Shown: piece by piece, positions 1 through 64,000 of the stretch
Layout: every line of letters begins with the position of its first letter
How positions within the stretch are numbered: position 1 is the first letter of the stretch
IMG/VR virus record: IMGVR_UViG_3300042401_002002
DNA from: a virus
Taxonomy: Duplodnaviria > Heunggongvirae > Uroviricota > Caudoviricetes
Strand: one strand, 5' to 3'
DNA length: 64,000 nt
Made by a program: the position numbers and the translations under genes
The notes under the pieces: model-generated
What the model saw: only the letters and a program-made list of their open reading frames with translations
Told to the model about the DNA's origin: nothing
Database searches by the model: none

Positions 1-952
1 TAAGTACTAAAATATCCGAAATTTCTTTGTGCCAGAACGGAAAGTGAGTTGTAGAGTTACCACCACGAACACCGTTTTGAGTCGTTGATTTAGTAGCAGC
101 TTCAAAGTGTTTTAAAAATGGAACAACACCTGTATGAACAACTTCACCGTTTCTAATTGAATCACCTAATGCTCGAATCCTACCGAAATTAAGACCTATG
201 CCTGCTTTACTTGCTGTGTATCTTGTAACCGCACCATTACTAGCAATAATTGAATCTAATGTATCATCTACATCAATTAAAGTACATGAACTATATGTTC
301 TTGAAGGTGTTCTTACACCAGACATAACAGGTGTTGGTAAATTTATTTTTAATAATGAAATATCATTATAGAAACTATGAATTTTGTTAATTCTTTCTTC
401 TTTTTTTACATCAGCAAATAAAGTCATAGCAATTAACATAAACATATATTGTGGTGTTTCATATAATACACCTGTTTTTCTATGTTTAAGTAAATATTTA
501 TCAATCAATTGTTGAATACCTGCGTATGTAAAATTATAATCACGCTGATGTTTGATTAATTTGTTAATTTTATCTAGTTCTTCTGATGTGTAATTTTCAA
601 GTACTACAGCATCATAAACACCTAAATCAATATTCTTTTGAATTACTTCTTTAATGTGTGGTAAACCGTCAACAGTTTCAAAAACTTCTTTACGTAGTAA
701 ATAATTAGCTAAATTAGCAGCAACATACTGATAATTTGGTTCAGTTTCAGAAATTAAACTAGAAGCTGATTGTATTAATACTTTATGTATTTCTTTTGTT
801 GTTATATTGTCATGTAACTGCAATTTAGCGTTCATAGCAATAGTAGAAGCAGAAACATGTTTAACATTTTCTGTTGCCCAAAGTAAAACTTTGTTAATTT
901 TTTCATAATCAAGCGGTTCAGCACCACCATGTCGTTTAACTACGTTAATCAT
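1..952 (-). CDS. nrdA: Ribonucleotide reductase class Ia alpha subunit, N-terminal part (runs off window start)
   Basis: Hand translation from ATG at 952: MINVVKRHGGAEPLDYEKI (ATP cone), YETPQYMFM, LPTPVMSGVRTP, SSCTLID, QNGVRGG, FPFWH. Confidence 0.95.
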   Translation of the reverse strand, partial: MINVVKRHGGAEPLDYEKINKVLLWATENVKHVSASTIAMNAKLQLHDNITTKEIHKVLIQSASSLISETEPNYQYVAANLANYLLRKEVFETVDGLPHIKEVIQKNIDLGVYDAVVLENYTSEELDKINKLIKHQRDYNFTYAGIQQLIDKYLLKHRKTGVLYETPQYMFMLIAMTLFADVKKEERINKIHSFYNDISLLKINLPTPVMSGVRTPSRTYSSCTLIDVDDTLDSIIASNGAVTRYTASKAGIGLNFGRIRALGDSIRNGEVVHTGVVPFLKHFEAATKSTTQNGVRGGNSTTHFPFWHKEISDILVL

Positions 953-1018
953 AGAAATTTATTTAGTTTAGATAAAAATAACCAACTTTAAGGGTTGGTT
1001 ATGTAGGTTATTAGATTA

Positions 1019-1049
1019 CAAATCTACAATATTAAAATCAATATTGCAA
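1019..1049 (-). promoter_or_regulatory. Bacteroidota housekeeping-type promoter upstream of nrdA
   Basis: Minus strand TTG-N20-TAGATTTG matches the -33/-7 (TTTG / TAnnTTTG) consensus. Confidence 0.6.
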
Positions 1050-1057
1050 CTTTTTTC

Positions 1058-1243
1058 TTAAGAAATTCTTTTATTTATTGTTGTTAAACAGTTTTTGTAC
1101 TGTTGTTCAAGCTGTTCCAATTCATCAATTTTTTCAAGAATTTCTTTATTTAATTTTTCAACTGCCGAAACAGTGTCTCTTTGTATTGCAAGCAAACTTT
1201 CGTTCTTTTGTTTGTTTAATTCTTCTTCAGTATAAATTCGCAT
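1058..1243 (-). CDS. Hypothetical coiled-coil protein
   Basis: ORF track, 61 aa; preceded by a CTATTTA motif. Confidence 0.6.
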   Translation of the reverse strand: MRIYTEEELNKQKNESLLAIQRDTVSAVEKLNKEILEKIDELEQLEQQYKNCLTTINKRIS

Positions 1244-1274
1244 GATTAAAAAGTGGTTTTTACTTTAAATAGTT

Positions 1275-1430
1275 TTATCTTGAAAAAGTCACTAAAGAAT
1301 TAAAATAAAAATTTCGTTTAGCATGATTTATTTTTTCTTCTATTGTTAAGTCATAAGGTTTATTAAAACCTGCAAGTAGATAACTGAACGCCTTAAGTGA
1401 TATATCAATGTTTGATATGTTTAATTTCAT
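1275..1430 (-). CDS. MKL-family microprotein (51 aa)
   Basis: MKLNISNIDISLKAFSYLLAGFNKPYDLTIEEKINHAKRNFYFNSLVTFSR. Confidence 0.75.
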   Translation of the reverse strand: MKLNISNIDISLKAFSYLLAGFNKPYDLTIEEKINHAKRNFYFNSLVTFSR

Positions 1431-1600
1431 CTTTTTAAAATAAATAAGTAATTATAGTTTGGTTTGTACATTGTAATAGCGTTTTTAATCATTTGTTCTG
1501 GAGTTGTTTTTCCAAAACCAAATTTTCTTGGAATACCACAAGCTAAATACATTTCATTTGGGTCGATGAGTGGTGAATATTTTAATATATTTAATTTCAT
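1427..1600 (-). CDS. MKL-family microprotein (57 aa)
   Basis: MKLNILKYSPLIDPNEMYLACGIPRKFGFGKTTPEQMIKNAITMYKPNYNYLFILKR. Confidence 0.8.
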   Translation of the reverse strand: MKLNILKYSPLIDPNEMYLACGIPRKFGFGKTTPEQMIKNAITMYKPNYNYLFILKR

Positions 1601-1728
1601 CTTTCGTAAATATAAATTCTGTTACAATTTTTTAAATAAAAAAACGAAAGTTCTTTATTTTCAACAAAATAAGTAAACCAAACTGAATGTTTAAACCTAC
1701 TTCCCGTTCTAACTATTGAAAGTTTCAT
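1597..1728 (-). CDS. MKL-family microprotein (43 aa)
   Basis: MKLSIVRTGSRFKHSVWFTYFVENKELSFFYLKNCNRIYIYER. Confidence 0.8.
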   Translation of the reverse strand: MKLSIVRTGSRFKHSVWFTYFVENKELSFFYLKNCNRIYIYER

Positions 1729-1847
1729 CTTAAATAAATTATTAGTTTGTTAGTTAATAATTTAATATATTTATCATGTCCATTTATTTTACGAACCAAT
1801 CCTGTATTTATAATTTTATTAGTATGTTGGAACATTTTTAATCTCAT
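1725..1847 (-). CDS. MKL-family microprotein (40 aa)
   Basis: MRLKMFQHTNKIINTGLVRKINGHDKYIKLLTNKLIIYLR. Confidence 0.8.
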   Translation of the reverse strand: MRLKMFQHTNKIINTGLVRKINGHDKYIKLLTNKLIIYLR

Positions 1848-1969
1848 CTTAAATAAATTATTACCTTGTTTCTAAATCCTTTTAAACCGTAATCGTCCTT
1901 TATTCTTTGGTAAGAAACTGAATCAATAAACTTTACATTACTTCCGTTGTTAATTATTTTAAGTTTCAT
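1844..1969 (-). CDS. MKL-family microprotein (41 aa)
   Basis: MKLKIINNGSNVKFIDSVSYQRIKDDYGLKGFRNKVIIYLR. Confidence 0.8.
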   Translation of the reverse strand: MKLKIINNGSNVKFIDSVSYQRIKDDYGLKGFRNKVIIYLR

Positions 1970-2091
1970 CTTTTGTAGATTAAAATTTGGTTTTTATATT
2001 CAAACATATATTTATATCCGATTTGACTTCTATAATAAAACATAGATTCTTTAAATTTAACAGCTACTATTTTATCTATTACCAATTTCAT
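1966..2091 (-). CDS. MKL-family microprotein (41 aa)
   Basis: MKLVIDKIVAVKFKESMFYYRSQIGYKYMFEYKNQILIYKR. Confidence 0.8.
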   Translation of the reverse strand: MKLVIDKIVAVKFKESMFYYRSQIGYKYMFEYKNQILIYKR

Positions 2092-2219
2092 CTTTCGTAA
2101 ATGTAAATTTTGTTTAAATCGTATTTATTTAAATCGTAATCATTTTGTAAACATTCGTTTATTGGTGAATATTTAAACTTGCTGTAATAGTAACTCATGT
2201 TTAGTACTTTTATTTTCAT
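2088..2219 (-). CDS. MKL-family microprotein (43 aa)
   Basis: MKIKVLNMSYYYSKFKYSPINECLQNDYDLNKYDLNKIYIYER. Confidence 0.8.
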   Translation of the reverse strand: MKIKVLNMSYYYSKFKYSPINECLQNDYDLNKYDLNKIYIYER

Positions 2220-2341
2220 TTCTTGTAAATATTTATTTCGTTTGAATAAAGTTTAATAAACATATTTGGATTATTTATTAAATGAAATAATTCACTTGTT
2301 ATAAACCAGTCATATTGGTAAATTGAATATTTAAGTTTCAT
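2216..2341 (-). CDS. MKL-family microprotein (41 aa)
   Basis: MKLKYSIYQYDWFITSELFHLINNPNMFIKLYSNEINIYKK. Confidence 0.8.
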   Translation of the reverse strand: MKLKYSIYQYDWFITSELFHLINNPNMFIKLYSNEINIYKK

Positions 2342-2484
2342 CTCAAATAAATTATTATTTCATTTAAATCATATTCTTCAATAGGAAACATTAGTAAAGG
2401 TTCAATGTCGTTATTTAAAATTAAATATCCTAATATAACTGACTCATTTATTTTACTATCTGATTGTCTTATTTCTAATTTCAT
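2338..2484 (-). CDS. MKL-family microprotein (48 aa)
   Basis: MKLEIRQSDSKINESVILGYLILNNDIEPLLMFPIEEYDLNEIIIYLR. Confidence 0.8.
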   Translation of the reverse strand: MKLEIRQSDSKINESVILGYLILNNDIEPLLMFPIEEYDLNEIIIYLR

Positions 2485-2609
2485 CTTTCTAAAATGTATA
2501 ATTTGTTTGTCATTTCAAATATTTGTTGGTAATTATTTTCAACAAGATGTCCGTAAATAGTTGTTATGTTAAAGGGAAAATCATCATGATTACTTATTTC
2601 TAATTTCAT
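2481..2609 (-). CDS. MKL-family microprotein (42 aa)
   Basis: MKLEISNHDDFPFNITTIYGHLVENNYQQIFEMTNKLYILER. Confidence 0.8.
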   Translation of the reverse strand: MKLEISNHDDFPFNITTIYGHLVENNYQQIFEMTNKLYILER

Positions 2610-2742
2610 TTTTGTAAGTGTAAATTGAATTTATATTATATTCATTATGTTTAACATAATTGTTTGAACCAATTGTAATTAATCTAAACCAAGATGTTGA
2701 TGTAAATTTTAGATGAGTATTTTCGTATAAATTAAGTTTCAT
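2590..2742 (-). CDS. MKL-family microprotein (50 aa; 1-nt shift at the junction extends the tail)
   Basis: MKLNLYENTHLKFTSTSWFRLITIGSNNYVKHNEYNINSIYTYKNEIRNK. Confidence 0.75.
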   Translation of the reverse strand: MKLNLYENTHLKFTSTSWFRLITIGSNNYVKHNEYNINSIYTYKNEIRNK

Positions 2743-2876
2743 CTTTTGTAAATTTGTAGTTGATTTATCCAGTTTTCTATATTAATCCAATTACAATCTT
2801 CTTTTAAGAATAGAATATAAATACTTAATTCATTAAAATGACTAATTGCTTTATTACTAAAAACTACAAGTTTCAT
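2739..2876 (-). CDS. MKL-family microprotein (45 aa)
   Basis: MKLVVFSNKAISHFNELSIYILFLKEDCNWINIENWINQLQIYKR. Confidence 0.8.
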   Translation of the reverse strand: MKLVVFSNKAISHFNELSIYILFLKEDCNWINIENWINQLQIYKR

Positions 2877-2896
2877 TAGTTATTTGTTTATAATAA

Positions 2897-2928
2897 CAAA
2901 TCTACAATTTTTATTTAATTTAACCAAA
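2897..2928 (-). promoter_or_regulatory. Bacteroidota housekeeping-type promoter driving microprotein array 1
   Basis: Minus strand TTTG-N20-TAGATTTG, 20 nt upstream of the first ATG. Confidence 0.7.
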
Positions 2929-2947
2929 CTATTTACAATAAAATATC

Positions 2948-3643
2948 ATGGCTCAAGTTGGTTGTACGTCTGGTTCGGTTTTGGTTGATTCTACTAACCG
3001 TTATTCATCAAATAATAGTGTTACTGTAACTACTAACCCTAGTAATATTGATGACCAAGAAACTACTACAACATCTTCTGATACAGCTGGTCAAACAACA
3101 TCAAATTCAACACCTGGTGGAACTGACCCTAATGATGCACCTAAAGTACCTATTGTTAATGTAACACCTGTTGAAACTACCACAAATACTGTTGTTTTAT
3201 TACCTGTTACTGATTTAACAGGTTTGTTAGATAATGAAGTTTTAATTAGATGTTCTGTTGGTTTATATAAAACAACAACTAATCCTGTTACAGGTGGTAC
3301 TATAGTTATTGATTTCGGTTATATACCTAAAGGTGGTTCAAATGGTGATTTTAGACCATATTCTTCACAACAAATTAATGTATCTTCTGATTTTAATTCA
3401 ATAGGCTATAATAATGCTTTTTATAATTCTGAATTTGGTACAGGAATTACCCCTACATTTGATTTTGTTAATAATAAAGTAGTAAGAGTTGAATTTGTTC
3501 ATCAAATGTATGATTATTTAGCTTATGCTAATACTGATGCAACTTATTTTAATAATCTTATTGAAAAATTTGCTGTTAGAATTAATTCTATTAATACATC
3601 TTCAAAAAATATAGGTGTTGCTGCTGTAATCGTATTCTTTTAA
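2948..3643 (+). CDS. Hypothetical Thr/Ser/Asn-rich protein, possibly virion-associated
   Basis: ORF track, 231 aa; upstream CTATTTA motif shared with structural genes. Confidence 0.6.
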   Translation: MAQVGCTSGSVLVDSTNRYSSNNSVTVTTNPSNIDDQETTTTSSDTAGQTTSNSTPGGTDPNDAPKVPIVNVTPVETTTNTVVLLPVTDLTGLLDNEVLIRCSVGLYKTTTNPVTGGTIVIDFGYIPKGGSNGDFRPYSSQQINVSSDFNSIGYNNAFYNSEFGTGITPTFDFVNNKVVRVEFVHQMYDYLAYANTDATYFNNLIEKFAVRINSINTSSKNIGVAAVIVFF

Positions 3644-3707
3644 TTTTGTTTATTCAATAATTTTTATTAGATTACAAAATCAACATAAGTTTTAAACTTT
3701 TAATAAC

Positions 3708-4001
3708 ATGTTTATTTATTTAATTTCAAACCAAAACGGTTTTTATAAGATTGGTGTTTCTAAAAACCCTGATAAAAGAATAAAATCAATGGAAACAGGG
3801 AATCCGGATGATTTGATTATCCTTTATAGGTATACTACTAAACAAGCACATACAATAGAAAGAATTTTACATAGAATGTTTGAATCTTATAGAGTTAAAT
3901 TAGAGTGGTTTGAGTTACCTATTTATGAAGTACGTAATTTTTTATACAATTGTTCTAAAATAGAATGTAATCTAAATTATTTGGAAGAAAATAAAATTTA
4001 A
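3708..4001 (+). CDS. T5orf172/MUG113-like GIY-YIG domain protein
   Basis: IYLI...YKIGVSKNPDKRIKSMETGN...E..LH......EWF motif. Confidence 0.8.
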   Translation: MFIYLISNQNGFYKIGVSKNPDKRIKSMETGNPDDLIILYRYTTKQAHTIERILHRMFESYRVKLEWFELPIYEVRNFLYNCSKIECNLNYLEENKI

Positions 4002-4005
4002 TATT

Positions 4006-4305
4006 ATGAAAATTCAAAAAGTTAAAGGATTTAGGTTAAACAAACATTATTTTAAACTGTATTTGTTTGAAATTTTAATCATGTTAACGGTAGATTTAGG
4101 TTGTTACATAAGTTTAATTACTTTAGCTTATGATAAAAACTTTGGTTTGTTTTTTAAGAACAAAAGACAGAAATCTTATGGAATAGAATTTAATTTTGTT
4201 GACAGAAATACAGTTAACGAGAAAATGTATATATCTGTTTATGAATATAATAATATTCAAAATAACAAAACTAAAGTTATTAATAAGTTATTTCCTATTA
4301 AATAG
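4006..4305 (+). CDS. Hypothetical protein
   Basis: ORF track, 99 aa, 4 nt after the previous gene. Confidence 0.5.
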   Translation: MKIQKVKGFRLNKHYFKLYLFEILIMLTVDLGCYISLITLAYDKNFGLFFKNKRQKSYGIEFNFVDRNTVNEKMYISVYEYNNIQNNKTKVINKLFPIK

Positions 4306-4422
4306 AAATATCTGGTTATAAACAATAAAATAATCCTTAGCTTCTTCGTTATTCTGAATAATAGAATAAATCCAGTAATCTTTTAGGCTTGCATAAACAT
4401 AAGGTTCTATTTGAAGTTTCAT
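4288..4422 (-). CDS. MKL-family microprotein (44 aa)
   Basis: MKLQIEPYVYASLKDYWIYSIIQNNEEAKDYFIVYNQIFLFNRK. Confidence 0.75.
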   Translation of the reverse strand: MKLQIEPYVYASLKDYWIYSIIQNNEEAKDYFIVYNQIFLFNRK

Positions 4423-4426
4423 TTTT

Positions 4427-4564
4427 TTATTTGCGTTTAAGTAAAAATATTTTATTTGTTATTATACCGAAATATTTAGCATTATTATCATTTTGAATTA
4501 TTGAATAAAAGTAGTGATTTTCATCAAATATGTTATATTGGTCTTTAAGAAATATAAGTTTCAT
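4427..4564 (-). CDS. MKL-family microprotein (45 aa)
   Basis: MKLIFLKDQYNIFDENHYFYSIIQNDNNAKYFGIITNKIFLLKRK. Confidence 0.78.
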   Translation of the reverse strand: MKLIFLKDQYNIFDENHYFYSIIQNDNNAKYFGIITNKIFLLKRK

Positions 4565-4749
4565 TTTTTTAATATCATTAAAAGGTTGCAATCAAATTCA
4601 TCTACGTTTAACCATGTATAGGAACCACTTATACTATAATGATATTCAAAGTCAATACATAGATTATAATAAAAGTTACCGACCTTGAATTCATTAGGTG
4701 TTGAACCAGGTCGGTTTCCTTGTGTTGGATAGATAATTTTAAGTTTCAT
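4561..4749 (-). CDS. MKL-family microprotein (62 aa)
   Basis: ORF track; MKLKII...CNLLMILKK; the only family member long enough to appear in the track. Confidence 0.8.
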   Translation of the reverse strand: MKLKIIYPTQGNRPGSTPNEFKVGNFYYNLCIDFEYHYSISGSYTWLNVDEFDCNLLMILKK

Positions 4750-4886
4750 CTTTCTAATATTAATAAACTGTTATAAAACCCTTTGATATTTGTAAAGGTT
4801 AGAATCCCTAAATATTCAAGTTGAATAGATGTTGTTTCAAAACCTATAAATTTGTAATCTTCTGTTACAGTTGTATCTAATTTCAT
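4746..4886 (-). CDS. MKL-family microprotein (46 aa)
   Basis: MKLDTTVTEDYKFIGFETTSIQLEYLGILTFTNIKGFYNSLLILER. Confidence 0.8.
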   Translation of the reverse strand: MKLDTTVTEDYKFIGFETTSIQLEYLGILTFTNIKGFYNSLLILER

Positions 4887-5041
4887 CTTTTATAAATTAA
4901 TATTTCGTTTCTACTACCAGAAATTAATTCGTAATAAATATCTAAATCAAACAACATTATTTTATTACTATCTGATTCACTTCTTTTAAAATACAAATGT
5001 TCACCTTTCGATTTAATATTATAAAATATATCTAATTTCAT
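4883..5041 (-). CDS. MKL-family microprotein (52 aa)
   Basis: MKLDIFYNIKSKGEHLYFKRSESDSNKIMLFDLDIYYELISGSRNEILIYKR. Confidence 0.8.
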   Translation of the reverse strand: MKLDIFYNIKSKGEHLYFKRSESDSNKIMLFDLDIYYELISGSRNEILIYKR

Positions 5042-5169
5042 CTTTTATAAATATATATGTTATTGCGCCAATCTTCAAAAGTATCTCTTTTTAACTTAAA
5101 TAAAACTTGATAGATATAACCTCTATCGAATTCTATTGATTTACCGTAGTTATAAATTTTTAATTTCAT
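5038..5169 (-). CDS. MKL-family microprotein (43 aa)
   Basis: MKLKIYNYGKSIEFDRGYIYQVLFKLKRDTFEDWRNNIYIYKR. Confidence 0.8.
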   Translation of the reverse strand: MKLKIYNYGKSIEFDRGYIYQVLFKLKRDTFEDWRNNIYIYKR

Positions 5170-5294
5170 CTTTTATAAATTATGATTTCATTGTACCAAC
5201 CAACAAAATTATCATTTTCCAAGCCAAATAGAACTCGATAGATATAACTTCTACCGAATTCCAAATGTGTTTCTCTGTCAACAAGTAATATCAT
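5166..5294 (-). CDS. MKL-family microprotein (42 aa)
   Basis: MILLVDRETHLEFGRSYIYRVLFGLENDNFVGWYNEIIIYKR. Confidence 0.8.
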   Translation of the reverse strand: MILLVDRETHLEFGRSYIYRVLFGLENDNFVGWYNEIIIYKR

Positions 5295-7024
5295 TTCCCC
5301 TCAAAAGTGTTGATAATATCCTTCGGGTCCACCACGATTTGTCTGAAGAATCTAGGTTCGTTAATTATTTTACATTCAATTCCACATGAAATAATAACAA
5401 CTTTTTTGAAACCTGATAAATCTAATGTATCACAATAACCATCGGTTAAGATTAATAAGTTTTCTCTACCAAAGTTTTGTTTTACGTAATTAATACCTGG
5501 CATTAATTCGGTACCACCGTAAATATCGTGTAGTTGTTTAAGATTTCTAATATCTTTTTGACTTTTGATTTTTACTATGTTTTTTTCATTAACTACAGTA
5601 TCACAGAAGACTAGATTACCAACATAATTATCTTTTATACAGAAACCTAATATAGGTTCAACGCAACCACCCATACTTCCACTAACATCACACACAATAT
5701 TTAATGACTTAATATCATAAAACCTACCTTTAACAATAAATTCACTATCACTGTGTTTTTTGTTGTTTTTCTTGTAAGTTCTGTTTAATGAACCACTACC
5801 TTTTAATTTATTTACTGTACTAAAGATAACCTTTAAGAAGTTTTCTTTTTGTGGTGTGATTTGTTTCATTAATTCATCTACAAACCCTGTATCAACACCT
5901 CTTGCTTTACAATAAGCATCAATGTTTCGCATCCTATCTGCAATTTCTTCTGGTGATATTTCATCTTCATCACTTGATGTAAAATCATCTAATGATTGGA
6001 AGTTTTTACCACCTCCACCACTTGGGTTGTTTTTGTCAACTAAATATCTTAGTGCATATAAATCTAATGTACCTGTATATCTATCATCTTGTACATAAGT
6101 GATATTGTCATTATTTTTAATAATGTTTAGGTAGTCGTGTGATTTAATATGAACTTTATAAGTTTGATTATCTTTTAAGATTCTATCTCTAACAACATCA
6201 TAACCTATTGTATCACATTCACTCTGTAGTTTTTTAATATGTTCATCAAAAAATTGATACAGTTGTTCAAATACTAAATTAGAGTTATTTTCACCTTTAT
6301 CATAACCAGCTTCTAAAAAAGGTTCTAAATGAATACCTGACCCACATTTTTCCCAGTTTGATGGGAATATATAATGTTTATACGGGTTTTCTTCGTCAGG
6401 ATATGATTTTGGGTCATAATTAGGGTTAATTTCTAATTCTTTTATTATTTCACCCATTATTCTAATATTATTAGATAATTTATCAAATCTTTTCTTTGAT
6501 TCTTGGTTATCTGGGTTTTTTTGAAGATAATTAGATAATGTTTCTAATTTATCAGTTGATTGTAATAAATCAAGTTTAATTGTATCAAGTGGGGAGTCTT
6601 GAAATATCAAACTAATATGGTCACGTAATGCAACTTGGAACCTTTCAGCTCTATATTGGTATTGTATATTGTAGTTGATAATAGCATCAGTAACAATATT
6701 ACATTTACTTCTTTGAACCTCATTTGTAAAACCATACAGACGTTGTAAGTGTGCTGATTTGATGTGCATTAACTCATGGAAAATTAAATATGTAATTTCT
6801 GAGTTTTCTAATTTATTAATGAAATGTTCATTATAAGAAAATAAGAAATTTTTAAACTTAGCAGATACACAAGCAGTATCAATATCGGTTCTTTCTTTGA
6901 ACTCAATTAAGGTTGTGAAATAACCAAAATAACGATGTGCTGTTAATGATGAATGTGTTAATAAATCAATAATAGCGTTTGTTAATTTAGCATTTTTAAT
7001 TTTTACTGGAGATTCGTATGACAT
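5291..7024 (-). CDS. Metallopeptidase-like / vWA domain protein (DUF2201-like)
   Basis: N-terminal HELMH (HExxH); C-terminal MIDAS DVSGS, GGTE, LTDG. Confidence 0.85.
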   Translation of the reverse strand: MSYESPVKIKNAKLTNAIIDLLTHSSLTAHRYFGYFTTLIEFKERTDIDTACVSAKFKNFLFSYNEHFINKLENSEITYLIFHELMHIKSAHLQRLYGFTNEVQRSKCNIVTDAIINYNIQYQYRAERFQVALRDHISLIFQDSPLDTIKLDLLQSTDKLETLSNYLQKNPDNQESKKRFDKLSNNIRIMGEIIKELEINPNYDPKSYPDEENPYKHYIFPSNWEKCGSGIHLEPFLEAGYDKGENNSNLVFEQLYQFFDEHIKKLQSECDTIGYDVVRDRILKDNQTYKVHIKSHDYLNIIKNNDNITYVQDDRYTGTLDLYALRYLVDKNNPSGGGGKNFQSLDDFTSSDEDEISPEEIADRMRNIDAYCKARGVDTGFVDELMKQITPQKENFLKVIFSTVNKLKGSGSLNRTYKKNNKKHSDSEFIVKGRFYDIKSLNIVCDVSGSMGGCVEPILGFCIKDNYVGNLVFCDTVVNEKNIVKIKSQKDIRNLKQLHDIYGGTELMPGINYVKQNFGRENLLILTDGYCDTLDLSGFKKVVIISCGIECKIINEPRFFRQIVVDPKDIINTFEGK

Positions 7025-7088
7025 TTTATCTTGGTTTTAAATTGTTTGTTATTAATTGATATGCAAAATTATATAAATTTTATTTAAA

Positions 7089-7358
7089 TTACAATGAAGT
7101 TGCGGATTTAATTTCAATAAACCAATCAGGATTATTTTCAACATCATCTTTATAGAAATAATAAGATTTATATTTATCTTCGCGATATTCTTCATCTGTG
7201 ATTGAATGAAAATAATCACCTCTGATAGTTTGTTTAAATATCCTACCAGCTGGACATTTTATTAAATCTTTAATTATTTTAAACGTTCTCATGTTATAAC
7301 CGACTTTTAAATTTTGAATGATTTTTAGCAATTCTTTTAGAAGTTTCTTCGATTGCAT
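7089..7358 (-). CDS. Hypothetical protein (true start probably MRTFKII)
   Basis: ORF track. Confidence 0.55.
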   Translation of the reverse strand: MQSKKLLKELLKIIQNLKVGYNMRTFKIIKDLIKCPAGRIFKQTIRGDYFHSITDEEYREDKYKSYYFYKDDVENNPDWFIEIKSATSL

Positions 7359-7599
7359 CTTTTATTTCTTTAGTAATCGGTTTACTATTTTGAAATAAAT
7401 GTTTTGTTATTTTAGCGTTGTTAGGTACATATAATTTATAACCAACATAAAACCAAATTATTATTTCTGTTATTCCAGTTAAACCTCGTAAGGTTGTGTC
7501 TGTATGCCTAATATTGGTAGCTAAATAACATAAATATTCTGATAGTGCAACTATCAAAGGATACAGTAGCATCCAAAGTACGAAGGGTAGGTTTTTCAT
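7294..7599 (-). CDS. Hypothetical membrane protein (2 TM)
   Basis: Two hydrophobic segments; its ATG overlaps the TGA of the upstream microprotein. Confidence 0.65.
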   Translation of the reverse strand: MKNLPFVLWMLLYPLIVALSEYLCYLATNIRHTDTTLRGLTGITEIIIWFYVGYKLYVPNNAKITKHLFQNSKPITKEIKDAIEETSKRIAKNHSKFKSRL

Positions 7600-7730
7600 C
7601 TTTTATAAATTAATATATTGTTCGTCCAATTTTCAGAATTAATCCAATTTTCATTAGTCTTAAGAAATTTAGTATATAACTTAGTGTTGTAAAGGTATAT
7701 ACCATCAGTATTGTTTATGTCTAGTTTCAT
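7596..7730 (-). CDS. MKL-family microprotein (44 aa), singleton
   Basis: MKLDINNTDGIYLYNTKLYTKFLKTNENWINSENWTNNILIYKR; ATGA overlaps at both ends. Confidence 0.8.
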   Translation of the reverse strand: MKLDINNTDGIYLYNTKLYTKFLKTNENWINSENWTNNILIYKR

Positions 7731-8026
7731 ACAGTTTTTATTTTAACAGTATCTTTATGATAAATTGGTAATAAATAACAATCTTCACCTTCTAATAATC
7801 TTTTTACCATTAATGGTGTGTCATCAAAACCCATTTTGAAACAAAAGAAATCATTATCATCTGAACAATATGGACCTTTATTGTAACGTACACTAAATAT
7901 ACCATTACCATAATAAAGTGCTATATCCATTGTATTTTGGTTTTTATTTCTTAATAACAAGTAATAAACCTCACTACCATCATTTTCTTTTAAAACTTCC
8001 CAATTATAATCACCACATTGAATCAT
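7727..8026 (-). CDS. Hypothetical protein
   Basis: ORF track, 99 aa. Confidence 0.6.
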   Translation of the reverse strand: MIQCGDYNWEVLKENDGSEVYYLLLRNKNQNTMDIALYYGNGIFSVRYNKGPYCSDDNDFFCFKMGFDDTPLMVKRLLEGEDCYLLPIYHKDTVKIKTV

Positions 8027-8055
8027 TTCAATGTTATTTATTGTTGTAATTTTTT

Positions 8056-8175
8056 TTATCTTGCAAATATATTAATTTGGTTGAGATAATTTAAGTCAAC
8101 TAATCCTTGAATATGATTGTTGCGTAAAACAACATAATTTTTAACCTGTTTTACACGAAATATTTTTAATTTCAT
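8056..8175 (-). CDS. MKL-family microprotein (39 aa), singleton
   Basis: MKLKIFRVKQVKNYVVLRNNHIQGLVDLNYLNQINIFAR. Confidence 0.75.
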   Translation of the reverse strand: MKLKIFRVKQVKNYVVLRNNHIQGLVDLNYLNQINIFAR

Positions 8176-8195
8176 CTTTCCAATATTTTATATTC

Positions 8196-8222
8196 AACGC
8201 AAACCTAACTAAAAGGTTTCAA
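8196..8222 (-). promoter_or_regulatory. ECF-sigma-like promoter overlapping a TAnnTTTG box
   Basis: TTGAAACCTTTTAGTTAGGTTTGCGTT (TGAAAC-N16-CGTT); near-copy at 12965-12991. Confidence 0.65.
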
Positions 8223-8275
8223 TAAAACAAAAATAATTGTTGGAAATCTTTTAAATAACCAACAATTATTATTTT

Positions 8276-8401
8276 TTATCTAACAAAAATGCCTAACCAA
8301 TTACAATGATTTTTAGTAAGATTGGTAGTTCCTAAAACAGTGCTTTTATAAAAAACTGTTGAAGTGAACGAAATTCCAAAGTCTGATTTTTTAAGTTTCA
8401 T
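8276..8401 (-). CDS. MKL-family microprotein (41 aa), singleton
   Basis: MKLKKSDFGISFTSTVFYKSTVLGTTNLTKNHCNWLGIFVR. Confidence 0.75.
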   Translation of the reverse strand: MKLKKSDFGISFTSTVFYKSTVLGTTNLTKNHCNWLGIFVR

Positions 8402-8404
8402 ATA

Positions 8405-11400
8405 TCAATTAATACTAATCAAACTACAACCTTTTTCATCAGCTGTTACAGTTAAACTGTAATCAACATTTAATTCATCACTGTAAGCGTGTTCAATGAT
8501 GACTATTTTCTCAATTTTTTCTTTGATTTTATGAATTAACTCAAAGAAATTAGTTACTGAATCACCAACTAGTTTACCTGTTACCTCATCTAAGAATAAA
8601 AAGTTACCTAATGATTTATTATTAATTGACCTTAATGCTAATCTTAATATAATCGAAATAAAGGTCCTTTCCATTCCGGAGCCACCAATTACATTTTGTA
8701 TAGCTGTATTATCATTGTAACTATACATTTTTAATGTCATATTTTCATCAAAATAAACATTAAAGTTACATAAATCATTGATTAAATTATGTATTTCATT
8801 GTTGATGTCTTCTCTCATATTTAATAAGAGTAATTTAGGTACACCATCTCTGTGAATACACTCAACATAACAAGTATTAATTTGTTCTTCAAGTTCTTGT
8901 TCTTGAAATTTACTTATTCTGTCATTAATTGTTTTAATGTTATTTGTTAAGGTTGTAATAACATTATTTTCAATAAAACTAACATTTGCTTTAATTCCAT
9001 TAACTTCATCTTGTAAAGTTTTTAATCTAGCATCGTAAGTATCTATTACCTTTTGAACCTTTTCATTTTCAATAACTTTATTGTTTTCAATAACAACTCT
9101 ATCATAGGTATTTTTATTATTACCTATTTTCAAGTCAACATTTTCAATTAATAAAGGAATGTTGTTCTTTTGGTTAACTAATTGTTGTCTTTTATCGAAT
9201 TCTTCTTTTTCTTTTTCGATTTCAACAATTAATTCCTGGTTTTCTGACATCTTAACAGATGTATCCTCTAAATCTTGTTTGAAACGTATGATATTAGCTT
9301 CAAGTAACTTAATATCATTTTCAAAACCAACCTTTTTACTCTCTTCATTTTTTATTTTGTTTAAAGATTCTGAAATTTTATCCTTTAATGATAATATTTC
9401 TTTGGTATCTTGTTCCTTAATATTATTTTCAAAACATTTAATAGTTTCTAATATACTAAGAATCTCAGGTGTATTATTTTTAGATTCCTCTAACTGGTTT
9501 ATTTCAGTTTTTTTATCATTAATCTTATTTTGAATGATAACTAACTGAGCTTTACCTAATTCTCTGTCACAAGATGGGCAAATTTTGCTTTTATCTAAAA
9601 TTTCTATCTCAGATAAAATATTATTAATTTTAGAATCAATCTGTTTATTAATTAAACCAATTTCTTGTTCTTTTAACTTGATTTTAGATTCTAAATTACC
9701 TAATTCTTTAGTAATATCAGTTTTAAAAGAATCAATAGACCTGTTTAGAAGTAATATATTACCATTGCAAACAGCAATATCATTTCTAACTGAATCAACC
9801 TTATTAGTTGTTTCTTTAATATTCGATTTTACCCCAATAAACTCGTTCTGTAATGAATCTTTTATACCACATAAGGTATTATATCGTTCAATGTTATAAG
9901 TGTCTCTTAGAATTGATATTTTTTGTTCAAGTTCTTTTTGAGAAACAAAATAACTATCTTTTTGTTCAATTAAAACATTTAATTCTTCTTTAAGTTTGTC
10001 AAGTGAAGTGTTAGCTAAGGCTTTGTCAATAGGATGTAACTTTTTAAGTTCATTTTCCTTGTACTCTTGACCTGTTTTTAACCTTTTCTCTCTATCAACT
10101 AAAGAATCATTAAGTTCTTTGATTTTGTCTTTGTTGGTTTGAATTTCATCTTTTATTAATTGAATTTTAACCAATTCATCTTCTACTTTAAGAACTATTT
10201 TTTCTTCTTTTTTATAAAGTTCTTTTTTGTAGTCTTTGTATTCAGCTAATTTTCTTTCAAAAACATCTAAACCTGAATATTTTAAAATACTATCCATAAA
10301 TACTGATTCATCCATTGATAATAAATTATTCAATGTATCAGCATTAACTAAATATAAAGCTAAGAAATCATCAAATGAACCAATTATATTTGATAAATAT
10401 TCCTGGTTTTTAGATTTTTCTTCATCAGTTTGGTTGATTATTTCACCATTACTATCAATAAGATTGATTTTTAATGTTGTTGGACAAGCTGTAATCTTAG
10501 TTTTACTTCTATCCCACTTTCTTTCAGTTCTTCTAACTAAAGAAAATCTAGTTTCATCAACATTTATAATAGCACCTGATTCACAGTAATCTAAATCACG
10601 TTTGTTATTAATAAATCTGTTATCACCATTGGTTTCTCTTTTTAGAGTTTCTAATGTTTTACCATGTAATAAATATAAAATACCTGAAAGTAAATTGGTC
10701 TTACCAACTGCATTTTCACCCATAATTTGATACAAACCGTTGTTTTTATCCCAGTTCATTTCAAATCTATCAGCATGTGAACGATAGTTATCAATATAAA
10801 AAGATTCAATTCTCCAATCTTTTCTTTCAATACTATTAGATGCCCCTAATCTTTTATTAATTTTATTATCTATCTCAATAACTTTGTCAATAAATTCAGG
10901 TTCATAATTTTTATTTAACAAATGTTGTTTAAATACTTGTTGCTGTACATCGTAATTGGTAATATTAACCAAAGATTTTCTAACAAAATCATTCTCAACA
11001 ATTTTATTGTTTCTTATTTTGTTTTCTTTCTTTTTAACTTCAACAACGGTTGGGTATTTGGATTGTATAAATAACTTAATCTTTCTCCAATTTTCACTTG
11101 TAAAATTAATAGCATCATCGGTCCAATCAACTTTTACGTGAGTATATTTCTTAACCTCAGAAGATTTAAGTTTAATATTTAAATTATCGTAATCAATTGT
11201 TTCATCAACACCAGTACCTTTTAAGTAATAGTTAATGTAACTATATTCATTTTCAATCTCAATAAGTTCATGTTTTATGTTTTTAACATCTGAGATGTTC
11301 CATAAAATAAAGCCATGTTTATCAACAGATTCACCATAATTATTTTGATATAATGATGATGGATATGCACCTTTAATTGATTTATCTTTATTATGAAATA

Positions 11401-11983
11401 ACTGATATTGATGTATGTCACCCATTAATAATAAATCACCTTCAAAGTCTTCTAAACTAACATATTTAGAATCTTCAAATTCTTGACCAAAAAATGTTCT
11501 TGAACCATTAATAGGGTCATGAAATAAATCAATAACTAATTTATCTGTTGGTTTGGTAAAACCAGGTTCTAAAACCCAAGGTGATGTCTTGTCGCTATGA
11601 TGCCATACTGACCAAATTACATTTTCATCATTGTAAAATGTGGTCGCATCGTAATATTTAACCTTTGGGTTGTTAATCAAATTGATAACAGTATTTACTG
11701 AATCAACACGATTAACAGCTTTCATGTTAAGGTCATGGTTACCTAATGTAACTCGAACTTCAGCAATTTTAGATAGTTCATTCAAGAACCAACCACCAAG
11801 TTTTTTGGTTTCATTGTTTACTTTATTAAAATCATGAAATAAATCACCAACTATAACTATTCTGTCAGGTTTAACCTCGATTAGTTTTTTGATTGTGTTT
11901 TCAAGAACTTGTTTTTGTCTTGCTTGATACTCAAGTTTATTCATTAAATGAATATCTGAGAGGTGTGCTATGGTTTTTATCAT
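8405..11983 (-). CDS. Fused SbcD/Mre11 nuclease and SbcC/Rad50 ATPase (gp47-gp46-like)
   Basis: Phosphoesterase motifs SDIH, GDLFH, GNHD, GDIH; Walker A GENAVGKT; long coiled coil with CPSC zinc hook; signature GSGME, Walker B FLDE, H-loop IIEH. Confidence 0.93.
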   Translation of the reverse strand: MIKTIAHLSDIHLMNKLEYQARQKQVLENTIKKLIEVKPDRIVIVGDLFHDFNKVNNETKKLGGWFLNELSKIAEVRVTLGNHDLNMKAVNRVDSVNTVINLINNPKVKYYDATTFYNDENVIWSVWHHSDKTSPWVLEPGFTKPTDKLVIDLFHDPINGSRTFFGQEFEDSKYVSLEDFEGDLLLMGDIHQYQLFHNKDKSIKGAYPSSLYQNNYGESVDKHGFILWNISDVKNIKHELIEIENEYSYINYYLKGTGVDETIDYDNLNIKLKSSEVKKYTHVKVDWTDDAINFTSENWRKIKLFIQSKYPTVVEVKKKENKIRNNKIVENDFVRKSLVNITNYDVQQQVFKQHLLNKNYEPEFIDKVIEIDNKINKRLGASNSIERKDWRIESFYIDNYRSHADRFEMNWDKNNGLYQIMGENAVGKTNLLSGILYLLHGKTLETLKRETNGDNRFINNKRDLDYCESGAIINVDETRFSLVRRTERKWDRSKTKITACPTTLKINLIDSNGEIINQTDEEKSKNQEYLSNIIGSFDDFLALYLVNADTLNNLLSMDESVFMDSILKYSGLDVFERKLAEYKDYKKELYKKEEKIVLKVEDELVKIQLIKDEIQTNKDKIKELNDSLVDREKRLKTGQEYKENELKKLHPIDKALANTSLDKLKEELNVLIEQKDSYFVSQKELEQKISILRDTYNIERYNTLCGIKDSLQNEFIGVKSNIKETTNKVDSVRNDIAVCNGNILLLNRSIDSFKTDITKELGNLESKIKLKEQEIGLINKQIDSKINNILSEIEILDKSKICPSCDRELGKAQLVIIQNKINDKKTEINQLEESKNNTPEILSILETIKCFENNIKEQDTKEILSLKDKISESLNKIKNEESKKVGFENDIKLLEANIIRFKQDLEDTSVKMSENQELIVEIEKEKEEFDKRQQLVNQKNNIPLLIENVDLKIGNNKNTYDRVVIENNKVIENEKVQKVIDTYDARLKTLQDEVNGIKANVSFIENNVITTLTNNIKTINDRISKFQEQELEEQINTCYVECIHRDGVPKLLLLNMREDINNEIHNLINDLCNFNVYFDENMTLKMYSYNDNTAIQNVIGGSGMERTFISIILRLALRSINNKSLGNFLFLDEVTGKLVGDSVTNFFELIHKIKEKIEKIVIIEHAYSDELNVDYSLTVTADEKGCSLISIN

Positions 11984-12099
11984 TTTCTTGGAAATATTAT
12001 TAGTGCGTTGTGGTTGGATTTAGTAGTAAAGTTTTTTATACGTAACATTTCGATTTTATAATCTAGACCACTTAATAAACCTGTTATGTATAATTTCAT
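11980..12099 (-). CDS. MKL-family microprotein (39 aa)
   Basis: MKLYITGLLSGLDYKIEMLRIKNFTTKSNHNALIIFPRK. Confidence 0.8.
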   Translation of the reverse strand: MKLYITGLLSGLDYKIEMLRIKNFTTKSNHNALIIFPRK

Positions 12100-12227
12100 C
12101 TTTTTGTTATTATTAATCGGTTGTAGTGAATTTCGGGTATATATCTTTCAGTTTTATTATTAATTCTATGAAAAACTCCACTATTATTGAATAGTACAAA
12201 GTTTGAGTTAGTTATTTTTAATTTCAT
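12096..12227 (-). CDS. MKL-family microprotein (43 aa)
   Basis: MKLKITNSNFVLFNNSGVFHRINNKTERYIPEIHYNRLIITKR. Confidence 0.8.
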   Translation of the reverse strand: MKLKITNSNFVLFNNSGVFHRINNKTERYIPEIHYNRLIITKR

Positions 12228-12343
12228 CTTCTTTCAAAAATTAATAACATGTTATGATTTCTTTTGTTTTGTAAAGTGAATTCAGATGTTATCTCACGTT
12301 TCCAGTTAAACGTTTTCAATAAAGCAGATATATCTAATTTCAT
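12224..12343 (-). CDS. MKL-family microprotein (39 aa)
   Basis: MKLDISALLKTFNWKREITSEFTLQNKRNHNMLLIFERR. Confidence 0.8.
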   Translation of the reverse strand: MKLDISALLKTFNWKREITSEFTLQNKRNHNMLLIFERR

Positions 12344-12549
12344 CTTTTAAATTTTTTATATAATTTATATAAAATATAACTTTTTAGTGAAAATCCAAAT
12401 ATAACTAAAATTATTATAAAATAACTATTATCTATTTGGAATATTAGATAGATATCTAATAAGCAAGCCACTAATAAGAATATTGATAACATAATACCTA
12501 GTTTCTTAAAGAAATTGAATTCTAATCTTTTGATTGTTTCTATTGTCAT
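12340..12549 (-). CDS. Small membrane protein (2 TM) embedded in array 3
   Basis: ORF track, 69 aa; ATGA overlaps at both ends; ends FKR. Confidence 0.7.
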   Translation of the reverse strand: MTIETIKRLEFNFFKKLGIMLSIFLLVACLLDIYLIFQIDNSYFIIILVIFGFSLKSYILYKLYKKFKR

Positions 12550-12677
12550 CTTGTGTAAATTGTTATGTAATTAATAAAATTATTTATATTTTTACCTGGT
12601 TTATGACTACCTTTCATAAAATTATAATCAGGACTTGTTAAGAAAAAGCTATTGGGTTTACTTATATTTAATTTCAT
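12546..12677 (-). CDS. MKL-family microprotein (43 aa)
   Basis: MKLNISKPNSFFLTSPDYNFMKGSHKPGKNINNFINYITIYTR. Confidence 0.8.
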   Translation of the reverse strand: MKLNISKPNSFFLTSPDYNFMKGSHKPGKNINNFINYITIYTR

Positions 12678-12693
12678 CTTTTGTAAATTATTA

Positions 12694-12807
12694 TTATCTG
12701 TCAAGAATTAATAAACGATTATAATTTATTTTTAAATCACGTCCAGAAGTTATCATGTAATAAGGTGTTATATCACCTAAATAAGGTTTCCAAATTTTTA
12801 ATTTCAT
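12694..12807 (-). CDS. MKL-family microprotein (37 aa)
   Basis: MKLKIWKPYLGDITPYYMITSGRDLKINYNRLLILDR. Confidence 0.78.
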   Translation of the reverse strand: MKLKIWKPYLGDITPYYMITSGRDLKINYNRLLILDR

Positions 12808-12944
12808 CTTTTAAATATTACCATTGCGTTACTCCATCTTTTTATCTTAATTTTACTTTTTTGTTTTCCAACTAAAACATGATAATAAAGATTATCACTA
12901 ACAAAATTAACTTTATACGTACTATTATCTATTTCAAGTTTCAT
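12804..12944 (-). CDS. MKL-family microprotein (46 aa)
   Basis: MKLEIDNSTYKVNFVSDNLYYHVLVGKQKSKIKIKRWSNAMVIFKR. Confidence 0.8.
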   Translation of the reverse strand: MKLEIDNSTYKVNFVSDNLYYHVLVGKQKSKIKIKRWSNAMVIFKR

Positions 12945-12964
12945 CTTTCTAATATTTTATCTTC

Positions 12965-12991
12965 AACGCAAATCTACATAAAAGGTTGCAA
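12965..12991 (-). promoter_or_regulatory. ECF-sigma-like promoter overlapping a TAnnTTTG box; drives array 3 and sbcCD
   Basis: TTGCAACCTTTTATGTAGATTTGCGTT (TGCAAC-N16-CGTT). Confidence 0.65.
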
Positions 12992-13045
12992 TAAAACAAA
13001 TAATTTTTAAAAATAGTTTGGTTCTATTTATTAAAAACAAAATCA

Positions 13046-15430
13046 ATGGCTGATAACTTAAATGCAACCAATAAAAGATTAGCTGAAATAAGAGATTTAC
13101 AAGCTGAATTAAATAGATATGTAGGTGTTTATATGGAGAATATTGATTCTTCTAATAAGATTCGTGAAGAAGAAAAAAGAATTATAAAAGAAACATCTAA
13201 AGAACAAGAGAAACAAAATGAAATTGAAAAGGAAAAACAAAAAAGATTAACTAGAACAAAAGGTATTTTAAAATCCATATATGATGAAACAGTAAAACTT
13301 ACTGGTGGTTTTAGTGGTGTATGGAAGTATTTGAATGATGCTGATATTAGTGGTAAGAGTTTGGTAAGGTCTATGGGTCTTAACTCAACTATGACTGCCA
13401 CTATGAATAATAATTTGAGGCAATCAGCTGTTTATGCTGCTCAAATGGGTGTTTCATTTCAAGATTTAGCTAAAGCACAAGCATCTTTTGCTGAATCTAC
13501 AGGCACTATGGCTTTGTTGAATGTAGAGACTCTTGAAAGAATGTCTGAAGCTGCTGGTGCTACTGGTCTTGGTGTTGAACAACAAGCTAAATTTCTAGGT
13601 CAATTACAAAATGTTGGTATAGGTGTTGGTAAGGCTAGTACTGTTGTTGAGAAAACAATGAAGTCTAGTCAAGCTATGGGTTTAAATATGTCTACATCAC
13701 TTAAATTGATGACCGAAAATATGTCAATGATGAACAAATTTAGGTTTGAAAATGGTGTTGAAGGTTTTCAGAAAATGACTCAATTTGCTCAACAACAAAA
13801 AATGAGTATTGAAGGTCTTTCTTCAGCAATGGATAAATTTCAATCACTAGAAGGTTCTATTGAAGCTACAGCTAGGTTGTATACTATGGGTGGTGAGTTT
13901 GCTAAAAATGATGCGTTTAGTTTAGGTTTTAATGCAAGAAATAACCCAGAAGTTTTTGCGCAACAAATAAATGATATGATGAAAGGACTTGCTGTTCAAG
14001 ATTCTAAAGGTATATTTAAAGTTAGTGCGGTTGATATGGACCGTTTAAGGGTTGTATCTGAAATAACAGGTGATAGCGTTGAAAAATTAAGAGAACAAGC
14101 TGTTCAATTATCTAAACAAGAATTTGTTGGTAAGAGTGTATTTGGTAATATTTCTAAAGATGATAGAAATTTGATTGCTAATATAATGGAGCAAGATAAG
14201 AGTGGTACTTTTACAGTTAAAATTGATAATAAAAACTTTAAACTTAATGAATTAGGTGAGTCGCAACTTAGTTTGTTAAGAAAACAAACAGAATCTATAG
14301 CTGAACAAGCAAAAGTAACACAAGATTGGAATAGTGCTTTAGATAATTCAATTAATTCTTTAAAAGCTAATTTATTACCTGTACTTAATGTAATAAATGG
14401 TTATTTAGGTGCTGTAAATAATATAGGTACTAATTGGGTAGCTAATATAGGTAAGGTTATTGCGTTAGCTGGACCATTAATCGCTGGAAAAGCTATTATG
14501 ACAGGTGCTAATTCTTTTATTGGTGGTAAGTTTGATGATATGTTTGATTTAAGTAAAAAAAAGAAATCAACATCATCTTTTTCTTCTGCTGGTGGTTCAA
14601 GTGTTAGTGATTTGGGTAAACTTAAGGATATACCTGATGGACCTGCATTGCAAAGTAGAGCTGCTGGAATTGCAGCAATAGGTGTTGCTGCTTTAGGTAT
14701 TGGTGCAGGTATAGGTGTTGCTGCTTATGGTGCTTCATTATTAGCAGATTCTATTTCTAAATTAAATGTTGAACAAATGAAAACTTTAGCATTTACTATG
14801 GGTGCAATCGGATTGACAATGGGTGGTATTTTAGTGGCTGGTGTTATTGCGCTAGGTTCAGCAAGTGAGTTTGCTGCGCCTGGTTTATTAGCACTTGGTG
14901 GTGCTGCACTTATGGTTGGTGCAGGTATAGGTGTTGCTGCTTATGGAATCGGTACTATGGTTGATAGTTTGGGTAAGGTAGGTAATATTGGTGCTAACAT
15001 TACTTCATTAGGTAAAGGGTTATCTAGTTTAGTTTCTTTAAATACACTTGCAGGTATAACCACGTTAGGTTCTTTAGGGAATACATTAGTTGGTTCTGCA
15101 TCAGGTTTTAGTAGTGCAGGTAATATGTTTAAAAATGTTGGTGAGTTTATGAGTAAACCTGCTAAAAATTTAATTGAACTACAAAATACTATTAAAGCTT
15201 TAAAAGATTTTGATGGTAATAGTATGTTGTCACAGTCAATAAAAGACCTTAATAATGTTATCGCTAAAGGTATAGAAATTAAATTACCAAATAATGGTGT
15301 ACTTAATGTAACTACCAATGTTGATTTGTATATTGATAGAGAGAAACTTGCTACTAGTTTGCAGATTGGTCAAAGAAGTTTTGCTGAATTATTTAAATCT
15401 CAGAAAGGTGTTGCTGCTGTTAAAAGTTAA
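13046..15430 (+). CDS. Tail tape-measure-like protein
   Basis: Helical Ala/Gly/Met-rich protein with hydrophobic GAGIGVAAYG repeats (identical 31 bp at 14700-14730 and 14916-14946). Confidence 0.75.
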   Translation: MADNLNATNKRLAEIRDLQAELNRYVGVYMENIDSSNKIREEEKRIIKETSKEQEKQNEIEKEKQKRLTRTKGILKSIYDETVKLTGGFSGVWKYLNDADISGKSLVRSMGLNSTMTATMNNNLRQSAVYAAQMGVSFQDLAKAQASFAESTGTMALLNVETLERMSEAAGATGLGVEQQAKFLGQLQNVGIGVGKASTVVEKTMKSSQAMGLNMSTSLKLMTENMSMMNKFRFENGVEGFQKMTQFAQQQKMSIEGLSSAMDKFQSLEGSIEATARLYTMGGEFAKNDAFSLGFNARNNPEVFAQQINDMMKGLAVQDSKGIFKVSAVDMDRLRVVSEITGDSVEKLREQAVQLSKQEFVGKSVFGNISKDDRNLIANIMEQDKSGTFTVKIDNKNFKLNELGESQLSLLRKQTESIAEQAKVTQDWNSALDNSINSLKANLLPVLNVINGYLGAVNNIGTNWVANIGKVIALAGPLIAGKAIMTGANSFIGGKFDDMFDLSKKKKSTSSFSSAGGSSVSDLGKLKDIPDGPALQSRAAGIAAIGVAALGIGAGIGVAAYGASLLADSISKLNVEQMKTLAFTMGAIGLTMGGILVAGVIALGSASEFAAPGLLALGGAALMVGAGIGVAAYGIGTMVDSLGKVGNIGANITSLGKGLSSLVSLNTLAGITTLGSLGNTLVGSASGFSSAGNMFKNVGEFMSKPAKNLIELQNTIKALKDFDGNSMLSQSIKDLNNVIAKGIEIKLPNNGVLNVTTNVDLYIDREKLATSLQIGQRSFAELFKSQKGVAAVKS

Positions 15431-15439
15431 TATTTAAAA

Positions 15440-15469
15440 AAACCTCTCTTATTAATTTAGGAGAGGTTT
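15440..15469. terminator. Bidirectional intrinsic terminator
   Basis: AAACCTCTC...GAGAGGTTT hairpin between convergent genes. Confidence 0.75.
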
Positions 15470-15475
15470 ATTTTG

Positions 15476-15760
15476 TTAAACATTTATCGGTTCTTTTTGT
15501 TTTATGTTATTCATTTTTTCTTTAATAATTAAACAATCAGTTAAAGCATCATTATAATTATCATATACTTTATCAGTATTAAATAACCTATTTAAACCCC
15601 ATGTTTGATATAGTCTTAACCAACCAGGACCTGTTTTAACTATTTCTATCTGAAATATAGATTCATTATCTATAACAAATTTGTTAATTCTGAATATAAA
15701 TTCAGGTTCTTCTATTTTCTTTTTAAAAAGAAGATTTTTAAATGTTTTTATTAGTTTCAT
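15476..15760 (-). CDS. Hypothetical protein
   Basis: ORF track, 94 aa. Confidence 0.65.
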   Translation of the reverse strand: MKLIKTFKNLLFKKKIEEPEFIFRINKFVIDNESIFQIEIVKTGPGWLRLYQTWGLNRLFNTDKVYDNYNDALTDCLIIKEKMNNIKQKEPINV

Positions 15761-15827
15761 ATTTATAATTTGGTTAGTAGTTTGTAATAATACATTTTTT
15801 TTATCATTAAAACAAATAATATTAGTT

Positions 15828-15968
15828 TTATTTTGAATAAATTTTAAGATAATTTAATCCATAATCAGTTAACTCTTCGTTAATATTTATGTTGTTTATG
15901 TAAAAATATACTGCTGAATATTTAAACCTAGGTGCTAGTTCAGTTAGGTTATCTATTTTTAGTTTCAT
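15828..15968 (-). CDS. MKL-family microprotein (46 aa)
   Basis: MKLKIDNLTELAPRFKYSAVYFYINNININEELTDYGLNYLKIYSK. Confidence 0.78.
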   Translation of the reverse strand: MKLKIDNLTELAPRFKYSAVYFYINNININEELTDYGLNYLKIYSK

Positions 15969-16102
15969 CTTGTATATATTGTTATGTAATTAAACCACCT
16001 TTCCCATAATTTATTAATAGTTCTTTCGCCTATAAGTACCTCAAAATCACTTGATTCAGTAAATAACATAGTTTCAAAATTTGTTTCTATTATTAGTTTC
16101 AT
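15965..16102 (-). CDS. MKL-family microprotein (45 aa)
   Basis: MKLIIETNFETMLFTESSDFEVLIGERTINKLWERWFNYITIYTR. Confidence 0.82.
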   Translation of the reverse strand: MKLIIETNFETMLFTESSDFEVLIGERTINKLWERWFNYITIYTR

Positions 16103-16230
16103 CTTGTATAAATTTGAATGTAATTAGTCCAAACAGAAATATCTTTGATTATAAACCTACCCATTAATAATTCATAATCAGCTGAATAAATAAAAATTAT
16201 ATCTGTATCTGTTTGTTGTTTAAGTTTCAT
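16099..16230 (-). CDS. MKL-family microprotein (43 aa)
   Basis: MKLKQQTDTDIIFIYSADYELLMGRFIIKDISVWTNYIQIYTR. Confidence 0.82.
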   Translation of the reverse strand: MKLKQQTDTDIIFIYSADYELLMGRFIIKDISVWTNYIQIYTR

Positions 16231-16358
16231 CTTTTGTAAATTGATAAATTATCTAAACCGAAAACACCTTTATCTAAACTGTTGATTATTTTGAATAATC
16301 TAGATTTTTTAAAAGGTATATCAGAATATTTTGGTCTGTTTAGTATTTTTAGTTTCAT
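16227..16358 (-). CDS. MKL-family microprotein (43 aa)
   Basis: MKLKILNRPKYSDIPFKKSRLFKIINSLDKGVFGLDNLSIYKR. Confidence 0.8.
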   Translation of the reverse strand: MKLKILNRPKYSDIPFKKSRLFKIINSLDKGVFGLDNLSIYKR

Positions 16359-16486
16359 CTCCAATAAACGTTTATGTAATTAGTCCATATTTCCCCTGGT
16401 TCTATTTCACGATGATTAATAAGTAAATCATAATCACTTGATTGGGAAAATCTTAAACTCTGATATTTTTCTATTCTAAGTTTCAT
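16355..16486 (-). CDS. MKL-family microprotein (43 aa)
   Basis: MKLRIEKYQSLRFSQSSDYDLLINHREIEPGEIWTNYINVYWR. Confidence 0.82.
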   Translation of the reverse strand: MKLRIEKYQSLRFSQSSDYDLLINHREIEPGEIWTNYINVYWR

Positions 16487-16614
16487 CTTTTGTAGATTTG
16501 TATGTAATTAACCCAACTATAAATATCATTTATCTTGCCTTTGCTAGTTAATATTTCGTAATCAACTGAATCAACGAATTTGTTATCTATATCGGTTTGT
16601 TGTTTAAGTTTCAT
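16483..16614 (-). CDS. MKL-family microprotein (43 aa)
   Basis: MKLKQQTDIDNKFVDSVDYEILTSKGKINDIYSWVNYIQIYKR. Confidence 0.82.
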   Translation of the reverse strand: MKLKQQTDIDNKFVDSVDYEILTSKGKINDIYSWVNYIQIYKR

Positions 16615-16742
16615 CTCACAAATATACAAATTTTATTGCACCAAAATTTAACTAAATAATGGTCTCCATTATCTGATAATAAGAATCCTTGCATACCTGA
16701 ATGATTAAAATCACCCATATCGTTGTATTGATTAACTTTCAT
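16611..16742 (-). CDS. MKL-family microprotein (43 aa)
   Basis: MKVNQYNDMGDFNHSGMQGFLLSDNGDHYLVKFWCNKICIFVR. Confidence 0.78.
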   Translation of the reverse strand: MKVNQYNDMGDFNHSGMQGFLLSDNGDHYLVKFWCNKICIFVR

Positions 16743-16756
16743 ATTAATTTATATTT

Positions 16757-16839
16757 AAAAAGATAGGTTGTAAATTATATTACAGAACTTAATTGCGTCT
16801 GTTTTTATTTACATTTTTATAATTACAACCTATCTTTTT
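16757..16839. repeat. 17-bp perfect inverted repeat with a 49-nt loop
   Basis: AAAAAGATAGGTTGTAA (16757-16773) / TTACAACCTATCTTTTT (16823-16839). Confidence 0.85.
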
Positions 16840-16971
16840 TTATCTTTTGTAAATGTTTATATTATTAGTCCAATTTTCAACAGGACTTATAATACGTTCA
16901 CCTATTAACAAAATATAATCTAGTGAATTTATAAATTCATTATCCTCTTGGTAAATTACATCTAATTTCAT
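16840..16971 (-). CDS. MKL-family microprotein (43 aa)
   Basis: MKLDVIYQEDNEFINSLDYILLIGERIISPVENWTNNINIYKR. Confidence 0.82.
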   Translation of the reverse strand: MKLDVIYQEDNEFINSLDYILLIGERIISPVENWTNNINIYKR

Positions 16972-16973
16972 AA

Positions 16974-17711
16974 CTATTCACCAAATATAATAATTTGATT
17001 TAATTTAAGCAATAAATTATCAATATTTTTATCATGTTTATATTGGTTAGATAATCTATTGATAACATTTTCAGGTTCAGGATGAAATAAGAAACTATTC
17101 TTTGGTTTAGTTGCATAAAATTCATACATCTGTTCAAAATCTAAATTATTAACATAAAACTTAGAGTTCTTTAGATTTTTAAACTTAGATAATATTTCTA
17201 ATGCTTCATTAATATTATCTAAAGGTGACCTTTGTTCAAATGCATAAACACTGTCTAAGTTAACGTTATTCAAATTAACTATTTCTGAGTCAACTGTAAT
17301 ATGTGTAATATCTTTATGTTGTTTCGTATTAAACTCAATTGATTTAAATCTAAACAAATATAATACATTAAATTTATCAGACAAATCAATATCAATATCT
17401 AATACTGTTAAATTACTTGCTTCCTCTTCAGTAAATAAATTTAAAACAGAACCATTTTCAGTTAAATTAAAACCTTCAGTGCTATTACTTAGTAGTTGAG
17501 ATATTTTAATTCTATCAGGTATAGTTGAAATATCTAAAGGTTTTTTAATTTCTTTAGTTATATTTAAACTATCTAAATCAATTTTTTCATCTGAAATAAT
17601 AACTTCAGCACCACCTTCTTTAAGTTTGTCTATTAACTTATCGAATTTTTCTGGTGATAATTCGATTGAACCTTTTGGTAGGGGTGAAACTTGTTTTTCT
17701 TCTTGAGGCAT
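16974..17711 (-). CDS. Hypothetical protein
   Basis: ORF track, 245 aa. Confidence 0.7.
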   Translation of the reverse strand: MPQEEKQVSPLPKGSIELSPEKFDKLIDKLKEGGAEVIISDEKIDLDSLNITKEIKKPLDISTIPDRIKISQLLSNSTEGFNLTENGSVLNLFTEEEASNLTVLDIDIDLSDKFNVLYLFRFKSIEFNTKQHKDITHITVDSEIVNLNNVNLDSVYAFEQRSPLDNINEALEILSKFKNLKNSKFYVNNLDFEQMYEFYATKPKNSFLFHPEPENVINRLSNQYKHDKNIDNLLLKLNQIIIFGE

Positions 17712-17844
17712 AGTTATTTTGTTTTACAATGAGAATACAATATTAATAATTAAAAGTTAAAGAACAAAATAATTGTTAATATTTATGTTCTTTAACGTGA
17801 ATTGTTAAGAAAGGTTACGTAGTTATTGTAAATATTTCAAGTTT

Positions 17845-19128
17845 TTAATACAAAACTTTAAACGTATGTCCGCAAGGAGTTGGTTGGTTTAGTTTTATTG
17901 CTGTTGAGATTAATTTACCCATCCACTGAGCTTTAACATCATCTTTTTTGATTCGTTCAGCAATTTTAATTATTTCTAACTCTTCAAAGATAAATTCACC
18001 ATCTTTATAGACTTCATAACCTGTGATATAACCTTCTTTTTTAACAAACGTTGGTTCGTAGTTCCAGAAATAACCAAATGCTAATCTTTTATTTTGGATA
18101 GCACGAGAGATTGTTGATGTACTATTATCTTTTTGGTTTAATGTTCTGCAAGCTTCAGCTACTGTTTTGAAGTTACCTATTAGTTCACCTTTTCTATCAA
18201 ACTGATAAATAATGTTATGTTGATGTTTGTAAACTTTATTTTCTTCAATCTTTTCAAAATAATTGTTTACGTCTTCAATAGTTGAATCAATTTTAAAGAA
18301 ATGATATTTACCACCTTTAAATGGAAAATTAGGTTTCCAATGAATATTAGTATTAAACTGTTCATTAAATTCTTTTAATGTATCAAAATCACCAATTTTT
18401 TCACGTTCAGTGTTATACACAGATATTTTGTCATGATTCTGTTTATATTCATCACCGTGATATTCTAATCGAAAACCATCTTTAAATATTTTACCACTTT
18501 TTAAATGATGTGCTACAGATGCTGGTGTATATGTTATTCCTGTAAGGGTTAAATATTCAGTTACAAGATTTATATTTTTAAATGTTTGGATAAAATCATC
18601 ATTTTTATATAAATCAACTTTTGTTGACCTGTCTTTTGGTGGTTCGTGAAATATACCGTCATAAGACCACATGAAACCTTTGTAAGATTCGTGACATCTT
18701 TCAGCCTTATTGAATTGTCCCATTTTTCTACGACCTGTGTAATGAAGATGTGCTTCAACAGCATCATCCCAAATTTTAATTAAATTGCCTTCTAGGTCAA
18801 ATTGGTGAACTGGGATTTTTACATGAACTTTTGGATATTTAGGGTGGGAATAACATACTGTTTTAGCCATATTATAATAACCATAAATATCCATGTATTC
18901 TTGTTCATCTTTATTTCTGTTATCATGATTAGTTTCTTTTAAAATTTTAAATTCAAAATTTTCGCCACCATGTTTATTCCAACCGTTTTGTAATTTACTA
19001 CAAACATGTGTACCTTTTTTAAGCAATCTTTTGTGTTCCGAAAATCTTCTTTCAGTTTCAAAAGCTGAACCAATATACATGTTACCTGTTATTTTATTTA
19101 CTATCGCGTAAATATAAGCTTTCCTCAT
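17845..19128 (-). CDS. GIY-YIG homing endonuclease with NUMOD1-like repeats
   Basis: YIYAIVNKITGNMYIGSA...RRFSEH...LQNGWNKHG; C-terminal V.QFDL.G.LI..W/F...EA repeats; free-standing downstream of polB. Confidence 0.88.
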   Translation of the reverse strand: MRKAYIYAIVNKITGNMYIGSAFETERRFSEHKRLLKKGTHVCSKLQNGWNKHGGENFEFKILKETNHDNRNKDEQEYMDIYGYYNMAKTVCYSHPKYPKVHVKIPVHQFDLEGNLIKIWDDAVEAHLHYTGRRKMGQFNKAERCHESYKGFMWSYDGIFHEPPKDRSTKVDLYKNDDFIQTFKNINLVTEYLTLTGITYTPASVAHHLKSGKIFKDGFRLEYHGDEYKQNHDKISVYNTEREKIGDFDTLKEFNEQFNTNIHWKPNFPFKGGKYHFFKIDSTIEDVNNYFEKIEENKVYKHQHNIIYQFDRKGELIGNFKTVAEACRTLNQKDNSTSTISRAIQNKRLAFGYFWNYEPTFVKKEGYITGYEVYKDGEFIFEELEIIKIAERIKKDDVKAQWMGKLISTAIKLNQPTPCGHTFKVLY

Positions 19129-19187
19129 TTGTTTTATTTATGTTTAGTTGGACCAATACTATATTGGTCCGTTAATTAGTTTAGTTG

Positions 19188-22100
19188 TTATAGATTATCA
19201 ATAATTTGTTGGTATTTTACATATTGACCACCTTTGAAAACAGTAACCCAGTATTCATTACCAATCTTTAGAAAAACAATATCATCTTCTTTGTGTGATT
19301 GTTTTTCAATTTTAAGATTCATGTTGTGTTTTCTTAAAATATCTCTAGTCCTTTTATATAAATCGTAATAATTATCACGTTTATCATATTTTACATCACA
19401 AGTAAATTCCTCGAAAATAATAGATGGGTCTATTTGAAATCTATTCCATGCTTCCATTTCCCTGTTTTCCATTTTGAATAGAACTTTTGATTCTTCAACT
19501 TTCTTTTTACCCTTACCAGTAGTTTTTTGTTCTTTTACTACTTCAACTTTAGGTTCGGTTTCTTCAGTTTTGTATTCAAAAAGACTATCTATATCTTTCT
19601 TTTCGTAAGGATATGTTTCATAGGTCCAAGATGTTAATACCATTTCTTCATCTGTGAAATATTTACGATTATTTGGATTAAAACCCTTAGTTTTAACTTT
19701 TTTACCGTTACTATCAATGGTTGTAGTCGCTTCTTGTTTTAAAATTAGATTTTCACCAACATATTGTTTAAAACAAACTGTTAAAGGTTCGACTTTCTTA
19801 TTAAATGCGTCACAGTATAAATCTCTGTTGTATTTCACAATAGAATTTAGGTCATCTTTATCAATTAACTCACAATACATATTACCATCTTTGTCAACTT
19901 TATTATTTGCTTGTGCTGAACTATTTCCAGTGTTTACAAAGTAATAAATCTCACCTAAGTCAGGATGCGTTAAATCATTGTCAATAATTAATTCAAAGTG
20001 TGGTTGTTTTGACTTAACCGCACCATTTTTATTACCATGTATTGCAAAGTATGGTGTTATTACTGTTTGAATAAATGTATTAAAACCATCTTCTGACATT
20101 AAATCAAATGTGTTAATACATTTTTCATACCACTCTCCAAATGAATCATAATTTTCATAACTTTTTAATAAGTTAGCTAATTCCATTGGTACTTCTGAAT
20201 TAATATAATTATATTTCAGTAAGTTTTTAATTTTTTTATCAAAACTAGTACCTGGAATTTTATTGATATATTCAATTGGTTGGTGTTTAACTTCTAAAGG
20301 TAATAATAACTCAAGTTGGTTCTCAACTTTCTTTTTAGCTGCTTTAGGTTTTCTTCCAATCTTTTTTAAATAACCTTCATGTGATGTCTCATGAAATAAC
20401 ATTTTAATGAGGTTAGGTAAATGAACTTTTTGAATGTAACTTGTAACCTTCATTTTTATTTTAGTCTTACTAGCCACATCAATTGCTGGTATTTCATTGT
20501 AATAAATTTTGTTGAATGTGTTATAATAAAGTTCAACAAATTCTTTTGGTTCGTTTTTAATTAAATGTTTAATACCTGTATCTAAAAAATCTTCAATATA
20601 TTTTGGCATTGTCGAAGATTTAATTGAGTTACCAACCATTTTTAGTTTAGATTTTTTAGTCATAGTTTTTTTATCAAACTCAACTTCATAAGAAACATAA
20701 TTTTTACGAGCTAAGTTTAATGAGTTTAACCATTCACCATCATCATCAACAGTCATGAAGTCACAAAACATTAAATCATTGAATCTTGGTACAAAACAAT
20801 CTTCTCTTCTATATTCATTACCAAACCTATCTTTATAGTCGAAATAACCTGCATCAACAGGGTTTGGTAATTTATTGCCATCTAAATCATATTCAAAAAC
20901 ACTTGGTATTACACTATTAAGACCATCAGTATCACAAACTGCTGGTTGCATACCTAATTTATACATAAAATGTGTCATTTTTCTAAGATATTGTCTTCCT
21001 GAACACGTAATTCTTTCTGCAATATTTTTTGTATCAGACCAATAAAAGAAAATACTACCATTAGCACCAAAGTTACTATTGTTAAATATTTTTAGAGGTA
21101 ACTGTTTGGCTTTATATAAATTTCGCATTACAGGGTCTGGGTCTGTAACTGCTAGTTTTTTATATAAAGTTCTATTAGCACCCATAAATTTTAATAGTCT
21201 TCTAAGGATTCCAAGAACGTCAGTTTTGGGGAATAAATCATATTCTAGCTGCAAATTTGGGTATAAGCTTCCAAAATCTGCCTTCTTTATGAAACTTCCT
21301 TTACTATTTATCAAATTTCCAAGCATAAAAGTTGCTGAAATACCACCAACAAAATCATGTTTTTCTTTCTCTGGTTTAGGTATAGCTAACCTATTTTTGT
21401 AACTCCAATCAGTCATTAATAAGTTCCATGAAGAAGCACCACCAATTGAACAAGTTCTAGGGAATGATGTTGATAACCATTTTGATACCATGAAACTTGC
21501 TTCGTTATATATACTATCAATTTGAAAAGTTTCCCATAAGTCATCTAGTAAATATTGGTGTACTATTTCACTGCCTTTAATATAGTCAGTTTTATCTGGG
21601 TGTTCACTTTTAAAAGTGTCTAATAAAACACTACCATTTTCAACATCAACTTGTAAAATATCAGGTATTTTCACATACTCATTATTTTCTTTGTTAATTA
21701 AATACCAAAGATTTTCTTTATAGATTTTATAAATATCATTACCTTCAACATACATACGGTTAGGTTTGTTTGCTTTGTTGAATTTTGTAATATATTTAAG
21801 ACCTGTTGCTTTAATATCACTATTGATAGCTTTTGCACGTCTAACAGCATGTAATGTATCAATTACGTTGGTATAGAAAACACCTTCAATAGATAGACCA
21901 GTTTGTTCGTAATCTTCAGTCTCACCACCAAGTTTAATACTTGTTTTTGTTCTAGTAATAGTTAAAATCTTGCTTAAGTCAATATTTAGTATTTTTGCTC
22001 TAACAATAAAGAAGTTAAAGTCAAAGTTTTCACTATTGTAACCAAAAACAATACTTGGTTTTAATTCAACAATATAATTAAAGAAATCAATAATAATTTT

Positions 22101-22817
22101 TCTTTCGCTTTCATCATCATCTTCTTTCTCTACTGTTAAAACTTTATTAAAACCACGATTATCTGACATACCAACCATGAAAATTCTCTTTTCAGTAGCT
22201 AATAAACCAGTAGTTTCAATATCGAAACATAGTCTATGTACATCGTTGTAAAATTCAAAATCCTTAAACAATTTGATTCCTTTTTGAATCATAACTTGTT
22301 CGTTAGATTTGATATTAAAAAATAATTTAGTACCATCTTCATCTTTGGACCATAAACCTAACCCACCTTCTTTAAAGAAAGCAACAATATTATTATATGA
22401 TTTACTAGATTTAACTAACCATTTATAACCTTGGTCAAGTCTATCAACAACCTTACTTTCTTTATCAACTGTTCTTAAAGACTGAAATGTAATACCGTGT
22501 TTTTCCATAGCTTTATACTTCCAAGCCATGTCACCTTTATAAAACTTACTTTTGAAAGCTGAAATATCTTTCATCCATAAAAAAGGTTCGTATGTTATTT
22601 GTTCAACTTTTTTAACTCCATCAACATCTGAAACAACATAAGCTTTGTTGCTTGTTTCATCAGCTATAACATTTGTAACATGTATCGGTGAATTTACACC
22701 TTCTAAGAAGTCTGTTAGTTCTTTATCTTCTACTTTTGGTGATGAAGCTTGTTTTTTTTGCTCTTCTTTTATTTCCTCAGCCATATTATTACCTTTATTG
22801 AATCGTAAAAATGACAA
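19188..22817 (-). CDS. DNA polymerase family B (start probably MAEEIK at 22784)
   Basis: Exo I FDIETTG, Exo II GYNSENFD, motif A DFGSLYP, motif B KIFNNSNFG, motif C DTDG. Confidence 0.93.
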   Translation of the reverse strand: MSFLRFNKGNNMAEEIKEEQKKQASSPKVEDKELTDFLEGVNSPIHVTNVIADETSNKAYVVSDVDGVKKVEQITYEPFLWMKDISAFKSKFYKGDMAWKYKAMEKHGITFQSLRTVDKESKVVDRLDQGYKWLVKSSKSYNNIVAFFKEGGLGLWSKDEDGTKLFFNIKSNEQVMIQKGIKLFKDFEFYNDVHRLCFDIETTGLLATEKRIFMVGMSDNRGFNKVLTVEKEDDDESERKIIIDFFNYIVELKPSIVFGYNSENFDFNFFIVRAKILNIDLSKILTITRTKTSIKLGGETEDYEQTGLSIEGVFYTNVIDTLHAVRRAKAINSDIKATGLKYITKFNKANKPNRMYVEGNDIYKIYKENLWYLINKENNEYVKIPDILQVDVENGSVLLDTFKSEHPDKTDYIKGSEIVHQYLLDDLWETFQIDSIYNEASFMVSKWLSTSFPRTCSIGGASSWNLLMTDWSYKNRLAIPKPEKEKHDFVGGISATFMLGNLINSKGSFIKKADFGSLYPNLQLEYDLFPKTDVLGILRRLLKFMGANRTLYKKLAVTDPDPVMRNLYKAKQLPLKIFNNSNFGANGSIFFYWSDTKNIAERITCSGRQYLRKMTHFMYKLGMQPAVCDTDGLNSVIPSVFEYDLDGNKLPNPVDAGYFDYKDRFGNEYRREDCFVPRFNDLMFCDFMTVDDDGEWLNSLNLARKNYVSYEVEFDKKTMTKKSKLKMVGNSIKSSTMPKYIEDFLDTGIKHLIKNEPKEFVELYYNTFNKIYYNEIPAIDVASKTKIKMKVTSYIQKVHLPNLIKMLFHETSHEGYLKKIGRKPKAAKKKVENQLELLLPLEVKHQPIEYINKIPGTSFDKKIKNLLKYNYINSEVPMELANLLKSYENYDSFGEWYEKCINTFDLMSEDGFNTFIQTVITPYFAIHGNKNGAVKSKQPHFELIIDNDLTHPDLGEIYYFVNTGNSSAQANNKVDKDGNMYCELIDKDDLNSIVKYNRDLYCDAFNKKVEPLTVCFKQYVGENLILKQEATTTIDSNGKKVKTKGFNPNNRKYFTDEEMVLTSWTYETYPYEKKDIDSLFEYKTEETEPKVEVVKEQKTTGKGKKKVEESKVLFKMENREMEAWNRFQIDPSIIFEEFTCDVKYDKRDNYYDLYKRTRDILRKHNMNLKIEKQSHKEDDIVFLKIGNEYWVTVFKGGQYVKYQQIIDNL

Positions 22818-22867
22818 TAAAAAATGTAAAAAACAACTAAATGAGTTAAATTATTTTTATATAAAAC

Positions 22868-22902
22868 AAAAAACTCTTTTAATTAATTTTAAAAGAGTTT
22901 TT
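22868..22902 (-). terminator. Intrinsic terminator
   Basis: AAAAACTCTTTT...AAAAGAGTTTTT hairpin. Confidence 0.65.
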
Positions 22903-22934
22903 ATTACATGTATAATATTACTTTTTAATATTGT

Positions 22935-23819
22935 CTAAGACCAACCATCAAAATTACTGACAATACAATCAATAATTGTATTCACATCTACATCAAAACT
23001 GTAAGCAGATATACCATAATAAGGTGAACAATCAGTTACTGTAACTACAGGGTCACCGCAACCTAATATTTGAGTTTTGCTTGATAGATTTAGTATGTGT
23101 GTTGGGTTAGGGTCACTAGTGATAATAGTTTCATATTTTATTTCAGTTGTTAAATTATTATTACATATATTTACACTATTGTCAGCAATTTGGTCATTTA
23201 ATGTTTCAGTTGTAATACTAAACGCAATATTTTTAATACTGAATGTATTGTTTGAGTTTGTTTGAATACCTGTTATGATTGATATGTTATTTTGATATTC
23301 CGGTTTAATATTATTTGTTATATTGTTTAATATATATGTATCAATTTCAGTTTTACTATTGAAAATTAAATTTTTACCTGTATAAACTGAATATTGTTTG
23401 TTGTTTATAAATACATTTAAACCATTAAAATATAAGTTATAAATCAATGATGATTCAACACAATTAATTAAACTATTGTTTGTTGTATTATCAATTAAGT
23501 TAACTAAATAACGTTTTGTTTTGATTAAATTTTGTGGTAAATAATTAATTAAATATTTTATGTTATTATGTTTAGTTCCATCTAAACAATTTGGTTCTGT
23601 ACCGGATATATCTGATACAAAGTTAACTTTTAGAATATTGTCTGGATTGGTTGATTGGTTGTAATTTGTGTCGCTATCACCTAAACTAAAATAACTAGCT
23701 TTCATACCAGTTTTTCTACCTTTTAAACCACCGTTTAAATAACCTTTACCTTTATCAGTCCAATAAACTAATAAATCAATATCACATATATCTGAGTTAG
23801 TATCTTTAATGTATCCCAT
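22935..23819 (-). CDS. Putative virion structural protein
   Basis: N-terminal T..G..YL.G...F.LGDSDTNY motif shared with its neighbour, resembling tail-collar fibre N-termini. Confidence 0.6.
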   Translation of the reverse strand: MGYIKDTNSDICDIDLLVYWTDKGKGYLNGGLKGRKTGMKASYFSLGDSDTNYNQSTNPDNILKVNFVSDISGTEPNCLDGTKHNNIKYLINYLPQNLIKTKRYLVNLIDNTTNNSLINCVESSLIYNLYFNGLNVFINNKQYSVYTGKNLIFNSKTEIDTYILNNITNNIKPEYQNNISIITGIQTNSNNTFSIKNIAFSITTETLNDQIADNSVNICNNNLTTEIKYETIITSDPNPTHILNLSSKTQILGCGDPVVTVTDCSPYYGISAYSFDVDVNTIIDCIVSNFDGWS

Positions 23820-23823
23820 ATTG

Positions 23824-25230
23824 TTATTTTAATATTGTGGTTTGGTTAGTGTCAGTTACATTGTATTCAATAGTATAAATATCTCCAGGTTCCACTGATT
23901 GTGATTCAATATCTATATATCTGCCATTAGGTATTGAAATTAAATTTTCATATTCAACAACTATTATATCATAATTATTATCAGGTAATGTATGATATAC
24001 ATTATTTTTATAAAAATCAGGAAATATATACTGACTTGTTAGTTTAGTTGACCCAAATTCTATTTCTACTGCTGTATTGTTATATAATTGTGTTTTATTA
24101 ATGACAATACCTTTTGTTGAAAAATCTTTGTTTCCAGGTATGTAAGATGTATTTAAATTATCTATTTCAATATCGGTTAATTGTGTATTGTAATAATCTG
24201 CTGAGTTTACTATATATATGTTTTTAATTATATCACCATACCATATACCACCAATTCTTCTAGCACCAATACCTAATTTAAAAATATAACCCATTATACT
24301 ACCATTTAATATTTTAGGGGTTATTGGGTCAAATGTAAATTTTTTATTTAAAATACTTGTTTTTATTGAGTTACCATAAAAATTAACACTACCTGTAGAT
24401 TTAGCTGATATTGGTGTTAAATTTAAATTATTTACAATATTTTGATATGTATCATTTAAATATTTATTTATTTTATTGTTGTTATCATTGAATGTTTTAC
24501 TATTAAAAATTTCAGGTAAATAGTTTAACGTAACTTTTGGATAAATAAAAGGAAATTGTAATGGTGGTGTAGTTTTAATTATGTTTTGTTTTACTCTACC
24601 GCTACTGTAATACGTAATTGTACCATTCGTATCAGCTATTGATTGACCATTGGTGTTTAAATAATTTAAAGCTAAATTATCAGCTTCTAATTGAGATACA
24701 GTACTAGTTTTGTAACCATAAGGTAATGACACTGTATAATCATCAATAGAGGTTCTTTGATACTGTAAATCTGGTGATGAACCATCATCATACGGTAGAT
24801 TTGCTGTTATTTTAGGTGTAAATATTTTAGAAACAGGGTTTGAATAATAAACAAAACCACATTGTGTACTATTTAATGTTTCAATTGTTTGAACAGTACC
24901 ATCAGGATTTTGATATTTTTGAATTAATGTATTGTCTACAGTACAGTATGATGAAATTAACACACCTTTTGGGTCTTTATTGATAATGTAATTAATGTTT
25001 AGTCCTGATGATAAGCTACTATTACATTCATTATATTCACCACTTAATGCAGGTATGAAATTTCTAGTCAATATATTTCCATTCGTTGTTAGTTGATAGT
25101 TCGTGTCACTATCACCAACAACAAAATGTGTTATTGTTATGTCTTGTTCAGAACCATTAAGATATAAATTTTTACCTTTTTGAGTTAAAAAACAAGTTAG
25201 TTCGATATTTGAATCTTTAATGTATGCCAT
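23824..25230 (-). CDS. Putative virion structural protein with a DUF5977-like segment
   Basis: LTQKGK...FVVGDSDTNY N-terminus; TSTVSQLEADNLA...NGQSIADTNGT segment. Confidence 0.6.
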   Translation of the reverse strand: MAYIKDSNIELTCFLTQKGKNLYLNGSEQDITITHFVVGDSDTNYQLTTNGNILTRNFIPALSGEYNECNSSLSSGLNINYIINKDPKGVLISSYCTVDNTLIQKYQNPDGTVQTIETLNSTQCGFVYYSNPVSKIFTPKITANLPYDDGSSPDLQYQRTSIDDYTVSLPYGYKTSTVSQLEADNLALNYLNTNGQSIADTNGTITYYSSGRVKQNIIKTTPPLQFPFIYPKVTLNYLPEIFNSKTFNDNNNKINKYLNDTYQNIVNNLNLTPISAKSTGSVNFYGNSIKTSILNKKFTFDPITPKILNGSIMGYIFKLGIGARRIGGIWYGDIIKNIYIVNSADYYNTQLTDIEIDNLNTSYIPGNKDFSTKGIVINKTQLYNNTAVEIEFGSTKLTSQYIFPDFYKNNVYHTLPDNNYDIIVVEYENLISIPNGRYIDIESQSVEPGDIYTIEYNVTDTNQTTILK

Positions 25231-25267
25231 ACAAATTTAAATAGTGATGAAAATAATTTTAGGATTA

Positions 25268-25294
25268 TTGAAACCTTTTATTTAGTTTTACGTT
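25268..25294 (+). promoter_or_regulatory. ECF-sigma-like promoter
   Basis: TTGAAACCTTTTATTTAGTTTTACGTT. Confidence 0.65.
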
Positions 25295-25318
25295 AGAATA
25301 GTTAAACTAATAATTAAT

Positions 25319-25801
25319 ATGGAAAATAGTATTAAAGAAATCAGTAATTTCTTAAAACCAAGTACTACTTATTTAATGCCTTGCGGAAATTTATTTGAAT
25401 CGGATTATATTAGTACAAGAAGTATGTTGTTTAAAATAACTTCTAAGTGTGATGAACTGTTAGAAACATGCTCAATAGGTAATCTTGATGATTGGTTAAT
25501 AAATGATTCAGGTTTGAAAAAATGTGGAAATAGTGTGTATCAATTAACGGTTAATAAATTGTCGGATTATATTTTATATAGAACCGTAAATAAAAGACCT
25601 TTAACTATAAAAGCTGGGGATAAGTTTTTGTTCCCTGAATTTAAACCATTTATAAAAACTATCTATGAATTTGATAAAAACCCTTGGAATAAAAGTATTA
25701 TAGACGGTTTTTGTACTTACGATGGTTCATATTCGTTACATAGAGCTTTTAAATCATATAGTAATTGTATAAATTATATTATCTTACAACCTGAAATATA
25801 A
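25319..25801 (+). CDS. Hypothetical protein
   Basis: ORF track, 160 aa. Confidence 0.7.
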   Translation: MENSIKEISNFLKPSTTYLMPCGNLFESDYISTRSMLFKITSKCDELLETCSIGNLDDWLINDSGLKKCGNSVYQLTVNKLSDYILYRTVNKRPLTIKAGDKFLFPEFKPFIKTIYEFDKNPWNKSIIDGFCTYDGSYSLHRAFKSYSNCINYIILQPEI

Positions 25802-25813
25802 ATGTTAATTAAT

Positions 25814-25936
25814 ATGGAAAATTACTCAAAACTTAGATTAGAAACGTATCAACAAGCTGTTAAAGATGGTAAAGTGAATGATTCACCTTTAGCATGGCAC
25901 ATTTGGAAAAGAAACTTTAATATAAATCAGAAATAA
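25814..25936 (+). CDS. Small hypothetical protein (40 aa)
   Basis: MENYSKLRLETYQQAVKDGKVNDSPLAWHIWKRNFNINQK; TAATG overlap with the next gene. Confidence 0.55.
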   Translation: MENYSKLRLETYQQAVKDGKVNDSPLAWHIWKRNFNINQK

Positions 25937-26235
25937 TGAATAAATTAAGAAGATTTTTGAACATTCCTAGTAAACAACAAATGTCTTTAATAGAAAAAGA
26001 TATTTTGTTTGTTAAGGAATTAGCTGAAAAAGAAAATAAAAAACGTTGGTCGGATGATTATGATAACGTACAAAAATTAAACAGTACATGCCCAGTTTGT
26101 AGAAAAACTGATGTTGTTAATAAAATTGCTGAAACTAAAGGTAATAAATATTCAACATATACTGAACCTGTTAATCATTGTAATTCTTGCGGAAATCAGT
26201 GGGTTAAATGTTCTAAAAACCATATAAATCATTAA
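25936..26235 (+). CDS. Zinc-ribbon protein, probably truncated by the TnpB element
   Basis: CPVC...CNSC; ends at the element boundary. Confidence 0.65.
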   Translation: MNKLRRFLNIPSKQQMSLIEKDILFVKELAEKENKKRWSDDYDNVQKLNSTCPVCRKTDVVNKIAETKGNKYSTYTEPVNHCNSCGNQWVKCSKNHINH

Positions 26236-27632
26236 AATTTATACAGTTAATTTCATAAAAGGTTTGAATCTGTTGATACATACTTCAACTCGAATATATC
26301 CCTTACTTTTATTGGGTTGAACAATAACCCACTATCAATTATCTTACTAACGTAAGAATCAAAGACTACTTTTCTCATGATGTTAACCGCTCCGTTAACA
26401 TCTGCGTTTATTAAACCCTTAGCTGATTGAAATAACCCTCGTTGAACTCTTTTATTAACTTTAAAGAACCCGTTTGGTATCGCTTCACCATACTTATACA
26501 ATTTCTCTAATATTAGAGAATCTGTTTTTGAGGTATAACTTTCTTCCGTTTCAGTTACTTTTATACCTACCATTTCACACTTATATTTAATCTTATTTAA
26601 CAGATTTAAATAAGATATGTAACAGAATTTTTGGTTATTAATTCTACCAATATCAATGGAGTCCTTCCATTGTTTGTTGTAACCAACTATTAAATTACCT
26701 ATCTTATTATCTACTAAATAATCTACAATGTATCTACTTATTTTATGATATAAATCATTCAATGTGTTCTCTCTGTCTACATATAAATTCTTAATTTGTT
26801 CAGTTAAACCCTTAGTACCTTGTCTAACTTTAATTGAAGTTAATCTAGCTAGTTCTTTGTTAAAGAACTGATTGTAACTTTTAATTTGATTACCGCTAAG
26901 TAAAACAGGATTTGTAAATGAACTAACCAAGGTCACTAAGTTATTAACACCTAAGTCAATTGAAGCGTGTTCATCGTAGTTAACATCTTTGTTTTCAATA
27001 TGTTTTTCATAAATAATTTCAACTTTGATGTAATTTTTTTTAGATATCAACCTAACTTGATTAAAGTTTTTAATTAATTCTTTGTATTTATCAAACTGTG
27101 GTATATATATTTTTAATGTTTTAGACAAGTGAATATAACCGTCATCTTTAATAATACAAGCTTGGTTTGTATAAATCAAGTTAGATAAACAATTTTTACC
27201 TTTGAAGTTAGGTAATTTAGGTTTACCTTTATACTTAGTTGGGTTATTTGACCAATCTTTAACGGCAGCAATGTAAGATTTAACATCTTGTTCAAGAACC
27301 TTTAGTGTCTGTTGAGCAACTTGAGCTTTAAGTAATTTATAATTAACAGCACCTTCAAGATTAGTTTTACATTTCATTAACACATCTAAGTCTTTATAAA
27401 ACAAAAACTTACCTTCGTTATTAAGGTTTGTTTTAACTTCATAAAGAGCTTGGTTATAAAGGTTGTTAGCAACTTTACAAAGCTCAGTTAGATGAGTGGA
27501 TGTGTTAATGTCAAATGTGTAAACTAATTGCATTGATTATGTTATTAAATGTTATTTATTATAAATAGTAAAAATTATTAAAATAATTTGATATTATAGA
27601 ATAAATTCTATAATTTTAGATACCATATAAAT
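26219..27632 (-). mobile_element. TnpB-only (IS1341-like) element
   Basis: tnpB without tnpA; 11-bp direct repeat ACCATATAAAT at 26219-26229 and 27622-27632; perfect hairpin ATTATAGAAT-AA-ATTCTATAAT at 27593-27614. Confidence 0.65.
26253..27533 (-). CDS. tnpB: RNA-guided endonuclease TnpB
   Basis: N-terminal LYNQAL; RuvC-I SIDLGVNNL, TEESYTSK, RuvC-III INADVNGAVNI. Confidence 0.92.
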   Translation of the reverse strand: MQLVYTFDINTSTHLTELCKVANNLYNQALYEVKTNLNNEGKFLFYKDLDVLMKCKTNLEGAVNYKLLKAQVAQQTLKVLEQDVKSYIAAVKDWSNNPTKYKGKPKLPNFKGKNCLSNLIYTNQACIIKDDGYIHLSKTLKIYIPQFDKYKELIKNFNQVRLISKKNYIKVEIIYEKHIENKDVNYDEHASIDLGVNNLVTLVSSFTNPVLLSGNQIKSYNQFFNKELARLTSIKVRQGTKGLTEQIKNLYVDRENTLNDLYHKISRYIVDYLVDNKIGNLIVGYNKQWKDSIDIGRINNQKFCYISYLNLLNKIKYKCEMVGIKVTETEESYTSKTDSLILEKLYKYGEAIPNGFFKVNKRVQRGLFQSAKGLINADVNGAVNIMRKVVFDSYVSKIIDSGLLFNPIKVRDIFELKYVSTDSNLL

Positions 27633-27745
27633 TGGTTCAAACATATTACAGTAGAACTTGTGATAATTTATCATTATCGAATTTAAGAACAAAGTTTAAG
27701 TCTGTATATGATATTGTTGAAACTAAACCTATTTTATAAAAACAA

Positions 27746-27778
27746 AAAAACCTCTCCTAGTAATTAAGAGAGGTTTTT
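27746..27778. terminator. Bidirectional intrinsic terminator
   Basis: AAAAACCTCTC...GAGAGGTTTTT. Confidence 0.75.
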
Positions 27779-27798
27779 CTTTTTAAAAATACTTTATA

Positions 27799-29862
27799 TT
27801 AAAAATCTAAACTTAATTCAATCAATTTAGTTTGGTTATTTTTCTTTTCTAATGGTGTGCTTAATTTACCAACAGCAACTAACACATTATTATCATCATA
27901 AATACCTATACTTGAAATTAAAACACTATTTTCTGTTTCATCAAACGTTGGGTTTTGACTTGTATTAAAATTATTGTAAGGTAATGTTATTAAAAATTTA
28001 GTTTTAAACACTGTTGCACTAATATCTGTATTTACATTACCATAAAAGAATGATTCATCACCAAAATTAAGTGTTGTTGTATCTGAAGCTAATGGTATGT
28101 TAATATAGTTATTTAAATTGTATGTGGTACCACCTGTAATTATATTATTATCTATAACATAATTAATGTTTTGGAAAGCTGTTGATGGTATTGTACCACC
28201 TGACCAAGTACTGTAACCATTTAATCTTGATGTATAATCAAATTCTTTCCATGCTTCTGGTGAAGGTCTATCGTTAGGATTATTAACTAACTGATAAATT
28301 ATTTTAAATGTTCTAAACGTAAATCCGGTACCTGATGCAAAACCTGTGTTATTACTTAAATACTGTAATTCACTATCAGAAATATTAAATCTACAAACTT
28401 GGTTGTTTGTTAACGCATTGTTAGATGTTTCACCACTGAATACAGTGTAAATTTGGTTATGTAAACCACCTTTATAACCATAACTTAAATTAAAACTATA
28501 TGCTGTTGTATTATCAAATAAATACGTAACGTAAAGTCTTTGGTTTGTTGTTGTAAAGATATTTGGATTAGTTACCGTTCCTAAAGTATTACCAATATTA
28601 CTTATTTCCGGTAAAGTAAAATTTCTATCACTTTTGTAACTAAGAGCAGTTAATAATTCTTCGTTTTCAACGATAGCAAGTTTCAAGTTAGGAAACACCT
28701 TTCCAATAACTGTATTGTAACTGTCATCAGCTATCAAATCGTAGTACGGTGTGTTTAAACCAGACAATATCTTGGTTGTAGTAGTGTTTAAACATTTTAA
28801 TTTAACACCTACTTTGTTTGATGTTTTGGACCAAATTACTGTTGGTATATCTAAAACAGTAGAACCACTATAAAATTGTTCACCATAAAAGTTTGAAACA
28901 CTATTATTAGTAAAATGAACAATACCTAATGATTTTTGTGAATCACCTAATGTATTAATGTATTCTTTGAAACCAGCATAGTTTTTTGTGTTAAATTCAC
29001 CATAAGGTTTGAATGTTGAATCTTTACCTGCTAATTCTTCTGTGTAAACTATACTTAAATTCCAAACAGGAACATCATCATTACCTACATTGAATGAATT
29101 ATCAAATGATAACGTATCACTATTCCAATAATCACTAATTACACTTGAACCATAGTATGAATTTATTGAATCACCACCTGGATATATAATTGCTTGCGCA
29201 ACCGTTGAACCTGTAAAACTATTAAAATTTGGTGTGTTTCTATCTACTGTAACTGATAATGTATTTCCAGATAACGTACCTGTTTTAGCTTGTATTTTAT
29301 AAAATAAATGAGGTAATAATTTGTTTTGGTCAATAACACCATTTGTTGTGGTTCCTGTTGTTGATGGATTAACCCATTGAACCATTATTAGGTCATTAAC
29401 AGCAGGTTCTGTTGATAATGTGAATCCAGAACCTTGTCTAATATGAATAGTATTAGACCCTGAAGAACCAGATAAAGGTACGATAATATTTGCTTGTCTA
29501 ACATAAGTTGTTGATGTTAGACCCGTGAAACCTGATGTCGTTGAGCCAGTAAAGAAGCCTCTTGTTTTGGCTGTATTTTTGACTGAAATTTCGGTTGGAA
29601 TGACAGTTGGTAGTGGACTTAAATTTGATGTTGATGAGTCGGTTGGTTTTATGAAATATTTTAAGTCAGGGTTTTTATCTTTTGGTCTCAAAACACTTAA
29701 TATTGAACCTGTTTGATTTGTATTATTTAAAAATTGGTAATCTACCTCGTCATCGGAAATACCCCATTGAGAAAAACGCAGTAGACCGCTTGCTAATAAT
29801 TTTCTTCCGTATGTTGATAATTTTGTTTGGATAGCTAAGGAATCCTTTAAAATGAAGCTCAT
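27799..29862 (-). CDS. Virion structural protein with split tail-collar-fibre-like motifs
   Basis: N-terminal LSTYGRKLLASG...ISDDEVDY and C-terminal ISSIGIYDDNNVLVAVGKLSTPLEK; Ser/Thr/Gly rich. Confidence 0.7.
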   Translation of the reverse strand: MSFILKDSLAIQTKLSTYGRKLLASGLLRFSQWGISDDEVDYQFLNNTNQTGSILSVLRPKDKNPDLKYFIKPTDSSTSNLSPLPTVIPTEISVKNTAKTRGFFTGSTTSGFTGLTSTTYVRQANIIVPLSGSSGSNTIHIRQGSGFTLSTEPAVNDLIMVQWVNPSTTGTTTNGVIDQNKLLPHLFYKIQAKTGTLSGNTLSVTVDRNTPNFNSFTGSTVAQAIIYPGGDSINSYYGSSVISDYWNSDTLSFDNSFNVGNDDVPVWNLSIVYTEELAGKDSTFKPYGEFNTKNYAGFKEYINTLGDSQKSLGIVHFTNNSVSNFYGEQFYSGSTVLDIPTVIWSKTSNKVGVKLKCLNTTTTKILSGLNTPYYDLIADDSYNTVIGKVFPNLKLAIVENEELLTALSYKSDRNFTLPEISNIGNTLGTVTNPNIFTTTNQRLYVTYLFDNTTAYSFNLSYGYKGGLHNQIYTVFSGETSNNALTNNQVCRFNISDSELQYLSNNTGFASGTGFTFRTFKIIYQLVNNPNDRPSPEAWKEFDYTSRLNGYSTWSGGTIPSTAFQNINYVIDNNIITGGTTYNLNNYINIPLASDTTTLNFGDESFFYGNVNTDISATVFKTKFLITLPYNNFNTSQNPTFDETENSVLISSIGIYDDNNVLVAVGKLSTPLEKKNNQTKLIELSLDF

Positions 29863-29918
29863 GTTTAGTTGTTTTGTTTATTTTTAAATAGAGTTAAGAA
29901 AATTATTTTTATAATATC

Positions 29919-29945
29919 TTGTAACCTTTTATTTTGTTTTACGTT
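29919..29945 (+). promoter_or_regulatory. ECF-sigma-like promoter
   Basis: TTGTAACCTTTTATTTTGTTTTACGTT. Confidence 0.65.
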
Positions 29946-29994
29946 AGAATATAAAAACTAATAATGGTGTTGGTTTTAAAAGTTAAAAGTACTT

Positions 29995-30273
29995 ATGGAA
30001 AATGTAAATGAAGAAAAAATTGTTTTGTTATTTTGTAGAGAAAATTTGACCGAAATTAATAAAACTAAATTAATTGGTGAAATTGATATAAATTGTTTTG
30101 AAGGTTATTTGAAACCCATTAAACAAGCTGGTGTTTTAATTTTTGTTGAAAATGATGGTTCTAGTAAATGTTTTAGGAATCGTTATGGTAGTAGTTTTGA
30201 TTTTAAATTTGAAGATTTAACTGATGATTATAGAGTAGTTAAATATCATGAAAAATTAGAGCGTTTGTTTTAA
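29995..30273 (+). CDS. Hypothetical protein
   Basis: ORF track, 92 aa. Confidence 0.65.
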   Translation: MENVNEEKIVLLFCRENLTEINKTKLIGEIDINCFEGYLKPIKQAGVLIFVENDGSSKCFRNRYGSSFDFKFEDLTDDYRVVKYHEKLERLF

Positions 30274-30282
30274 TTTAAAAAT

Positions 30283-30313
30283 AAAACCTCTCTTAAATAT
30301 TAGGAGAGGTTTT
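30283..30313. terminator. Bidirectional intrinsic terminator
   Basis: AAAACCTCTC...GAGAGGTTTT; overlaps the stop of the GIY-YIG gene. Confidence 0.7.
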
Positions 30314-31435
30314 CGCATTTTTTCTAGGTTTGGGAATCATGTGTGATGTAATTTCTAGAAACCAACCTTTTTTCTTAGCAAAATTAACTAAACCACCATA
30401 TTCTTTTATAAAATCATGTTTGTATATAAATTGTAAAGCTATCTGATGACACTTCTCTTTATCATCCCAATAACCTGCTGGTCTACATTTGTATTCCATT
30501 CCTTCACAGATAAAATTCAACCAGCCATTTAATCTACTTTTTTCATAGGCATGTTGACTTTTCTCATTAAATTCCTTTCTCGATTTATACTTTTGAGCTT
30601 CGTTAAGGCAGTTCTCTTTAATATTCCAATAACCAACTGGTTTATTTGATTCTGTCATGTGACTTGTAATTTCTTCAAGAAAACCATCTATTTTTGATGC
30701 CGCTTGGTAAGCACCTGGATATTTTCTTTGGAATTCAGATTTACTTGAACAAGTACCTGCGTATTCAGCACATTTTTCTTTTGTCCATTTTATAGGTCCA
30801 TTTCCTAGTGATGAACTACCTAACCCAGTTTTTGCTTTATTTAAAATATTCCAACCATTTTTCAAATATTCTTGTATTGTACTATGTTCTAATATTTGAG
30901 CTTCTTCGTTAGGTATGGGTGTTTCGTTTAATATTTTAAACTCAAAATTAGCGTTTGTTTTTTCTATATGTTTATAAACAGGACTAGTGGTTTTATGGTA
31001 AGTTATATGTGTATTATACCTTACTTTAGTATTATAAGTGAGACCCACATATACATGGTTGTCTGAGAACTCAAAAATATATATAAATTTATTGAAATAA
31101 TTACCACACGGTTTCATGTGTTGGCAGATAGAATCTAAAAAAGAATCCTTTCTTGCTTTTTCATAAGCCGCTGGTGAGTTTATTTTAAACTCATTTCTAG
31201 ACGAAAAATTTTGTGCTTCATCAAAACAGGTTTTATAACACCAATAATTTTTTGGTTTTATTTCTTTTTTATTATCATAATTAGTTATCTGTTGCAACCA
31301 TCCATTTTTTCTAGATGCTTCATAGGCACTCCCGTTATTTTGTCTAAACTCTGAATTCGACTTATATTTTTGAGCTTCATTTTTACAATTATCGAAATTA
31401 TTCCAATAACCTTTAGGTACTGTATATTTTCCCAT
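30293..31435 (-). CDS. GIY-YIG endonuclease with five helical repeats (putative homing endonuclease)
   Basis: Central FIYIFEFSDNHVYVGLT...RYNTH; repeats W..E.C..EA.KY.S..EF......AY......GWL..I..HM on both sides. Confidence 0.8.
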   Translation of the reverse strand: MGKYTVPKGYWNNFDNCKNEAQKYKSNSEFRQNNGSAYEASRKNGWLQQITNYDNKKEIKPKNYWCYKTCFDEAQNFSSRNEFKINSPAAYEKARKDSFLDSICQHMKPCGNYFNKFIYIFEFSDNHVYVGLTYNTKVRYNTHITYHKTTSPVYKHIEKTNANFEFKILNETPIPNEEAQILEHSTIQEYLKNGWNILNKAKTGLGSSSLGNGPIKWTKEKCAEYAGTCSSKSEFQRKYPGAYQAASKIDGFLEEITSHMTESNKPVGYWNIKENCLNEAQKYKSRKEFNEKSQHAYEKSRLNGWLNFICEGMEYKCRPAGYWDDKEKCHQIALQFIYKHDFIKEYGGLVNFAKKKGWFLEITSHMIPKPRKNAKTSPNI

Positions 31436-31518
31436 ATAATATTTTACATTTTTTATTATTTTAAGTTTGATATTTTTAATTTACTAATTTTATTTCAATT
31501 TTCCAAATATTTATTTTA

Positions 31519-31896
31519 TTAATTTAAACTATCTTGAATGAAAATATATAGTGGCTCACGTATAGGGACTACTAAATTTTCACAAACATTATTTTTAAAG
31601 GTTATATTAAATTCACCTATGTAACTTCCTGTAGTATTAGTATCTTTCCCTGTCCATTCATACACAATATAGTACTCCATAATGTCACTAAACTCATCAA
31701 CCCCAACATGACGAACGACAATATCTGCGTTTCTAGATGCAATCTTGTACACGTTATTTGCTAAATTTTTCATTGAGAAAGTTACTTTAGCTGTTTTGAT
31801 TAACTTAGTTAAATCCTCGTAATTGGTTGAATCTGTGGTTTGAATCTTAACTTTTAAATGTGGTAAGGTACTATTCTTATTTATATAAAAATCCAT
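31519..31896 (-). CDS. BppU-like baseplate/virion protein
   Basis: FYINKNSTLP.L...AKVTFSM...YEW...DT...G.Y.GEF.I.F pattern. Confidence 0.6.
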   Translation of the reverse strand: MDFYINKNSTLPHLKVKIQTTDSTNYEDLTKLIKTAKVTFSMKNLANNVYKIASRNADIVVRHVGVDEFSDIMEYYIVYEWTGKDTNTTGSYIGEFNITFKNNVCENLVVPIREPLYIFIQDSLN

Positions 31897-31926
31897 TTTT
31901 TATCTATTTATTTATAAATAGTTCTA

Positions 31927-32787
31927 ATGAAACAACTTTTAACCGAATCAATAACAGCTAATCAGGCTATTGAATATATGAATAAACGACAAGTTGTTGC
32001 TATCACTTATGACGACTCAACGGACGGGATTTATTCTACGTTTTCAAGATACATCGAAATTTTTGGAATTGGTAAAACTTTAAAAGGAACAAACTGTTTA
32101 ATTGCATACCAACGCAACAATTATAGCAATAGTCTCTCCGGTGTAGTAAATGGTGAAAGAGGTAAAAAGTTTGTTAGACCAAATGACCGAATAATGTGGC
32201 GTATATTTTTATTAGATAAAATAACTTCGATTAAACCAACAAAAGATACGTTTAATACTTCAATGGAGTTTATTAGTAAAAACAGACCTAAATTGAATTT
32301 AATGTATAAAAACATGGGTTCTGTTGATAAAAAAATAATTCCGGATGGTGCGCCATTGCCACCTAAAACACCAATTGAGAATCCTGTTGATACTGAAGTT
32401 AATGCAGTTGACAAACCTGAAGACACTGCTAGTGCTGATAAAAATAATGAACCTATAAAACCAACATCTGGTTCAACAGAGACAACTAAAGAGGTCCCAT
32501 TTCCATTAACTGATGTTAGAAATTTTAAAACTATAGTTAATAAGTTTGTTAGAAATTACGCAACTAAAAAAAATAAAGCTGTTTATAAAAACGATGTAAC
32601 ACAAATTGATAACGATACATTGCAAGCTGAGGTTAGAATGAGTAAAGACACTGATTTCTTTGAATTGAAGAAAACACCTAGTGGTTATACATTAACTTCT
32701 ATAGATAATAAATTCGGATTTGAACCTTTAGAAGGTAAAACATTGAGTGATTTATTAACTAAATTTAACAGTAGACCTATACAGTAG
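31927..32787 (+). CDS. WYL-like domain protein
   Basis: VVAITY...RYIE...LIAYQ...WRIFLLDKI. Confidence 0.6.
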   Translation: MKQLLTESITANQAIEYMNKRQVVAITYDDSTDGIYSTFSRYIEIFGIGKTLKGTNCLIAYQRNNYSNSLSGVVNGERGKKFVRPNDRIMWRIFLLDKITSIKPTKDTFNTSMEFISKNRPKLNLMYKNMGSVDKKIIPDGAPLPPKTPIENPVDTEVNAVDKPEDTASADKNNEPIKPTSGSTETTKEVPFPLTDVRNFKTIVNKFVRNYATKKNKAVYKNDVTQIDNDTLQAEVRMSKDTDFFELKKTPSGYTLTSIDNKFGFEPLEGKTLSDLLTKFNSRPIQ

Positions 32788-32809
32788 ATAACTTTATAAT
32801 AACATGAAT

Positions 32810-32845
32810 AAAACCTCTTCTTAATTAATTTTAGGAAGAGGTTTT
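32810..32845. terminator. Bidirectional intrinsic terminator
   Basis: AAAACCTCTTC...GAAGAGGTTTT. Confidence 0.75.
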
Positions 32846-32851
32846 TTGTTA

Positions 32852-33097
32852 TTAACAAATTTCACTTAGGATAACTGACCCAGCATCATGTTCATCTAAT
32901 GTATATTTTTCTGGAAATGTTTTTACATCTAAAGGATTTACTTTTGACCATAAGTCTAAATATTCAGTATAATATTTATCTTTTATTGATAGTTTTTTAA
33001 GATGTTCTAGTAGGTATTTATGTGCTTCTATTTTGTTTTGAGCCGTAACAAAATATTCAGTACCGTAATCATTCGGGTTGAAGTGATATAATTTCAT
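32852..33097 (-). CDS. Hypothetical protein
   Basis: ORF track, 81 aa. Confidence 0.7.
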   Translation of the reverse strand: MKLYHFNPNDYGTEYFVTAQNKIEAHKYLLEHLKKLSIKDKYYTEYLDLWSKVNPLDVKTFPEKYTLDEHDAGSVILSEIC

Positions 33098-33148
33098 TAT
33101 TATTAATTTTTACAATAATACAATTTTTTTTCTATAAAAACAAATAAT

Positions 33149-34528
33149 TTAAACATTATTTTCACTAAACATAACCAATTTGCTTGTTGGTCTTGATACT
33201 GCTACATATAACGCTTGGTTTTTAGCTTTATTGTTTGATAAATTGGTGTATTCACTAATTATATTATCTTCAATAACATAAGTAATTGTATAAGTTGACC
33301 CTTGAGCTTTATGTGCTGTTGAGCAGTATCCGTATTGTAAATTTGCGAAGTTTTTAGATAATAACAAAGCAAGTTGTACATCAGTTTTGTATAATTTATC
33401 TAAATCAGCTTTGTATTTGCTTAAACTTTCTTCTGCGATAACAGGTATTCTTTTACTAAGAACCATTTTGTTTTCTGCTTCTAATGTTAAATAATTAACT
33501 TTGTATTCATAAGGAAACGTCCTTGAACCTTTAGCTTTTGAATAAGCAGAAACAACTGATTTAATTGTTTTACCTTCTAAAATATCTTTAATAAAAAACT
33601 CATCACTATTATAAAACGTTGGTTGTTTATCCTCTCCGAACATAAAACTATCGTAAGCAACTAATATTTCACCAACAACTAAATCTTTTACATTATCACC
33701 AAATAACCTTCTTCTGATTTCTTTATTTAAATTACCAACAGAGAATTTATTTTTATGGTTTTCATTGTTAAATGTAACCATTTTGACATAATTATTATCT
33801 CTGTTATTGTTTTTAAAATCAGCAACAAAACTATTGATTAAAACATCATAATCATTAATCCAATAAGTTGAACTTTTAGATAATTCATCTGTAATATTTA
33901 CTCTATGTTCTGGTTTTATTGGTCTATCCGATATATTAAGTGATTGTATATTTTCAGTTAATAACTCACCAATTTTAATAATAGGTGAACCAGCCATTTG
34001 TCTTACTTTTTCAGTTAAAGAAAATTTATTTTTTATTGAAAACACACAACTATCTTCTTCCTGTCCAATTGGGGGTAATTGAGATTTGTCACCAACATAA
34101 ATTATTTTTGTACCAGGATTAATCATTTTGTTGATTTCTTGGTAGATTAGGTCACTTACCATCGAAGTTTCATCTAAAATTATAAGTTGAAATTTCTTTA
34201 TAGAAACCTTTCCTGTTTTATGAGCAAATTCATCTATTTTAAATTCACCAGTATTTTCATTTAACTTAATAGCTAACGCTGAAGCTACAGTTCTTACATC
34301 ATCTACAGCAAAGCCTAATGTTTTAGCTAAAACTTTCTTGGCTTTATGACTAGGTGCGATTGCTGTTACCTTTTTATTATAATCTTTTAATATTTGTTTT
34401 AAAAGAAAGGTCTTACCCGTTCCAGCAGGACCTTCTAATAGAAATTCTTTATCTTTACTAGCTAAAAATTGTTTAATTAATCTTAAAGCTTCTGTTTGAC
34501 CTTGATTTAAAACTATTTTATGAGACAT
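33149..34528 (-). CDS. dda: Dda/RecD-like SF1B DNA helicase
   Basis: GPAGTGKT, APSHKA, ILDETSM, GDKSQLPP, TAHKAQGSTY, YVAVSRP. Confidence 0.9.
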   Translation of the reverse strand: MSHKIVLNQGQTEALRLIKQFLASKDKEFLLEGPAGTGKTFLLKQILKDYNKKVTAIAPSHKAKKVLAKTLGFAVDDVRTVASALAIKLNENTGEFKIDEFAHKTGKVSIKKFQLIILDETSMVSDLIYQEINKMINPGTKIIYVGDKSQLPPIGQEEDSCVFSIKNKFSLTEKVRQMAGSPIIKIGELLTENIQSLNISDRPIKPEHRVNITDELSKSSTYWINDYDVLINSFVADFKNNNRDNNYVKMVTFNNENHKNKFSVGNLNKEIRRRLFGDNVKDLVVGEILVAYDSFMFGEDKQPTFYNSDEFFIKDILEGKTIKSVVSAYSKAKGSRTFPYEYKVNYLTLEAENKMVLSKRIPVIAEESLSKYKADLDKLYKTDVQLALLLSKNFANLQYGYCSTAHKAQGSTYTITYVIEDNIISEYTNLSNNKAKNQALYVAVSRPTSKLVMFSENNV

Positions 34529-34684
34529 TATTATTTATTTAAACTGTAATTATTCTACAAACTTAATAAAAAATATTTAAAAATACTATTTAAACTAAAA
34601 TAAATAATAAATTATTTGTTTTTTTGGTTATTTTTATTTATTTTTACAACATCAAACTAACAAAATAAGAAAATATTATGTCCT

Positions 34685-34894
34685 TTGGCAGCTATTATAA
34701 CAAACACATCACACAAAGTTTTTAATCCACCAGTACCGTTAACAATTCACTTTAAAGATAGTGATGGGGTTACAGTTCAACATATTTTAGAGCATGGAAA
34801 AAGTATAACAATGTTATTTATACCAACATCTGTAATGCAAATGCATATTAGAAATTTAGTTGAGATAGAAAAAATTGATAATTCTAGGATTTAG
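34685..34894 (+). CDS. Hypothetical protein
   Basis: ORF track, 69 aa; start uncertain. Confidence 0.5.
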   Translation: MAAIITNTSHKVFNPPVPLTIHFKDSDGVTVQHILEHGKSITMLFIPTSVMQMHIRNLVEIEKIDNSRI

Positions 34895-34896
34895 AT

Positions 34897-35175
34897 ATGG
34901 AAAATAACAAAATTTGGAATTTCGCTTCTGAAGAAGAAATAGAAATTTATAACAACATAAGAAATAATCAATTTTTAACAGATTTACAAATTAAAAGAAT
35001 AAAACATTTTGTTTATTATCTTCAAAAGCATGTTGATTTTACTAAAATTGATGAAAAAATAATTTCAGATTATATTTTAGGTAGTGAATTTCAGTTTCCG
35101 ATTGATAATGAACTTGCTTTGTTGATTATTGATGATGAAAATTTAAAAAGGTTTAAAACTAACCGAAACAACTGA
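34897..35175 (+). CDS. Hypothetical protein
   Basis: ORF track, 92 aa. Confidence 0.6.
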   Translation: MENNKIWNFASEEEIEIYNNIRNNQFLTDLQIKRIKHFVYYLQKHVDFTKIDEKIISDYILGSEFQFPIDNELALLIIDDENLKRFKTNRNN

Positions 35176-35260
35176 TAAATTTAGGTTCTTTATTAAGTTG
35201 TTACTTAAAAATTAATTATTAAAGATAAACTTAATTCGGTTAAATTTAACGCTAACATAG

Positions 35261-35641
35261 TTAGTTTTCTTCTTCAAAAACAATTTGTTTTTCGTACAGT
35301 AATTCTTCAATATCTTCAAGTTTGTCACCGAATTTGAAGATTATTTTTTTATGTGTTACTGCACCTAAATTTTCCCAGGCTAAAGCTATGATACCATCAG
35401 CACCATCAGTATAAGTAAAAAATTCATTATCAGTTAATAATGTAAAATCTCTTGTGGTGGTCATTGTGTATGTTGATGAAATATAATCTTCATAAGGTGG
35501 TTCAGATACATTACTTGCAGGTAATTCCCATTCTGGTCCGATTACATCATCAATATCTTCTGTAAAGTATAATCTATATGTTTTTTCACCTCTTGGTGAG
35601 TGTTTGTCTATTTTTTCTAAGTAACAAAGTTGTTGTGACAT
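35261..35641 (-). CDS. Hypothetical acidic protein
   Basis: ORF track, 126 aa. Confidence 0.7.
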   Translation of the reverse strand: MSQQLCYLEKIDKHSPRGEKTYRLYFTEDIDDVIGPEWELPASNVSEPPYEDYISSTYTMTTTRDFTLLTDNEFFTYTDGADGIIALAWENLGAVTHKKIIFKFGDKLEDIEELLYEKQIVFEEEN

Positions 35642-35642
35642 G

Positions 35643-36572
35643 TTATTTTGTTTTTAATCCAATTAAAAAGTTTTTTATTTTAGTAAAAATATTTTGTTTG
35701 TTAATTCTATTTGTATCAGTATTAGGTTTTTGAATTGCACTTGTGTTAGTTGTAGTTTTAACTAAAATCAACTCATTTAGTTTTAAAATTTTATTAAGAA
35801 AAATATCAGCTCTACGTTTTAAGTATTTATCAATTTTATTAGGTAAATATTCTTCACTTGTTTTAAAAGAAGTACATAGCTCTTTGATATAATATTGACC
35901 TACTTGCGTGTCGCCCATTTGATTTAAATTTACATCAATAAACTCAATATAATCAGGATGTAATATTTTATTTATGATTTTTATAAATGGAAGTGTACTT
36001 AATTTAGTATCATAATCATTAGGTGTTATTTGGTATATTGTAAGTAATTCTTTATAAATCTCATGTATTTCAGCATTAGTTTCCATTTTATCTAAAAAAT
36101 AAAGATTTTTAACAAAATTATCACCACCAATATTTTGCATGTAATTTGTTACGGTATTATATAGTTGTTGTTTATTATTACTTCTATTTTTACGGTCTTT
36201 AATTGCTTTGATTGTTATTTCAAATAAATGTGTAATTTCGTGGTATATTGTACTAATTTGTAAATTATTTTCAGGTATAGTTAAAGTAAATTCGTGTGGT
36301 TTTAAGCTATTTGTTTGAATGGATGCTTCGGATTTTTCTTCCTTGTTTTTATGTTTTATAATTATTTTGTCAAATTTAAAAATTATATCACCAGGTAGGT
36401 TTAAATAAAATTCTTGTTTTAATGTACCATTTGATAGTGGCACATTACCATTTTGAATAACACATTGCCCGTTATTAAAAACCAAGTTTTTATTTGAAAG
36501 TATTTTATATAGTTCTTCTGAAAACCTTACAACTTCTGAGTTTACTCCTCTTTTTTCGTTAATTAAAGACAT
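35643..36572 (-). CDS. Hypothetical protein with HExxH zinc-binding motif
   Basis: TIYHEITH followed by a downstream E (METNA). Confidence 0.65.
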   Translation of the reverse strand: MSLINEKRGVNSEVVRFSEELYKILSNKNLVFNNGQCVIQNGNVPLSNGTLKQEFYLNLPGDIIFKFDKIIIKHKNKEEKSEASIQTNSLKPHEFTLTIPENNLQISTIYHEITHLFEITIKAIKDRKNRSNNKQQLYNTVTNYMQNIGGDNFVKNLYFLDKMETNAEIHEIYKELLTIYQITPNDYDTKLSTLPFIKIINKILHPDYIEFIDVNLNQMGDTQVGQYYIKELCTSFKTSEEYLPNKIDKYLKRRADIFLNKILKLNELILVKTTTNTSAIQKPNTDTNRINKQNIFTKIKNFLIGLKTK

Positions 36573-36582
36573 AATATTTGTT

Positions 36583-37101
36583 TTAGTTAAATAGTTTAAT
36601 TATAGAAATTTTATTAATTTTTTGTTTTACAATTTCTTTAATTTTATATTTACCGTTAAAATAATCTTTTAAATTAATTTGACATTCTTTTGAAATTTTA
36701 CTGTATTCATTATGTTGTATTTCATTTGTATTTTTTAATATTACAGTAAATAATTGGGATGATAAATAATTATTTTCATTACCTAAATCATGTATCGTTA
36801 CATTGTATAGTATTTCAAAAGCTATAACTAGTTTAGTTGTTTCAAAACCTAATTTTTCGTAAAAAAAAACATATCTATTAATAGTTTTATCGTATTTATT
36901 TGTTTCTATATATTTAACTAATTTTTCTATACGACTATCAATAAGTAGTTTGTTAATATTTTTTGTATTATGATTAGATTTAACTATTAATATTAGTAAA
37001 TTATGTATTAACTTAATATAATCGGTATTAAGTAAGTTATCTACAAATTTGTAATGTAGATGATTGTTAAACGATTTTTTTGGACGTGCTACAAATTCCA
37101 T
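36583..37101 (-). CDS. Hypothetical protein
   Basis: ORF track, 172 aa. Confidence 0.6.
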   Translation of the reverse strand: MEFVARPKKSFNNHLHYKFVDNLLNTDYIKLIHNLLILIVKSNHNTKNINKLLIDSRIEKLVKYIETNKYDKTINRYVFFYEKLGFETTKLVIAFEILYNVTIHDLGNENNYLSSQLFTVILKNTNEIQHNEYSKISKECQINLKDYFNGKYKIKEIVKQKINKISIIKLFN

Positions 37102-37660
37102 AATATTTATTTATTTTATAATCAATTATTTTTTTTAATCTAAACATATAATTTAGTGATTTTTTATATTTTATAGATAATAATAAACAATCAATAAAGT
37201 TGATTTTGAAAAATTTAAGTAACATATTATTTGTGTTATCACTAAACATGTTCTGGTATTTTAAAAGAGATTTAAATAAATTATCATTTAAAATATCAAT
37301 AAAATTACCGTTTATTCTACTATTGAATAAATTAATATCCTCATTAGTTATGTTTTTAAAATATAAAATGGGTATTATATAATTTATATTTTTATCGTTA
37401 ATAACATAATTAAATAAATCACCATTATTAATATTGGTATAACAAAAATTTTGATAATTCTCTATTATAATATTATTTTCATTATTTTTATAATGATGTG
37501 TTTTAATTATGTCAGTACACATTGATAAAATTATTTCACCTATTTCGCTGTTTTTACCAGAAAAATCATACATATTTCCAATTAGTCTAAAACTGTGCGG
37601 AAAGTTATTATTTTCTTGTATTTCCATTCTAGGACTAGTAAATATATTTTCTAATGTCAT
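37067..37660 (-). CDS. Hypothetical protein
   Basis: ORF track, 197 aa; TATATTTG promoter box upstream. Confidence 0.6.
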   Translation of the reverse strand: MTLENIFTSPRMEIQENNNFPHSFRLIGNMYDFSGKNSEIGEIILSMCTDIIKTHHYKNNENNIIIENYQNFCYTNINNGDLFNYVINDKNINYIIPILYFKNITNEDINLFNSRINGNFIDILNDNLFKSLLKYQNMFSDNTNNMLLKFFKINFIDCLLLSIKYKKSLNYMFRLKKIIDYKINKYYGICSTSKKIV

Positions 37661-37768
37661 AACACTATTTATTTTGTTCTCAAATATATTAACTTATTTC
37701 AATAAATCAAAATTATTTTTGTTTTTTTTTTACTATTTATAATAAATAACCGTTAATCTAACTATTCA

Positions 37769-39385
37769 ATGTTTACAACCTACAACCTTAAAGTTAAGTC
37801 AATTTCTAATGTTGATGTTTTTGATAACATCGTGTACAACTACACGGGTCTGTTTCAAAAACTATACAACAACTTTGACCTTTCGGTTGATAAAAATTAC
37901 ATTGAGTCTTTGTGTAACACATTTAATATTTCACGTTCATTATATGATAACTGTGTGACCGATGTTAAAATGTCTTTAGAATCTCTAATCGAAATTAAAA
38001 AAGAAAAAGAGTTAGATATTATTGATGTTCAAAAACAACTTGATAAACTTAACAAGTTAGATAGATTATCTAAAAGACAAAAGAAGTTTAAAGTTAAACT
38101 TAAAAATAAACTTGTTAATTTAAAGAAATCTTTAAACAAAGATGTTACTTTTGGTGGCAAAGAATTGCTACGCAAAATAACTAAACTTTCTCAAAATACA
38201 GATAAAACTGATAAACAAGTTAAGTTACTTGAAAAATATAAACAACAGTTTTCTGAAAACAGAAAACGTAATGTATTTCTACAAGGTAGAGCTTGTGAGA
38301 GTGGTAACAGAAACATAGAGTTTCACTTAACCGAAGGTTATTTGATTTATAAGTTTGATAAAAACAATCACATAAGGTTTGATTTTAAACAACCTTATAA
38401 AAGTAAAAAACGTTTACAAAATTTACAAAAAATACAACAGTTAGTTAACAATAATCAGATAGCTTTAACAGTTAGATTAGATAAAAACCAAATATCATTA
38501 ACATTTGATAATGAAATTGTCAATGGTTATCAGTTTGACACTAAACTGTTGAATGAGTTAAAGAAAAAATATCCTTCAACTGATAAAAAGGTACACTACA
38601 AAACTGTTAAAGATGAACAAGCTAACAGAAAAAGTAAAGGTAAGGTTTTAAACAGATGTGCAGGTGTTGACTTAAACCCAAGTGAAATTGGGTTTAGTAT
38701 TATAGATGTGGGTTCTGATAATGAGGTACAAAGTATTATATTTCACAGAATATATGATGTGTCATACTACACAGATAAAAAGAATATCAAAGGTGCTAGA
38801 AAAAGTACGCAGCAAAAGATAAGAAACAAGTTCAAAAATGAACTTGCAGTAATATTTGATGATATAATTAGTTATTGTGTCCATTACAAAGTATGTTACT
38901 TTGGGTTGGAGGAATTGTTAAATATATCAAACTATAACACCGAAAGAGGTACTGAGTTTAACAGACAAATTAAAAATGTATGGAACAGAAATCTACAAGT
39001 TAATTTGTTAAAAGTAAGATGTGATGAACAAGGGATACAACTTATAGAAGTTGACCCAAAGTACAGTAGTGTTATAGGGAATTTATTATATGCCACTAAT
39101 TATGAACTACACGACTGTGTAGGTTCAAGTGTAGAAGTGGCGAGAAGAAGTTATACAAAATATCTTAGTGGTTGTCCTAATAGACTGTACCCATCTTTAG
39201 TGAACTATAAAAGTGAGTCATTGATTGAACGAACTGGCATAGCAGTAGCTAACAAAGAAAGTTGGGTAGAGATTTCGAGAGAAATTAAAAAGTCTAGTTA
39301 CGGAGCAGGGGGATGGTGGAGGTTAAAACCCTCCACCGTAGGTAAATACTTAAACAGTGAAACATCAATGGTTGTATATCATTGA
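37769..39385 (+). CDS. tnpB: Large TnpB-related RNA-guided nuclease
   Basis: VTFGGK, GNR; RuvC AGVDLNP, GLEEL, VDPKYSSVIG, LHDCVGSSVEVARR. Confidence 0.8.
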   Translation: MFTTYNLKVKSISNVDVFDNIVYNYTGLFQKLYNNFDLSVDKNYIESLCNTFNISRSLYDNCVTDVKMSLESLIEIKKEKELDIIDVQKQLDKLNKLDRLSKRQKKFKVKLKNKLVNLKKSLNKDVTFGGKELLRKITKLSQNTDKTDKQVKLLEKYKQQFSENRKRNVFLQGRACESGNRNIEFHLTEGYLIYKFDKNNHIRFDFKQPYKSKKRLQNLQKIQQLVNNNQIALTVRLDKNQISLTFDNEIVNGYQFDTKLLNELKKKYPSTDKKVHYKTVKDEQANRKSKGKVLNRCAGVDLNPSEIGFSIIDVGSDNEVQSIIFHRIYDVSYYTDKKNIKGARKSTQQKIRNKFKNELAVIFDDIISYCVHYKVCYFGLEELLNISNYNTERGTEFNRQIKNVWNRNLQVNLLKVRCDEQGIQLIEVDPKYSSVIGNLLYATNYELHDCVGSSVEVARRSYTKYLSGCPNRLYPSLVNYKSESLIERTGIAVANKESWVEISREIKKSSYGAGGWWRLKPSTVGKYLNSETSMVVYH

Positions 39386-39475
39386 GAATAATTGTTTATA
39401 TGTTTAATACCTCATAAATATCAAATTAAAAAATCTGGACTGACATGTATTATCAACCCAGATTCAAAATTAAGT

Positions 39476-40813
39476 TTATTTTCGTTTATTTGCTAAAAGT
39501 TCTTTATACCAATCAGCTCTTCTTGCTGTGATTATTTCTAAATCAAACTCATTTTTTACATCTTCAACAAATTGTTTAGTTAAATCAGTAATTAATTGCG
39601 GTTCGTTAGTTATTTTTTTCAAAATTTTAGCAAAATCACGGTCATCTTTAGCTATAAAACCATTAACACCATGTTTAATGTATTTAGTGTATACAGGGTT
39701 ATTAGAAACAATAGGTAATACTTGTTTTAGAGATGCTTCAGCAAGTTTTAATGGTGATTTACATCTGTTAAATTCGGTATCAACTAATGGAATTAATGAA
39801 ACATCTATATGGTCATAATGTTTCATATAAGAATTTACATTTTTTGTAAAATGTCTTACATAAGGTTGTTCTGAAGTGTTTGGATATTCTTCATCAACAT
39901 ATTTTTTAAGGTGTTCTAAATAATTATTATCTTTGATTAGTTTGTAGTTATCAGTAAATGTATTTTCATAACTATACCAAATATTTTCTTCAATTGGTAG
40001 TGGTAATTCTTTAAAACTTACAAAGTTATCTTTATATTTCTCTTTTAAATCATTTGGGATTGATTTAATTTTATTGATATCACCTAAAGCTTTGTTAAAT
40101 TCATTGAATACAACATTTAAATCAATTCTTCTGTTAATAAGTTCTTTAAGTAAGTCTTCATTTAACATACTCATCTTTTTTGAACCTCTTAAGTCAAAAC
40201 CGTGTAATGATGTTGTAATTTTTGATTGTAAGTTTTTATCTGCTGATAAAATTTGGAACATTGATTTCAATTCTTCAAAATCTTTACCATGTGAAGCACC
40301 ACCGATATAACCAACACGTATTTTATCACTTGATTTTCTATTGTATGAAAATTGAGGTGCTATATTTACTGTTGCAGCATTATTAAACACACCAATATTT
40401 TTATTAAACTGTCTTAAAAAATTAGCAAAATAATCTGTTGTTGTTGATATTGCATCAGCGTATTTTAAACCACCTAAGATTTGTACATCTCTTTTTTCAG
40501 TTTTAATTAAGTGATACATTGGGTGTGACGGGTGTAATCTAGGATTATCATCTATATCAATAATGCTAACAATACCTAAACTATCAAAAAATGTTTTCAT
40601 TTGTTGATTTTCGCCATGTAAACTTTGGTGGAAATGAACAATATCATATTGAGCTAATTCTTCAAATGTTGTTTGAGTGAAATCTTGTTTAATTGTTACA
40701 TCAAATTCATTATCATGGTTTTGTTGCAACATTATTGCTGGTAAGTAAGTTCTCCAGTAAAAAACACCTGCTTGGTCCTGGTTTACGAATAAAATTTTAA
40801 TTTTTTTGTTCAT
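39476..40813 (-). CDS. Glycosyltransferase (GT-B fold)
   Basis: GVFYWR, DIDD, GYIGGASHGKD, PLVDTEFNRCKSPLKLAE, HGVNGF. Confidence 0.85.
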   Translation of the reverse strand: MNKKIKILFVNQDQAGVFYWRTYLPAIMLQQNHDNEFDVTIKQDFTQTTFEELAQYDIVHFHQSLHGENQQMKTFFDSLGIVSIIDIDDNPRLHPSHPMYHLIKTEKRDVQILGGLKYADAISTTTDYFANFLRQFNKNIGVFNNAATVNIAPQFSYNRKSSDKIRVGYIGGASHGKDFEELKSMFQILSADKNLQSKITTSLHGFDLRGSKKMSMLNEDLLKELINRRIDLNVVFNEFNKALGDINKIKSIPNDLKEKYKDNFVSFKELPLPIEENIWYSYENTFTDNYKLIKDNNYLEHLKKYVDEEYPNTSEQPYVRHFTKNVNSYMKHYDHIDVSLIPLVDTEFNRCKSPLKLAEASLKQVLPIVSNNPVYTKYIKHGVNGFIAKDDRDFAKILKKITNEPQLITDLTKQFVEDVKNEFDLEIITARRADWYKELLANKRK

Positions 40814-40897
40814 TTTGAAAAGTTTTATAAAAAGTTTGTAAAAATTTGGTTATTTAAAAGAAACGAACTAATAACCTTTTTTAATATTCACAATATA

Positions 40898-41623
40898 ATG
40901 GAAAAAAACAACAATAACAAGCAAACAGGTAAAAATATTTTGATTTTAATCTTATTATTTTTACTAGGTATTATATCTATTTGGTTTTTAAATAATTATA
41001 ATCGAATTAAATCTTATGAAGATTTAAAAAAAGAAAAAGAGTTTGTTCAAACTTTGAATGATTCTATTCATACATATAAAAATGAAAAAGGACAATTAGT
41101 TTATGAAAAAGCTGCACTTAAAGCTGATTTTAGATTAATGAAAAAATATAATGATAGTCTATCTACAACAACTAAACGTCTTTTTGAAAACTTTAAAAAA
41201 GATAAGAATATTATTTCATCTATGAATGTTCAAATAGAATATTTAAGAAGTCAATTAATTAATAATAATGGTGTTGTAGATACGAATAGTAATTCTGTTA
41301 GTTTTAAGGATAGTACTGAAACATTATTTTATAAGTTATCTATTAATAATGTTAAAACAATTAAAAATAAAAAACCTGAATTAGTTATTGATACAATAAA
41401 AACATTTAGTTCTATTGATATTACAACAAAAAAAGATTCATCAGGTGCTATTAAAACTGTTATAACACCTCAAGATTCAACTACTAAAGTTAAAGATACT
41501 GATTCAGTTGTTGAAGACACTAAACCTAAAGATAATAATACAGGTAATACTTTAAAAGATAAATTAAAAACAGGTAGTTTAGGTGTTGTTATAGGGATTG
41601 TAATAGCTTTGATATTATTTTAA
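40898..41623 (+). CDS. Membrane-anchored coiled-coil protein (spanin-like candidate)
   Basis: N- and C-terminal TM segments, coiled coil. Confidence 0.55.
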   Translation: MEKNNNNKQTGKNILILILLFLLGIISIWFLNNYNRIKSYEDLKKEKEFVQTLNDSIHTYKNEKGQLVYEKAALKADFRLMKKYNDSLSTTTKRLFENFKKDKNIISSMNVQIEYLRSQLINNNGVVDTNSNSVSFKDSTETLFYKLSINNVKTIKNKKPELVIDTIKTFSSIDITTKKDSSGAIKTVITPQDSTTKVKDTDSVVEDTKPKDNNTGNTLKDKLKTGSLGVVIGIVIALILF

Positions 41624-41671
41624 ATAAAACAAAAATTAAAACTATTTATAATTATAAAATTAAATATACAA

Positions 41672-42160
41672 ATGACTCCTATAATAATGAATGAATTTGT
41701 TGAAACTGTTAATGGTGTTGTGCAACAAATTAAAGGTGGTGTGCCAGAGATAGATGATGATTCACTTTCTTCTTCAAATAAAACAAGTGATGAGATTGAA
41801 CAACAAATGACAACTAAAAACATGGCTCCTTGGGGTACCGGAATTGGTTTGGGATACATAACTGGACCTGTTTTTGAAGGAAATGATAAAGATATTGTTG
41901 AGAATGTAATTGATAAAAATAAAGTGTCTGCTTTGGATTTATTAACTATGGATGAAGATGCACCTTCAGCTGATGAAGATGATGAATCTGAATATATCGA
42001 TAGAACTAAAAAGTTTGCCGAAGTATTTAATGATTTCTTTGACGATGAAGAAAAAATGAAAGCTCTTAATATTTTGTTTGATAGATTACATATTTACGAT
42101 ATTGAAGGTAAATACAAAAAATCTTTGTTGAATAAATTCAAAGATAAACTTTTTAACTAA
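41672..42160 (+). CDS. Hypothetical acidic protein
   Basis: ORF track, 162 aa; upstream CTATTTAT motif. Confidence 0.7.
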   Translation: MTPIIMNEFVETVNGVVQQIKGGVPEIDDDSLSSSNKTSDEIEQQMTTKNMAPWGTGIGLGYITGPVFEGNDKDIVENVIDKNKVSALDLLTMDEDAPSADEDDESEYIDRTKKFAEVFNDFFDDEEKMKALNILFDRLHIYDIEGKYKKSLLNKFKDKLFN

Positions 42161-42180
42161 TAAACTAAAATAAACATAAA

Positions 42181-43479
42181 ATGAGCAAACATAATAAATT
42201 CAATATTGATGTTAAATTATTCAATGATGAATATTTTGATGTTGTTTTGTGTTTTGATGAAAAAACTGATTTAGATAATATGTCTTGTGGATTAAATTTA
42301 TATACTGATGGGTTGATTTGTTATATTGATACAACAAATCCTTTATCATGGAATGGAAATACTGATTATTCAGTTGTTTCTTTGGTTTCATATCCACAAG
42401 CTATTGTTAGTGCAAATACAATTTCAAATAATGGTTTAACTTTCTTCGATTATGGAAAGAGTTCTGTTATGTCTGGTGATACTTTAGTTATTAATTACAC
42501 AGATAGATATTTAAAACTTAATTCTGTTAAGTATAATGATGTTAGTGGTAATACTTTCCCTTTAGGTACAGTAACTAGTGGTTCAACAACTAATGGTAAT
42601 TATTTAACTTTGAGTGGTGGTTCTTATTTTAATAATTATTTTAAGTTAGATTCTTATAATTATGAAATATTACCTTATCGTTATCAATATGGTTTAACTA
42701 TTGAAACTCAGGTAGAATTAACAAATAATTTATTTGGTTCTATAACAGGTTATACTGGTGGTTTCTTTTTGTTTTTAGGTGCTAAGGCTGAAAATAAATA
42801 TTTAACATCTTATACAGGTAGAACTTATGTAGATATTTCTGGTAATACAATTACTACTAGTGGTGAAACTTTTTTAAACACTACTTTAGACACACCTTTG
42901 AATCCTATTTCTGGTTCAACTGATTTTAATACTGATTTATATGAAAATGTTTTTGGTTTTAAGTTTAATCAAGATAAATCAATAACATTTAGATTTGTAA
43001 ATGAATTTGGTGATGTTAATGAATATAAATCATTTAACACAATAACTGATTTAGGTTGGTCATTAATTTCTATTGTTTATAAACCATACGGTGATATAAA
43101 GAATTTTAATCAAAATAAAGCATGTACTTCTTCTAGAGAAGGTTCTTTGGAAATATATGTAAATGGTGAAATCTTCTTTTCATTAGAAAATATAAAAGAA
43201 ATCTGGTTTAAATCTTTAAATGAATCACCTGATAAAATAATTGGTGTACCATATAACATTTCATGGGGCGGTGGTTCTTATGGATTAAAAAATTCATACA
43301 GAATAGATGAAACAAACCCATTTACTTATTATCATCCAACTAATGTTGATAATTTGTTGATTGAATCTAATTTTAATGGTTCGATTAACACAAATATACA
43401 AAAATTAAGGATTTATGAAAAACCGCTTAATTTTACACAAATTAGAAACAACTATAGATACGAACAATCATTATTTTAA
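42181..43479 (+). CDS. LamG/concanavalin-like virion protein
   Basis: W.LISIVY...LEIYVNG...FNGSI...LRIYEKPL....IRNNY. Confidence 0.7.
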   Translation: MSKHNKFNIDVKLFNDEYFDVVLCFDEKTDLDNMSCGLNLYTDGLICYIDTTNPLSWNGNTDYSVVSLVSYPQAIVSANTISNNGLTFFDYGKSSVMSGDTLVINYTDRYLKLNSVKYNDVSGNTFPLGTVTSGSTTNGNYLTLSGGSYFNNYFKLDSYNYEILPYRYQYGLTIETQVELTNNLFGSITGYTGGFFLFLGAKAENKYLTSYTGRTYVDISGNTITTSGETFLNTTLDTPLNPISGSTDFNTDLYENVFGFKFNQDKSITFRFVNEFGDVNEYKSFNTITDLGWSLISIVYKPYGDIKNFNQNKACTSSREGSLEIYVNGEIFFSLENIKEIWFKSLNESPDKIIGVPYNISWGGGSYGLKNSYRIDETNPFTYYHPTNVDNLLIESNFNGSINTNIQKLRIYEKPLNFTQIRNNYRYEQSLF

Positions 43480-43482
43480 GGC

Positions 43483-43920
43483 ATGGAAAGTTGGTTAAGA
43501 GAAGAACTTGATTCAATAATTAAGAATTATAAATCAGGTATTAATGAATCTGAAAGTTTAGAGGAAGCTGTTTATAAAGGTAGGAAAGTGCCTTTGAGAA
43601 AAATAATGCGTGGTGACGTTAAAAAGTTCAAAGTTTATGTTAATTCTGGTAAGAAAGATTCAGATGGCAACGTTAGAGCTTTAAGAATTGACTTTGGGCA
43701 CGGTGGCAGCTCGGCTAAGTCTAAAAATCAAAAGACAATGGAAATTAAACGTGATAATCCGAAAAGAAGAAAAGCTTTTAGAGCTAGATTTAATTGCGAT
43801 AACCCAGGACCTGATACTAGTGCGAGATACTGGAGTTGCCGTACATGGACCGCTAAAGATAAAGTAAGTGATTTACTTAAAGAAATCATAAAAGAAGAAT
43901 TGAAAAACCTAACTAATTAA
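43483..43920 (+). CDS. Basic phage hypothetical protein
   Basis: KKFKVYV...IDFG...RRKAFRARFNCD...ARYWSCRTW. Confidence 0.7.
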   Translation: MESWLREELDSIIKNYKSGINESESLEEAVYKGRKVPLRKIMRGDVKKFKVYVNSGKKDSDGNVRALRIDFGHGGSSAKSKNQKTMEIKRDNPKRRKAFRARFNCDNPGPDTSARYWSCRTWTAKDKVSDLLKEIIKEELKNLTN

Positions 43921-43931
43921 GTTAGGTTTTT
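43903..43931. terminator. Bidirectional intrinsic terminator
   Basis: AAAAACCTAACT...AGTTAGGTTTTT. Confidence 0.7.
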
Positions 43932-43936
43932 TGTTT

Positions 43937-44089
43937 CTACATAATTCTTCCATAAATAACTAATTGATTATTATGTAATTTTCTAAGAATGTCACCATCA
44001 AATGTTTCGCTAGTTCTAAGAAATAAACACATCATATTTGATGCATAATTGAAAGGTAGTACGAGTCTTTTGTCTATTATTAATTTCAT
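43937..44089 (-). CDS. MKL-family microprotein (50 aa)
   Basis: MKLIIDKRLVLPFNYASNMMCLFLRTSETFDGDILRKLHNNQLVIYGRIM. Confidence 0.75.
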   Translation of the reverse strand: MKLIIDKRLVLPFNYASNMMCLFLRTSETFDGDILRKLHNNQLVIYGRIM

Positions 44090-44217
44090 CTTGGAACTAT
44101 TATTAATTTATTTTTATAGTGTCTAATATCAGTTTTGGTTCCTATTAATGTTGGAATAAAAACTGAACAAAATTTCCAATCTCGGTCATTACTTTTGTTT
44201 TTTATTACAAGTTTCAT
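44086..44217 (-). CDS. MKL-family microprotein (43 aa)
   Basis: MKLVIKNKSNDRDWKFCSVFIPTLIGTKTDIRHYKNKLIIVPR. Confidence 0.8.
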   Translation of the reverse strand: MKLVIKNKSNDRDWKFCSVFIPTLIGTKTDIRHYKNKLIIVPR

Positions 44218-44345
44218 ATTTCCTCGTATCTTGATAATATTATTAACTTATTGTAAATTCTAAAACCAATTAATCTATCTTCTAGGTAATCTTGATATAT
44301 TTCAAAGTCAATTTTAAGATGTTGGGTGTGAATGTCTAATTTCAT
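44214..44345 (-). CDS. MKL-family microprotein (43 aa)
   Basis: MKLDIHTQHLKIDFEIYQDYLEDRLIGFRIYNKLIILSRYEEI. Confidence 0.78.
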   Translation of the reverse strand: MKLDIHTQHLKIDFEIYQDYLEDRLIGFRIYNKLIILSRYEEI

Positions 44346-44349
44346 TGTA

Positions 44350-44592
44350 TTATACAATTTTAAGTAATTCAGTTAATGACTTGACCATTATTTTATCAAA
44401 ATTACCTTCTATTTTATCAGTTATTTGTAAATATAACATATCTTTAAAATTATTATCACTAACACATAACTTGATATTGTTATAAATAAATTCAAAACCT
44501 TCATCATTTATTTTAAAATCAATTATAACATTATATTCTTTTTGAATAAGTGTAATATAATTATTACAAAAGTTTGTATACATAATTTTCAT
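44350..44592 (-). CDS. Hypothetical protein
   Basis: ORF track, 80 aa; ATGA-coupled to the upstream microprotein. Confidence 0.65.
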   Translation of the reverse strand: MKIMYTNFCNNYITLIQKEYNVIIDFKINDEGFEFIYNNIKLCVSDNNFKDMLYLQITDKIEGNFDKIMVKSLTELLKIV

Positions 44593-44711
44593 CTTCTAAC
44601 TATTATTAATTTATTGGACCAATATTTGACACTACCGCAACTTGCACTAATATTTCTAGGAACATTAATATGAAAACTAGTTAAACTTATTGTTTTTATT
44701 TCAAGTTTCAT
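44589..44711 (-). CDS. MKL-family microprotein (40 aa)
   Basis: MKLEIKTISLTSFHINVPRNISASCGSVKYWSNKLIIVRR. Confidence 0.8.
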   Translation of the reverse strand: MKLEIKTISLTSFHINVPRNISASCGSVKYWSNKLIIVRR

Positions 44712-45637
44712 TTTACATATTTTTTAACTTCATCAATTCCTTTATGTCTGTGAATTTCATTTAAATCCAACAAAGTTTTTTTACCATCAATAACACCTTC
44801 GTCTTTTAAATGAACATTTACAATATACTCAATATTAAACAACTTAAGTTGTTCTTCTATGTCAATTGAGTTATTTTTAGCATCAGGGTCAAGTATTAAT
44901 ATTACCGAACTATTGTTTTCAATCAACCTATTCATTAGGTGTGGTGTTAACACTTTACCAGCTAAAGGTATTGTATTTATTGGTATTGTGGTTAAATCCG
45001 GATAACCTTCAACTAAATAAACTGGGTGGTTCCAATTGATATTAGACTCGTTTAAGATAATCTCTTTTTTCTCCACTTTTGATGCATCGTAAGCAGGTTT
45101 AATTTCTTTTCTGAATGAACGTGCTATGAAGAAATTTAACTTCTTAAAACGGTTATATGAAGGGAATATGATGCGTCCTTTGTACCAACCTTCTAAACAG
45201 AATCCAACATTTAAATATCTTAATGTATTATCTGTTATTTTTCTGTCATTTATAACATAATTATAAGCTTCTAAATGTTCTATGTTTGTTTTATCCATTT
45301 GTGTGAATGGAATAAACTCTTTTGGTAAAGTAACATAAGTGTTTTTCTTTTTCTCAACTGTTTCACCTATGTCAATGAGGTTGTAATCCATGTATGCTTT
45401 GTAATCTTCTTTTGAAGCATACTTTTTTAACATATAATGAACCTTTCCTCTGTATCCACATTTCCAGCAATTGTAAATGTGTTTGTTTGGTTGTAACGTA
45501 ATACCTAGGTTATGTTTGCCATCAGGTTCTTCACCATTTTCTTCAGCACATCTTGGACAATTAAAATCCAATGTGCTTGCGTTTGCGTGAGTATGTTTAG
45601 GTTTACCTAGTGTTCTGATTAGTATGTCTAATAACAT
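44708..45637 (-). CDS. DNA primase (zinc finger plus TOPRIM)
   Basis: CPRC...CWKC zinc finger, GRIIFP, LVEGYPD, LDPDA, DLNE. Confidence 0.88.
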   Translation of the reverse strand: MLLDILIRTLGKPKHTHANASTLDFNCPRCAEENGEEPDGKHNLGITLQPNKHIYNCWKCGYRGKVHYMLKKYASKEDYKAYMDYNLIDIGETVEKKKNTYVTLPKEFIPFTQMDKTNIEHLEAYNYVINDRKITDNTLRYLNVGFCLEGWYKGRIIFPSYNRFKKLNFFIARSFRKEIKPAYDASKVEKKEIILNESNINWNHPVYLVEGYPDLTTIPINTIPLAGKVLTPHLMNRLIENNSSVILILDPDAKNNSIDIEEQLKLFNIEYIVNVHLKDEGVIDGKKTLLDLNEIHRHKGIDEVKKYVK

Positions 45638-45642
45638 GATTT

Positions 45643-45774
45643 TTATCTTATGTAAATTATTAATTCATTAAAAAAATCTTGTTCTTTGAAGAGTTTTAAA
45701 TAATACTGGTCGTTTATTAAAACATTTTCAAATGTATCTGTATGGTCTACTATACCGTTTATTTTAAGTTTCAT
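45643..45774 (-). CDS. MKL-family microprotein (43 aa)
   Basis: MKLKINGIVDHTDTFENVLINDQYYLKLFKEQDFFNELIIYIR. Confidence 0.8.
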   Translation of the reverse strand: MKLKINGIVDHTDTFENVLINDQYYLKLFKEQDFFNELIIYIR

Positions 45775-45920
45775 CTTTTTCTAACTAACATTAAATTTAA
45801 TAAACCACATTCATTGAAATTGCTATAAATGTAATTGGTTGAATATTGTTGAGTAATTTCTTTGTACAACCAATATTCTTTATTGAATTCTCGTCTTGTT
45901 ATTTCAATTCCAAGTTTCAT
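45771..45920 (-). CDS. MKL-family microprotein (49 aa)
   Basis: MKLGIEITRREFNKEYWLYKEITQQYSTNYIYSNFNECGLLNLMLVRKR. Confidence 0.8.
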   Translation of the reverse strand: MKLGIEITRREFNKEYWLYKEITQQYSTNYIYSNFNECGLLNLMLVRKR

Positions 45921-46060
45921 CTTTTTCTAATAATTAACATATCTAATAACATATCACTATTAAGATAAATTTATTTATCATCAAATTTATTTATTTTTTT
46001 ATATATCCAATATTCGCTATCAAACTGTAATGTCGGATTTATGTCTGTTATAAGTTTCAT
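45917..46060 (-). pseudogene. MKL-family microprotein with an in-frame TAA at codon 30
   Basis: MKLITDINPTLQFDSEYWIYKKINKFDDK*IYLNSDMLLDMLIIRKR; TAA at 45971-45973. Confidence 0.75.
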
Positions 46061-46203
46061 CTTTTTCTAATAATTAATATATCCATTAACATATTACGTT
46101 CATCGTTTAGTAGATAATTGTTTAATTTATTTATTGATTTAAACATCCAATATTCGTTATTGAAAGATAAATTTATTCCAGTTTTTTCAATCCAAAGTTT
46201 CAT
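46057..46203 (-). CDS. MKL-family microprotein (48 aa)
   Basis: MKLWIEKTGINLSFNNEYWMFKSINKLNNYLLNDERNMLMDILIIRKR. Confidence 0.8.
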   Translation of the reverse strand: MKLWIEKTGINLSFNNEYWMFKSINKLNNYLLNDERNMLMDILIIRKR

Positions 46204-46325
46204 CTTTTTCTAATAGTTAACATATCACATTTATGTAAACCTATACGTTTTTCTTGAATAAGTTTATAAATAAGATTATATTTATTGAAAGTTAAATCAA
46301 TATTTACGTTTATACCAAGTTTCAT
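46200..46325 (-). CDS. MKL-family microprotein (41 aa)
   Basis: MKLGINVNIDLTFNKYNLIYKLIQEKRIGLHKCDMLTIRKR. Confidence 0.8.
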   Translation of the reverse strand: MKLGINVNIDLTFNKYNLIYKLIQEKRIGLHKCDMLTIRKR

Positions 46326-46326
46326 C

Positions 46327-46620
46327 TCAAACAAATAAATTATCTATTACTTCAACTGCTTTTTGGTATAAATCATCTAGTGTCCCATCATTCTGAATGA
46401 TAATATCTTTTACAATACTACTGTATGTTGTTTCAGTTTCATGGTTTATGTTGTTTTCATTATCAGGTCTTTCAATTCCTATAATGTAACCATCTAATTC
46501 TCTAATTAACGTTTCTTCAGGTTTTAATCTTAAATCTTCAAGAATAAATGTTGTTTTGTTATTCTTTTCGATTTCTGCTTTTGTAACTCTTCTAAACCTT
46601 TCATCATCAGATACATATAA
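46327..46620 (-). pseudogene. Start-less C-terminal half of a dNMP kinase
   Basis: ...FILEDLRLKPEETLIRELDGYIIGIERPD...HETE...DIIIQNDGTLDDLY; no ATG or P-loop before the upstream in-frame stop. Confidence 0.7.
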
Positions 46621-46681
46621 TAGTAAATTTAGTTGTAAAAAGATAAAATCTTTATCTCTCTTGCAAAGGTAATTATTTAAA

Positions 46682-48406
46682 TTAACAATACAAAATTTTT
46701 ATACAACTTCTTTTAGTACTCATGCTACGTCTTTCTGTTACCCTACTCAACGAACCTCGCCATCTGCATTGCTTACCGAGGTTAAACAAGCTAGTCCACG
46801 TCATATTACTAATGTTCACATTTGAAACATCCTTCTTGTTCTCTTCGAGAACTCGTACCACGGTGTTCAAAGTACTTTCACTAATCAGTGGTAAACCTGT
46901 ACAGTTTTTTATAAATCTATACAATCCTCTTCGTCCTATCTCAATAGCACTATTAATAGGGTCGAAGTAATTGTACATCATATTTCCAATAAATGATGAA
47001 TAACTTGGTTGAACTTTAATCAATTCAATACCATATTGATTTGTTAACTTCGTTATCATCTCTTCGAGCAAACCTCTATTCCAAACCACTTTGGTTTGTC
47101 TGTTCGCTTCCTTGCCTTTTTTATTTACTTCTTTATCTTCTTTAAAATCCAAGTCTTCCATTACAAAACTTGAACATTTATAATGATTTGCTACGTTAAA
47201 GAGTTGAATTGTCATCTCTTTAATCTCATATTGTTGTTTGTTTTTATGATACAATCTTTCTTCTTTTGTTGCTTCCTGTGGAAGCTTCTTTGTAAAGAAA
47301 CTTAAATCATAACAGAACTTATGTATTACTTTAACAGCATGTTTACCATGTTCAATGTCTTCATTATCAAAATCACGTTCTAAAATTGACACACCTAGGT
47401 AACTAGGGTTCATGTCAATCGAAATACAACGACCTTCTATTTTGTTAGTTAACCTTAATTCTCTTTCTTTAATATGATGTTGATGACAAACAGTTTTAAT
47501 TAAAGTAGTTTGAACTTCTTTATCATTATATTTTTGTTTAATCTCTTTAATTTGTTGTTTCTTTTCAGTTTCATCTAACTTCCAACCGTACAATTTCTCA
47601 TCATCGTAAGAAATAGAAACTGTTTTATTTGAAACAAACAAACTTAAACTAATTGATTTAGTTTGAGATAACTCAACAAGTTTATTAATTAACCATTTTT
47701 TATTTTTAGGTACTGAAATAGTTAGATTAACTTTAGTACCATGTTTAGGTTTATAAACCAACAAACCTTCATTTAGTTTACTAAAGTCAAAGAATCTATT
47801 ACCTCTATAGTTTTTCTCACCAATTATAAAGAAAGACCTTAATCTTTGATTAGTGTACTTTTCTTTTTGTTTGGTTATTCTATCAAATAGTTCGGTTAAT
47901 TCAGTTTCAAGGTGTAAAATTTCAGTTTCATCAACAGAAGATGACAAGTAACTAATTAATTTATTATATTGATTATGAAGGTGTGTTAAATGTTGTAGGT
48001 TTTTTCTACCACCAAACACGGGTTTGTTATTTAATGAACTTCTTAACCTTGGTAATAACGTTTGTAATTTATGAACAGAATGTTTTTCTTTCTTTGTTAA
48101 CTCTTTTTTATCATTACGTTTTTTAAATAACTCATCAAGTTCCTCTTGTTTAGTTTCAATACGTTTAAGAAGTTTCTTTCTGTTTGTTTCGCATTGTTTA
48201 AAGAAAGTCTTAACTACAGTTTCAAGTGAACTATATTCTGTATCATTTAAACCAAATTCATTTTTAGTTTTATCATCATATTCTCTATTACCTGATATAT
48301 CCAAAGTTTTTAACATGTACCTGAAAGCATAGCCATGTTGTTTCATTTTGTCTTCGACAAAAGAAGCATCACTGTTATGAATAATAGGTAGTTTAAGAGA
48401 TAACAT
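46682..48406 (-). CDS. tnpB: Large TnpB-related RNA-guided nuclease
   Basis: VFGGRK, GNRFFDF; RuvC ISIDMNP, VMEDL, VQPSYSSFIGN, YFDPINSAIEIGRRG; paralogue of 37769-39385. Confidence 0.82.
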   Translation of the reverse strand: MLSLKLPIIHNSDASFVEDKMKQHGYAFRYMLKTLDISGNREYDDKTKNEFGLNDTEYSSLETVVKTFFKQCETNRKKLLKRIETKQEELDELFKKRNDKKELTKKEKHSVHKLQTLLPRLRSSLNNKPVFGGRKNLQHLTHLHNQYNKLISYLSSSVDETEILHLETELTELFDRITKQKEKYTNQRLRSFFIIGEKNYRGNRFFDFSKLNEGLLVYKPKHGTKVNLTISVPKNKKWLINKLVELSQTKSISLSLFVSNKTVSISYDDEKLYGWKLDETEKKQQIKEIKQKYNDKEVQTTLIKTVCHQHHIKERELRLTNKIEGRCISIDMNPSYLGVSILERDFDNEDIEHGKHAVKVIHKFCYDLSFFTKKLPQEATKEERLYHKNKQQYEIKEMTIQLFNVANHYKCSSFVMEDLDFKEDKEVNKKGKEANRQTKVVWNRGLLEEMITKLTNQYGIELIKVQPSYSSFIGNMMYNYFDPINSAIEIGRRGLYRFIKNCTGLPLISESTLNTVVRVLEENKKDVSNVNISNMTWTSLFNLGKQCRWRGSLSRVTERRSMSTKRSCIKILYC

Positions 48407-48643
48407 TAAAGAGATATTTTATTATAAATAGTATAAAGTTGAAAAAATAAATAAAAAATTCTATTTATTTAAATATTTTAATCCAGATATTACAATAATC
48501 TGGTATTTTAAGTTATTTTTTTAACATCTTTCTTTGTTTTTAATGGTTCTGGATATTTTAATTTTATATATTCCTCATGTGAAATTATGTTGCACATATC
48601 AGGAATAACGTGAAAACGTTCCTTTAACATAATATGAATAACT

Positions 48644-49552
48644 TTATATTTTTGAATATAATGAATTAACATTATATATACGTTTATAACCAACATCATG
48701 TTTTATATTATAAGTTTGGTTCATTAAGAATGTTCTGATACCTGATTGGTTTAATTCTTTAAAATTACTAAAGCAATCATCTAAAAAAGTATCACATTTT
48801 AATTGTTTTAAAATATCAACTTTACTTTTACCATTTGTCGTGTACACAGGTACACAAGGTAAATTATTTTTTGAAATCCACTCTTCTGTCCATGAAGATG
48901 GTATTGACCTAGATGTTACATAAAAATCAGGTTCAAATGTTAAGTTAGTTGTAATTGGTTTTATATTTAACCAAAATTCTTTATCATTTTTAATTTTATT
49001 CCATAAAACATTATATTCATACGGAAAGTTCCAGTGTGATTGGTCAAAACTATTATTAGTATTTATACCTTCTTTTTTAGCTAACTCAATAAATGAAGCT
49101 GAAAAGTCTGCTAAAACACCATCAATATCTAAACCTATTTTTTTATTGGATAAATATTTATGTTCCCTGTCATCAATAAAATTACTGTTTTCATACCCAT
49201 CAATCAAAAAACCAATATTACAAGCAGCTAATGCTAGATGATATAAACCTGATTCAGGGTCGAAATCTTCACCATTTTTATATGCTTCAATATGTCTAAG
49301 AAGTGAACCTATTGTTTCTGAAGCTTTTAACCCTTTTTTCCAATTATTAGAACCGTCAGAAATTATATTCCCGTCATTATCTTTAATACTATATTTATTT
49401 TTACCATATAATAACCCTTTAGATATTTCTCGTGTTAATGATGATGGTATTAGATTATAAGGTAATTTACCTTCGTTATATCTTAATCCTTTATTTTCCA
49501 TATATTTATTATTTAACAACACAAACCTACATTTTTTTATTTTAAAAAACAA
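48644..49552 (-). CDS. dATP/dGTP diphosphohydrolase-like (DUF5664) domain fused to a HAD nucleotidase-like domain (start probably 49501)
   Basis: RYNEGK...YGKNKY...NWKKG...SLLRH...DPESGLYHLALAACN; then LDIDGVLADF, TSR, K, LDD. Confidence 0.8.
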   Translation of the reverse strand: MFFKIKKCRFVLLNNKYMENKGLRYNEGKLPYNLIPSSLTREISKGLLYGKNKYSIKDNDGNIISDGSNNWKKGLKASETIGSLLRHIEAYKNGEDFDPESGLYHLALAACNIGFLIDGYENSNFIDDREHKYLSNKKIGLDIDGVLADFSASFIELAKKEGINTNNSFDQSHWNFPYEYNVLWNKIKNDKEFWLNIKPITTNLTFEPDFYVTSRSIPSSWTEEWISKNNLPCVPVYTTNGKSKVDILKQLKCDTFLDDCFSNFKELNQSGIRTFLMNQTYNIKHDVGYKRIYNVNSLYSKI

Positions 49553-49554
49553 AT

Positions 49555-49953
49555 TTAATCATCAAAATCTTCATTCATCATGTAAAGTAAGAAATTAAAC
49601 TCTGATAATGTTATTTTTTCTAAGTAAGGAAATGTTGTTCCGTGAAATGTTGTTTTATTGTCTATTGTAATGAATGAACCATTTGCCGAATATTTTTCAC
49701 CAGTTGTTTTTGATGTATAAATTACCAATATGGTAACTATTCTGTCAATATCTTCAGGTTTAGTGTCTTTTTTGTATATTTTAATATCATCTTTAACATA
49801 ATGAATCACACAACCTTCAAAATTATCATTTGTTAAATCAAGTTTTTCTTGTAACGAATTTTCAAAATAATCTTTCAACTTAAAAAAGTTGGTTATTGTT
49901 GGTACGTTTGGAGAAATCTTTACTATTCTTATTTTACTGTCTGTAATGGTCAT
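49555..49953 (-). CDS. Hypothetical protein
   Basis: ORF track, 132 aa. Confidence 0.65.
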   Translation of the reverse strand: MTITDSKIRIVKISPNVPTITNFFKLKDYFENSLQEKLDLTNDNFEGCVIHYVKDDIKIYKKDTKPEDIDRIVTILVIYTSKTTGEKYSANGSFITIDNKTTFHGTTFPYLEKITLSEFNFLLYMMNEDFDD

Positions 49954-49982
49954 AACATTTACATTTTAAATTCTTTGTTTAT

Positions 49983-50009
49983 AACGTAAATTTATATAAA
50001 ATGTTTCAA
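49983..50009 (-). promoter_or_regulatory. ECF-sigma-like promoter
   Basis: TTGAAACATTTTATATAAATTTACGTT. Confidence 0.55.
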
Positions 50010-50231
50010 CTATTTAAAAGAAAAACGATATTTTTAATGAATGGAGATAAAAAACCTTATGAAAAATCTTGCTTGATGCTTGATTTTAAAATAGATAACT
50101 GGTCTGAATTACTCAATAAAGTTTCTGATGATAAACTTTATAATGATGAAACTAATGATTTTGGTAAAGAAACTGAACCACATTGTACAGTTCTTTATGG
50201 GTTTAATCAAGGTAAAGAAACTATTAACTAA
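50001..50231 (+). pseudogene. 5' part of a 2H-phosphoesterase-like gene interrupted by IS607 (start probably MNGDKK)
   Basis: CLML...W...EPHCTVLYG (one HxT motif); the frame ends 20 nt inside the element. Confidence 0.6.
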
Positions 50232-50336
50232 TTTATTAACAAAAATTAATATTTACTACTATTTAAATTAAAATATCTTGACTTTATCATTTTATTTTAT
50301 TACATTTGTAAATCATTAAATTTAACCTAACATAAA

Positions 50337-50933
50337 ATGAATTACCTTCCTTCTAGGAAAGCTAGTCAAGTCCTTGGGTTACACCCAAATACTCTTAGAA
50401 AATATGCAGACAACGGAACAATACATACAATTAAAAACAACGCTGGTCAAAGACTGTATGACGTTCAGTCATACATCAACTTGTCCTTGTCTGTTGATGA
50501 ATTCGTGTGTTATTGTAGAGTCTCTTCTAAAAAACAACAAGATGATTTACAGCGACAAGTCGCTTACATGTCTTCCTTGTACCCTAACGCAACCATTATT
50601 CAAGACATCGGTTCAGGTGTCAACTACAAACGAAAAGGTCTTCAAACCTTACTGGAACGACTTATCAAAGGAGATAAGTTCACACTTGTGGTTGCCCACA
50701 AAGACAGACTTGTTAGGTTCGGATTTGAACTCTTTGAGTTCCTCTTTAACCAAAACAATGGAAAAATCTTGGTTCTCAACATTAACTCAGGAGACCCTCA
50801 GACCGAACTCACAAACGACATTCTCAGAATTCTGTACGATTACTCGTCCAGCGTTCCAAGACTTAGAGAGTACTATAATAAAATCAAGGAAGATTTCCCT
50901 GAATATAACAAAGAAACAGAAGAAAAAACTTGA
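50337..50933 (+). CDS. tnpA: IS607 transposase (MerR-like HTH plus serine recombinase)
   Basis: LGLHPNTLRKY...GQRLY; YCRVSS..Q..DL.RQ; DIGSG.N..RKGL; HKDRL.RFGF. Confidence 0.95.
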   Translation: MNYLPSRKASQVLGLHPNTLRKYADNGTIHTIKNNAGQRLYDVQSYINLSLSVDEFVCYCRVSSKKQQDDLQRQVAYMSSLYPNATIIQDIGSGVNYKRKGLQTLLERLIKGDKFTLVVAHKDRLVRFGFELFEFLFNQNNGKILVLNINSGDPQTELTNDILRILYDYSSSVPRLREYYNKIKEDFPEYNKETEEKT

Positions 50934-52011
50934 TGTTTGGTCTGGCGTTGCCAGATATGTTTACAACAGAACTGTTGATTATATTTCATTAAAAACCGGT
51001 TTCGGTGAACCACTTGAAAAATGGAATCTTGTTTTTAATGAAATTAACAAACAACTACCTGAATGGTGTAACACAACACCATATCAAATTAAAAAGATGG
51101 CTTGTAAAGATGCGTTCAAAGCAAGAACATCTTCTTTAGCTTTGTTGAAAAACAAAAAGATTAAGTTCTTTAAGTTAAACTATAGAACGAAGTTAAATAA
51201 AAACAATATGTATATACCAAAAGATGCAGTTAAATCTAAAGGAATATACCATACACTGTTAGGTGAAACTAAATTTAAAGAGAATCTTCCAATCATAGAA
51301 TATGATTGCAGGTTAATAGAAGAACATGGTGAGTACTTCTTATGTGTACCATACAAACAAACTATAGCTAAATTCAACAACCAAGAAGTGCTTTCAAAAG
51401 CTGTAGCTATAGACCAAGGAGTGAGAAGTTTTATAACTTATTACTCAGAGGATTCAGTTGGTAAGATAGGTAATGAAGACCATGTAATACTATTTAATCT
51501 TTGCAAACATATTGATGATTTAATATCAAAAACCAAGTTAAGTAAAGGGTTTAAAAACCGTAAAAAACGTAAGTCTTATAAAAAAGCAATGAATCGTTTA
51601 AAAGCAAAGTTACGCAACTTAGTTGATGAATTACACTGGAAGTCAATTAACTTTTTAGTTAATAATTACAATGTAATAATATGTCCTAACTTTAAAGTTA
51701 GCAACATGGTATTAGATGATGTTAAACGAAAGATAAGTAGCAAAACAGTACGCAACATGTTAAACTTTAGGTTTTATGTTTTCAAGCAACGCTTGAAACT
51801 TAAATGTAAAGAGAGAGGTTGTGTATTGATTGAAACAAGTGAAGAGTTTACAAGTCAGATAGCAAGTTGGACAGGTGAGAGAGTTAAAGACATAGGTGGT
51901 TCAAAAGAGATTAAAAGCGAAGGTGTTGTAGTTGATAGAGATTACAACGGAGCTAGAAACATATTTATCAAGTGTATCCAAGAGAACTTGGATACATCAA
52001 AGATAAATTAA
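50374..52011 (+). CDS. tnpB: IS607-associated TnpB (start uncertain; overlaps tnpA)
   Basis: ARYVYN, AIDQGVRSF, ICPNF, SEEFTSQ, DRDYNGARNI. Confidence 0.9.
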   Translation: MGYTQILLENMQTTEQYIQLKTTLVKDCMTFSHTSTCPCLLMNSCVIVESLLKNNKMIYSDKSLTCLPCTLTQPLFKTSVQVSTTNEKVFKPYWNDLSKEISSHLWLPTKTDLLGSDLNSLSSSLTKTMEKSWFSTLTQETLRPNSQTTFSEFCTITRPAFQDLESTIIKSRKISLNITKKQKKKLDVWSGVARYVYNRTVDYISLKTGFGEPLEKWNLVFNEINKQLPEWCNTTPYQIKKMACKDAFKARTSSLALLKNKKIKFFKLNYRTKLNKNNMYIPKDAVKSKGIYHTLLGETKFKENLPIIEYDCRLIEEHGEYFLCVPYKQTIAKFNNQEVLSKAVAIDQGVRSFITYYSEDSVGKIGNEDHVILFNLCKHIDDLISKTKLSKGFKNRKKRKSYKKAMNRLKAKLRNLVDELHWKSINFLVNNYNVIICPNFKVSNMVLDDVKRKISSKTVRNMLNFRFYVFKQRLKLKCKERGCVLIETSEEFTSQIASWTGERVKDIGGSKEIKSEGVVVDRDYNGARNIFIKCIQENLDTSKIN

Positions 52012-52087
52012 AGATACAAGGTTGATGTACCTTTATAATGCAGACTTAACGACTAAGGTTGTTAATAAAAGTTAGCGTTAACGCATC

Positions 52088-52270
52088 GGTGATTTTGCTT
52101 TTATTGATGATTTTTCACTTGAAGAATTAAAAGATGATTTAAAAGTTGAATCAGAACACACTGATAATATTGCTGAAGTTTTGGAAATAGTTTTGGACCA
52201 CTTAACTGAAAATAAAGAATATTACGTTAAACTTAAAGATGCAGGTTTAGCTGATGAATTAGATAAATAA
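52088..52270 (+). pseudogene. Start-less 3' gene part, DUF5661-like
   Basis: GDFAFIDDFSLEELKDDLKVESEHTDNIAEVLEIVLDHLTENKEYYVKLKDAGLADELDK. Confidence 0.65.
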
Positions 52271-52274
52271 AACT

Positions 52275-52309
52275 AAAAACCTCTACTTAATTATTAAGTA
52301 GAGGTTTTT
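52275..52309. terminator. Bidirectional intrinsic terminator
   Basis: AAAAACCTCTACTTAAT-T-ATTAAGTAGAGGTTTTT. Confidence 0.8.
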
Positions 52310-52313
52310 TATT

Positions 52314-52808
52314 TTAAATATAGTGGTGGATTGTTTTTAAAGGTTTATTTGTTAGTTCTTTTTTGTAATTAACAGCTTCATCTTTGTTGTCAAAATGAGT
52401 ATTTGTTTTATTCCACTCATGTTCACCACCTAATTTATATTGTAATTGATATTTAATTATGTTGTCAGTAAAATGTTGTTCAACCACTCTAAATTCAGTG
52501 ATATAAGTATTAAAACCGTCCTCGTGTGTTTCAACCTCTATTTCATTATCTTTATGTATTTCAACTTCTATTTCATCAGTTTGAAATGTTTCATTTAATT
52601 CATCTTCATTAGGGAAATAATCTACTTTTGAAATTGTAGGTGAATTTTTAGATATGAATTTTTTAATTTGAACTAAAGCTTCGTGATAAGTACTGTAACT
52701 ATCATTAATTACTTTCCAACCAAATTCACCTTGTAGGAAAAATGGTACGTATAAAATAGTACCATTTTCTTTGGTACGTTCTTCGATTTTGTATTGTGCA
52801 TTATTCAT
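52314..52808 (-). CDS. Hypothetical protein with two internally repeated domains
   Basis: YKIEER...Y......W...Y...EA / FRVVEQ...Y......W...F...EA. Confidence 0.7.
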   Translation of the reverse strand: MNNAQYKIEERTKENGTILYVPFFLQGEFGWKVINDSYSTYHEALVQIKKFISKNSPTISKVDYFPNEDELNETFQTDEIEVEIHKDNEIEVETHEDGFNTYITEFRVVEQHFTDNIIKYQLQYKLGGEHEWNKTNTHFDNKDEAVNYKKELTNKPLKTIHHYI

Positions 52809-52834
52809 TCTTATATTTAGTTTTGTTAATTAGT

Positions 52835-53329
52835 TTAATAACTTGAGATTTTTCCGTCAATGTAATCTTTAGCTGTAGGGTTTTCTTCTAAATAAGTCAT
52901 TAGAATATGTGGTGACCCATCACATTTTTCATTTAAAACTTTATTTAAACGTTCTTTATATTCATTAAAAAGGTAAGTTGCTTTATTGAATTGTCTTGTG
53001 TTTAGTTTAACATCGCTCTCAATAAATGTTTGTTGAGGTGTGTCATTTTCAACTTCTTTTTCATTTGAATATGTGAAGGTTACAACTTCTTTTCCTAAAT
53101 TAAACTTTTCAGACTGTGAATTTTTAATTAATTCAAGTTCGTTTTCTGAAATTAATTCAGGTTTGTTTTTAATAATTTTACCAATAGTACTCTCATTGAA
53201 TTCAATAATAGAATCTAAAATATTTGTTTCTGTATAAGTGGGTAACATATTTAGACTTTTTAGATTGGTAAAGAATTCGATTTGTTCAGTAATTAATGTA
53301 TCTAATACATCTTTATTTAAGTTTTCCAT
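52835..53329 (-). CDS. Hypothetical protein
   Basis: ORF track, 164 aa. Confidence 0.7.
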   Translation of the reverse strand: MENLNKDVLDTLITEQIEFFTNLKSLNMLPTYTETNILDSIIEFNESTIGKIIKNKPELISENELELIKNSQSEKFNLGKEVVTFTYSNEKEVENDTPQQTFIESDVKLNTRQFNKATYLFNEYKERLNKVLNEKCDGSPHILMTYLEENPTAKDYIDGKISSY

Positions 53330-53333
53330 TATT

Positions 53334-53894
53334 TTAAAATTTAAAGAAGTTTTTTAGTTTAGTCATAAAAGAAATGTTAGATTTCTTATTGAAAGAATTA
53401 TCTAAACTTTCTATTTTAGGTTTTTTGATTGAATTGATTATATTATCAACTTCTTCAAGTGAAATATCTTTAACGTTGTTTTTAATTTCTTCTAATTTGT
53501 TTTTTAGAATTGATTGGTTTTCTGTTAAATAATCATTTCTTTCATCAGGTTCTGCAACAATGTGTTTTTTTACTTTATAGGTAAACTCTACACCATTTTC
53601 ATCAGTTTTACCATCTTTCCAGGTTTTCTCACCTTTAGAAAGTTCGTAATCTACATCTTCTTCCTTCTCACCTTCTTGAATATCAAAAACAGAAACAATC
53701 TTCTTATTTTTGTTGATTTCATCAAATTTTTCTGAATTATCAGCAACACCTTTCCAGATTCTTAATTTTTCATTAAGTTCTTCATCTTCTCCGTTAGTTG
53801 CTAGGAATCTTCTTAAATCTTCAGTTGTAATTCTGAATTGTTTTTTCTGAACCTCTTGGGTGATTTCAATATCAGTTGTTATTTTTTCAAACAT
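53334..53894 (-). CDS. Hypothetical protein
   Basis: ORF track, 186 aa. Confidence 0.7.
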   Translation of the reverse strand: MFEKITTDIEITQEVQKKQFRITTEDLRRFLATNGEDEELNEKLRIWKGVADNSEKFDEINKNKKIVSVFDIQEGEKEEDVDYELSKGEKTWKDGKTDENGVEFTYKVKKHIVAEPDERNDYLTENQSILKNKLEEIKNNVKDISLEEVDNIINSIKKPKIESLDNSFNKKSNISFMTKLKNFFKF

Positions 53895-53918
53895 TATTAT
53901 TTTGTTAATTAATATTAA

Positions 53919-55739
53919 TTAGTTTCTAAATTTTTTAGCGTAAAGTTTCATTAAGTCACTAATTACACTACCGTTATCATTTGCGTTATCAATAAAGTCC
54001 TCACCATCAATTACTTTGGAGATAACTTTTTGTTTTTCAGTTATCATGTCATAAACATACTCATCAATTGAATCTTTTACAATTAAAATCCACGCATTTA
54101 CTTGGTTTGTTTGTCCTATACGGTCCAATCTACCTATTGCTTGAGATAATATTGCAGGAACATAGGGGATTGTATTAGCTATAATATTGCTACTTTTTGT
54201 TAAAGTTATACCAGCATTACCAGCACCAAAACTAATAAACAAATTCTGTAATTCATTACTATCTTGTTGGAATTTATCAACTAATTCTTGTCTAATATAA
54301 GAATCAGTTTCACCAATATACAACTCACTATTGTTTTTGAAGTTTTCGTGAATTTTTTTTAATGGGTTTTTATATTCATCAAACAAAATAACCTTTTCTC
54401 CCTCATTGTTTAGTTCGGTAATTAAATCAGTTGAGTAGTCAAGTTTAATTGATGCTGTATACTGTCTTAATTCATTCATAACACCCATTACACTTACTTG
54501 TTTTTGGTTTTCTAAACCTTTGATTGATTTATCTTCTTGCCAGTCAATCTTAGCAAAACCATTTTCAATATTTTGATAGGTTTTAAGTTGTTCATCACTC
54601 ATTTCAAGGTAAACTTTTTGAATGTTAAGTGGTGGAAGGTCTTTAAGGTACTCTGATTTTTTTAATCGAATCATTAAACCTTCTAACTTATCATGCAATT
54701 TTTCATAATCAGGTGTTGATATTTGAGACCAACCACTAAATGATGAACTGTCGTATTTCATACCACACCACTCAGTAAAAAACTTACTTTTGCTTGTGAA
54801 TTCTAATGGTGATAATAAATGAAGGTTAACAAATAAATCAGTTATTGCATTTTGTTGTGGTGTTGCACTAAGTAAAGAAACTTTATTACCTATAATAGGT
54901 CTAATATGTTTAAGTAAATTTTTAACCATATTAGCTTGTGGATTCTTAATTGTATGCGCTTCATCACATATTAACATATCAAACTGTGTTAATCCGTGTT
55001 TAGCGAACCTTTCTTTGAAATTGAATGTACCTGATTTAAAATAATCGTAATTACAAATAATATATTTAGATTCTGAAATAGAATTTTTATTATTCTTTTT
55101 CATTTTAGCTGGTGTTGTTTCTAATACAAAAGCTTTTTGTTTTGTAAATTTAGTTACTTCATTAACCCAGTTAAATTTTAAGTTATTTGGTACAACAACC
55201 AACACTTTTTTAACTGAATCTTCATACATTTCACATTGTAATAATGTAATTAAGGTTTTACCTAAACCTAAGTCAGCAGCAATTAAAATCTTTTCAACCT
55301 CATGCGCAAAAATAGCGGCAGCTACTTGATATCTATAAGGTGTAATACCTGGATTTAAATATTTACTATAATCAAATTCAATTTTATCTAAAGCTAATAA
55401 ATCTTTCTTTCTTTGTATAGCTTTAGTTTGTTTTGCTAATGAAACTTTTAACTCTTCTTGTTTTTTATTATGTTCAGATAGTTTCTTTTTATATTTTTTA
55501 ATGAAATTGTCACGTTCACCTTCTTGGTGAAAATTGAAAAATATTTTATCATCACCTTTGTAAGAAAGGATAACTTGATATAAAGAAAAAATATCAAGAA
55601 CCCAACATTTTTTTGCTGAATCCCATTCTCTTTTTTCTAAAGATTTAATTTTTGTTATTAAATCTACATTATATAAAAATGACAAACTATAACTATCTCT
55701 TTTGAATTTAGTTATGTCTACTACTAATTTATTTTCCAC
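53919..55739 (-). CDS. SNF2-family helicase with a HARP-like N-terminus
   Basis: ADLGLGKT, DEAH, SATP, GITL, QAIGRLDRIGQ. Confidence 0.92.
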   Translation of the reverse strand: MENKLVVDITKFKRDSYSLSFLYNVDLITKIKSLEKREWDSAKKCWVLDIFSLYQVILSYKGDDKIFFNFHQEGERDNFIKKYKKKLSEHNKKQEELKVSLAKQTKAIQRKKDLLALDKIEFDYSKYLNPGITPYRYQVAAAIFAHEVEKILIAADLGLGKTLITLLQCEMYEDSVKKVLVVVPNNLKFNWVNEVTKFTKQKAFVLETTPAKMKKNNKNSISESKYIICNYDYFKSGTFNFKERFAKHGLTQFDMLICDEAHTIKNPQANMVKNLLKHIRPIIGNKVSLLSATPQQNAITDLFVNLHLLSPLEFTSKSKFFTEWCGMKYDSSSFSGWSQISTPDYEKLHDKLEGLMIRLKKSEYLKDLPPLNIQKVYLEMSDEQLKTYQNIENGFAKIDWQEDKSIKGLENQKQVSVMGVMNELRQYTASIKLDYSTDLITELNNEGEKVILFDEYKNPLKKIHENFKNNSELYIGETDSYIRQELVDKFQQDSNELQNLFISFGAGNAGITLTKSSNIIANTIPYVPAILSQAIGRLDRIGQTNQVNAWILIVKDSIDEYVYDMITEKQKVISKVIDGEDFIDNANDNGSVISDLMKLYAKKFRN

Positions 55740-55892
55740 TGTATAAAAATTTACTGTTTACAATTTAGAAAAAATAAATTAAATAAACAAATAAAATGTT
55801 GGTTATTTTGTAAAAATATTTTAATTTTCTTGTTTATGTTTACTTGAAATTATAACAATTATTTGTAACAGTTACTTGCAACAGTTACTTGT

Positions 55893-56016
55893 AACTAACG
55901 TAGCGGTGCTTGTGAAAGTTGGTTTCACTAAAGTTTAATAGAATCACAATGTTTGTGTTTATCACTAAACTGTCCACGAAGTACAATGACCAACTTTCAT
56001 AAGCACAGTGTTACCA
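55893..56016 (-). other. attC-like recombination site
   Basis: Minus strand TGGTAAC...GTTAGTT ends enclosing an 18-bp inverted repeat with one mismatch (55906-55923 / 55989-56006); starts 7 nt after a stop codon. Confidence 0.6.
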
Positions 56017-56023
56017 AATGTTT

Positions 56024-56497
56024 TTATTGTTGTTGAAAATGTTGTTTATAATATTTAGCTGAATTTTGAAAAGCGGTTAATCCACCTTCATGTTTGTTTT
56101 TATATTTATTTACCATGTTGATTATTTCAGCATTTAATTTAGTCTTGAATGTTTGTCTAGGTACTTTACATTTATAAAAATTAAAACACGCATCATCATA
56201 TTTCGATAATATTCTTTCTATTTTAGCGTTTAATAAGATACTGTCAATTGTATCTTTACTATACAATTCTTCTAATTCAATTTTACTTTTTTCAATATCA
56301 TCAATTATTTTGTCTAGTTTATTGTTTTTGTTTTTAAAATATGTTTGAATAAACGGTATTATGATAACTAAAATAGAGATAACAGCAATAATCCAAAATT
56401 TAATTTCAGTTTCGTTATTTGATTCTTTTAATTTAACTATTTCATTAAAAGCTATTCTTAAACTATCTTTCATTGTTGTTACGTTTTTCAAGTTCAT
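56024..56497 (-). CDS. Hypothetical single-TM protein (cassette-like)
   Basis: ORF track, 157 aa. Confidence 0.65.
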   Translation of the reverse strand: MNLKNVTTMKDSLRIAFNEIVKLKESNNETEIKFWIIAVISILVIIIPFIQTYFKNKNNKLDKIIDDIEKSKIELEELYSKDTIDSILLNAKIERILSKYDDACFNFYKCKVPRQTFKTKLNAEIINMVNKYKNKHEGGLTAFQNSAKYYKQHFQQQ

Positions 56498-56816
56498 CTA
56501 ATAATTTAATAAAATCTGTATTATCATATCCTTCGTTTATATTATTAAACTTTTCACGAATTTTATTTATAATTTTAATCTTGTCTTTCAGTGTTATATT
56601 TTTACCACTATTGACATAAGTTAATTTATTTATTTTATTGTCTAGGGATTCAACAACAAGTGGGTTATTTTTTTGTTGTAATAAATACTTATAATAATCT
56701 TCACTTAAATTTTCAATACTAGCCATAATTTTATTTATTTCTATTTCTGTCTTTAAAATATTTGGTAACATTAAATATTTGCGAAGGTGGGTTATTAAAG
56801 ATTGAATAAAGTTCAT
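56463..56816 (-). CDS. Hypothetical protein
   Basis: ORF track, 117 aa; TTTG-N20-TATATTTG promoter upstream. Confidence 0.65.
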   Translation of the reverse strand: MNFIQSLITHLRKYLMLPNILKTEIEINKIMASIENLSEDYYKYLLQQKNNPLVVESLDNKINKLTYVNSGKNITLKDKIKIINKIREKFNNINEGYDNTDFIKLLDELEKRNNNER

Positions 56817-56917
56817 AATTTAGGTTTTAAAGTTAATTAAGATTGAAGAACAAATATATGAATAAAAACCCACTTTTGCAAATATTTTGTTAGTTATAAA
56901 TAACTGTTATAAGTTTG

Positions 56918-57055
56918 TTATTTTGTAAAAATAAGTAAATAATTTAAACCTAAATTATTTAATGGGATTACATTAGAATAATTACCTATACATAATACAT
57001 ATTCATAACTAATTTTAAACTTGTATTCTTCTTCTATATAATATTTTAGTTTCAT
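56918..57055 (-). CDS. MKL-family microprotein (45 aa)
   Basis: MKLKYYIEEEYKFKISYEYVLCIGNYSNVIPLNNLGLNYLLIFTK. Confidence 0.78.
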   Translation of the reverse strand: MKLKYYIEEEYKFKISYEYVLCIGNYSNVIPLNNLGLNYLLIFTK

Positions 57056-57195
57056 CTTTTAAATATTATTAAATGTCCTGAATGAGTTTTAATAGTTACA
57101 ACATTGTCTTTTATTTTATTTTCTATCTTTTTATAAATCAAACCTTCACTAAATGTAAAGATAGAACTAGTTAAATTTCCAATTTTTAATTTCAT
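57052..57195 (-). CDS. MKL-family microprotein (47 aa)
   Basis: MKLKIGNLTSSIFTFSEGLIYKKIENKIKDNVVTIKTHSGHLIIFKR. Confidence 0.8.
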   Translation of the reverse strand: MKLKIGNLTSSIFTFSEGLIYKKIENKIKDNVVTIKTHSGHLIIFKR

Positions 57196-57326
57196 CTTTT
57201 AAATAATTTAAGGTCGTTTAATAAATAATTGTAAGATTTTGTTACATCTTCATCTATAATTAAATTATAAATACCACCTTCGGTAAATTTCCAACTTGAT
57301 ATTAAATCAGATATAAGAAGTTTCAT
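57192..57326 (-). CDS. MKL-family microprotein (44 aa)
   Basis: MKLLISDLISSWKFTEGGIYNLIIDEDVTKSYNYLLNDLKLFKR. Confidence 0.8.
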   Translation of the reverse strand: MKLLISDLISSWKFTEGGIYNLIIDEDVTKSYNYLLNDLKLFKR

Positions 57327-57430
57327 CTTTTAAATGTTAATAATTTGTTATTTAATGTATTAGCTGATAAAAGTAATTGAAAAATAACCTTATCAAATAT
57401 TATGTGGTTACTGGCTCTTTTAAGTTTCAT
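57323..57430 (-). CDS. MKL-family microprotein (35 aa)
   Basis: MKLKRASNHIIFDKVIFQLLLSANTLNNKLLTFKR. Confidence 0.78.
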   Translation of the reverse strand: MKLKRASNHIIFDKVIFQLLLSANTLNNKLLTFKR

Positions 57431-57431
57431 A

Positions 57432-58166
57432 CTATTCAGTTTCCCTTTCTATATGAAAATCTAAACCTATTTTAGAAAATTCACTATTTCTAGTTGATTG
57501 ATTATTGTTACTTTTAAAATAATCATTATCATTTGGTAAAATATTTGCAGGTCTCATCCCGTAATATTCTTCATCACTTAACCCATCATCATCCGGTTCA
57601 ATTTGAATAAATTGTGGTTGTTCAACAAATTCTTTGTTTTTAAATGATTTTAAGAACTCACTAGCATCAATACCAGCAAATTCTTCTTCTTCATTAATTG
57701 GTTCATTGTTAATTATTAATGGTGTTGTATTTTCAAATTCAATAAATTCATCATTATCTTTGATTTTTAGTGAATTATTTTTTATTTTTTCAAGCTTTTC
57801 CTCTAATAATTGTTGTTCTTTTATTCTTTTTTCTTCTATTTTCTTTTCAATGTTCTCACGTTTAATATTTGTGTTAATATTATCTTTTAAATAAGTTAAT
57901 AAATAATCAATAGTTGTATCAATGTTTATTGGTTTTATTAATAAACTATTAGCGTTATTTGTTTGTGAGTATTTTTCAATAATAATATGTTCATCTTTTT
58001 TTAATTTCCAATTTATAGGTATTAAAGCTTTTAATTGAAAACAAAATATATCATTATTAATTTCAATAGAAATTAAATGTGGTCGTAATTCGTTTAATAT
58101 TTTTTGAATTTGTTGTTTCATTTTTATTTCTTTTTGATATAATACTATTGATGTATTTGGTGCCAT
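57432..58166 (-). CDS. Hypothetical protein
   Basis: ORF track, 244 aa. Confidence 0.7.
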   Translation of the reverse strand: MAPNTSIVLYQKEIKMKQQIQKILNELRPHLISIEINNDIFCFQLKALIPINWKLKKDEHIIIEKYSQTNNANSLLIKPINIDTTIDYLLTYLKDNINTNIKRENIEKKIEEKRIKEQQLLEEKLEKIKNNSLKIKDNDEFIEFENTTPLIINNEPINEEEEFAGIDASEFLKSFKNKEFVEQPQFIQIEPDDDGLSDEEYYGMRPANILPNDNDYFKSNNNQSTRNSEFSKIGLDFHIERETE

Positions 58167-58299
58167 ATTGTTTTTATTTCAGTAAACGCAATGTAGTTAA
58201 AATTATTTACATTTCCAAATTTTTTATAATAAAAAATCCCAAGTTGTTGTCGCAACTTGGGACTAAACATTATTTTATGAAAAATACAATTTAAAAAAA

Positions 58300-58692
58300 T
58301 TAATCTTCAATATCATCAGAATCGTCAGATAAAGCATCAATCATTAATTTTTTGTGCTTCTCTTTTTCGTAATCTTCTAATGACTTCATGTATATCATTA
58401 CTCGGTCAACTGTATGAGCATAAATGATAATCACTGATTGTTCTTTTTCAAGAATGATGCGAACATCTTCGCCATCCTCACCTTGTTTTACAACCTCGCA
58501 CCATTTTTTGTACTCTACCATATCGTCATCAGTTACCTCAGGGTATCTGTTTGCAATTTGGTCCTCTAAAAGATGGATAAAGAAGTCTTTGAATGTTCTG
58601 AAATCAATACCATGAATTGGGTCACTTGGTAGGATTTCATGTTTGAACTCTAACTTCTCTGGTTGGTTGTCTAACTTTACTTTTTCTGACAT
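58300..58692 (-). CDS. Hypothetical acidic protein
   Basis: ORF track, 130 aa; TACATTTG box upstream, CCCAAGTTG/CAACTTGGG hairpin downstream. Confidence 0.7.
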   Translation of the reverse strand: MSEKVKLDNQPEKLEFKHEILPSDPIHGIDFRTFKDFFIHLLEDQIANRYPEVTDDDMVEYKKWCEVVKQGEDGEDVRIILEKEQSVIIIYAHTVDRVMIYMKSLEDYEKEKHKKLMIDALSDDSDDIED

Positions 58693-58787
58693 TTTGTTGT
58701 GATTTTAAGGTTTACATTTAAACAAAGAACCGTTCTTTGCTTTCGATGTTACAAATGTAGTATAAAAATTTTACATACAAAATTATT

Positions 58788-59915
58788 TTAAGAAATATTT
58801 TTATTTATTTTTATATCTTCTATAGTTTTTAATGCTGAACCGTAAACTTGATGCATGTCATAATACTTATAATCAGCCAATCTACCACCAAAAATAACAT
58901 TTTTTAAATTTTTTGTTAGTTCTTTGTAATCTGAAAATAATTTATTATTTTTTTCATCATTAACAGGGTAATATGGTGTTTTTGTTTTATCAAAAGTATC
59001 AGGTGTTTCATAAGTCACATAACTTATGCTGTTATCTTTGTTTTTATTGTTTAATTCAAAGTGTTTATGTTCAGTTGTTCTAGTGTAAGGAATGTCTTCA
59101 GATGTGTGATTAATAACTGAAACACCCTGGAAATCACTAGTATTCATTTTAACTGTATCAAACTTTAGTGTTCTGTATTCTAATTCACCATAACAATAAT
59201 TGAAATATTCATCTATCTTACCTGTGTAAATTACTGTTTCAGCTAAATTATCAAAATATTCTTTATTGTTAAAATAATTAGTATTTAATCTAACTTCAAT
59301 ATTATTTAATAAATTTTTAAATAACTCTGTATAACCACCTTTAGGTATACCTTGGTATTTATCAAAAAAATATGAATCATTAAAATTTGTTCTTATGGGA
59401 ATTCTTTTAATAATGGACATAGGTAGTTCTTTAGGTTCCCTTCCCCATTGTTTTTTTGTGTAACCATAAATAAATGTTTTATAAATATCTTCACCAACTA
59501 AAGATAATACATATTCTTCTAGGTTTTTAGGATTAGGTATATTAGATTTTACAGATTCTAATTTATCAATAGCTTCTTTTGGTGTTTTAACATTGTACAT
59601 TTGATATAATGTTAATAAATTAATCGGAAATGAATAAAATTTGTCATTATACGATACAATAGGTTTGTAGTTATACGGTAAAAATTCTACATAATTATTT
59701 ATATCGTCCCATATTTTTTTACTATCAGTATGAAAAATGTGTGGACCATATTTATGTATATGTATATCATCTTTGGTTTCGGTATAACAGTTACCTGCTA
59801 TGTGTTCTCTTTGGTCAATAACTAGGCATTTAAAACCTAGGTCAGTAAGTTTTCTAGCACATACAGCACCAAACATACCTGACCCAACTATTAGATAATC
59901 GTATTGTTTTTTCAT
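58788..59915 (-). CDS. glf: UDP-galactopyranose mutase
   Basis: IVGSGMFG, HIAGNCY, HKYGPHIFHT, YTKKQWG, YQGIPKGGY, PYYP, GGRLADYKYYDM. Confidence 0.96.
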   Translation of the reverse strand: MKKQYDYLIVGSGMFGAVCARKLTDLGFKCLVIDQREHIAGNCYTETKDDIHIHKYGPHIFHTDSKKIWDDINNYVEFLPYNYKPIVSYNDKFYSFPINLLTLYQMYNVKTPKEAIDKLESVKSNIPNPKNLEEYVLSLVGEDIYKTFIYGYTKKQWGREPKELPMSIIKRIPIRTNFNDSYFFDKYQGIPKGGYTELFKNLLNNIEVRLNTNYFNNKEYFDNLAETVIYTGKIDEYFNYCYGELEYRTLKFDTVKMNTSDFQGVSVINHTSEDIPYTRTTEHKHFELNNKNKDNSISYVTYETPDTFDKTKTPYYPVNDEKNNKLFSDYKELTKNLKNVIFGGRLADYKYYDMHQVYGSALKTIEDIKINKNIS

Positions 59916-60568
59916 TCTTTAATAATTAATATACCAATACCCATAATGTTGTAATTATTAGGGTGTTCAGTGAATTCTAAATATTTGTAGTTTTGTTTGA
60001 TTTCATCCCAAAATGTAACAACACCGCCATTTTCACATTTTTCTTTTATATACATGTCATTAATATCATGAAACACACAGTATTTTGATTTTATACCAAC
60101 ATTATAAAAATCATTTTTAACATAACTATAGTCATGATTACCATCAATAAAAACTAAATCGTAGTTATTATTTTTTATTATTGGGTCATCACTTGTTGTT
60201 GTTATTTTATTTACATTAAATGTCTCTATTAATTCATTATTAATAAAATTAAAAGGGTCTATTGTGGTAGTTTCAATATTTTTATTATTTTTTTCCAATA
60301 TAGTTTTAATTAAAACATGTGTATAACCATTATATGTCCCGATATCTAAATAATTATGTATTATTTTATTAGATAAAAATTTTAAAAGATTATTTATTTG
60401 AGACGGTATTTGCCACATACCGTCAGTGTCTTTATTTTTTAACATATAAATAATATCATCACCATATAAATCACGTTCATCGTAAGCTAGACCTATTTTA
60501 TGTATTATTTCTAAATAATCATCTGAATTGTGATTATTTATTAAATTTTTTATTTCTATATAATTCAT
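59912..60568 (-). CDS. Class I SAM-dependent methyltransferase (Methyltransf_24-like)
   Basis: LDIGTYNG, DLVFIDGNHDY, VFHDI. Confidence 0.85.
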   Translation of the reverse strand: MNYIEIKNLINNHNSDDYLEIIHKIGLAYDERDLYGDDIIYMLKNKDTDGMWQIPSQINNLLKFLSNKIIHNYLDIGTYNGYTHVLIKTILEKNNKNIETTTIDPFNFINNELIETFNVNKITTTSDDPIIKNNNYDLVFIDGNHDYSYVKNDFYNVGIKSKYCVFHDINDMYIKEKCENGGVVTFWDEIKQNYKYLEFTEHPNNYNIMGIGILIIKE

Positions 60569-61377
60569 AGTATTTCTCTATATTTGTTAACAAAATTATT
60601 ATTGTCAACGATTTCTCTTTGTGTAAAAAAAGCGTAATGTGAAAATATTTTTTCACCAAAAATAATATTAGGTTTATTAATCATTTTTGGTTTATCTACT
60701 GATAACCATTGTTCTTCATCAGACCCTACTTCACCATTAAAATTACTAAATTCTGAACCTAACCATGAAATAACATTTATTGAAACCCTTTGATATTCAG
60801 ATAATATCCATTTTTTAAATTTATATTTATCTGTATCGTTATTATTTAAATCGGTTATAAATTTTTCATGTACAAATGACGCAAAATTGCCATCTACCCA
60901 TCCCATTGCTGGTACCCCATGTTCTTGCCAACAAGCATATTGGTTTAAACCAAAAGGTTGTGTTGGTATAGCACCTATTCTTTGGTGAATGTGTGTGATA
61001 ACTGAGTTATTTATGATATTACCATATACCAAAAAATATTCAGGATTGTTAATTCTAAAATTAAATATTTCCTTTATAGCGTCATTTTCAATATAAACTA
61101 TATCATCATCTAACCTTAAATATGCTGTCTCGTTGTCAGTATATTCTTTAAAGAACTTGCAAATTGATAAATTACCATTAATTGGTTCATTTATTTTCAC
61201 TGTTTTAACCCATTCAATTTCAGATTCCAATTTTAACATATAGTTAATATCTTCTTCGTTTGTTGTATTAACCCATAAATGATATTCATCAAAATCATTT
61301 TTTTGTTTTTTTAGATATTCAATTAATATTTCTAAATATCTTTTTCTACCTGCTGGTGTTACTATTATTTTTTTCAT
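60565..61377 (-). CDS. Putative glycosyltransferase (GT-A-like)
   Basis: TPAGRKRYL...YLRLDDDIVY; cluster context. Confidence 0.7.
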   Translation of the reverse strand: MKKIIVTPAGRKRYLEILIEYLKKQKNDFDEYHLWVNTTNEEDINYMLKLESEIEWVKTVKINEPINGNLSICKFFKEYTDNETAYLRLDDDIVYIENDAIKEIFNFRINNPEYFLVYGNIINNSVITHIHQRIGAIPTQPFGLNQYACWQEHGVPAMGWVDGNFASFVHEKFITDLNNNDTDKYKFKKWILSEYQRVSINVISWLGSEFSNFNGEVGSDEEQWLSVDKPKMINKPNIIFGEKIFSHYAFFTQREIVDNNNFVNKYREIL

Positions 61378-61385
61378 TATTTTTA

Positions 61386-62027
61386 TTAAGGTTTATTCGT
61401 CCAGTTTGTAAAGCTTTGTCCCCAATTAGCTTTATATTTTTTTACACCTATATGTTTATAATTTTCAATTTTTCTAATAACACCATTATAAACGGTGTCA
61501 AAATTAAACCATTCAACATTGTCATACAAAAAATGTGTACTGTTTGTTGATTTAAAAATAAAACCTTCATAATCAACAGCTTTTATTTTTGTGCAATTTA
61601 TTAATTTTTTTAATTCATTTTTAAATTTATATAAAATGTCTGATTTATATAAACCTATATTACATATACCAATATGTTGTTTTGTTAAATATATAGAATC
61701 AATATTTTTGTCAATATAATTGATATTTTTTAATAATTCTTCTTTAAAATAGCTTTCAACTTCACAAGTATCATGTAAATAAAAATAATAATCACATGGT
61801 ATAGGGTTTTCAGATAATTCTATTAAAGCTGTGTAGTCAAAAGAATTATGTGTAATGTAGTTGTATGTTATATTGTGTTCAATTTTAGTATAATTATAAT
61901 CTGAACCACCAATATAAATAATTATATCATTATTGTTTATACCTGATATATTTAATGAATTAATCAATAAAGGTAATGTTATATTGTGATATTCTATATA
62001 ACTGTTAATTATGTATTTTATTTCCAT
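61386..62027 (-). CDS. Putative glycosyltransferase-like protein
   Basis: YFYLHDT motif; cluster context. Confidence 0.55.
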   Translation of the reverse strand: MEIKYIINSYIEYHNITLPLLINSLNISGINNNDIIIYIGGSDYNYTKIEHNITYNYITHNSFDYTALIELSENPIPCDYYFYLHDTCEVESYFKEELLKNINYIDKNIDSIYLTKQHIGICNIGLYKSDILYKFKNELKKLINCTKIKAVDYEGFIFKSTNSTHFLYDNVEWFNFDTVYNGVIRKIENYKHIGVKKYKANWGQSFTNWTNKP

Positions 62028-62031
62028 ATTA

Positions 62032-62718
62032 TTAATTTATATGTCTTCCCCAACCTATGTGTTCAACATGTTTTTCTGTTAATATTACTGACCTGAATCC
62101 TAACTCTTTATATTTTATACCTGCTTCAGCTTCAAAATCTATGTAAACACCTGAATTAATTATTTTAATGTCAACTAATCCAAAATAAGGTTTTATTAAG
62201 TTATAGTCAGATAATCTTCTTAAACCAGGGTTAAAACTAAAACCGTGCCAGACATTTAAGTAACCCAATGATAAAAGTCTATAATTAACACCGTTAGCAT
62301 TAAAAATTTCGTCTTCAACTGGGTGACCATTTGTATCATGTAAATTTCTTAACCAAACATTCACTATTTTAGTATCATTTTCTAGTATTTCTAAACTTTT
62401 TTCAATAAATGATTCTTTAGTAAAGAACCAATCTTCTTCACAATGAAATATGTATTCAGTATTTATTTTTGAATACATTTTATCTATTGATTTTATTTGT
62501 CCTAATTTAAGTTCATTTTCAATCCATTCAACATTATATTTTTTATATTTTTCTTTTAAATGATTATTTATACCTAATATATTACTATCTTCTATAATAA
62601 TATATTTTGTTATGGGGTAAGTGTTTTTTTCAAAAAAACTGTCCATAGTTTTTTCTAATAAATCAGGTCTCCCACATGATGTTAGTGCAAATGTTATTTG
62701 TTTATTTTGAGTTATCAT
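62032..62718 (-). CDS. Glycosyltransferase family 2-like
   Basis: TSCGRPDLL, IIED, FHCEEDW, FNPGLRR, HIG. Confidence 0.8.
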   Translation of the reverse strand: MITQNKQITFALTSCGRPDLLEKTMDSFFEKNTYPITKYIIIEDSNILGINNHLKEKYKKYNVEWIENELKLGQIKSIDKMYSKINTEYIFHCEEDWFFTKESFIEKSLEILENDTKIVNVWLRNLHDTNGHPVEDEIFNANGVNYRLLSLGYLNVWHGFSFNPGLRRLSDYNLIKPYFGLVDIKIINSGVYIDFEAEAGIKYKELGFRSVILTEKHVEHIGWGRHIN

Positions 62719-63563
62719 AATTCTTTTAAAAATTCTTTAGCAATATTTTCTTCATTACTATATTTTTGTTTATTTGATAATGATGAATGTCCATTACCGT
62801 TATTACTAAAATATGCATGTTTTGCATATTTTTTTAAATCTAAATTTTTAAATGTGTAACCTAAATTAAACATTTCTTTAAACCATTCTGTAGCTGTATC
62901 TAATTTACATGACCCAAAAGGTATTACATTTTTATTATAAATAACTTCTTTGTTATTTATTTCATTATTTATTAAACAAAACCATTCATTTAATCTACAT
63001 TCTGGTAATGGAAATGGTTTATTTTTATCAACAATATGGTGAGGTCTTGCTGGTTTGTGTATATTAAATGTTTGAATTATTTCACCGTAATTATAATTAA
63101 AATCATTGAATTTTTCACTATTACATTTATTTGCATAAAACATAGGACAGTTCCAACATTGCCCTATTTCACTAACACCTAAATTGTTTTCAATATTTTC
63201 TAGCATGTGTTTTATGATATTGTTTTTATATAAAACATCATTATGTGTTATAAATACAAACTTCTTGTCAGACTTTTCAAAACCATATTGGTAACGCATT
63301 GATAATCTATATTCTTCATCAATAAAACATCTTTGTTTGTCAGTTTGGTTAATAAAATTAAAATATTTAGGTTTGTAATGTATTATATTATCAAACTCAT
63401 TTAATATTAGATTAATATCAAAAACTTCTGGTTGATTTGGTTCTTCTTGTAAATAAATTTTATCAATATAGTCACCAGAATGTTTCATTAAAGATTTTAA
63501 AGTGACCAAAGTTTGATATGGTTTACCATAAACATTTATAATAACATCAACTTTCTGTTCCAT
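62715..63563 (-). CDS. Putative glycosyltransferase (GT-A-like)
   Basis: VDVIINVYGKP...FITHNDVLY. Confidence 0.6.
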   Translation of the reverse strand: MEQKVDVIINVYGKPYQTLVTLKSLMKHSGDYIDKIYLQEEPNQPEVFDINLILNEFDNIIHYKPKYFNFINQTDKQRCFIDEEYRLSMRYQYGFEKSDKKFVFITHNDVLYKNNIIKHMLENIENNLGVSEIGQCWNCPMFYANKCNSEKFNDFNYNYGEIIQTFNIHKPARPHHIVDKNKPFPLPECRLNEWFCLINNEINNKEVIYNKNVIPFGSCKLDTATEWFKEMFNLGYTFKNLDLKKYAKHAYFSNNGNGHSSLSNKQKYSNEENIAKEFLKEL

Positions 63564-64000
63564 TACTGAACTCTTAAAATATATTTATTTAGTTTATTTT
63601 GGTTTTTTACAACAAAAGGAAATAATCTTTCAACCCAATCTTGTTGTAACATTTCTATTTTTTTGTTGTCATCATTTCTAGTTTGTGATTCTAAATGGTA
63701 ACAAACACTATTCATGTCGCAAATGTTTTCAAATCCATGTAAAATAGTTTGTAGACCTAGTTCAACATCTTCAAAACATGAAATATAATTTTCATTAAAC
63801 ATTCCTAGTTTTTGAAAAGTCTTTAATCTAGTCATAACAAAGGCGGCAGTGTTACCACAAACTAATTTATCTTTTGTGTTGTAATTATAGTGTGTTTGTA
63901 TATTATCGTGTGATACTTGTAAGTTATTATTTTTATCAATAAACATAATCTGACCACCATGTTGAATGGTACCATCACCAAAATGTAATCTAGCTCCAAT
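63563..64000 (-). CDS. Glycosyltransferase family 2, C-terminal part (starts beyond the window end)
   Basis: Frame is open to 64000: IGARLHFGDGTIQHGG...GNTAAF...FEDVELG...HLESQTR. Confidence 0.85.
   Translation of the reverse strand: MGARLHFGDGTIQHGGQIMFIDKNNNLQVSHDNIQTHYNYNTKDKLVCGNTAAFVMTRLKTFQKLGMFNENYISCFEDVELGLQTILHGFENICDMNSVCYHLESQTRNDDNKKIEMLQQDWVERLFPFVVKNQNKLNKYILRVQ

Follow-up and report, generated by a model that had tools for sequence, protein, structure and literature searches.

The window analysed here, i.e. the whole stretch of 64,000 nucleotides, stems from an uncultured, novel freshwater phage with an AT-rich genome of about 308 kb (jumbo phage). About one tenth of this 64-kb region consists of 49 back-to-back microprotein genes (median product 44 aa), which are distributed over seven arrays with 12, 7, 6, 8, 4, 5 and 4 units and over three singletons. 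All units listed in a preliminary description of this DNA were verified in the window. Neighbours of the arrays are PolB, primase, a Dda-like helicase, SNF2, an SbcCD-like protein, ribonucleotide reductase, DHFR and thioredoxin. The units and their associated features are as follows.

978..1002, minus strand: terminator-like hairpin after array 1 and a 61-aa ORF (1058-1243)
1019-1026, minus strand: second TAGATTTG site, preceding the ribonucleotide reductase gene
1275..2876, minus strand: array 1, 12 units of 40-57 aa, with 10 ATGA overlaps and one 20-nt overlap after a frameshift at 2590-2742; this junction frameshift changes the C-terminus of unit 2590-2742
2897..2928, minus strand: promoter-like site of the Bacteroidota type, TTTG-N20-TAGATTTG, followed after about 20 nt by the first ATG of array 1 (consensus PMC6847099)
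4288..5294, minus strand: array 2, 7 units, with an ATGA coupling to the 577-aa DUF2201/vWA-like gene that lies upstream (5291-7024)
7596..7730, minus strand: singleton, ATGA-coupled on both sides, to a 99-aa and a 101-aa ORF
8056..8175, minus strand: singleton with its own promoter-like site at 8200-8231
8276..8401, minus strand: singleton, weaker family member (E 0.017)
11980..12944, minus strand: array 3, 6 units and an embedded 69-aa ORF; an ATGA couples its last unit to the 1192-aa Metallophos (SbcCD-like) gene
12340-12549, minus strand: the 69-aa ORF inside array 3, two-helix and membrane-like, unrelated to the family
12969..13000, minus strand: promoter-like site TTTG-N20-TAGATTTG upstream of array 3, within an 87-nt repeat common to 8161-8247
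15828..16971, minus strand: array 4, 8 units, 6 of them exactly 43 aa at 128-nt spacing
16745..16840, minus strand: array 4 is interrupted here by a non-coding gap, in which a perfect 15-bp hairpin precedes a T-run (terminator-like, read by eye)
43937..44711, minus strand: array 5, 4 diverged units and an unrelated 80-aa ORF (44350-44592), ATGA-coupled to the primase gene
45643..46325, minus strand: array 6, 5 units upstream of primase, whose C-terminal motif deviates (...RKR); unit 45971-46060 is a truncated one of 29 aa
56918..57430, minus strand: array 7, 4 units

A hidden Markov model (HMM) of the family matched 47 stop-to-stop segments on the minus strand of the window (E<0.05) and, more weakly, two further ones (46057-46203 and 57323-57430, E ~0.1); it had zero matches on the plus strand. 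A filter for both motifs was passed by 32 of 113 small ORFs on the minus strand versus 0 of 96 on the plus strand. With the 145 distinct members found to date, the motifs of the preliminary description, which were correct, could be sharpened. Conserved are M1, K2 (97%), L3 (97%), I5, F13 (92%), [ST]16, Y19, L22, W34, N36 (89%), [IL]38, I40, [YF]41 and R43 (90%), which gives the core pattern MKLxI...F..S..Y..L...W.N.[IL].I[YF].R. The C-terminal motif also survives in units that end with TAA and lack the overlap, as had been claimed. Family members show a median GRAVY of -0.26, a median pI of 9.35 and a median net charge of +3, and no hydrophobic stretch was detected in them; a type I toxin or small membrane peptide was rejected, since the units possess no hydrophobic transmembrane helix. 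Paralogues in the window share about 30% identical amino acids on average and 60% at most (16099 and 16483, both in array 4), with indels. The nearest paralogue is located in the same array for 19 of the 49 units, compared to 6.4 expected. A target of a diversity-generating retroelement was likewise rejected, because such paralogues are not near-identical template and variable repeats.

About 9% of random codons are stops at the base composition of the minus strand, so that an open frame of 43 codons has by our arithmetic a chance probability of about 0.02; 48 of the 49 unit frames are open, and chance cannot explain this. The dN/dS check proposed in the preliminary description, in which neutrality would appear as a value near 1, was carried out on six orthologous pairs from diverged relatives and gave a pooled dN/dS of 0.20 (bootstrap 0.12-0.32; 94 substitutions in six units). 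When the same alignments were read in shifted frames, ratios of 0.90 (+1) and 1.30 (+2) were obtained, and some neighbouring genes showed values of 0.04-0.14. The substitutions were distributed over codon positions 1/2/3 as 26/20/49 (p = 6e-4). Furthermore, synonymous codons are mixed at the conserved Leu3 (CTT 47%, TTA 35%, CTA 12%) and at conserved Tyr residues (TAC 47%, TAT 53%), and the internal codon usage of the units equals that of the large ORFs. Codons 2-5 carry a nucleotide-level bias with enriched CTT and ATA, and the motif is therefore in part not purely protein-level; at K2 and R43, conservation of the protein cannot be separated from what the ATGA junction demands of the nucleotides. 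Judged by these substitution and codon patterns, the units are real protein-coding genes under purifying selection, and the view of a single homologous family of translated microgenes was borne out (0.20 in frame, about 1 out of frame).

Searches with eight representative units yielded nothing above threshold in Pfam (best E 0.013, below the gathering score) and nothing better than E 0.046 in PHROGs. A single unit had no tblastn match in 50,697 phage records, and the family profile had none in Flavobacterium phage immuto, the nearest cultured relative. An exhaustive profile search of 1.84 billion representatives retrieved only 42 clusters, all of the same type (41-52 aa), and a word-based look-up with array 15828-16971 had the source genome as its sole match. 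The family, which the preliminary description did not recognise, is by these sequence comparisons outside every described family and confined to one phage lineage.

With 132 paralogues as input, AlphaFold2 confidently predicts (pLDDT 95.6, pTM 0.68) a small strand-helix-loop-strand fold. Residues 4-12 and 37-42 would form the strands and 17-22 the helix, and differences in length and sequence would fall mainly into two loops. No significant structural match was obtained for this model. The suggested fixed scaffold with variable loops is retained in so far as the terminal motifs are predicted as strands, with a short helix and a variable loop between them; constancy is not restricted to the ends, however, as a conserved hydrophobic core also runs through the middle.

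The usual junction is the ATGA stop/start overlap noted in the preliminary description, with 32 unit-to-unit cases of 4 nt and no intergenic DNA between them. Eight additional ATGA junctions couple units to ordinary genes, namely the 577-aa vWA-like, the 1192-aa Metallophos and the primase gene, the 99- and 101-aa ORFs and the 69- and 80-aa ORFs. Arrays 1, 2, 4, 5 and 7 end in TAA or TAG and have no coupled downstream gene. At the DNA level the junction repeat is degenerate and not palindromic, and it occurs periodically, alternating with divergent stretches of 100 nt. Its consensus shows an A-rich context with an A at position -3, which is a positive determinant of initiation in Flavobacterium (PMC6847099).

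Sites of the form TTTG-N-TAnnTTTG were observed 17 times versus 8 expected, and three of these immediately precede arrays or units. A promoter-like site of its own is present for three or more of the arrays or units, and it matches in type the site that precedes the ribonucleotide reductase gene; sites of the sigma-70 type were not enriched (110 versus 134 expected). From these promoter-like motifs the Bacteroidota host assumed in the preliminary description is plausible and probably correct. The -7 boxes read TAG[AG]TTTG, and promoters of Flavobacterium johnsoniae almost never have a G at those two positions (PMC6847099), so that the assignment of promoters and host is tentative. Five terminator-like hairpins were detected in 18 kb, only one of them in an array and there within the coding sequence of a unit (5229-5263); the hairpin seen by eye in the gap of array 4 is a sixth.

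Orthologues of the units in related phages are 57-98% identical. Unit 57192-57326 of array 7 is missing in the relatives L006 and L007 by a clean indel of 131 nt, which is flanked by the 15-nt direct junction repeat ATTTAAAAGATGAAA (compared relatives about 95% identical). After the primase gene, relative L004 possesses six units versus four units and the 80-aa ORF in the window, only two of which are orthologous, at 88% identity of the primase and 98% of a neighbouring 432-aa protein. In relative L008, retained orthologues and some flanking genes alike show about 75% nucleotide identity. As far as these alignments indicate, a fast arms race between residues would look different from this similar divergence of orthologues and flanking genes. 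The fast-changing trait is which units an array holds, with whole units being gained and lost at the conserved junction. The word hypervariable, used in the preliminary description, was thus overstated for old paralogues with a conserved core and well-preserved orthologues, and for the same reasons a combinatorial library in the sense of active diversification is not supported.

The chained units would be translated by termination-reinitiation, and the junction, which comprises the C-terminal strand, the stop/start and the N-terminal strand, may double as a short homology. Via this homology, whole units could be duplicated, deleted or moved without breaking reading frames, and this would explain that array content shifts between relatives while the flanking core genes are fixed. 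The best explanation for the whole, to which we give somewhat better than even chances, is a lineage-specific, greatly expanded family of coding microgenes in the replication and nucleotide-metabolism region, with early host-directed binders as the favoured role. The function itself is more tentative: by analogy, it is possible that each unit is a miniature binding domain with an individual surface, expressed early and acting on host proteins in takeover or counter-defence; the family would then be a phage counterpart to the multigene families of large DNA viruses. Rather doubtful is the further-reaching idea of a natural miniprotein library, in which a 44-residue, self-closing strand-helix-strand scaffold is joined by a coding junction that would be translational coupler and recombination site at once, so that binders are shuffled, gained and lost like cassettes and deployed early against many host targets or defences. 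If true, it would mean that phages possess a new type of arsenal for takeover or counter-defence, and it would offer a minimal binder scaffold ready for use.

It is unlikely that the units are instead near-neutral or selfish cassettes, whose self-compatible ATGA junction permits harmless insertion, duplication and loss and whose peptides are kept merely foldable and non-toxic. Such cassettes would account for the clean unit-sized indel at the junction repeat, for units lying between, and coupled to, many different ordinary genes, for the strongly different array content among relatives and for homology revealing no function. However, the dN/dS of the units was rated as low as that of some neighbours, and the paralogues date far back and differ clearly; the window lacks recent copies (>60% identity), unlike an actively spreading element. 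Beside this, the conserved buried core and the confidently predicted fold speak for a defined structure being selected.

ATGA coupling is typical of complex subunits and would ensure matched amounts if the units formed a hetero-oligomer, for example strand-mediated rings or sheets or parts of the virion or internal head, with the terminal strands as common interface. The two terminal strands are conserved parts, and the predicted 43-aa strand-helix-strand structure would have exposed sheet edges and little core of its own. Nevertheless, we regard such an assembly as quite unlikely: unit number and identity differ among close relatives, which is hard to square with a fixed assembly, and the arrays lie in the replication and nucleotide-metabolism region with promoter-like sites of the reductase type, not in a structural module.

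Translation itself could be the function, if in a host that does not initiate by Shine-Dalgarno sequences the chains of short cistrons served as ribosome relays or attenuators and set how strongly or when the coupled downstream genes (that of the SbcCD-like protein, the 101-aa ORF and others) are expressed. This is very unlikely in view of the purifying selection at the amino acid level, which covers the whole unit including its middle, of the conserved core and confident predicted fold, and of the five arrays that end without a coupled downstream gene, even if several arrays run via an ATGA overlap into the start of a large gene (11980/11983; 7596/7599), the nucleotide bias of the first codons exceeds the protein requirement, and the junctions show the A-rich context with A at -3 (PMC6847099).

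Precursors of RiPPs, as in a library of the prochlorosin type with conserved recognition ends and a variable core, would resemble the arrays in their many tandem, paralogous short ORFs with conserved termini and variable middle. They are highly improbable, because 97 of 145 members have no cysteine and a core rich in Ser, Thr or Cys is absent, the conserved residues show the spread typical of a folded domain, the scanned neighbours yielded no modifying enzyme, and neither a leader cleavage motif nor an export signal is present. The chance that the arrays are non-coding repeats (CRISPR-like or regulatory) with incidentally open frames is negligible, since the periodic conserved junction alternating with divergent 100-nt DNA is opposed by the third-position excess, the frame-specific dN/dS, the varied synonymous codons at conserved residues and the 48 of 49 open frames; a CRISPR-like repeat-spacer array is effectively refuted by the degenerate, non-palindromic junction and this coding signature.

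Comparable expansions are found in large DNA viruses, e.g. MGF110/360/505 of ASFV and the ankyrin and Bcl-2-like families of poxviruses, whose proteins comprise 100-500 aa with one promoter per gene and act in eukaryotic hosts. Lineage-specific expansion to dozens of diverged paralogues of one fold in tandem blocks is common to both, copy number varies between strains as in the phages, and a role in host interaction is presumed or shown for the viral families. In contrast, the units are small (about 44 aa), operonic, ATGA-coupled and phage-borne, and there is no relationship in sequence or fold. The internal proteins of T4, an example of 'address-tagged' phage accessory proteins, are late and packaged in the virion and share only a cleavable N-terminal capsid-targeting sequence, which the prohead protease removes. 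They resemble the units in the short conserved N-terminal motif on otherwise diverse small proteins and in the variable locus, but the units conserve the N-terminal MKLxI, the C-terminus and the core, lie in a replication-region context and have no apparent conserved cleavage site.

In the hyperplastic regions of T4-type phages, PeSLs are non-coding cassettes of a promoter and a stem-loop terminator that flank unrelated ORFans (Arbiol et al. 2010, PMC2839356; PMC4122927). As in these regions, clusters of small, non-essential-looking ORFs lie between conserved replication and nucleotide-metabolism genes, their content varies among close relatives, and short conserved boundary motifs probably mediate modular gain, loss and shuffling (PMC2839356; PMC4122927); an indel of unit size at the boundary motif was found here, too (131 nt with the 15-nt direct repeat, window versus L006/L007). 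Unlike in the PeSL regions, a single protein family comprises all the ORFs, the putative recombinogenic boundary consists of coding sequence (C-terminal strand, ATGA, N-terminal strand), and the units are translationally chained without intervening promoters or terminators apart from the hairpin at 16745-16840. Flanking of the units by PeSL cassettes was rejected on the basis of the 32 coding overlaps, the lack of excess sigma-70-type sites and the few hairpins. Finally, phage proteins of less than 100 aa which exert their effect through binding to proteins of the host or the phage are known (review PMC11323111) and provide a precedent for the proposed binder function. These regulators and inhibitors are single genes of diverse families with demonstrated targets, and the scale is far larger here, with 49 units in 64 kb.

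In the region 1200-5400, the listing of small ORFs showed gaps tiled by minus-strand ORFs of 40-62 aa, which start with MKLxI and end with ...I[YF]x[RK]. When these two motifs were applied as a filter to all small ORFs, 32 of 113 were retained on the minus strand and none of 96 on the plus strand. A family HMM, built from the retained ORFs, iterated once and used with a cut-off of E<0.05, identified 47 stop-to-stop segments, every one of them on the minus strand. Two further units (46057-46203 and 57323-57430) scored slightly under this cut-off. Thus, the 49 units of the preliminary description were recovered at their coordinates, in seven arrays and three singletons:

1275-2876, minus strand, array 1, 12 units
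4288-5294, minus strand, array 2, 7 units
11980-12944, minus strand, array 3, 6 units
15828-16971, minus strand, array 4, 8 units
43937-44711, minus strand, array 5, 4 units
45643-46325, minus strand, array 6, 5 units
56918-57430, minus strand, array 7, 4 units
7596-7730, 8056-8175 and 8276-8401, minus strand, singleton units

All 49 units share their orientation with the minus-strand replication genes, and family units are absent from all plus-strand gene blocks in the window (e.g. 2948-4305, 13046-15430, 37769-43920). The family fills about 10% of the 64-kb window. At a G+C content of ~26%, stops are expected at ~9% of random codons, and for this reason 48 open frames of 40-60 codons in register cannot be attributed to chance.

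Pooling of the units with those of related loci and with the matches of an exhaustive profile search yielded 145 distinct members, half of them no longer than 44 aa (median). Conservation was seen at positions M1, K2, L3, I5, F13 (92%), [ST]16, Y19, L22, W34, N36 (89%), [IL]38, I40, [YF]41 and R43 (90%), and length differences are confined to two loops. The conservation is not limited to the two ends but spans the entire sequence, and its pattern is that of a small hydrophobic core. The members appear soluble and mildly basic (median pI 9.35; median net charge +3; GRAVY -0.26), with an enrichment of Trp, Tyr, Ile and Arg, and Cys is absent from 97 of the 145. AlphaFold2 gave a pLDDT of 83.7 with 48 paralogues and of 95.6 (pTM 0.68) with 132 paralogues; the latter model, a prediction derived from paralogue co-variation, comprises strands at residues 4-12 and 37-42 and a helix at 17-22. 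This predicted model fits the earlier proposal of two terminal strands around a variable part, except that the conserved core also runs through the middle. Fold searches with both models against the PDB (Foldseek, VIA-align wide), BFVD and the ESM Atlas gave nothing significant, the top rows being generic strand-helix-strand fragments and protein G B1 variants with E above 3, and the ESM Atlas feature search gave no usable match. A two-copy homodimer prediction scored 0.00 in a program in which the fold itself was uncertain.

The main rival explanation was that the conserved ends represent a repeat at the nucleotide level (promoter, initiation region or recombination homology) with incidental reading frames. 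Six gap-free orthologous pairs between the window and diverged relatives from other metagenomes (L004, L005, L006/L007, L008) contained 46 synonymous and 48 non-synonymous changes. The pooled dN/dS of 0.20 (bootstrap 0.12-0.32) argues against such a repeat, as the same alignments read in shifted frames gave 0.90 (+1) and 1.30 (+2); ordinary neighbouring genes showed values of 0.04-0.14. The distribution of substitutions over codon positions 1/2/3 (26/20/49; p = 6e-4) likewise speaks against it, as does the use of several synonymous codons for conserved residues, namely Leu3 (CTT 47%, TTA 35%, CTA 12%), the C-terminal Tyr (TAC 47%, TAT 53%) and Asn36 (AAC 43%, AAT 57%). Moreover, codon usage inside the units is the same as in the large ORFs, and units ending with TAA without an overlap retain the C-terminal motif, which is therefore not a mere by-product of the overlap, in agreement with the preliminary description. 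A non-coding repeat is thereby effectively excluded. Nucleotide-level bias exists at the junction, i.e. the unit boundary with its stop/start overlap: codons 2-5 are biased (AAA 98%; CTT and ATA enriched in comparison to the genome), the overlap partly dictates the choice of AGA as last codon, and the consensus AAAAG-ATG-AAA places an A at position -3, where this base promotes initiation in Flavobacterium (PMC6847099). Because of this additional bias, the conservation of K2 and R43 should not be taken as purely protein-level. These data show that the units are a homologous miniprotein family under selection and chained by ATGA.

The 4-nt ATGA overlap occurs at 32 unit-to-unit junctions. Beside the units themselves, the following genes are ATGA-coupled to units:

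577-aa DUF2201/vWA-like gene
99-aa ORF and 101-aa ORF
1192-aa Metallophos (SbcCD-like) gene
primase gene
80-aa ORF
12340-12549, minus strand, non-family 69-aa membrane ORF with two hydrophobic helices, within array 3 and coupled on both sides

The C-terminus of the 69-aa ORF (...KFKR) resembles that of a family unit despite the lack of any relation. Irregular units were found at two positions:

45971-46060, truncated unit
2590-2742, unit with a frameshift at the junction, which alters its C-terminus

Programmed frameshifting into one polyprotein was rejected, since inspection revealed no slippery heptamer at the junction and up to 11 successive shifts would be needed. Recoding of TGA was also discarded, as the -1 frame holds the next unit and translation with table 11 leaves the large ORFs uninterrupted. 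Given what is established for stop/start overlaps, it is likely that the chains are translated by termination-reinitiation. The junction may serve a triple role, providing the protein termini, translational coupling and recombination homology, which would make any unit compatible with any other unit and with any gene boundary reading ATGA.

The junction repeat bounds a unit indel. Although L006 and L007 match the window at ~95% identity, precisely one unit (57192-57326) is missing from these two relatives; this 131-nt indel is flanked by the 15-nt direct repeat ATTTAAAAGATGAAA and leaves all frames intact. Directly downstream of array 7, the region 55869-56767 (ORFs 56024-56497 and 56463-56816 in the window) is replaced by the gene of a 286-aa HNH endonuclease in L006 (5721-6688) and L007. 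After the primase gene, L004 possesses six units and the window four plus the 80-aa ORF; only two of the units are recognisably orthologous (74% and 57% identity), whereas the primases are 88% and the next genes 98% identical. About four or five of the eight units of array 4 are common to the window and L008, with a divergence roughly that of the flanking gene. Within the window, paralogues share a mean identity of ~30% (maximum 60%, 16099 vs 16483), and the nearest paralogue lies in the own array for 19 of 49 units in comparison to 6.4 expected (maximum 17 in 2000 permutations). This pattern indicates that local duplication took place long ago. The picture is one of unit-level birth and death at the junction, with ordinary purifying selection on retained units. 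The term "hypervariable" in the preliminary description is consequently an overstatement: the paralogues are old, retained units are under purifying selection, and whole units, not residues, are turned over.

As to function, we tentatively favour that the units are early-expressed, host-directed binders, because of the early-type context, the many distinct and individually conserved surfaces on one scaffold, the presence or absence of units at strain level, and the precedent set by small phage proteins acting through binding (PMC11323111). It is rather unlikely that they are near-neutral cassettes, and a role as subunits of a hetero-oligomer is less probable still. Translational relays appear improbable, and RiPP precursors hardly come into consideration. 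If the units are indeed host-directed binders, they would form a phage effector repertoire of unusual size as well as a minimal scaffold of natural origin. The proteins are small enough to be synthesised chemically.

The arrays can be grouped with the accessory gene families that have expanded in variable parts of large phage genomes. Among described phenomena, the hyperplastic regions of T4-type phages with their PeSL cassettes (PMC2839356, PMC4122927) come closest; they have the genomic niche and boundary-mediated modular shuffling in common with the arrays. In the PeSL regions, however, non-coding promoter-terminator modules form the boundaries of ORFs that are not related to each other, whereas here the boundaries are coding and one protein family is involved. 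The nearest parallel in evolutionary logic is found in the multigene families of large eukaryotic DNA viruses. New are the protein family and the unusual all-coding junction architecture, in which one stretch of 15-25 nt comprises conserved protein termini, stop/start overlap and recombination homology, and thus offers a simple route to cassette-like evolution without dedicated enzymes. In large phages, a considerable share of the "intergenic" space can consist of microgenes.

The family had not been recognised in the preliminary description, and it was matched neither in Pfam and PHROGs nor by tblastn of a single unit against 50,697 phage records; a literature search yielded no description of such a family. 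When Flavobacterium phage immuto, whose primase (31% identity) makes it the closest cultured relative, was scanned with the family profile, no member was found. A HMMER search of 1.84 billion cluster representatives gave only 42 proteins at E<1e-3, all of 41-52 aa and with the same pattern, and no longer proteins containing the domain. Carriers are the 308,574-bp contig of the window, L002 and L003 (near-identical copies from other samples, 100% identical), and related contigs of JGI, ENA and Logan assemblies, which form a small clade. With the primase as query, the locus search gave a single distant IMG/VR contig (L001, 32% identity), in which family members are lacking. A 265-kb contig with an identical unit is filed under JGI data set 3300059473, the Lake Mendota 20-year co-assembly (PMC11374980), so that the phage stems from fresh water. 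The arrays extend beyond the window (L002 18207-19693, adjoining thioredoxin and DHFR), and related contigs are even denser (L011, 24 units in 8.4 kb; L012, 20 units). A giant eukaryotic virus was judged unlikely due to the operonic ATGA coupling, the T4-type primase, the Dda-like helicase and Bacteroidota-type promoter motifs.

Sigma-70-type promoters were not enriched, whereas the Bacteroidota consensus TTTG-N17-22-TAnnTTTG was observed 17 times vs 8 expected. Three such sites, with TAG[AG]TTTG as -7 box, are located directly upstream of array 1, array 3 and unit 8056; the remaining arrays lie without own promoter downstream of larger genes. Related features are:

1019-1026, TAG[AG]TTTG box preceding the ribonucleotide reductase gene
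49522-49529, same -7 box at the annotated start of the gene 48644-49552
8161-8247 and 12930-13014, 87-nt repeat (84% identity) with promoter-like box TTTG...TAG[AG]TTTG, leader and first unit codons
16745-16840, minus strand, perfect 15-bp inverted repeat followed by a T-run, terminator-like, in the only sizeable non-coding gap within array 4

Judged by sequence, these boxes suggest a Bacteroidota host and a putative co-expression of units with nucleotide-metabolism genes, with the caveat that G almost never occurs at the two n positions of TAnnTTTG in F. johnsoniae promoters (PMC6847099). The hairpin at 16745-16840 recalls the stem-loop of the T4 PeSL cassettes.

The window corresponds to the region for replication and nucleotide metabolism in a large phage of a deep-branching lineage and encodes a T4-type primase, a Dda-like helicase, a SNF2 helicase, an SbcCD-like nuclease, the start of a ribonucleotide reductase, and glycosyltransferases. 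Further genes are:

19188-22817, minus strand, family-B DNA polymerase, 1209 aa, of which 40% aligns at only ~26% identity with the closest deposited phage polymerases, those of Salinibacter and Nostoc phages
17845-19128, minus strand, GIY-YIG and NUMOD1 homing-endonuclease-like gene adjoining the polymerase gene
3708-4001, plus strand, T5orf172 (GIY-YIG-like) gene between arrays 1 and 2, on the opposite strand
26253-27533, minus strand, and 50374-52011, plus strand, TnpB/IS605-OrfB-like transposase genes (phrog_506, E ~1e-36)
48644-49552, minus strand, protein with a dATP/dGTP diphosphohydrolase N-terminal domain and an NT5C nucleotidase domain

The low identity of the polymerase places the lineage very distant from cultured phages. 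In L012, a TnpB and resolvase pair follows straight after a run of 17 short ORFs, of which the family profile detects 13. The relative L004 also encodes a deoxynucleotide monophosphate kinase, which together with the protein 48644-49552 gives a hint of non-canonical nucleotide metabolism.

Follow-up and report, generated by a model that had tools for sequence, protein, structure and literature searches.

A candidate operon of twelve ATGA-chained microgenes from one orphan protein family in a large uncultured phage

Translationally coupled operons, in which ribosomes pass from gene to gene by termination-reinitiation at overlapping ATGA stop/start codons, are known in bacteria and phages. Precursors of the prochlorosin type are encoded by many tandem or dispersed genes and consist of a long conserved leader and a Cys/Ser/Thr-rich core, which is served by a dedicated synthetase. 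A third arrangement of small genes is found in T4-type phages, where cassettes of ORFans are bounded by PeSLs, non-coding elements that provide each cassette with a promoter and a stem-loop terminator (Arbiol et al. 2010, PMC2839356; Comeau et al. 2014, PMC4122927).

The locus described here, array 1, is a chain of 12 microgenes in an uncultured 308-kb phage of 26% G+C content; the window that was analysed comprises 64,000 nt of its DNA. Like the PeSL-bounded cassettes, array 1 is a run of small, mostly orphan genes between conserved modules, and in both systems close relatives differ by insertion, deletion or replacement of whole genes, with recombination in a short repeated intergenic motif. 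Unlike the PeSLs, however, the joints of array 1 are coding: each comprises the end of one coding sequence, the overlapping stop/start and the opening codons of the following gene, and contains neither a promoter nor a terminator. The cassettes, moreover, all belong to one protein family, which is not the case in the T4-type phages. The 4-nt same-strand overlap and the lack of an intergenic gap are shared with coupled operons, whereas 11 successive couplings of paralogous genes of 40-57 codons, in a genome lacking Shine-Dalgarno sequences, set array 1 apart from the usual examples; reinitiation would therefore have to work without a Shine-Dalgarno sequence. As in prochlorosin-type libraries, dozens of small genes per genome encode products with conserved and hypervariable segments, but here conservation is limited to 5 plus 8 terminal residues and the protein is predicted to fold. 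Our preferred reading, to which we would give a probability only slightly better than even (about 0.55), is that the 12 microgenes of array 1, all from one orphan family, form a genuine operon, with coupled translation, recombination at the joints and a possible role in binding host components.

Array 1 occupies positions 1275-2876 on the minus strand. In the direction of transcription, its ORFs are unit 1 (2739-2876, 45 aa), unit 2 (2590-2742, 50 aa), unit 3 (2481-2609, 42 aa, acidic), unit 4 (2338-2484, 48 aa, also acidic), unit 5 (2216-2341, 41 aa), unit 6 (2088-2219, 43 aa), unit 7 (1966-2091, 41 aa), unit 8 (1844-1969, 41 aa), unit 9 (1725-1847, 40 aa), unit 10 (1597-1728, 43 aa), unit 11 (1427-1600, 57 aa) and unit 12 (1275-1430, 51 aa). 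The ATG stands at the higher coordinate of each, and the ATG-to-ATG spacings are 134, 133, 125, 143, 122, 128, 122, 122, 119, 128 and 170 nt. A preliminary description of this DNA had listed the 12 units and their spacings, and all 12 ATGs and 11 spacings were recovered exactly; the dozen different microprotein genes that it claimed proved to be 12 distinct genes, chained by ATGA behind one promoter-like box. Ten of the 11 joints have the 4-nt ATGA overlap, whereas units 2 and 3 overlap by 20 nt. At this joint unit 2 reads ...TAC AAA AAT GAA..., in place of the ...AAA AGA TGA of the other units, and continues to a TAA stop. The comparison of AAT GAA with AGA TGA fits the 1-nt loss that had been claimed at the 133-nt spacing; it adds 6 residues to unit 2 and creates the 20-nt overlap. 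In the related metagenomic phage L004 a look-alike at the position of unit 2 ends in a normal ATGA, but with an identity of only ~30% it is not a clear ortholog. The last unit, whose C-terminus reads N-x-L-x-x-F-x-R, ends in TAA (at 1275) with no overlapping start. At 31 nt past the array lies an ORF that does not belong to the family (1058-1243, minus strand, 61 aa) and whose product has 100% protein identity in L004; a CTATTTA motif is found 22 nt upstream of its ATG.

The number of open frames by itself is far from random. ORFs of at least 40 aa on the array strand numbered 12, whereas in 2000 shuffles the mean was 0.34 and the maximum 4; with stop codons expected at 10.1% of codons, the probability that a single 43-codon frame stays open is ~0.01. 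Codon usage in the variable interiors was of the phage in-frame type in 12/12 units, and the summed log-likelihood of the array interiors in their own frame exceeded those of the other two frames by 148 and 140. Comparison of eight orthologous units with L004 gave a pS of 0.208, a pN of 0.047 and a dN/dS of 0.20, values that derive from one main relative and few substitutions per unit. In the two other frames of the same eight units dN/dS was 1.9 and 0.93. The adjoining ordinary genes had pN/pS ratios between 0.00 and 0.29. By these measures of the sequence the array units are real protein-coding genes whose own reading frame is under purifying selection.

At the DNA level array 1 has the look of repeats with unique spacers, with conserved joints of 25-50 nt recurring every 119 to 170 nt, as might be expected of a non-coding DNA or RNA repeat array (iterons, a CRISPR-like array or a processed RNA). 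We regard this explanation as extremely improbable in view of the open frames, the codon usage and the frame-specific purifying selection. Spacers of a CRISPR-like array would be free of coding constraint, and the interiors of array 1 are not. The conserved residues also vary synonymously: among family members Leu3 is encoded by CTT (22), TTA (18) or CTA (5), Asn-8 by AAT (19) or AAC (15) and Tyr-3 by TAT (10) or TAC (9). On this codon evidence the conserved unit ends are kept as amino acids rather than as DNA. No Rfam match was found in 900-5400, and Tandem Repeats Finder did not detect an array.

A spacing of 2 mod 3 places each unit in the -1 frame of the preceding one, an arrangement that would suit a polyprotein made by repeated -1 frameshifting or by TGA read-through. 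Such fusion seems highly improbable. All 48 family members in the window start with ATG (48/48), and the joints share no slippery heptamer: AGA is preceded by AAA, GAA, TTA, ACA or other codons. TGA is a normal stop codon in this phage, whose large ORFs use all three stop codons and end in TGA in eight cases, and read-through of any array TGA would reach a back-up TAA or TAG within 1 to 12 codons. Nor was a longer protein containing the module found among 1.84 billion representatives.

The 12 products all belong to one family of ~43 residues with the pattern MKLxI...NxLxIYxR, within which they have diverged to a median identity of 33%. The window has ~48 copies of the family, some in at least seven arrays and others standing alone among ordinary genes. 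Only 38 matches came from a profile search against 1.84 billion proteins. No match to the family was found in Pfam, PHROG, PADLOC or the PDB sequences, where a profile search gave a single match with E = 2; a feature-based search of the protein Atlas yielded no usable match, and no homolog with a known role was found. As far as these searches reach, the family is an orphan that has not been seen before.

The conserved parts are predicted to form an N-terminal strand (M-K-L-x-I) and a C-terminal strand (N-x-L-x-I-Y-x-R), and the variable middle is predicted to be mostly helical. AlphaFold2 models of two units, built from 46 to 66 paralogs without a structural match as anchor, have a strand-helix-strand arrangement, with pLDDT values of 84 (unit 8) and 73 (unit 9). 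Searches with the model of unit 8 gave nothing above noise in the PDB with Foldseek (best E 2.3), in VIA-align wide (best Z 2.2) or in BFVD (best E 2.4), and the best match in the ESM Atlas, a beta-alpha-beta piece of triosephosphate isomerase with a TM of 0.51, was at noise level. Folds of 41 residues are difficult to match, and this one has too little complexity to hint at a role.

These features bear on the comparison with prochlorosins. If the array encoded a library of ribosomally made and modified precursor peptides, a processing or cyclising enzyme would recognise the conserved ends, and the product would correspond to the variable middle. Dozens of tandem genes with short conserved ends around a hypervariable core of ~30 residues could be read in this way, as could the 577-aa protein with a putative metallopeptidase domain that is ATGA-chained to a neighbouring array. 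The ends are, however, predicted as strands of a compact fold, and the hydrophobic positions that are conserved within the variable middle (F, Y, L/I and W) resemble a folding core. The family contains little Cys (0.7%) and ordinary amounts of Ser (5.5%) and Thr (4.7%), a composition at odds with a core rich in modifiable residues, and no known peptide-modifying enzyme was recognised among 20 large ORFs of the window that were scanned. We consider a precursor library unlikely.

The reading of array 1 as an operon of folded small proteins includes recombination at the joints, and the relatives of the phage bear on this point. Compared with array 1, L004 has an unrelated unit in place of unit 1 and lacks unit 3. 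Orthologs in L004 were found for unit 4 (L004 13550-13696, 98% protein identity), unit 5 (90% aa), unit 6 (93% aa), unit 8, unit 9, unit 10 and unit 11 (77% aa), and identity differs between adjacent units (87% to 99%). Unit 7 is a mosaic: its first ~14 residues are common to the L004 counterpart and the rest has diverged (49% aa). Units 8 and 10 have orthologs also in the relatives L001 and L002, both of which lack unit 9; unit 11 is not in L002 and is replaced in L001. Alignment of the 119-nt indel of unit 9 with L001/L002 revealed a 27-nt direct repeat at its two joints, and the blastn breakpoints at 2882, 2488 and 2343 coincide with unit starts. The alignments show that relatives gain, lose and replace whole units, with breakpoints within the 20-30-nt joints. 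Neither this role of the joints in recombination nor the membership of all units in one family under purifying selection had been noticed in the preliminary description.

Breakpoints at the joints would also be at home in selfish cassettes that recombine there, and the ATGA linkage of microgenes to ordinary genes elsewhere, for example to those of a 1192-aa nuclease and of the 577-aa protein, could mean that the chain acts in cis, keeping ribosomes on the transcript (against Rho or RNases) or delivering them downstream. In either case the peptides themselves would matter little. The dN/dS of 0.20 and the phage-typical codon usage of the interiors indicate, however, selection on protein sequence, and no chained gene follows array 1; we hold this explanation to be quite improbable.

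The preliminary description had placed a promoter with a TTTG-N20 box 20 nt before the first ATG, and this was correct: a promoter-like box lies at 2897-2928 on the minus strand, exactly 20 nt from the ATG at 2876, with a -33 TTTG (2925-2928), a 20-nt spacer (about two helical turns) and the -7 sequence TAGATTTG (2897-2904). In the numbering of Flavobacterium johnsoniae, transcription is predicted to start near 2892, which would give a leader of ~16 nt. The designation of the box as a host-type promoter held only in part. Its -7 sequence fits the older Bacteroidota consensus TAnnTTTG, but the consensus revised from mapped F. johnsoniae starts is TAHHTTTG, with G virtually absent at -10, and the -33 element is weak in that species (PMC6847099). 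TAGATTTG has a G at -10 and thus departs from the refined consensus, which has no G at -10 or -9. The element order, the 20-nt spacer and the short leader are those of Bacteroidota primary-sigma promoters (PMC6847099), whereas the phage copies have a G at -10, and the TAGGTTTG copies also at -9, where the mapped F. johnsoniae promoters virtually never have one. The phage motif is, in addition, a fixed variant with an invariant spacer. The class TTG-N20-TAGRTTTG occurs six times in the window, against 0.21 copies expected. In L004 the -7 box is kept although the first unit is a different gene, and the -33 element reads CTTG. Since G at -10 is virtually absent from the mapped promoters, the sequence of the box speaks for a phage-specific variant (TTG-N20-TAGRTTTG) rather than for a plain housekeeping promoter; its use may depend on a phage factor, or the phage may have a host other than a Flavobacterium-like member of the Bacteroidota.

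Consensus scans located a single complete box on the coding strand, upstream of the array, and no internal full box or terminator-like site in 1275-2876. No terminator was seen between the array and the 61-aa ORF, so transcription may continue into that ORF.

The translation signals are those of a host without Shine-Dalgarno initiation. A Shine-Dalgarno-like 4-mer was found upstream of 0/42 large ORFs; G is under-represented at -15 to -5 and A stands at -3 in 28/42. A start context of this kind has been described for Bacteroidota (PMC6847099). The host thus probably translates without Shine-Dalgarno sequences, and the promoter and translation signals, on which the assignment is based, point to a member of the Bacteroidota. 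The window contains no tRNA genes.

In the operon that we favour, a single mRNA would start near 2892 from the TTG-N20-TAGATTTG box, and ribosomes would pass from unit to unit by termination-reinitiation at ...A-AGA-TGA-AA..., a joint that also places an A at -3 of each start. Because the joint would be codons, reinitiation site and breakpoint at once, the same 20-30 nt may have three purposes, encoding the terminal strands, coupling translation and offering a homology patch for the unequal recombination that shuffles the cassettes.

As to function, we would guess, tentatively, that the units fold as separate small proteins and that each directs a variable surface at a different host target, serving in take-over or counter-defence. 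The arrays are located among genes for replication and nucleotide metabolism, surroundings that suggest early or middle expression. ATGA chaining would also favour matched amounts of the products. Conservation is concentrated in the two terminal strands, whose edges would be left open if a strand-helix-strand unit of 41 residues stood alone. The units could then pair through these strands, at near-equal amounts, in one hetero-oligomeric sheet or particle instead of acting as 12 separate factors. Complex prediction for units 8 and 9 gave a score of 0.02, which speaks neither for binding nor against it. Close relatives freely vary the number and identity of units, a poor fit to a fixed assembly; the charges of the units span -5.5 to +7.7, and the ~48 copies are scattered over many arrays and as singletons among ordinary genes. 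Co-assembly thus appears rather unlikely.

Separate binders would together form a repertoire, in which one minimal strand-helix-strand scaffold is presented in ~48 surface variants in the window and is diversified and reshuffled by recombination at the triple-role joint to give exchangeable small binders. This extension is doubtful; if true, it would describe rapidly exchangeable binders against host take-over targets or defence, and hence a new class of phage counter-measure system, with a joint that encodes the end-strands, couples translation without Shine-Dalgarno sequences and permits whole-gene swaps between phages. Genes as short as ~43 codons tend to be overlooked or disregarded; in this large phage genome they occupy most of what look like gaps and, to judge from their substitutions, evolve as real genes. 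Ribosome reinitiation without Shine-Dalgarno sequences in Bacteroidota-type translation would become testable in this system, as would the purpose of large blocks of orphan microgenes in big phages, and the units are short enough for chemical synthesis, making folding and binding tests cheap.

The phage has no cultured relative, as follows from its family-B DNA polymerase, which is only ~26% identical to those of Salinibacter and Nostoc phages, and from the GenBank phage collection, where no DNA match to 1000-7100 and, by tblastn at E up to 1, no match to a typical unit was found. No relatives of the neighbouring 577-aa protein were found in IMG/VR. The phage or relatives of it are present in the samples SRR25083400, ERR3761196, SRR30127103, SRR36525748, ERZ28613030 and JGI 3300045588 and 3300059473. 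A DNA pattern of three joints matched 39 IMG/VR and 120 GTDB loci; by HMM the family was absent from all of them, and these matches are therefore attributed to chance or to protein repeats. In a search for the family with a tighter joint pattern, at least 120 loci were obtained in JGI metagenomes, and among those listed only two, both in a marine ENA assembly (UPTL01), contain it. The remaining listed loci have 27-40% G+C, come from few samples and, judging from these features, may be another kind of repeat array.

Array 1 is a real and unusual operon of 12 genes, which encode an orphan microprotein family and evolve in a cassette-like manner. The minus strand between 2876 and 1275 is tiled by 12 ATG-started ORFs (units 1 to 12) of 45, 50, 42, 48, 41, 43, 41, 41, 40, 43, 57 and 51 codons, in this order. 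The number of units and the start-to-start spacings claimed in the preliminary description match these ORFs exactly. At ten of the 11 joints, the short conserved junctions between units, neighbouring ORFs share the 4-nt overlap ATGA. The unit 2/3 joint reads ...AAA-AAT-GAA, the usual joint being ...AAA-AGA-TGA. Comparison of the joint sequences identifies this as a 1-nt loss, which had been claimed for one joint; it extends unit 2 by six residues, up to a TAA, and results in a 20-nt overlap with unit 3. A related phage has a look-alike of unit 2 at the same position, with only ~30% identity, and there the overlap is normal.

Four independent grounds, all drawn from sequence, identify the 12 ORFs as genes. 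The array strand has 12 ORFs of at least 40 aa and the opposite strand has one; 2000 shuffles gave a mean of 0.34 and a maximum of 4. Unit interiors, trimmed by 5 codons at the start and 8 at the end, matched the codon usage of the large phage genes better in frame than in either shifted frame, in 12/12 cases. L004 (ENA ERZ28613030) is a syntenic metagenomic relative with the same array. For eight orthologous units compared with L004, the annotated frame gave pS 0.208, pN 0.047 and dN/dS 0.20, whereas dN/dS in the other two frames was 1.9 and 0.93, a difference that excludes the reading of array 1 as a non-coding array. For ordinary neighbour genes pN/pS ranged from 0.00 to 0.29, with pS being similar; the microgenes are thus under a constraint like that on accessory proteins and weaker than that on the enzymes. 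Conserved residues of the family are kept via synonymous codons (Leu3: CTT 22, TTA 18, CTA 5; Asn-8: AAT 19, AAC 15; Tyr-3: TAT 10, TAC 9), which shows selection on the protein and not on joint DNA alone.

It is unlikely that the units are made as one polyprotein, by frameshift or read-through. Each begins with an ATG of its own, no slippery site is conserved between them, and TGA serves as a normal stop, with a back-up stop 1 to 12 codons further on. Large ORFs of the window end in all three stop codons, thus the genetic code is standard.

The separate genes of array 1 turn over between relatives. L004 is collinear with the window at ~91% from the 61-aa ORF, a non-family gene at 1058-1243 (minus strand) that lies 31 nt after array 1, through unit 5. 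It has two additional units between units 4 and 5, lacks unit 3, and carries two different units where the window has units 1 and 2; homology breaks off at 2882, 2488 and 2343, at unit starts or a few bases away. Both the window and L004 have unit 9, which two other loci (L001, L002) lack; the 119-nt indel is flanked by a 27-nt direct repeat made of two joints. DNA identity of adjacent units to the relative varies from 87% to 99%, and unit 7 is a mosaic with respect to L004. At the DNA level only the joints repeat in array 1 (25-50 nt, 65-90% identity), which suggests that the joint is a recombination handle for whole-gene gain, loss and exchange. The closest described system is the PeSL-mediated shuffling of ORFan cassettes of T4-type phages, in which a promoter-terminator without coding function forms the repeat (PMC2839356, PMC4122927); the array 1 joint, in contrast, is coding and would couple translation. 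The second array of the window (4288-5294) has a counterpart in L004 (region 8823-11816) inside which lie additional microgene units, a 240-aa gene and a 533-aa TnpB-like gene, indicating that these arrays also accept larger insertions.

Besides the 12 units of array 1, the window encodes ~36 family members, all on the minus strand, in six other arrays (4288-5294, 11980-12944, 15828-16971, 43937-44711, 45643-46325 and 56918-57430) and as three singletons (7596-7730, 8056-8175 and 8276-8401). The signature comprises M-K-L-x-I at the start, F...S..Y...L/I in the middle and (W/F/Y)-x-N-x-L-x-I-Y-x-R at the end. Several members outside array 1 are ATGA-chained to ordinary minus-strand genes: a 577-aa protein (5291-7024), a 1192-aa nuclease (8405-11983) and 99- and 101-aa ORFs (7294-8026). 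Median identity is 33% within array 1 and 31% between array 1 and the other arrays, thus array 1 is not a recent amplification. AlphaFold2 with the paralog alignment predicted strand(4-7)-helix(14-25)-strand(35-38) for unit 8 (pLDDT 84) and strand-helix-helix-strand for unit 9 (pLDDT 73). Net charge in the family ranges from -5.5 to +7.7, with a median pI of 9.5. A precursor-peptide library, or a set of co-assembling subunits, are possible but less supported readings of the array.

The family had no match in Pfam, PHROGs, PADLOC, PDB sequences or four fold libraries. Searching 1.84 billion representative proteins with a profile yielded only 38 matches at E ≤0.001, of which 37 had 41-48 residues. 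The single long one contained no stretch that matched, so a fused form was not seen among these representatives. Elsewhere the family occurs on short metagenomic contigs, in ATGA-chained arrays of the same kind; these contigs include two from a marine assembly. A joint-like DNA pattern also occurs, without the family, in many JGI metagenome contigs (L167-L246 except L199 and L207; 27-40% G+C, few samples); these may represent another kind of repeat array, unrelated to array 1.

The expression signals of array 1 are plausible. The claimed TTTG-N20-TAGATTTG box is present at 2897-2928 (minus strand), 20 nt from the first ATG. It is the only full box on the array coding strand; the sole other -7-like octamer inside array 1 is without a -33 element, and no terminator-like site was found inside or after the array. 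The class TTG-N20-TAG(A/G)TTTG occurs six times in the window (0.21 expected; 0/100 shuffles reach six), five copies being directly upstream of co-oriented genes, three of these microgenes. L004 keeps the -7 octamer, though its first downstream unit is a different gene. The preliminary description took the octamer for the Bacteroidota housekeeping -7 element. It matches the classical consensus, but its G at -10 departs from the revised TAHHTTTG, G at -10 or -9 being almost absent from mapped F. johnsoniae promoters (PMC6847099); we therefore call it a Bacteroidota-type promoter, in a phage-specific variant. 'Housekeeping' and 'immediate-early' are to be taken as assumptions. Transcription would start near 2892, with a leader of ~16 nt (published numbering).

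Near-identical promoter-plus-leader segments of ~55 nt, one at 8196-8231 and one at 12965-13000 (minus strand), stand at the start of two different microgene arrays. They read TTTG-N20-TAGGTTTG or TAGATTTG, then GCGTTGAA.ATAAAATATT.GAAAG-ATG; their CGTT tail is missing from the array 1 box. The ribonucleotide reductase gene (ATG at 952) has a second TTG-N20-TAGATTTG box ahead of it (1019-1049, minus strand). Between this box and the ATG, a 9-bp hairpin with a T-run behind it (978-1002, minus strand) is a possible attenuator or regulatory structure. CTATTTA motifs are found 22 nt before the ATG of the 61-aa ORF (1266-1272, minus strand) and 12 nt before that of a divergent 231-aa gene at 2948 (2929-2935, plus strand). 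This motif is often directly upstream of starts and is not enriched overall (26 copies vs ~42 in shuffles).

No Shine-Dalgarno-like 4-mer precedes any of 42 large ORFs; G is scarce at -15 to -5 and A preferred at -3, a pattern reported for Bacteroidota (PMC6847099). No close relative was found among cultured phages, the polymerase being ~26% identical to Salinibacter and Nostoc phage polymerases. The window, whose G+C content is 24-31%, encodes phage-type replication and recombination proteins (family-B DNA polymerase, fused Mre11/Rad50-like nuclease, ribonucleotide reductase, helicases); a contig of 308,574 bp is the recorded source of its proteins. Selfish-element genes are dispersed across this replication region: a T5orf172/GIY-YIG-like 97-aa ORF (3708-4001), two GIY-YIG homing endonucleases (17845-19128 and 26253-27533) and a TnpB (OrfB_IS605 plus Cas12f1-like TNB; 30293-31435).
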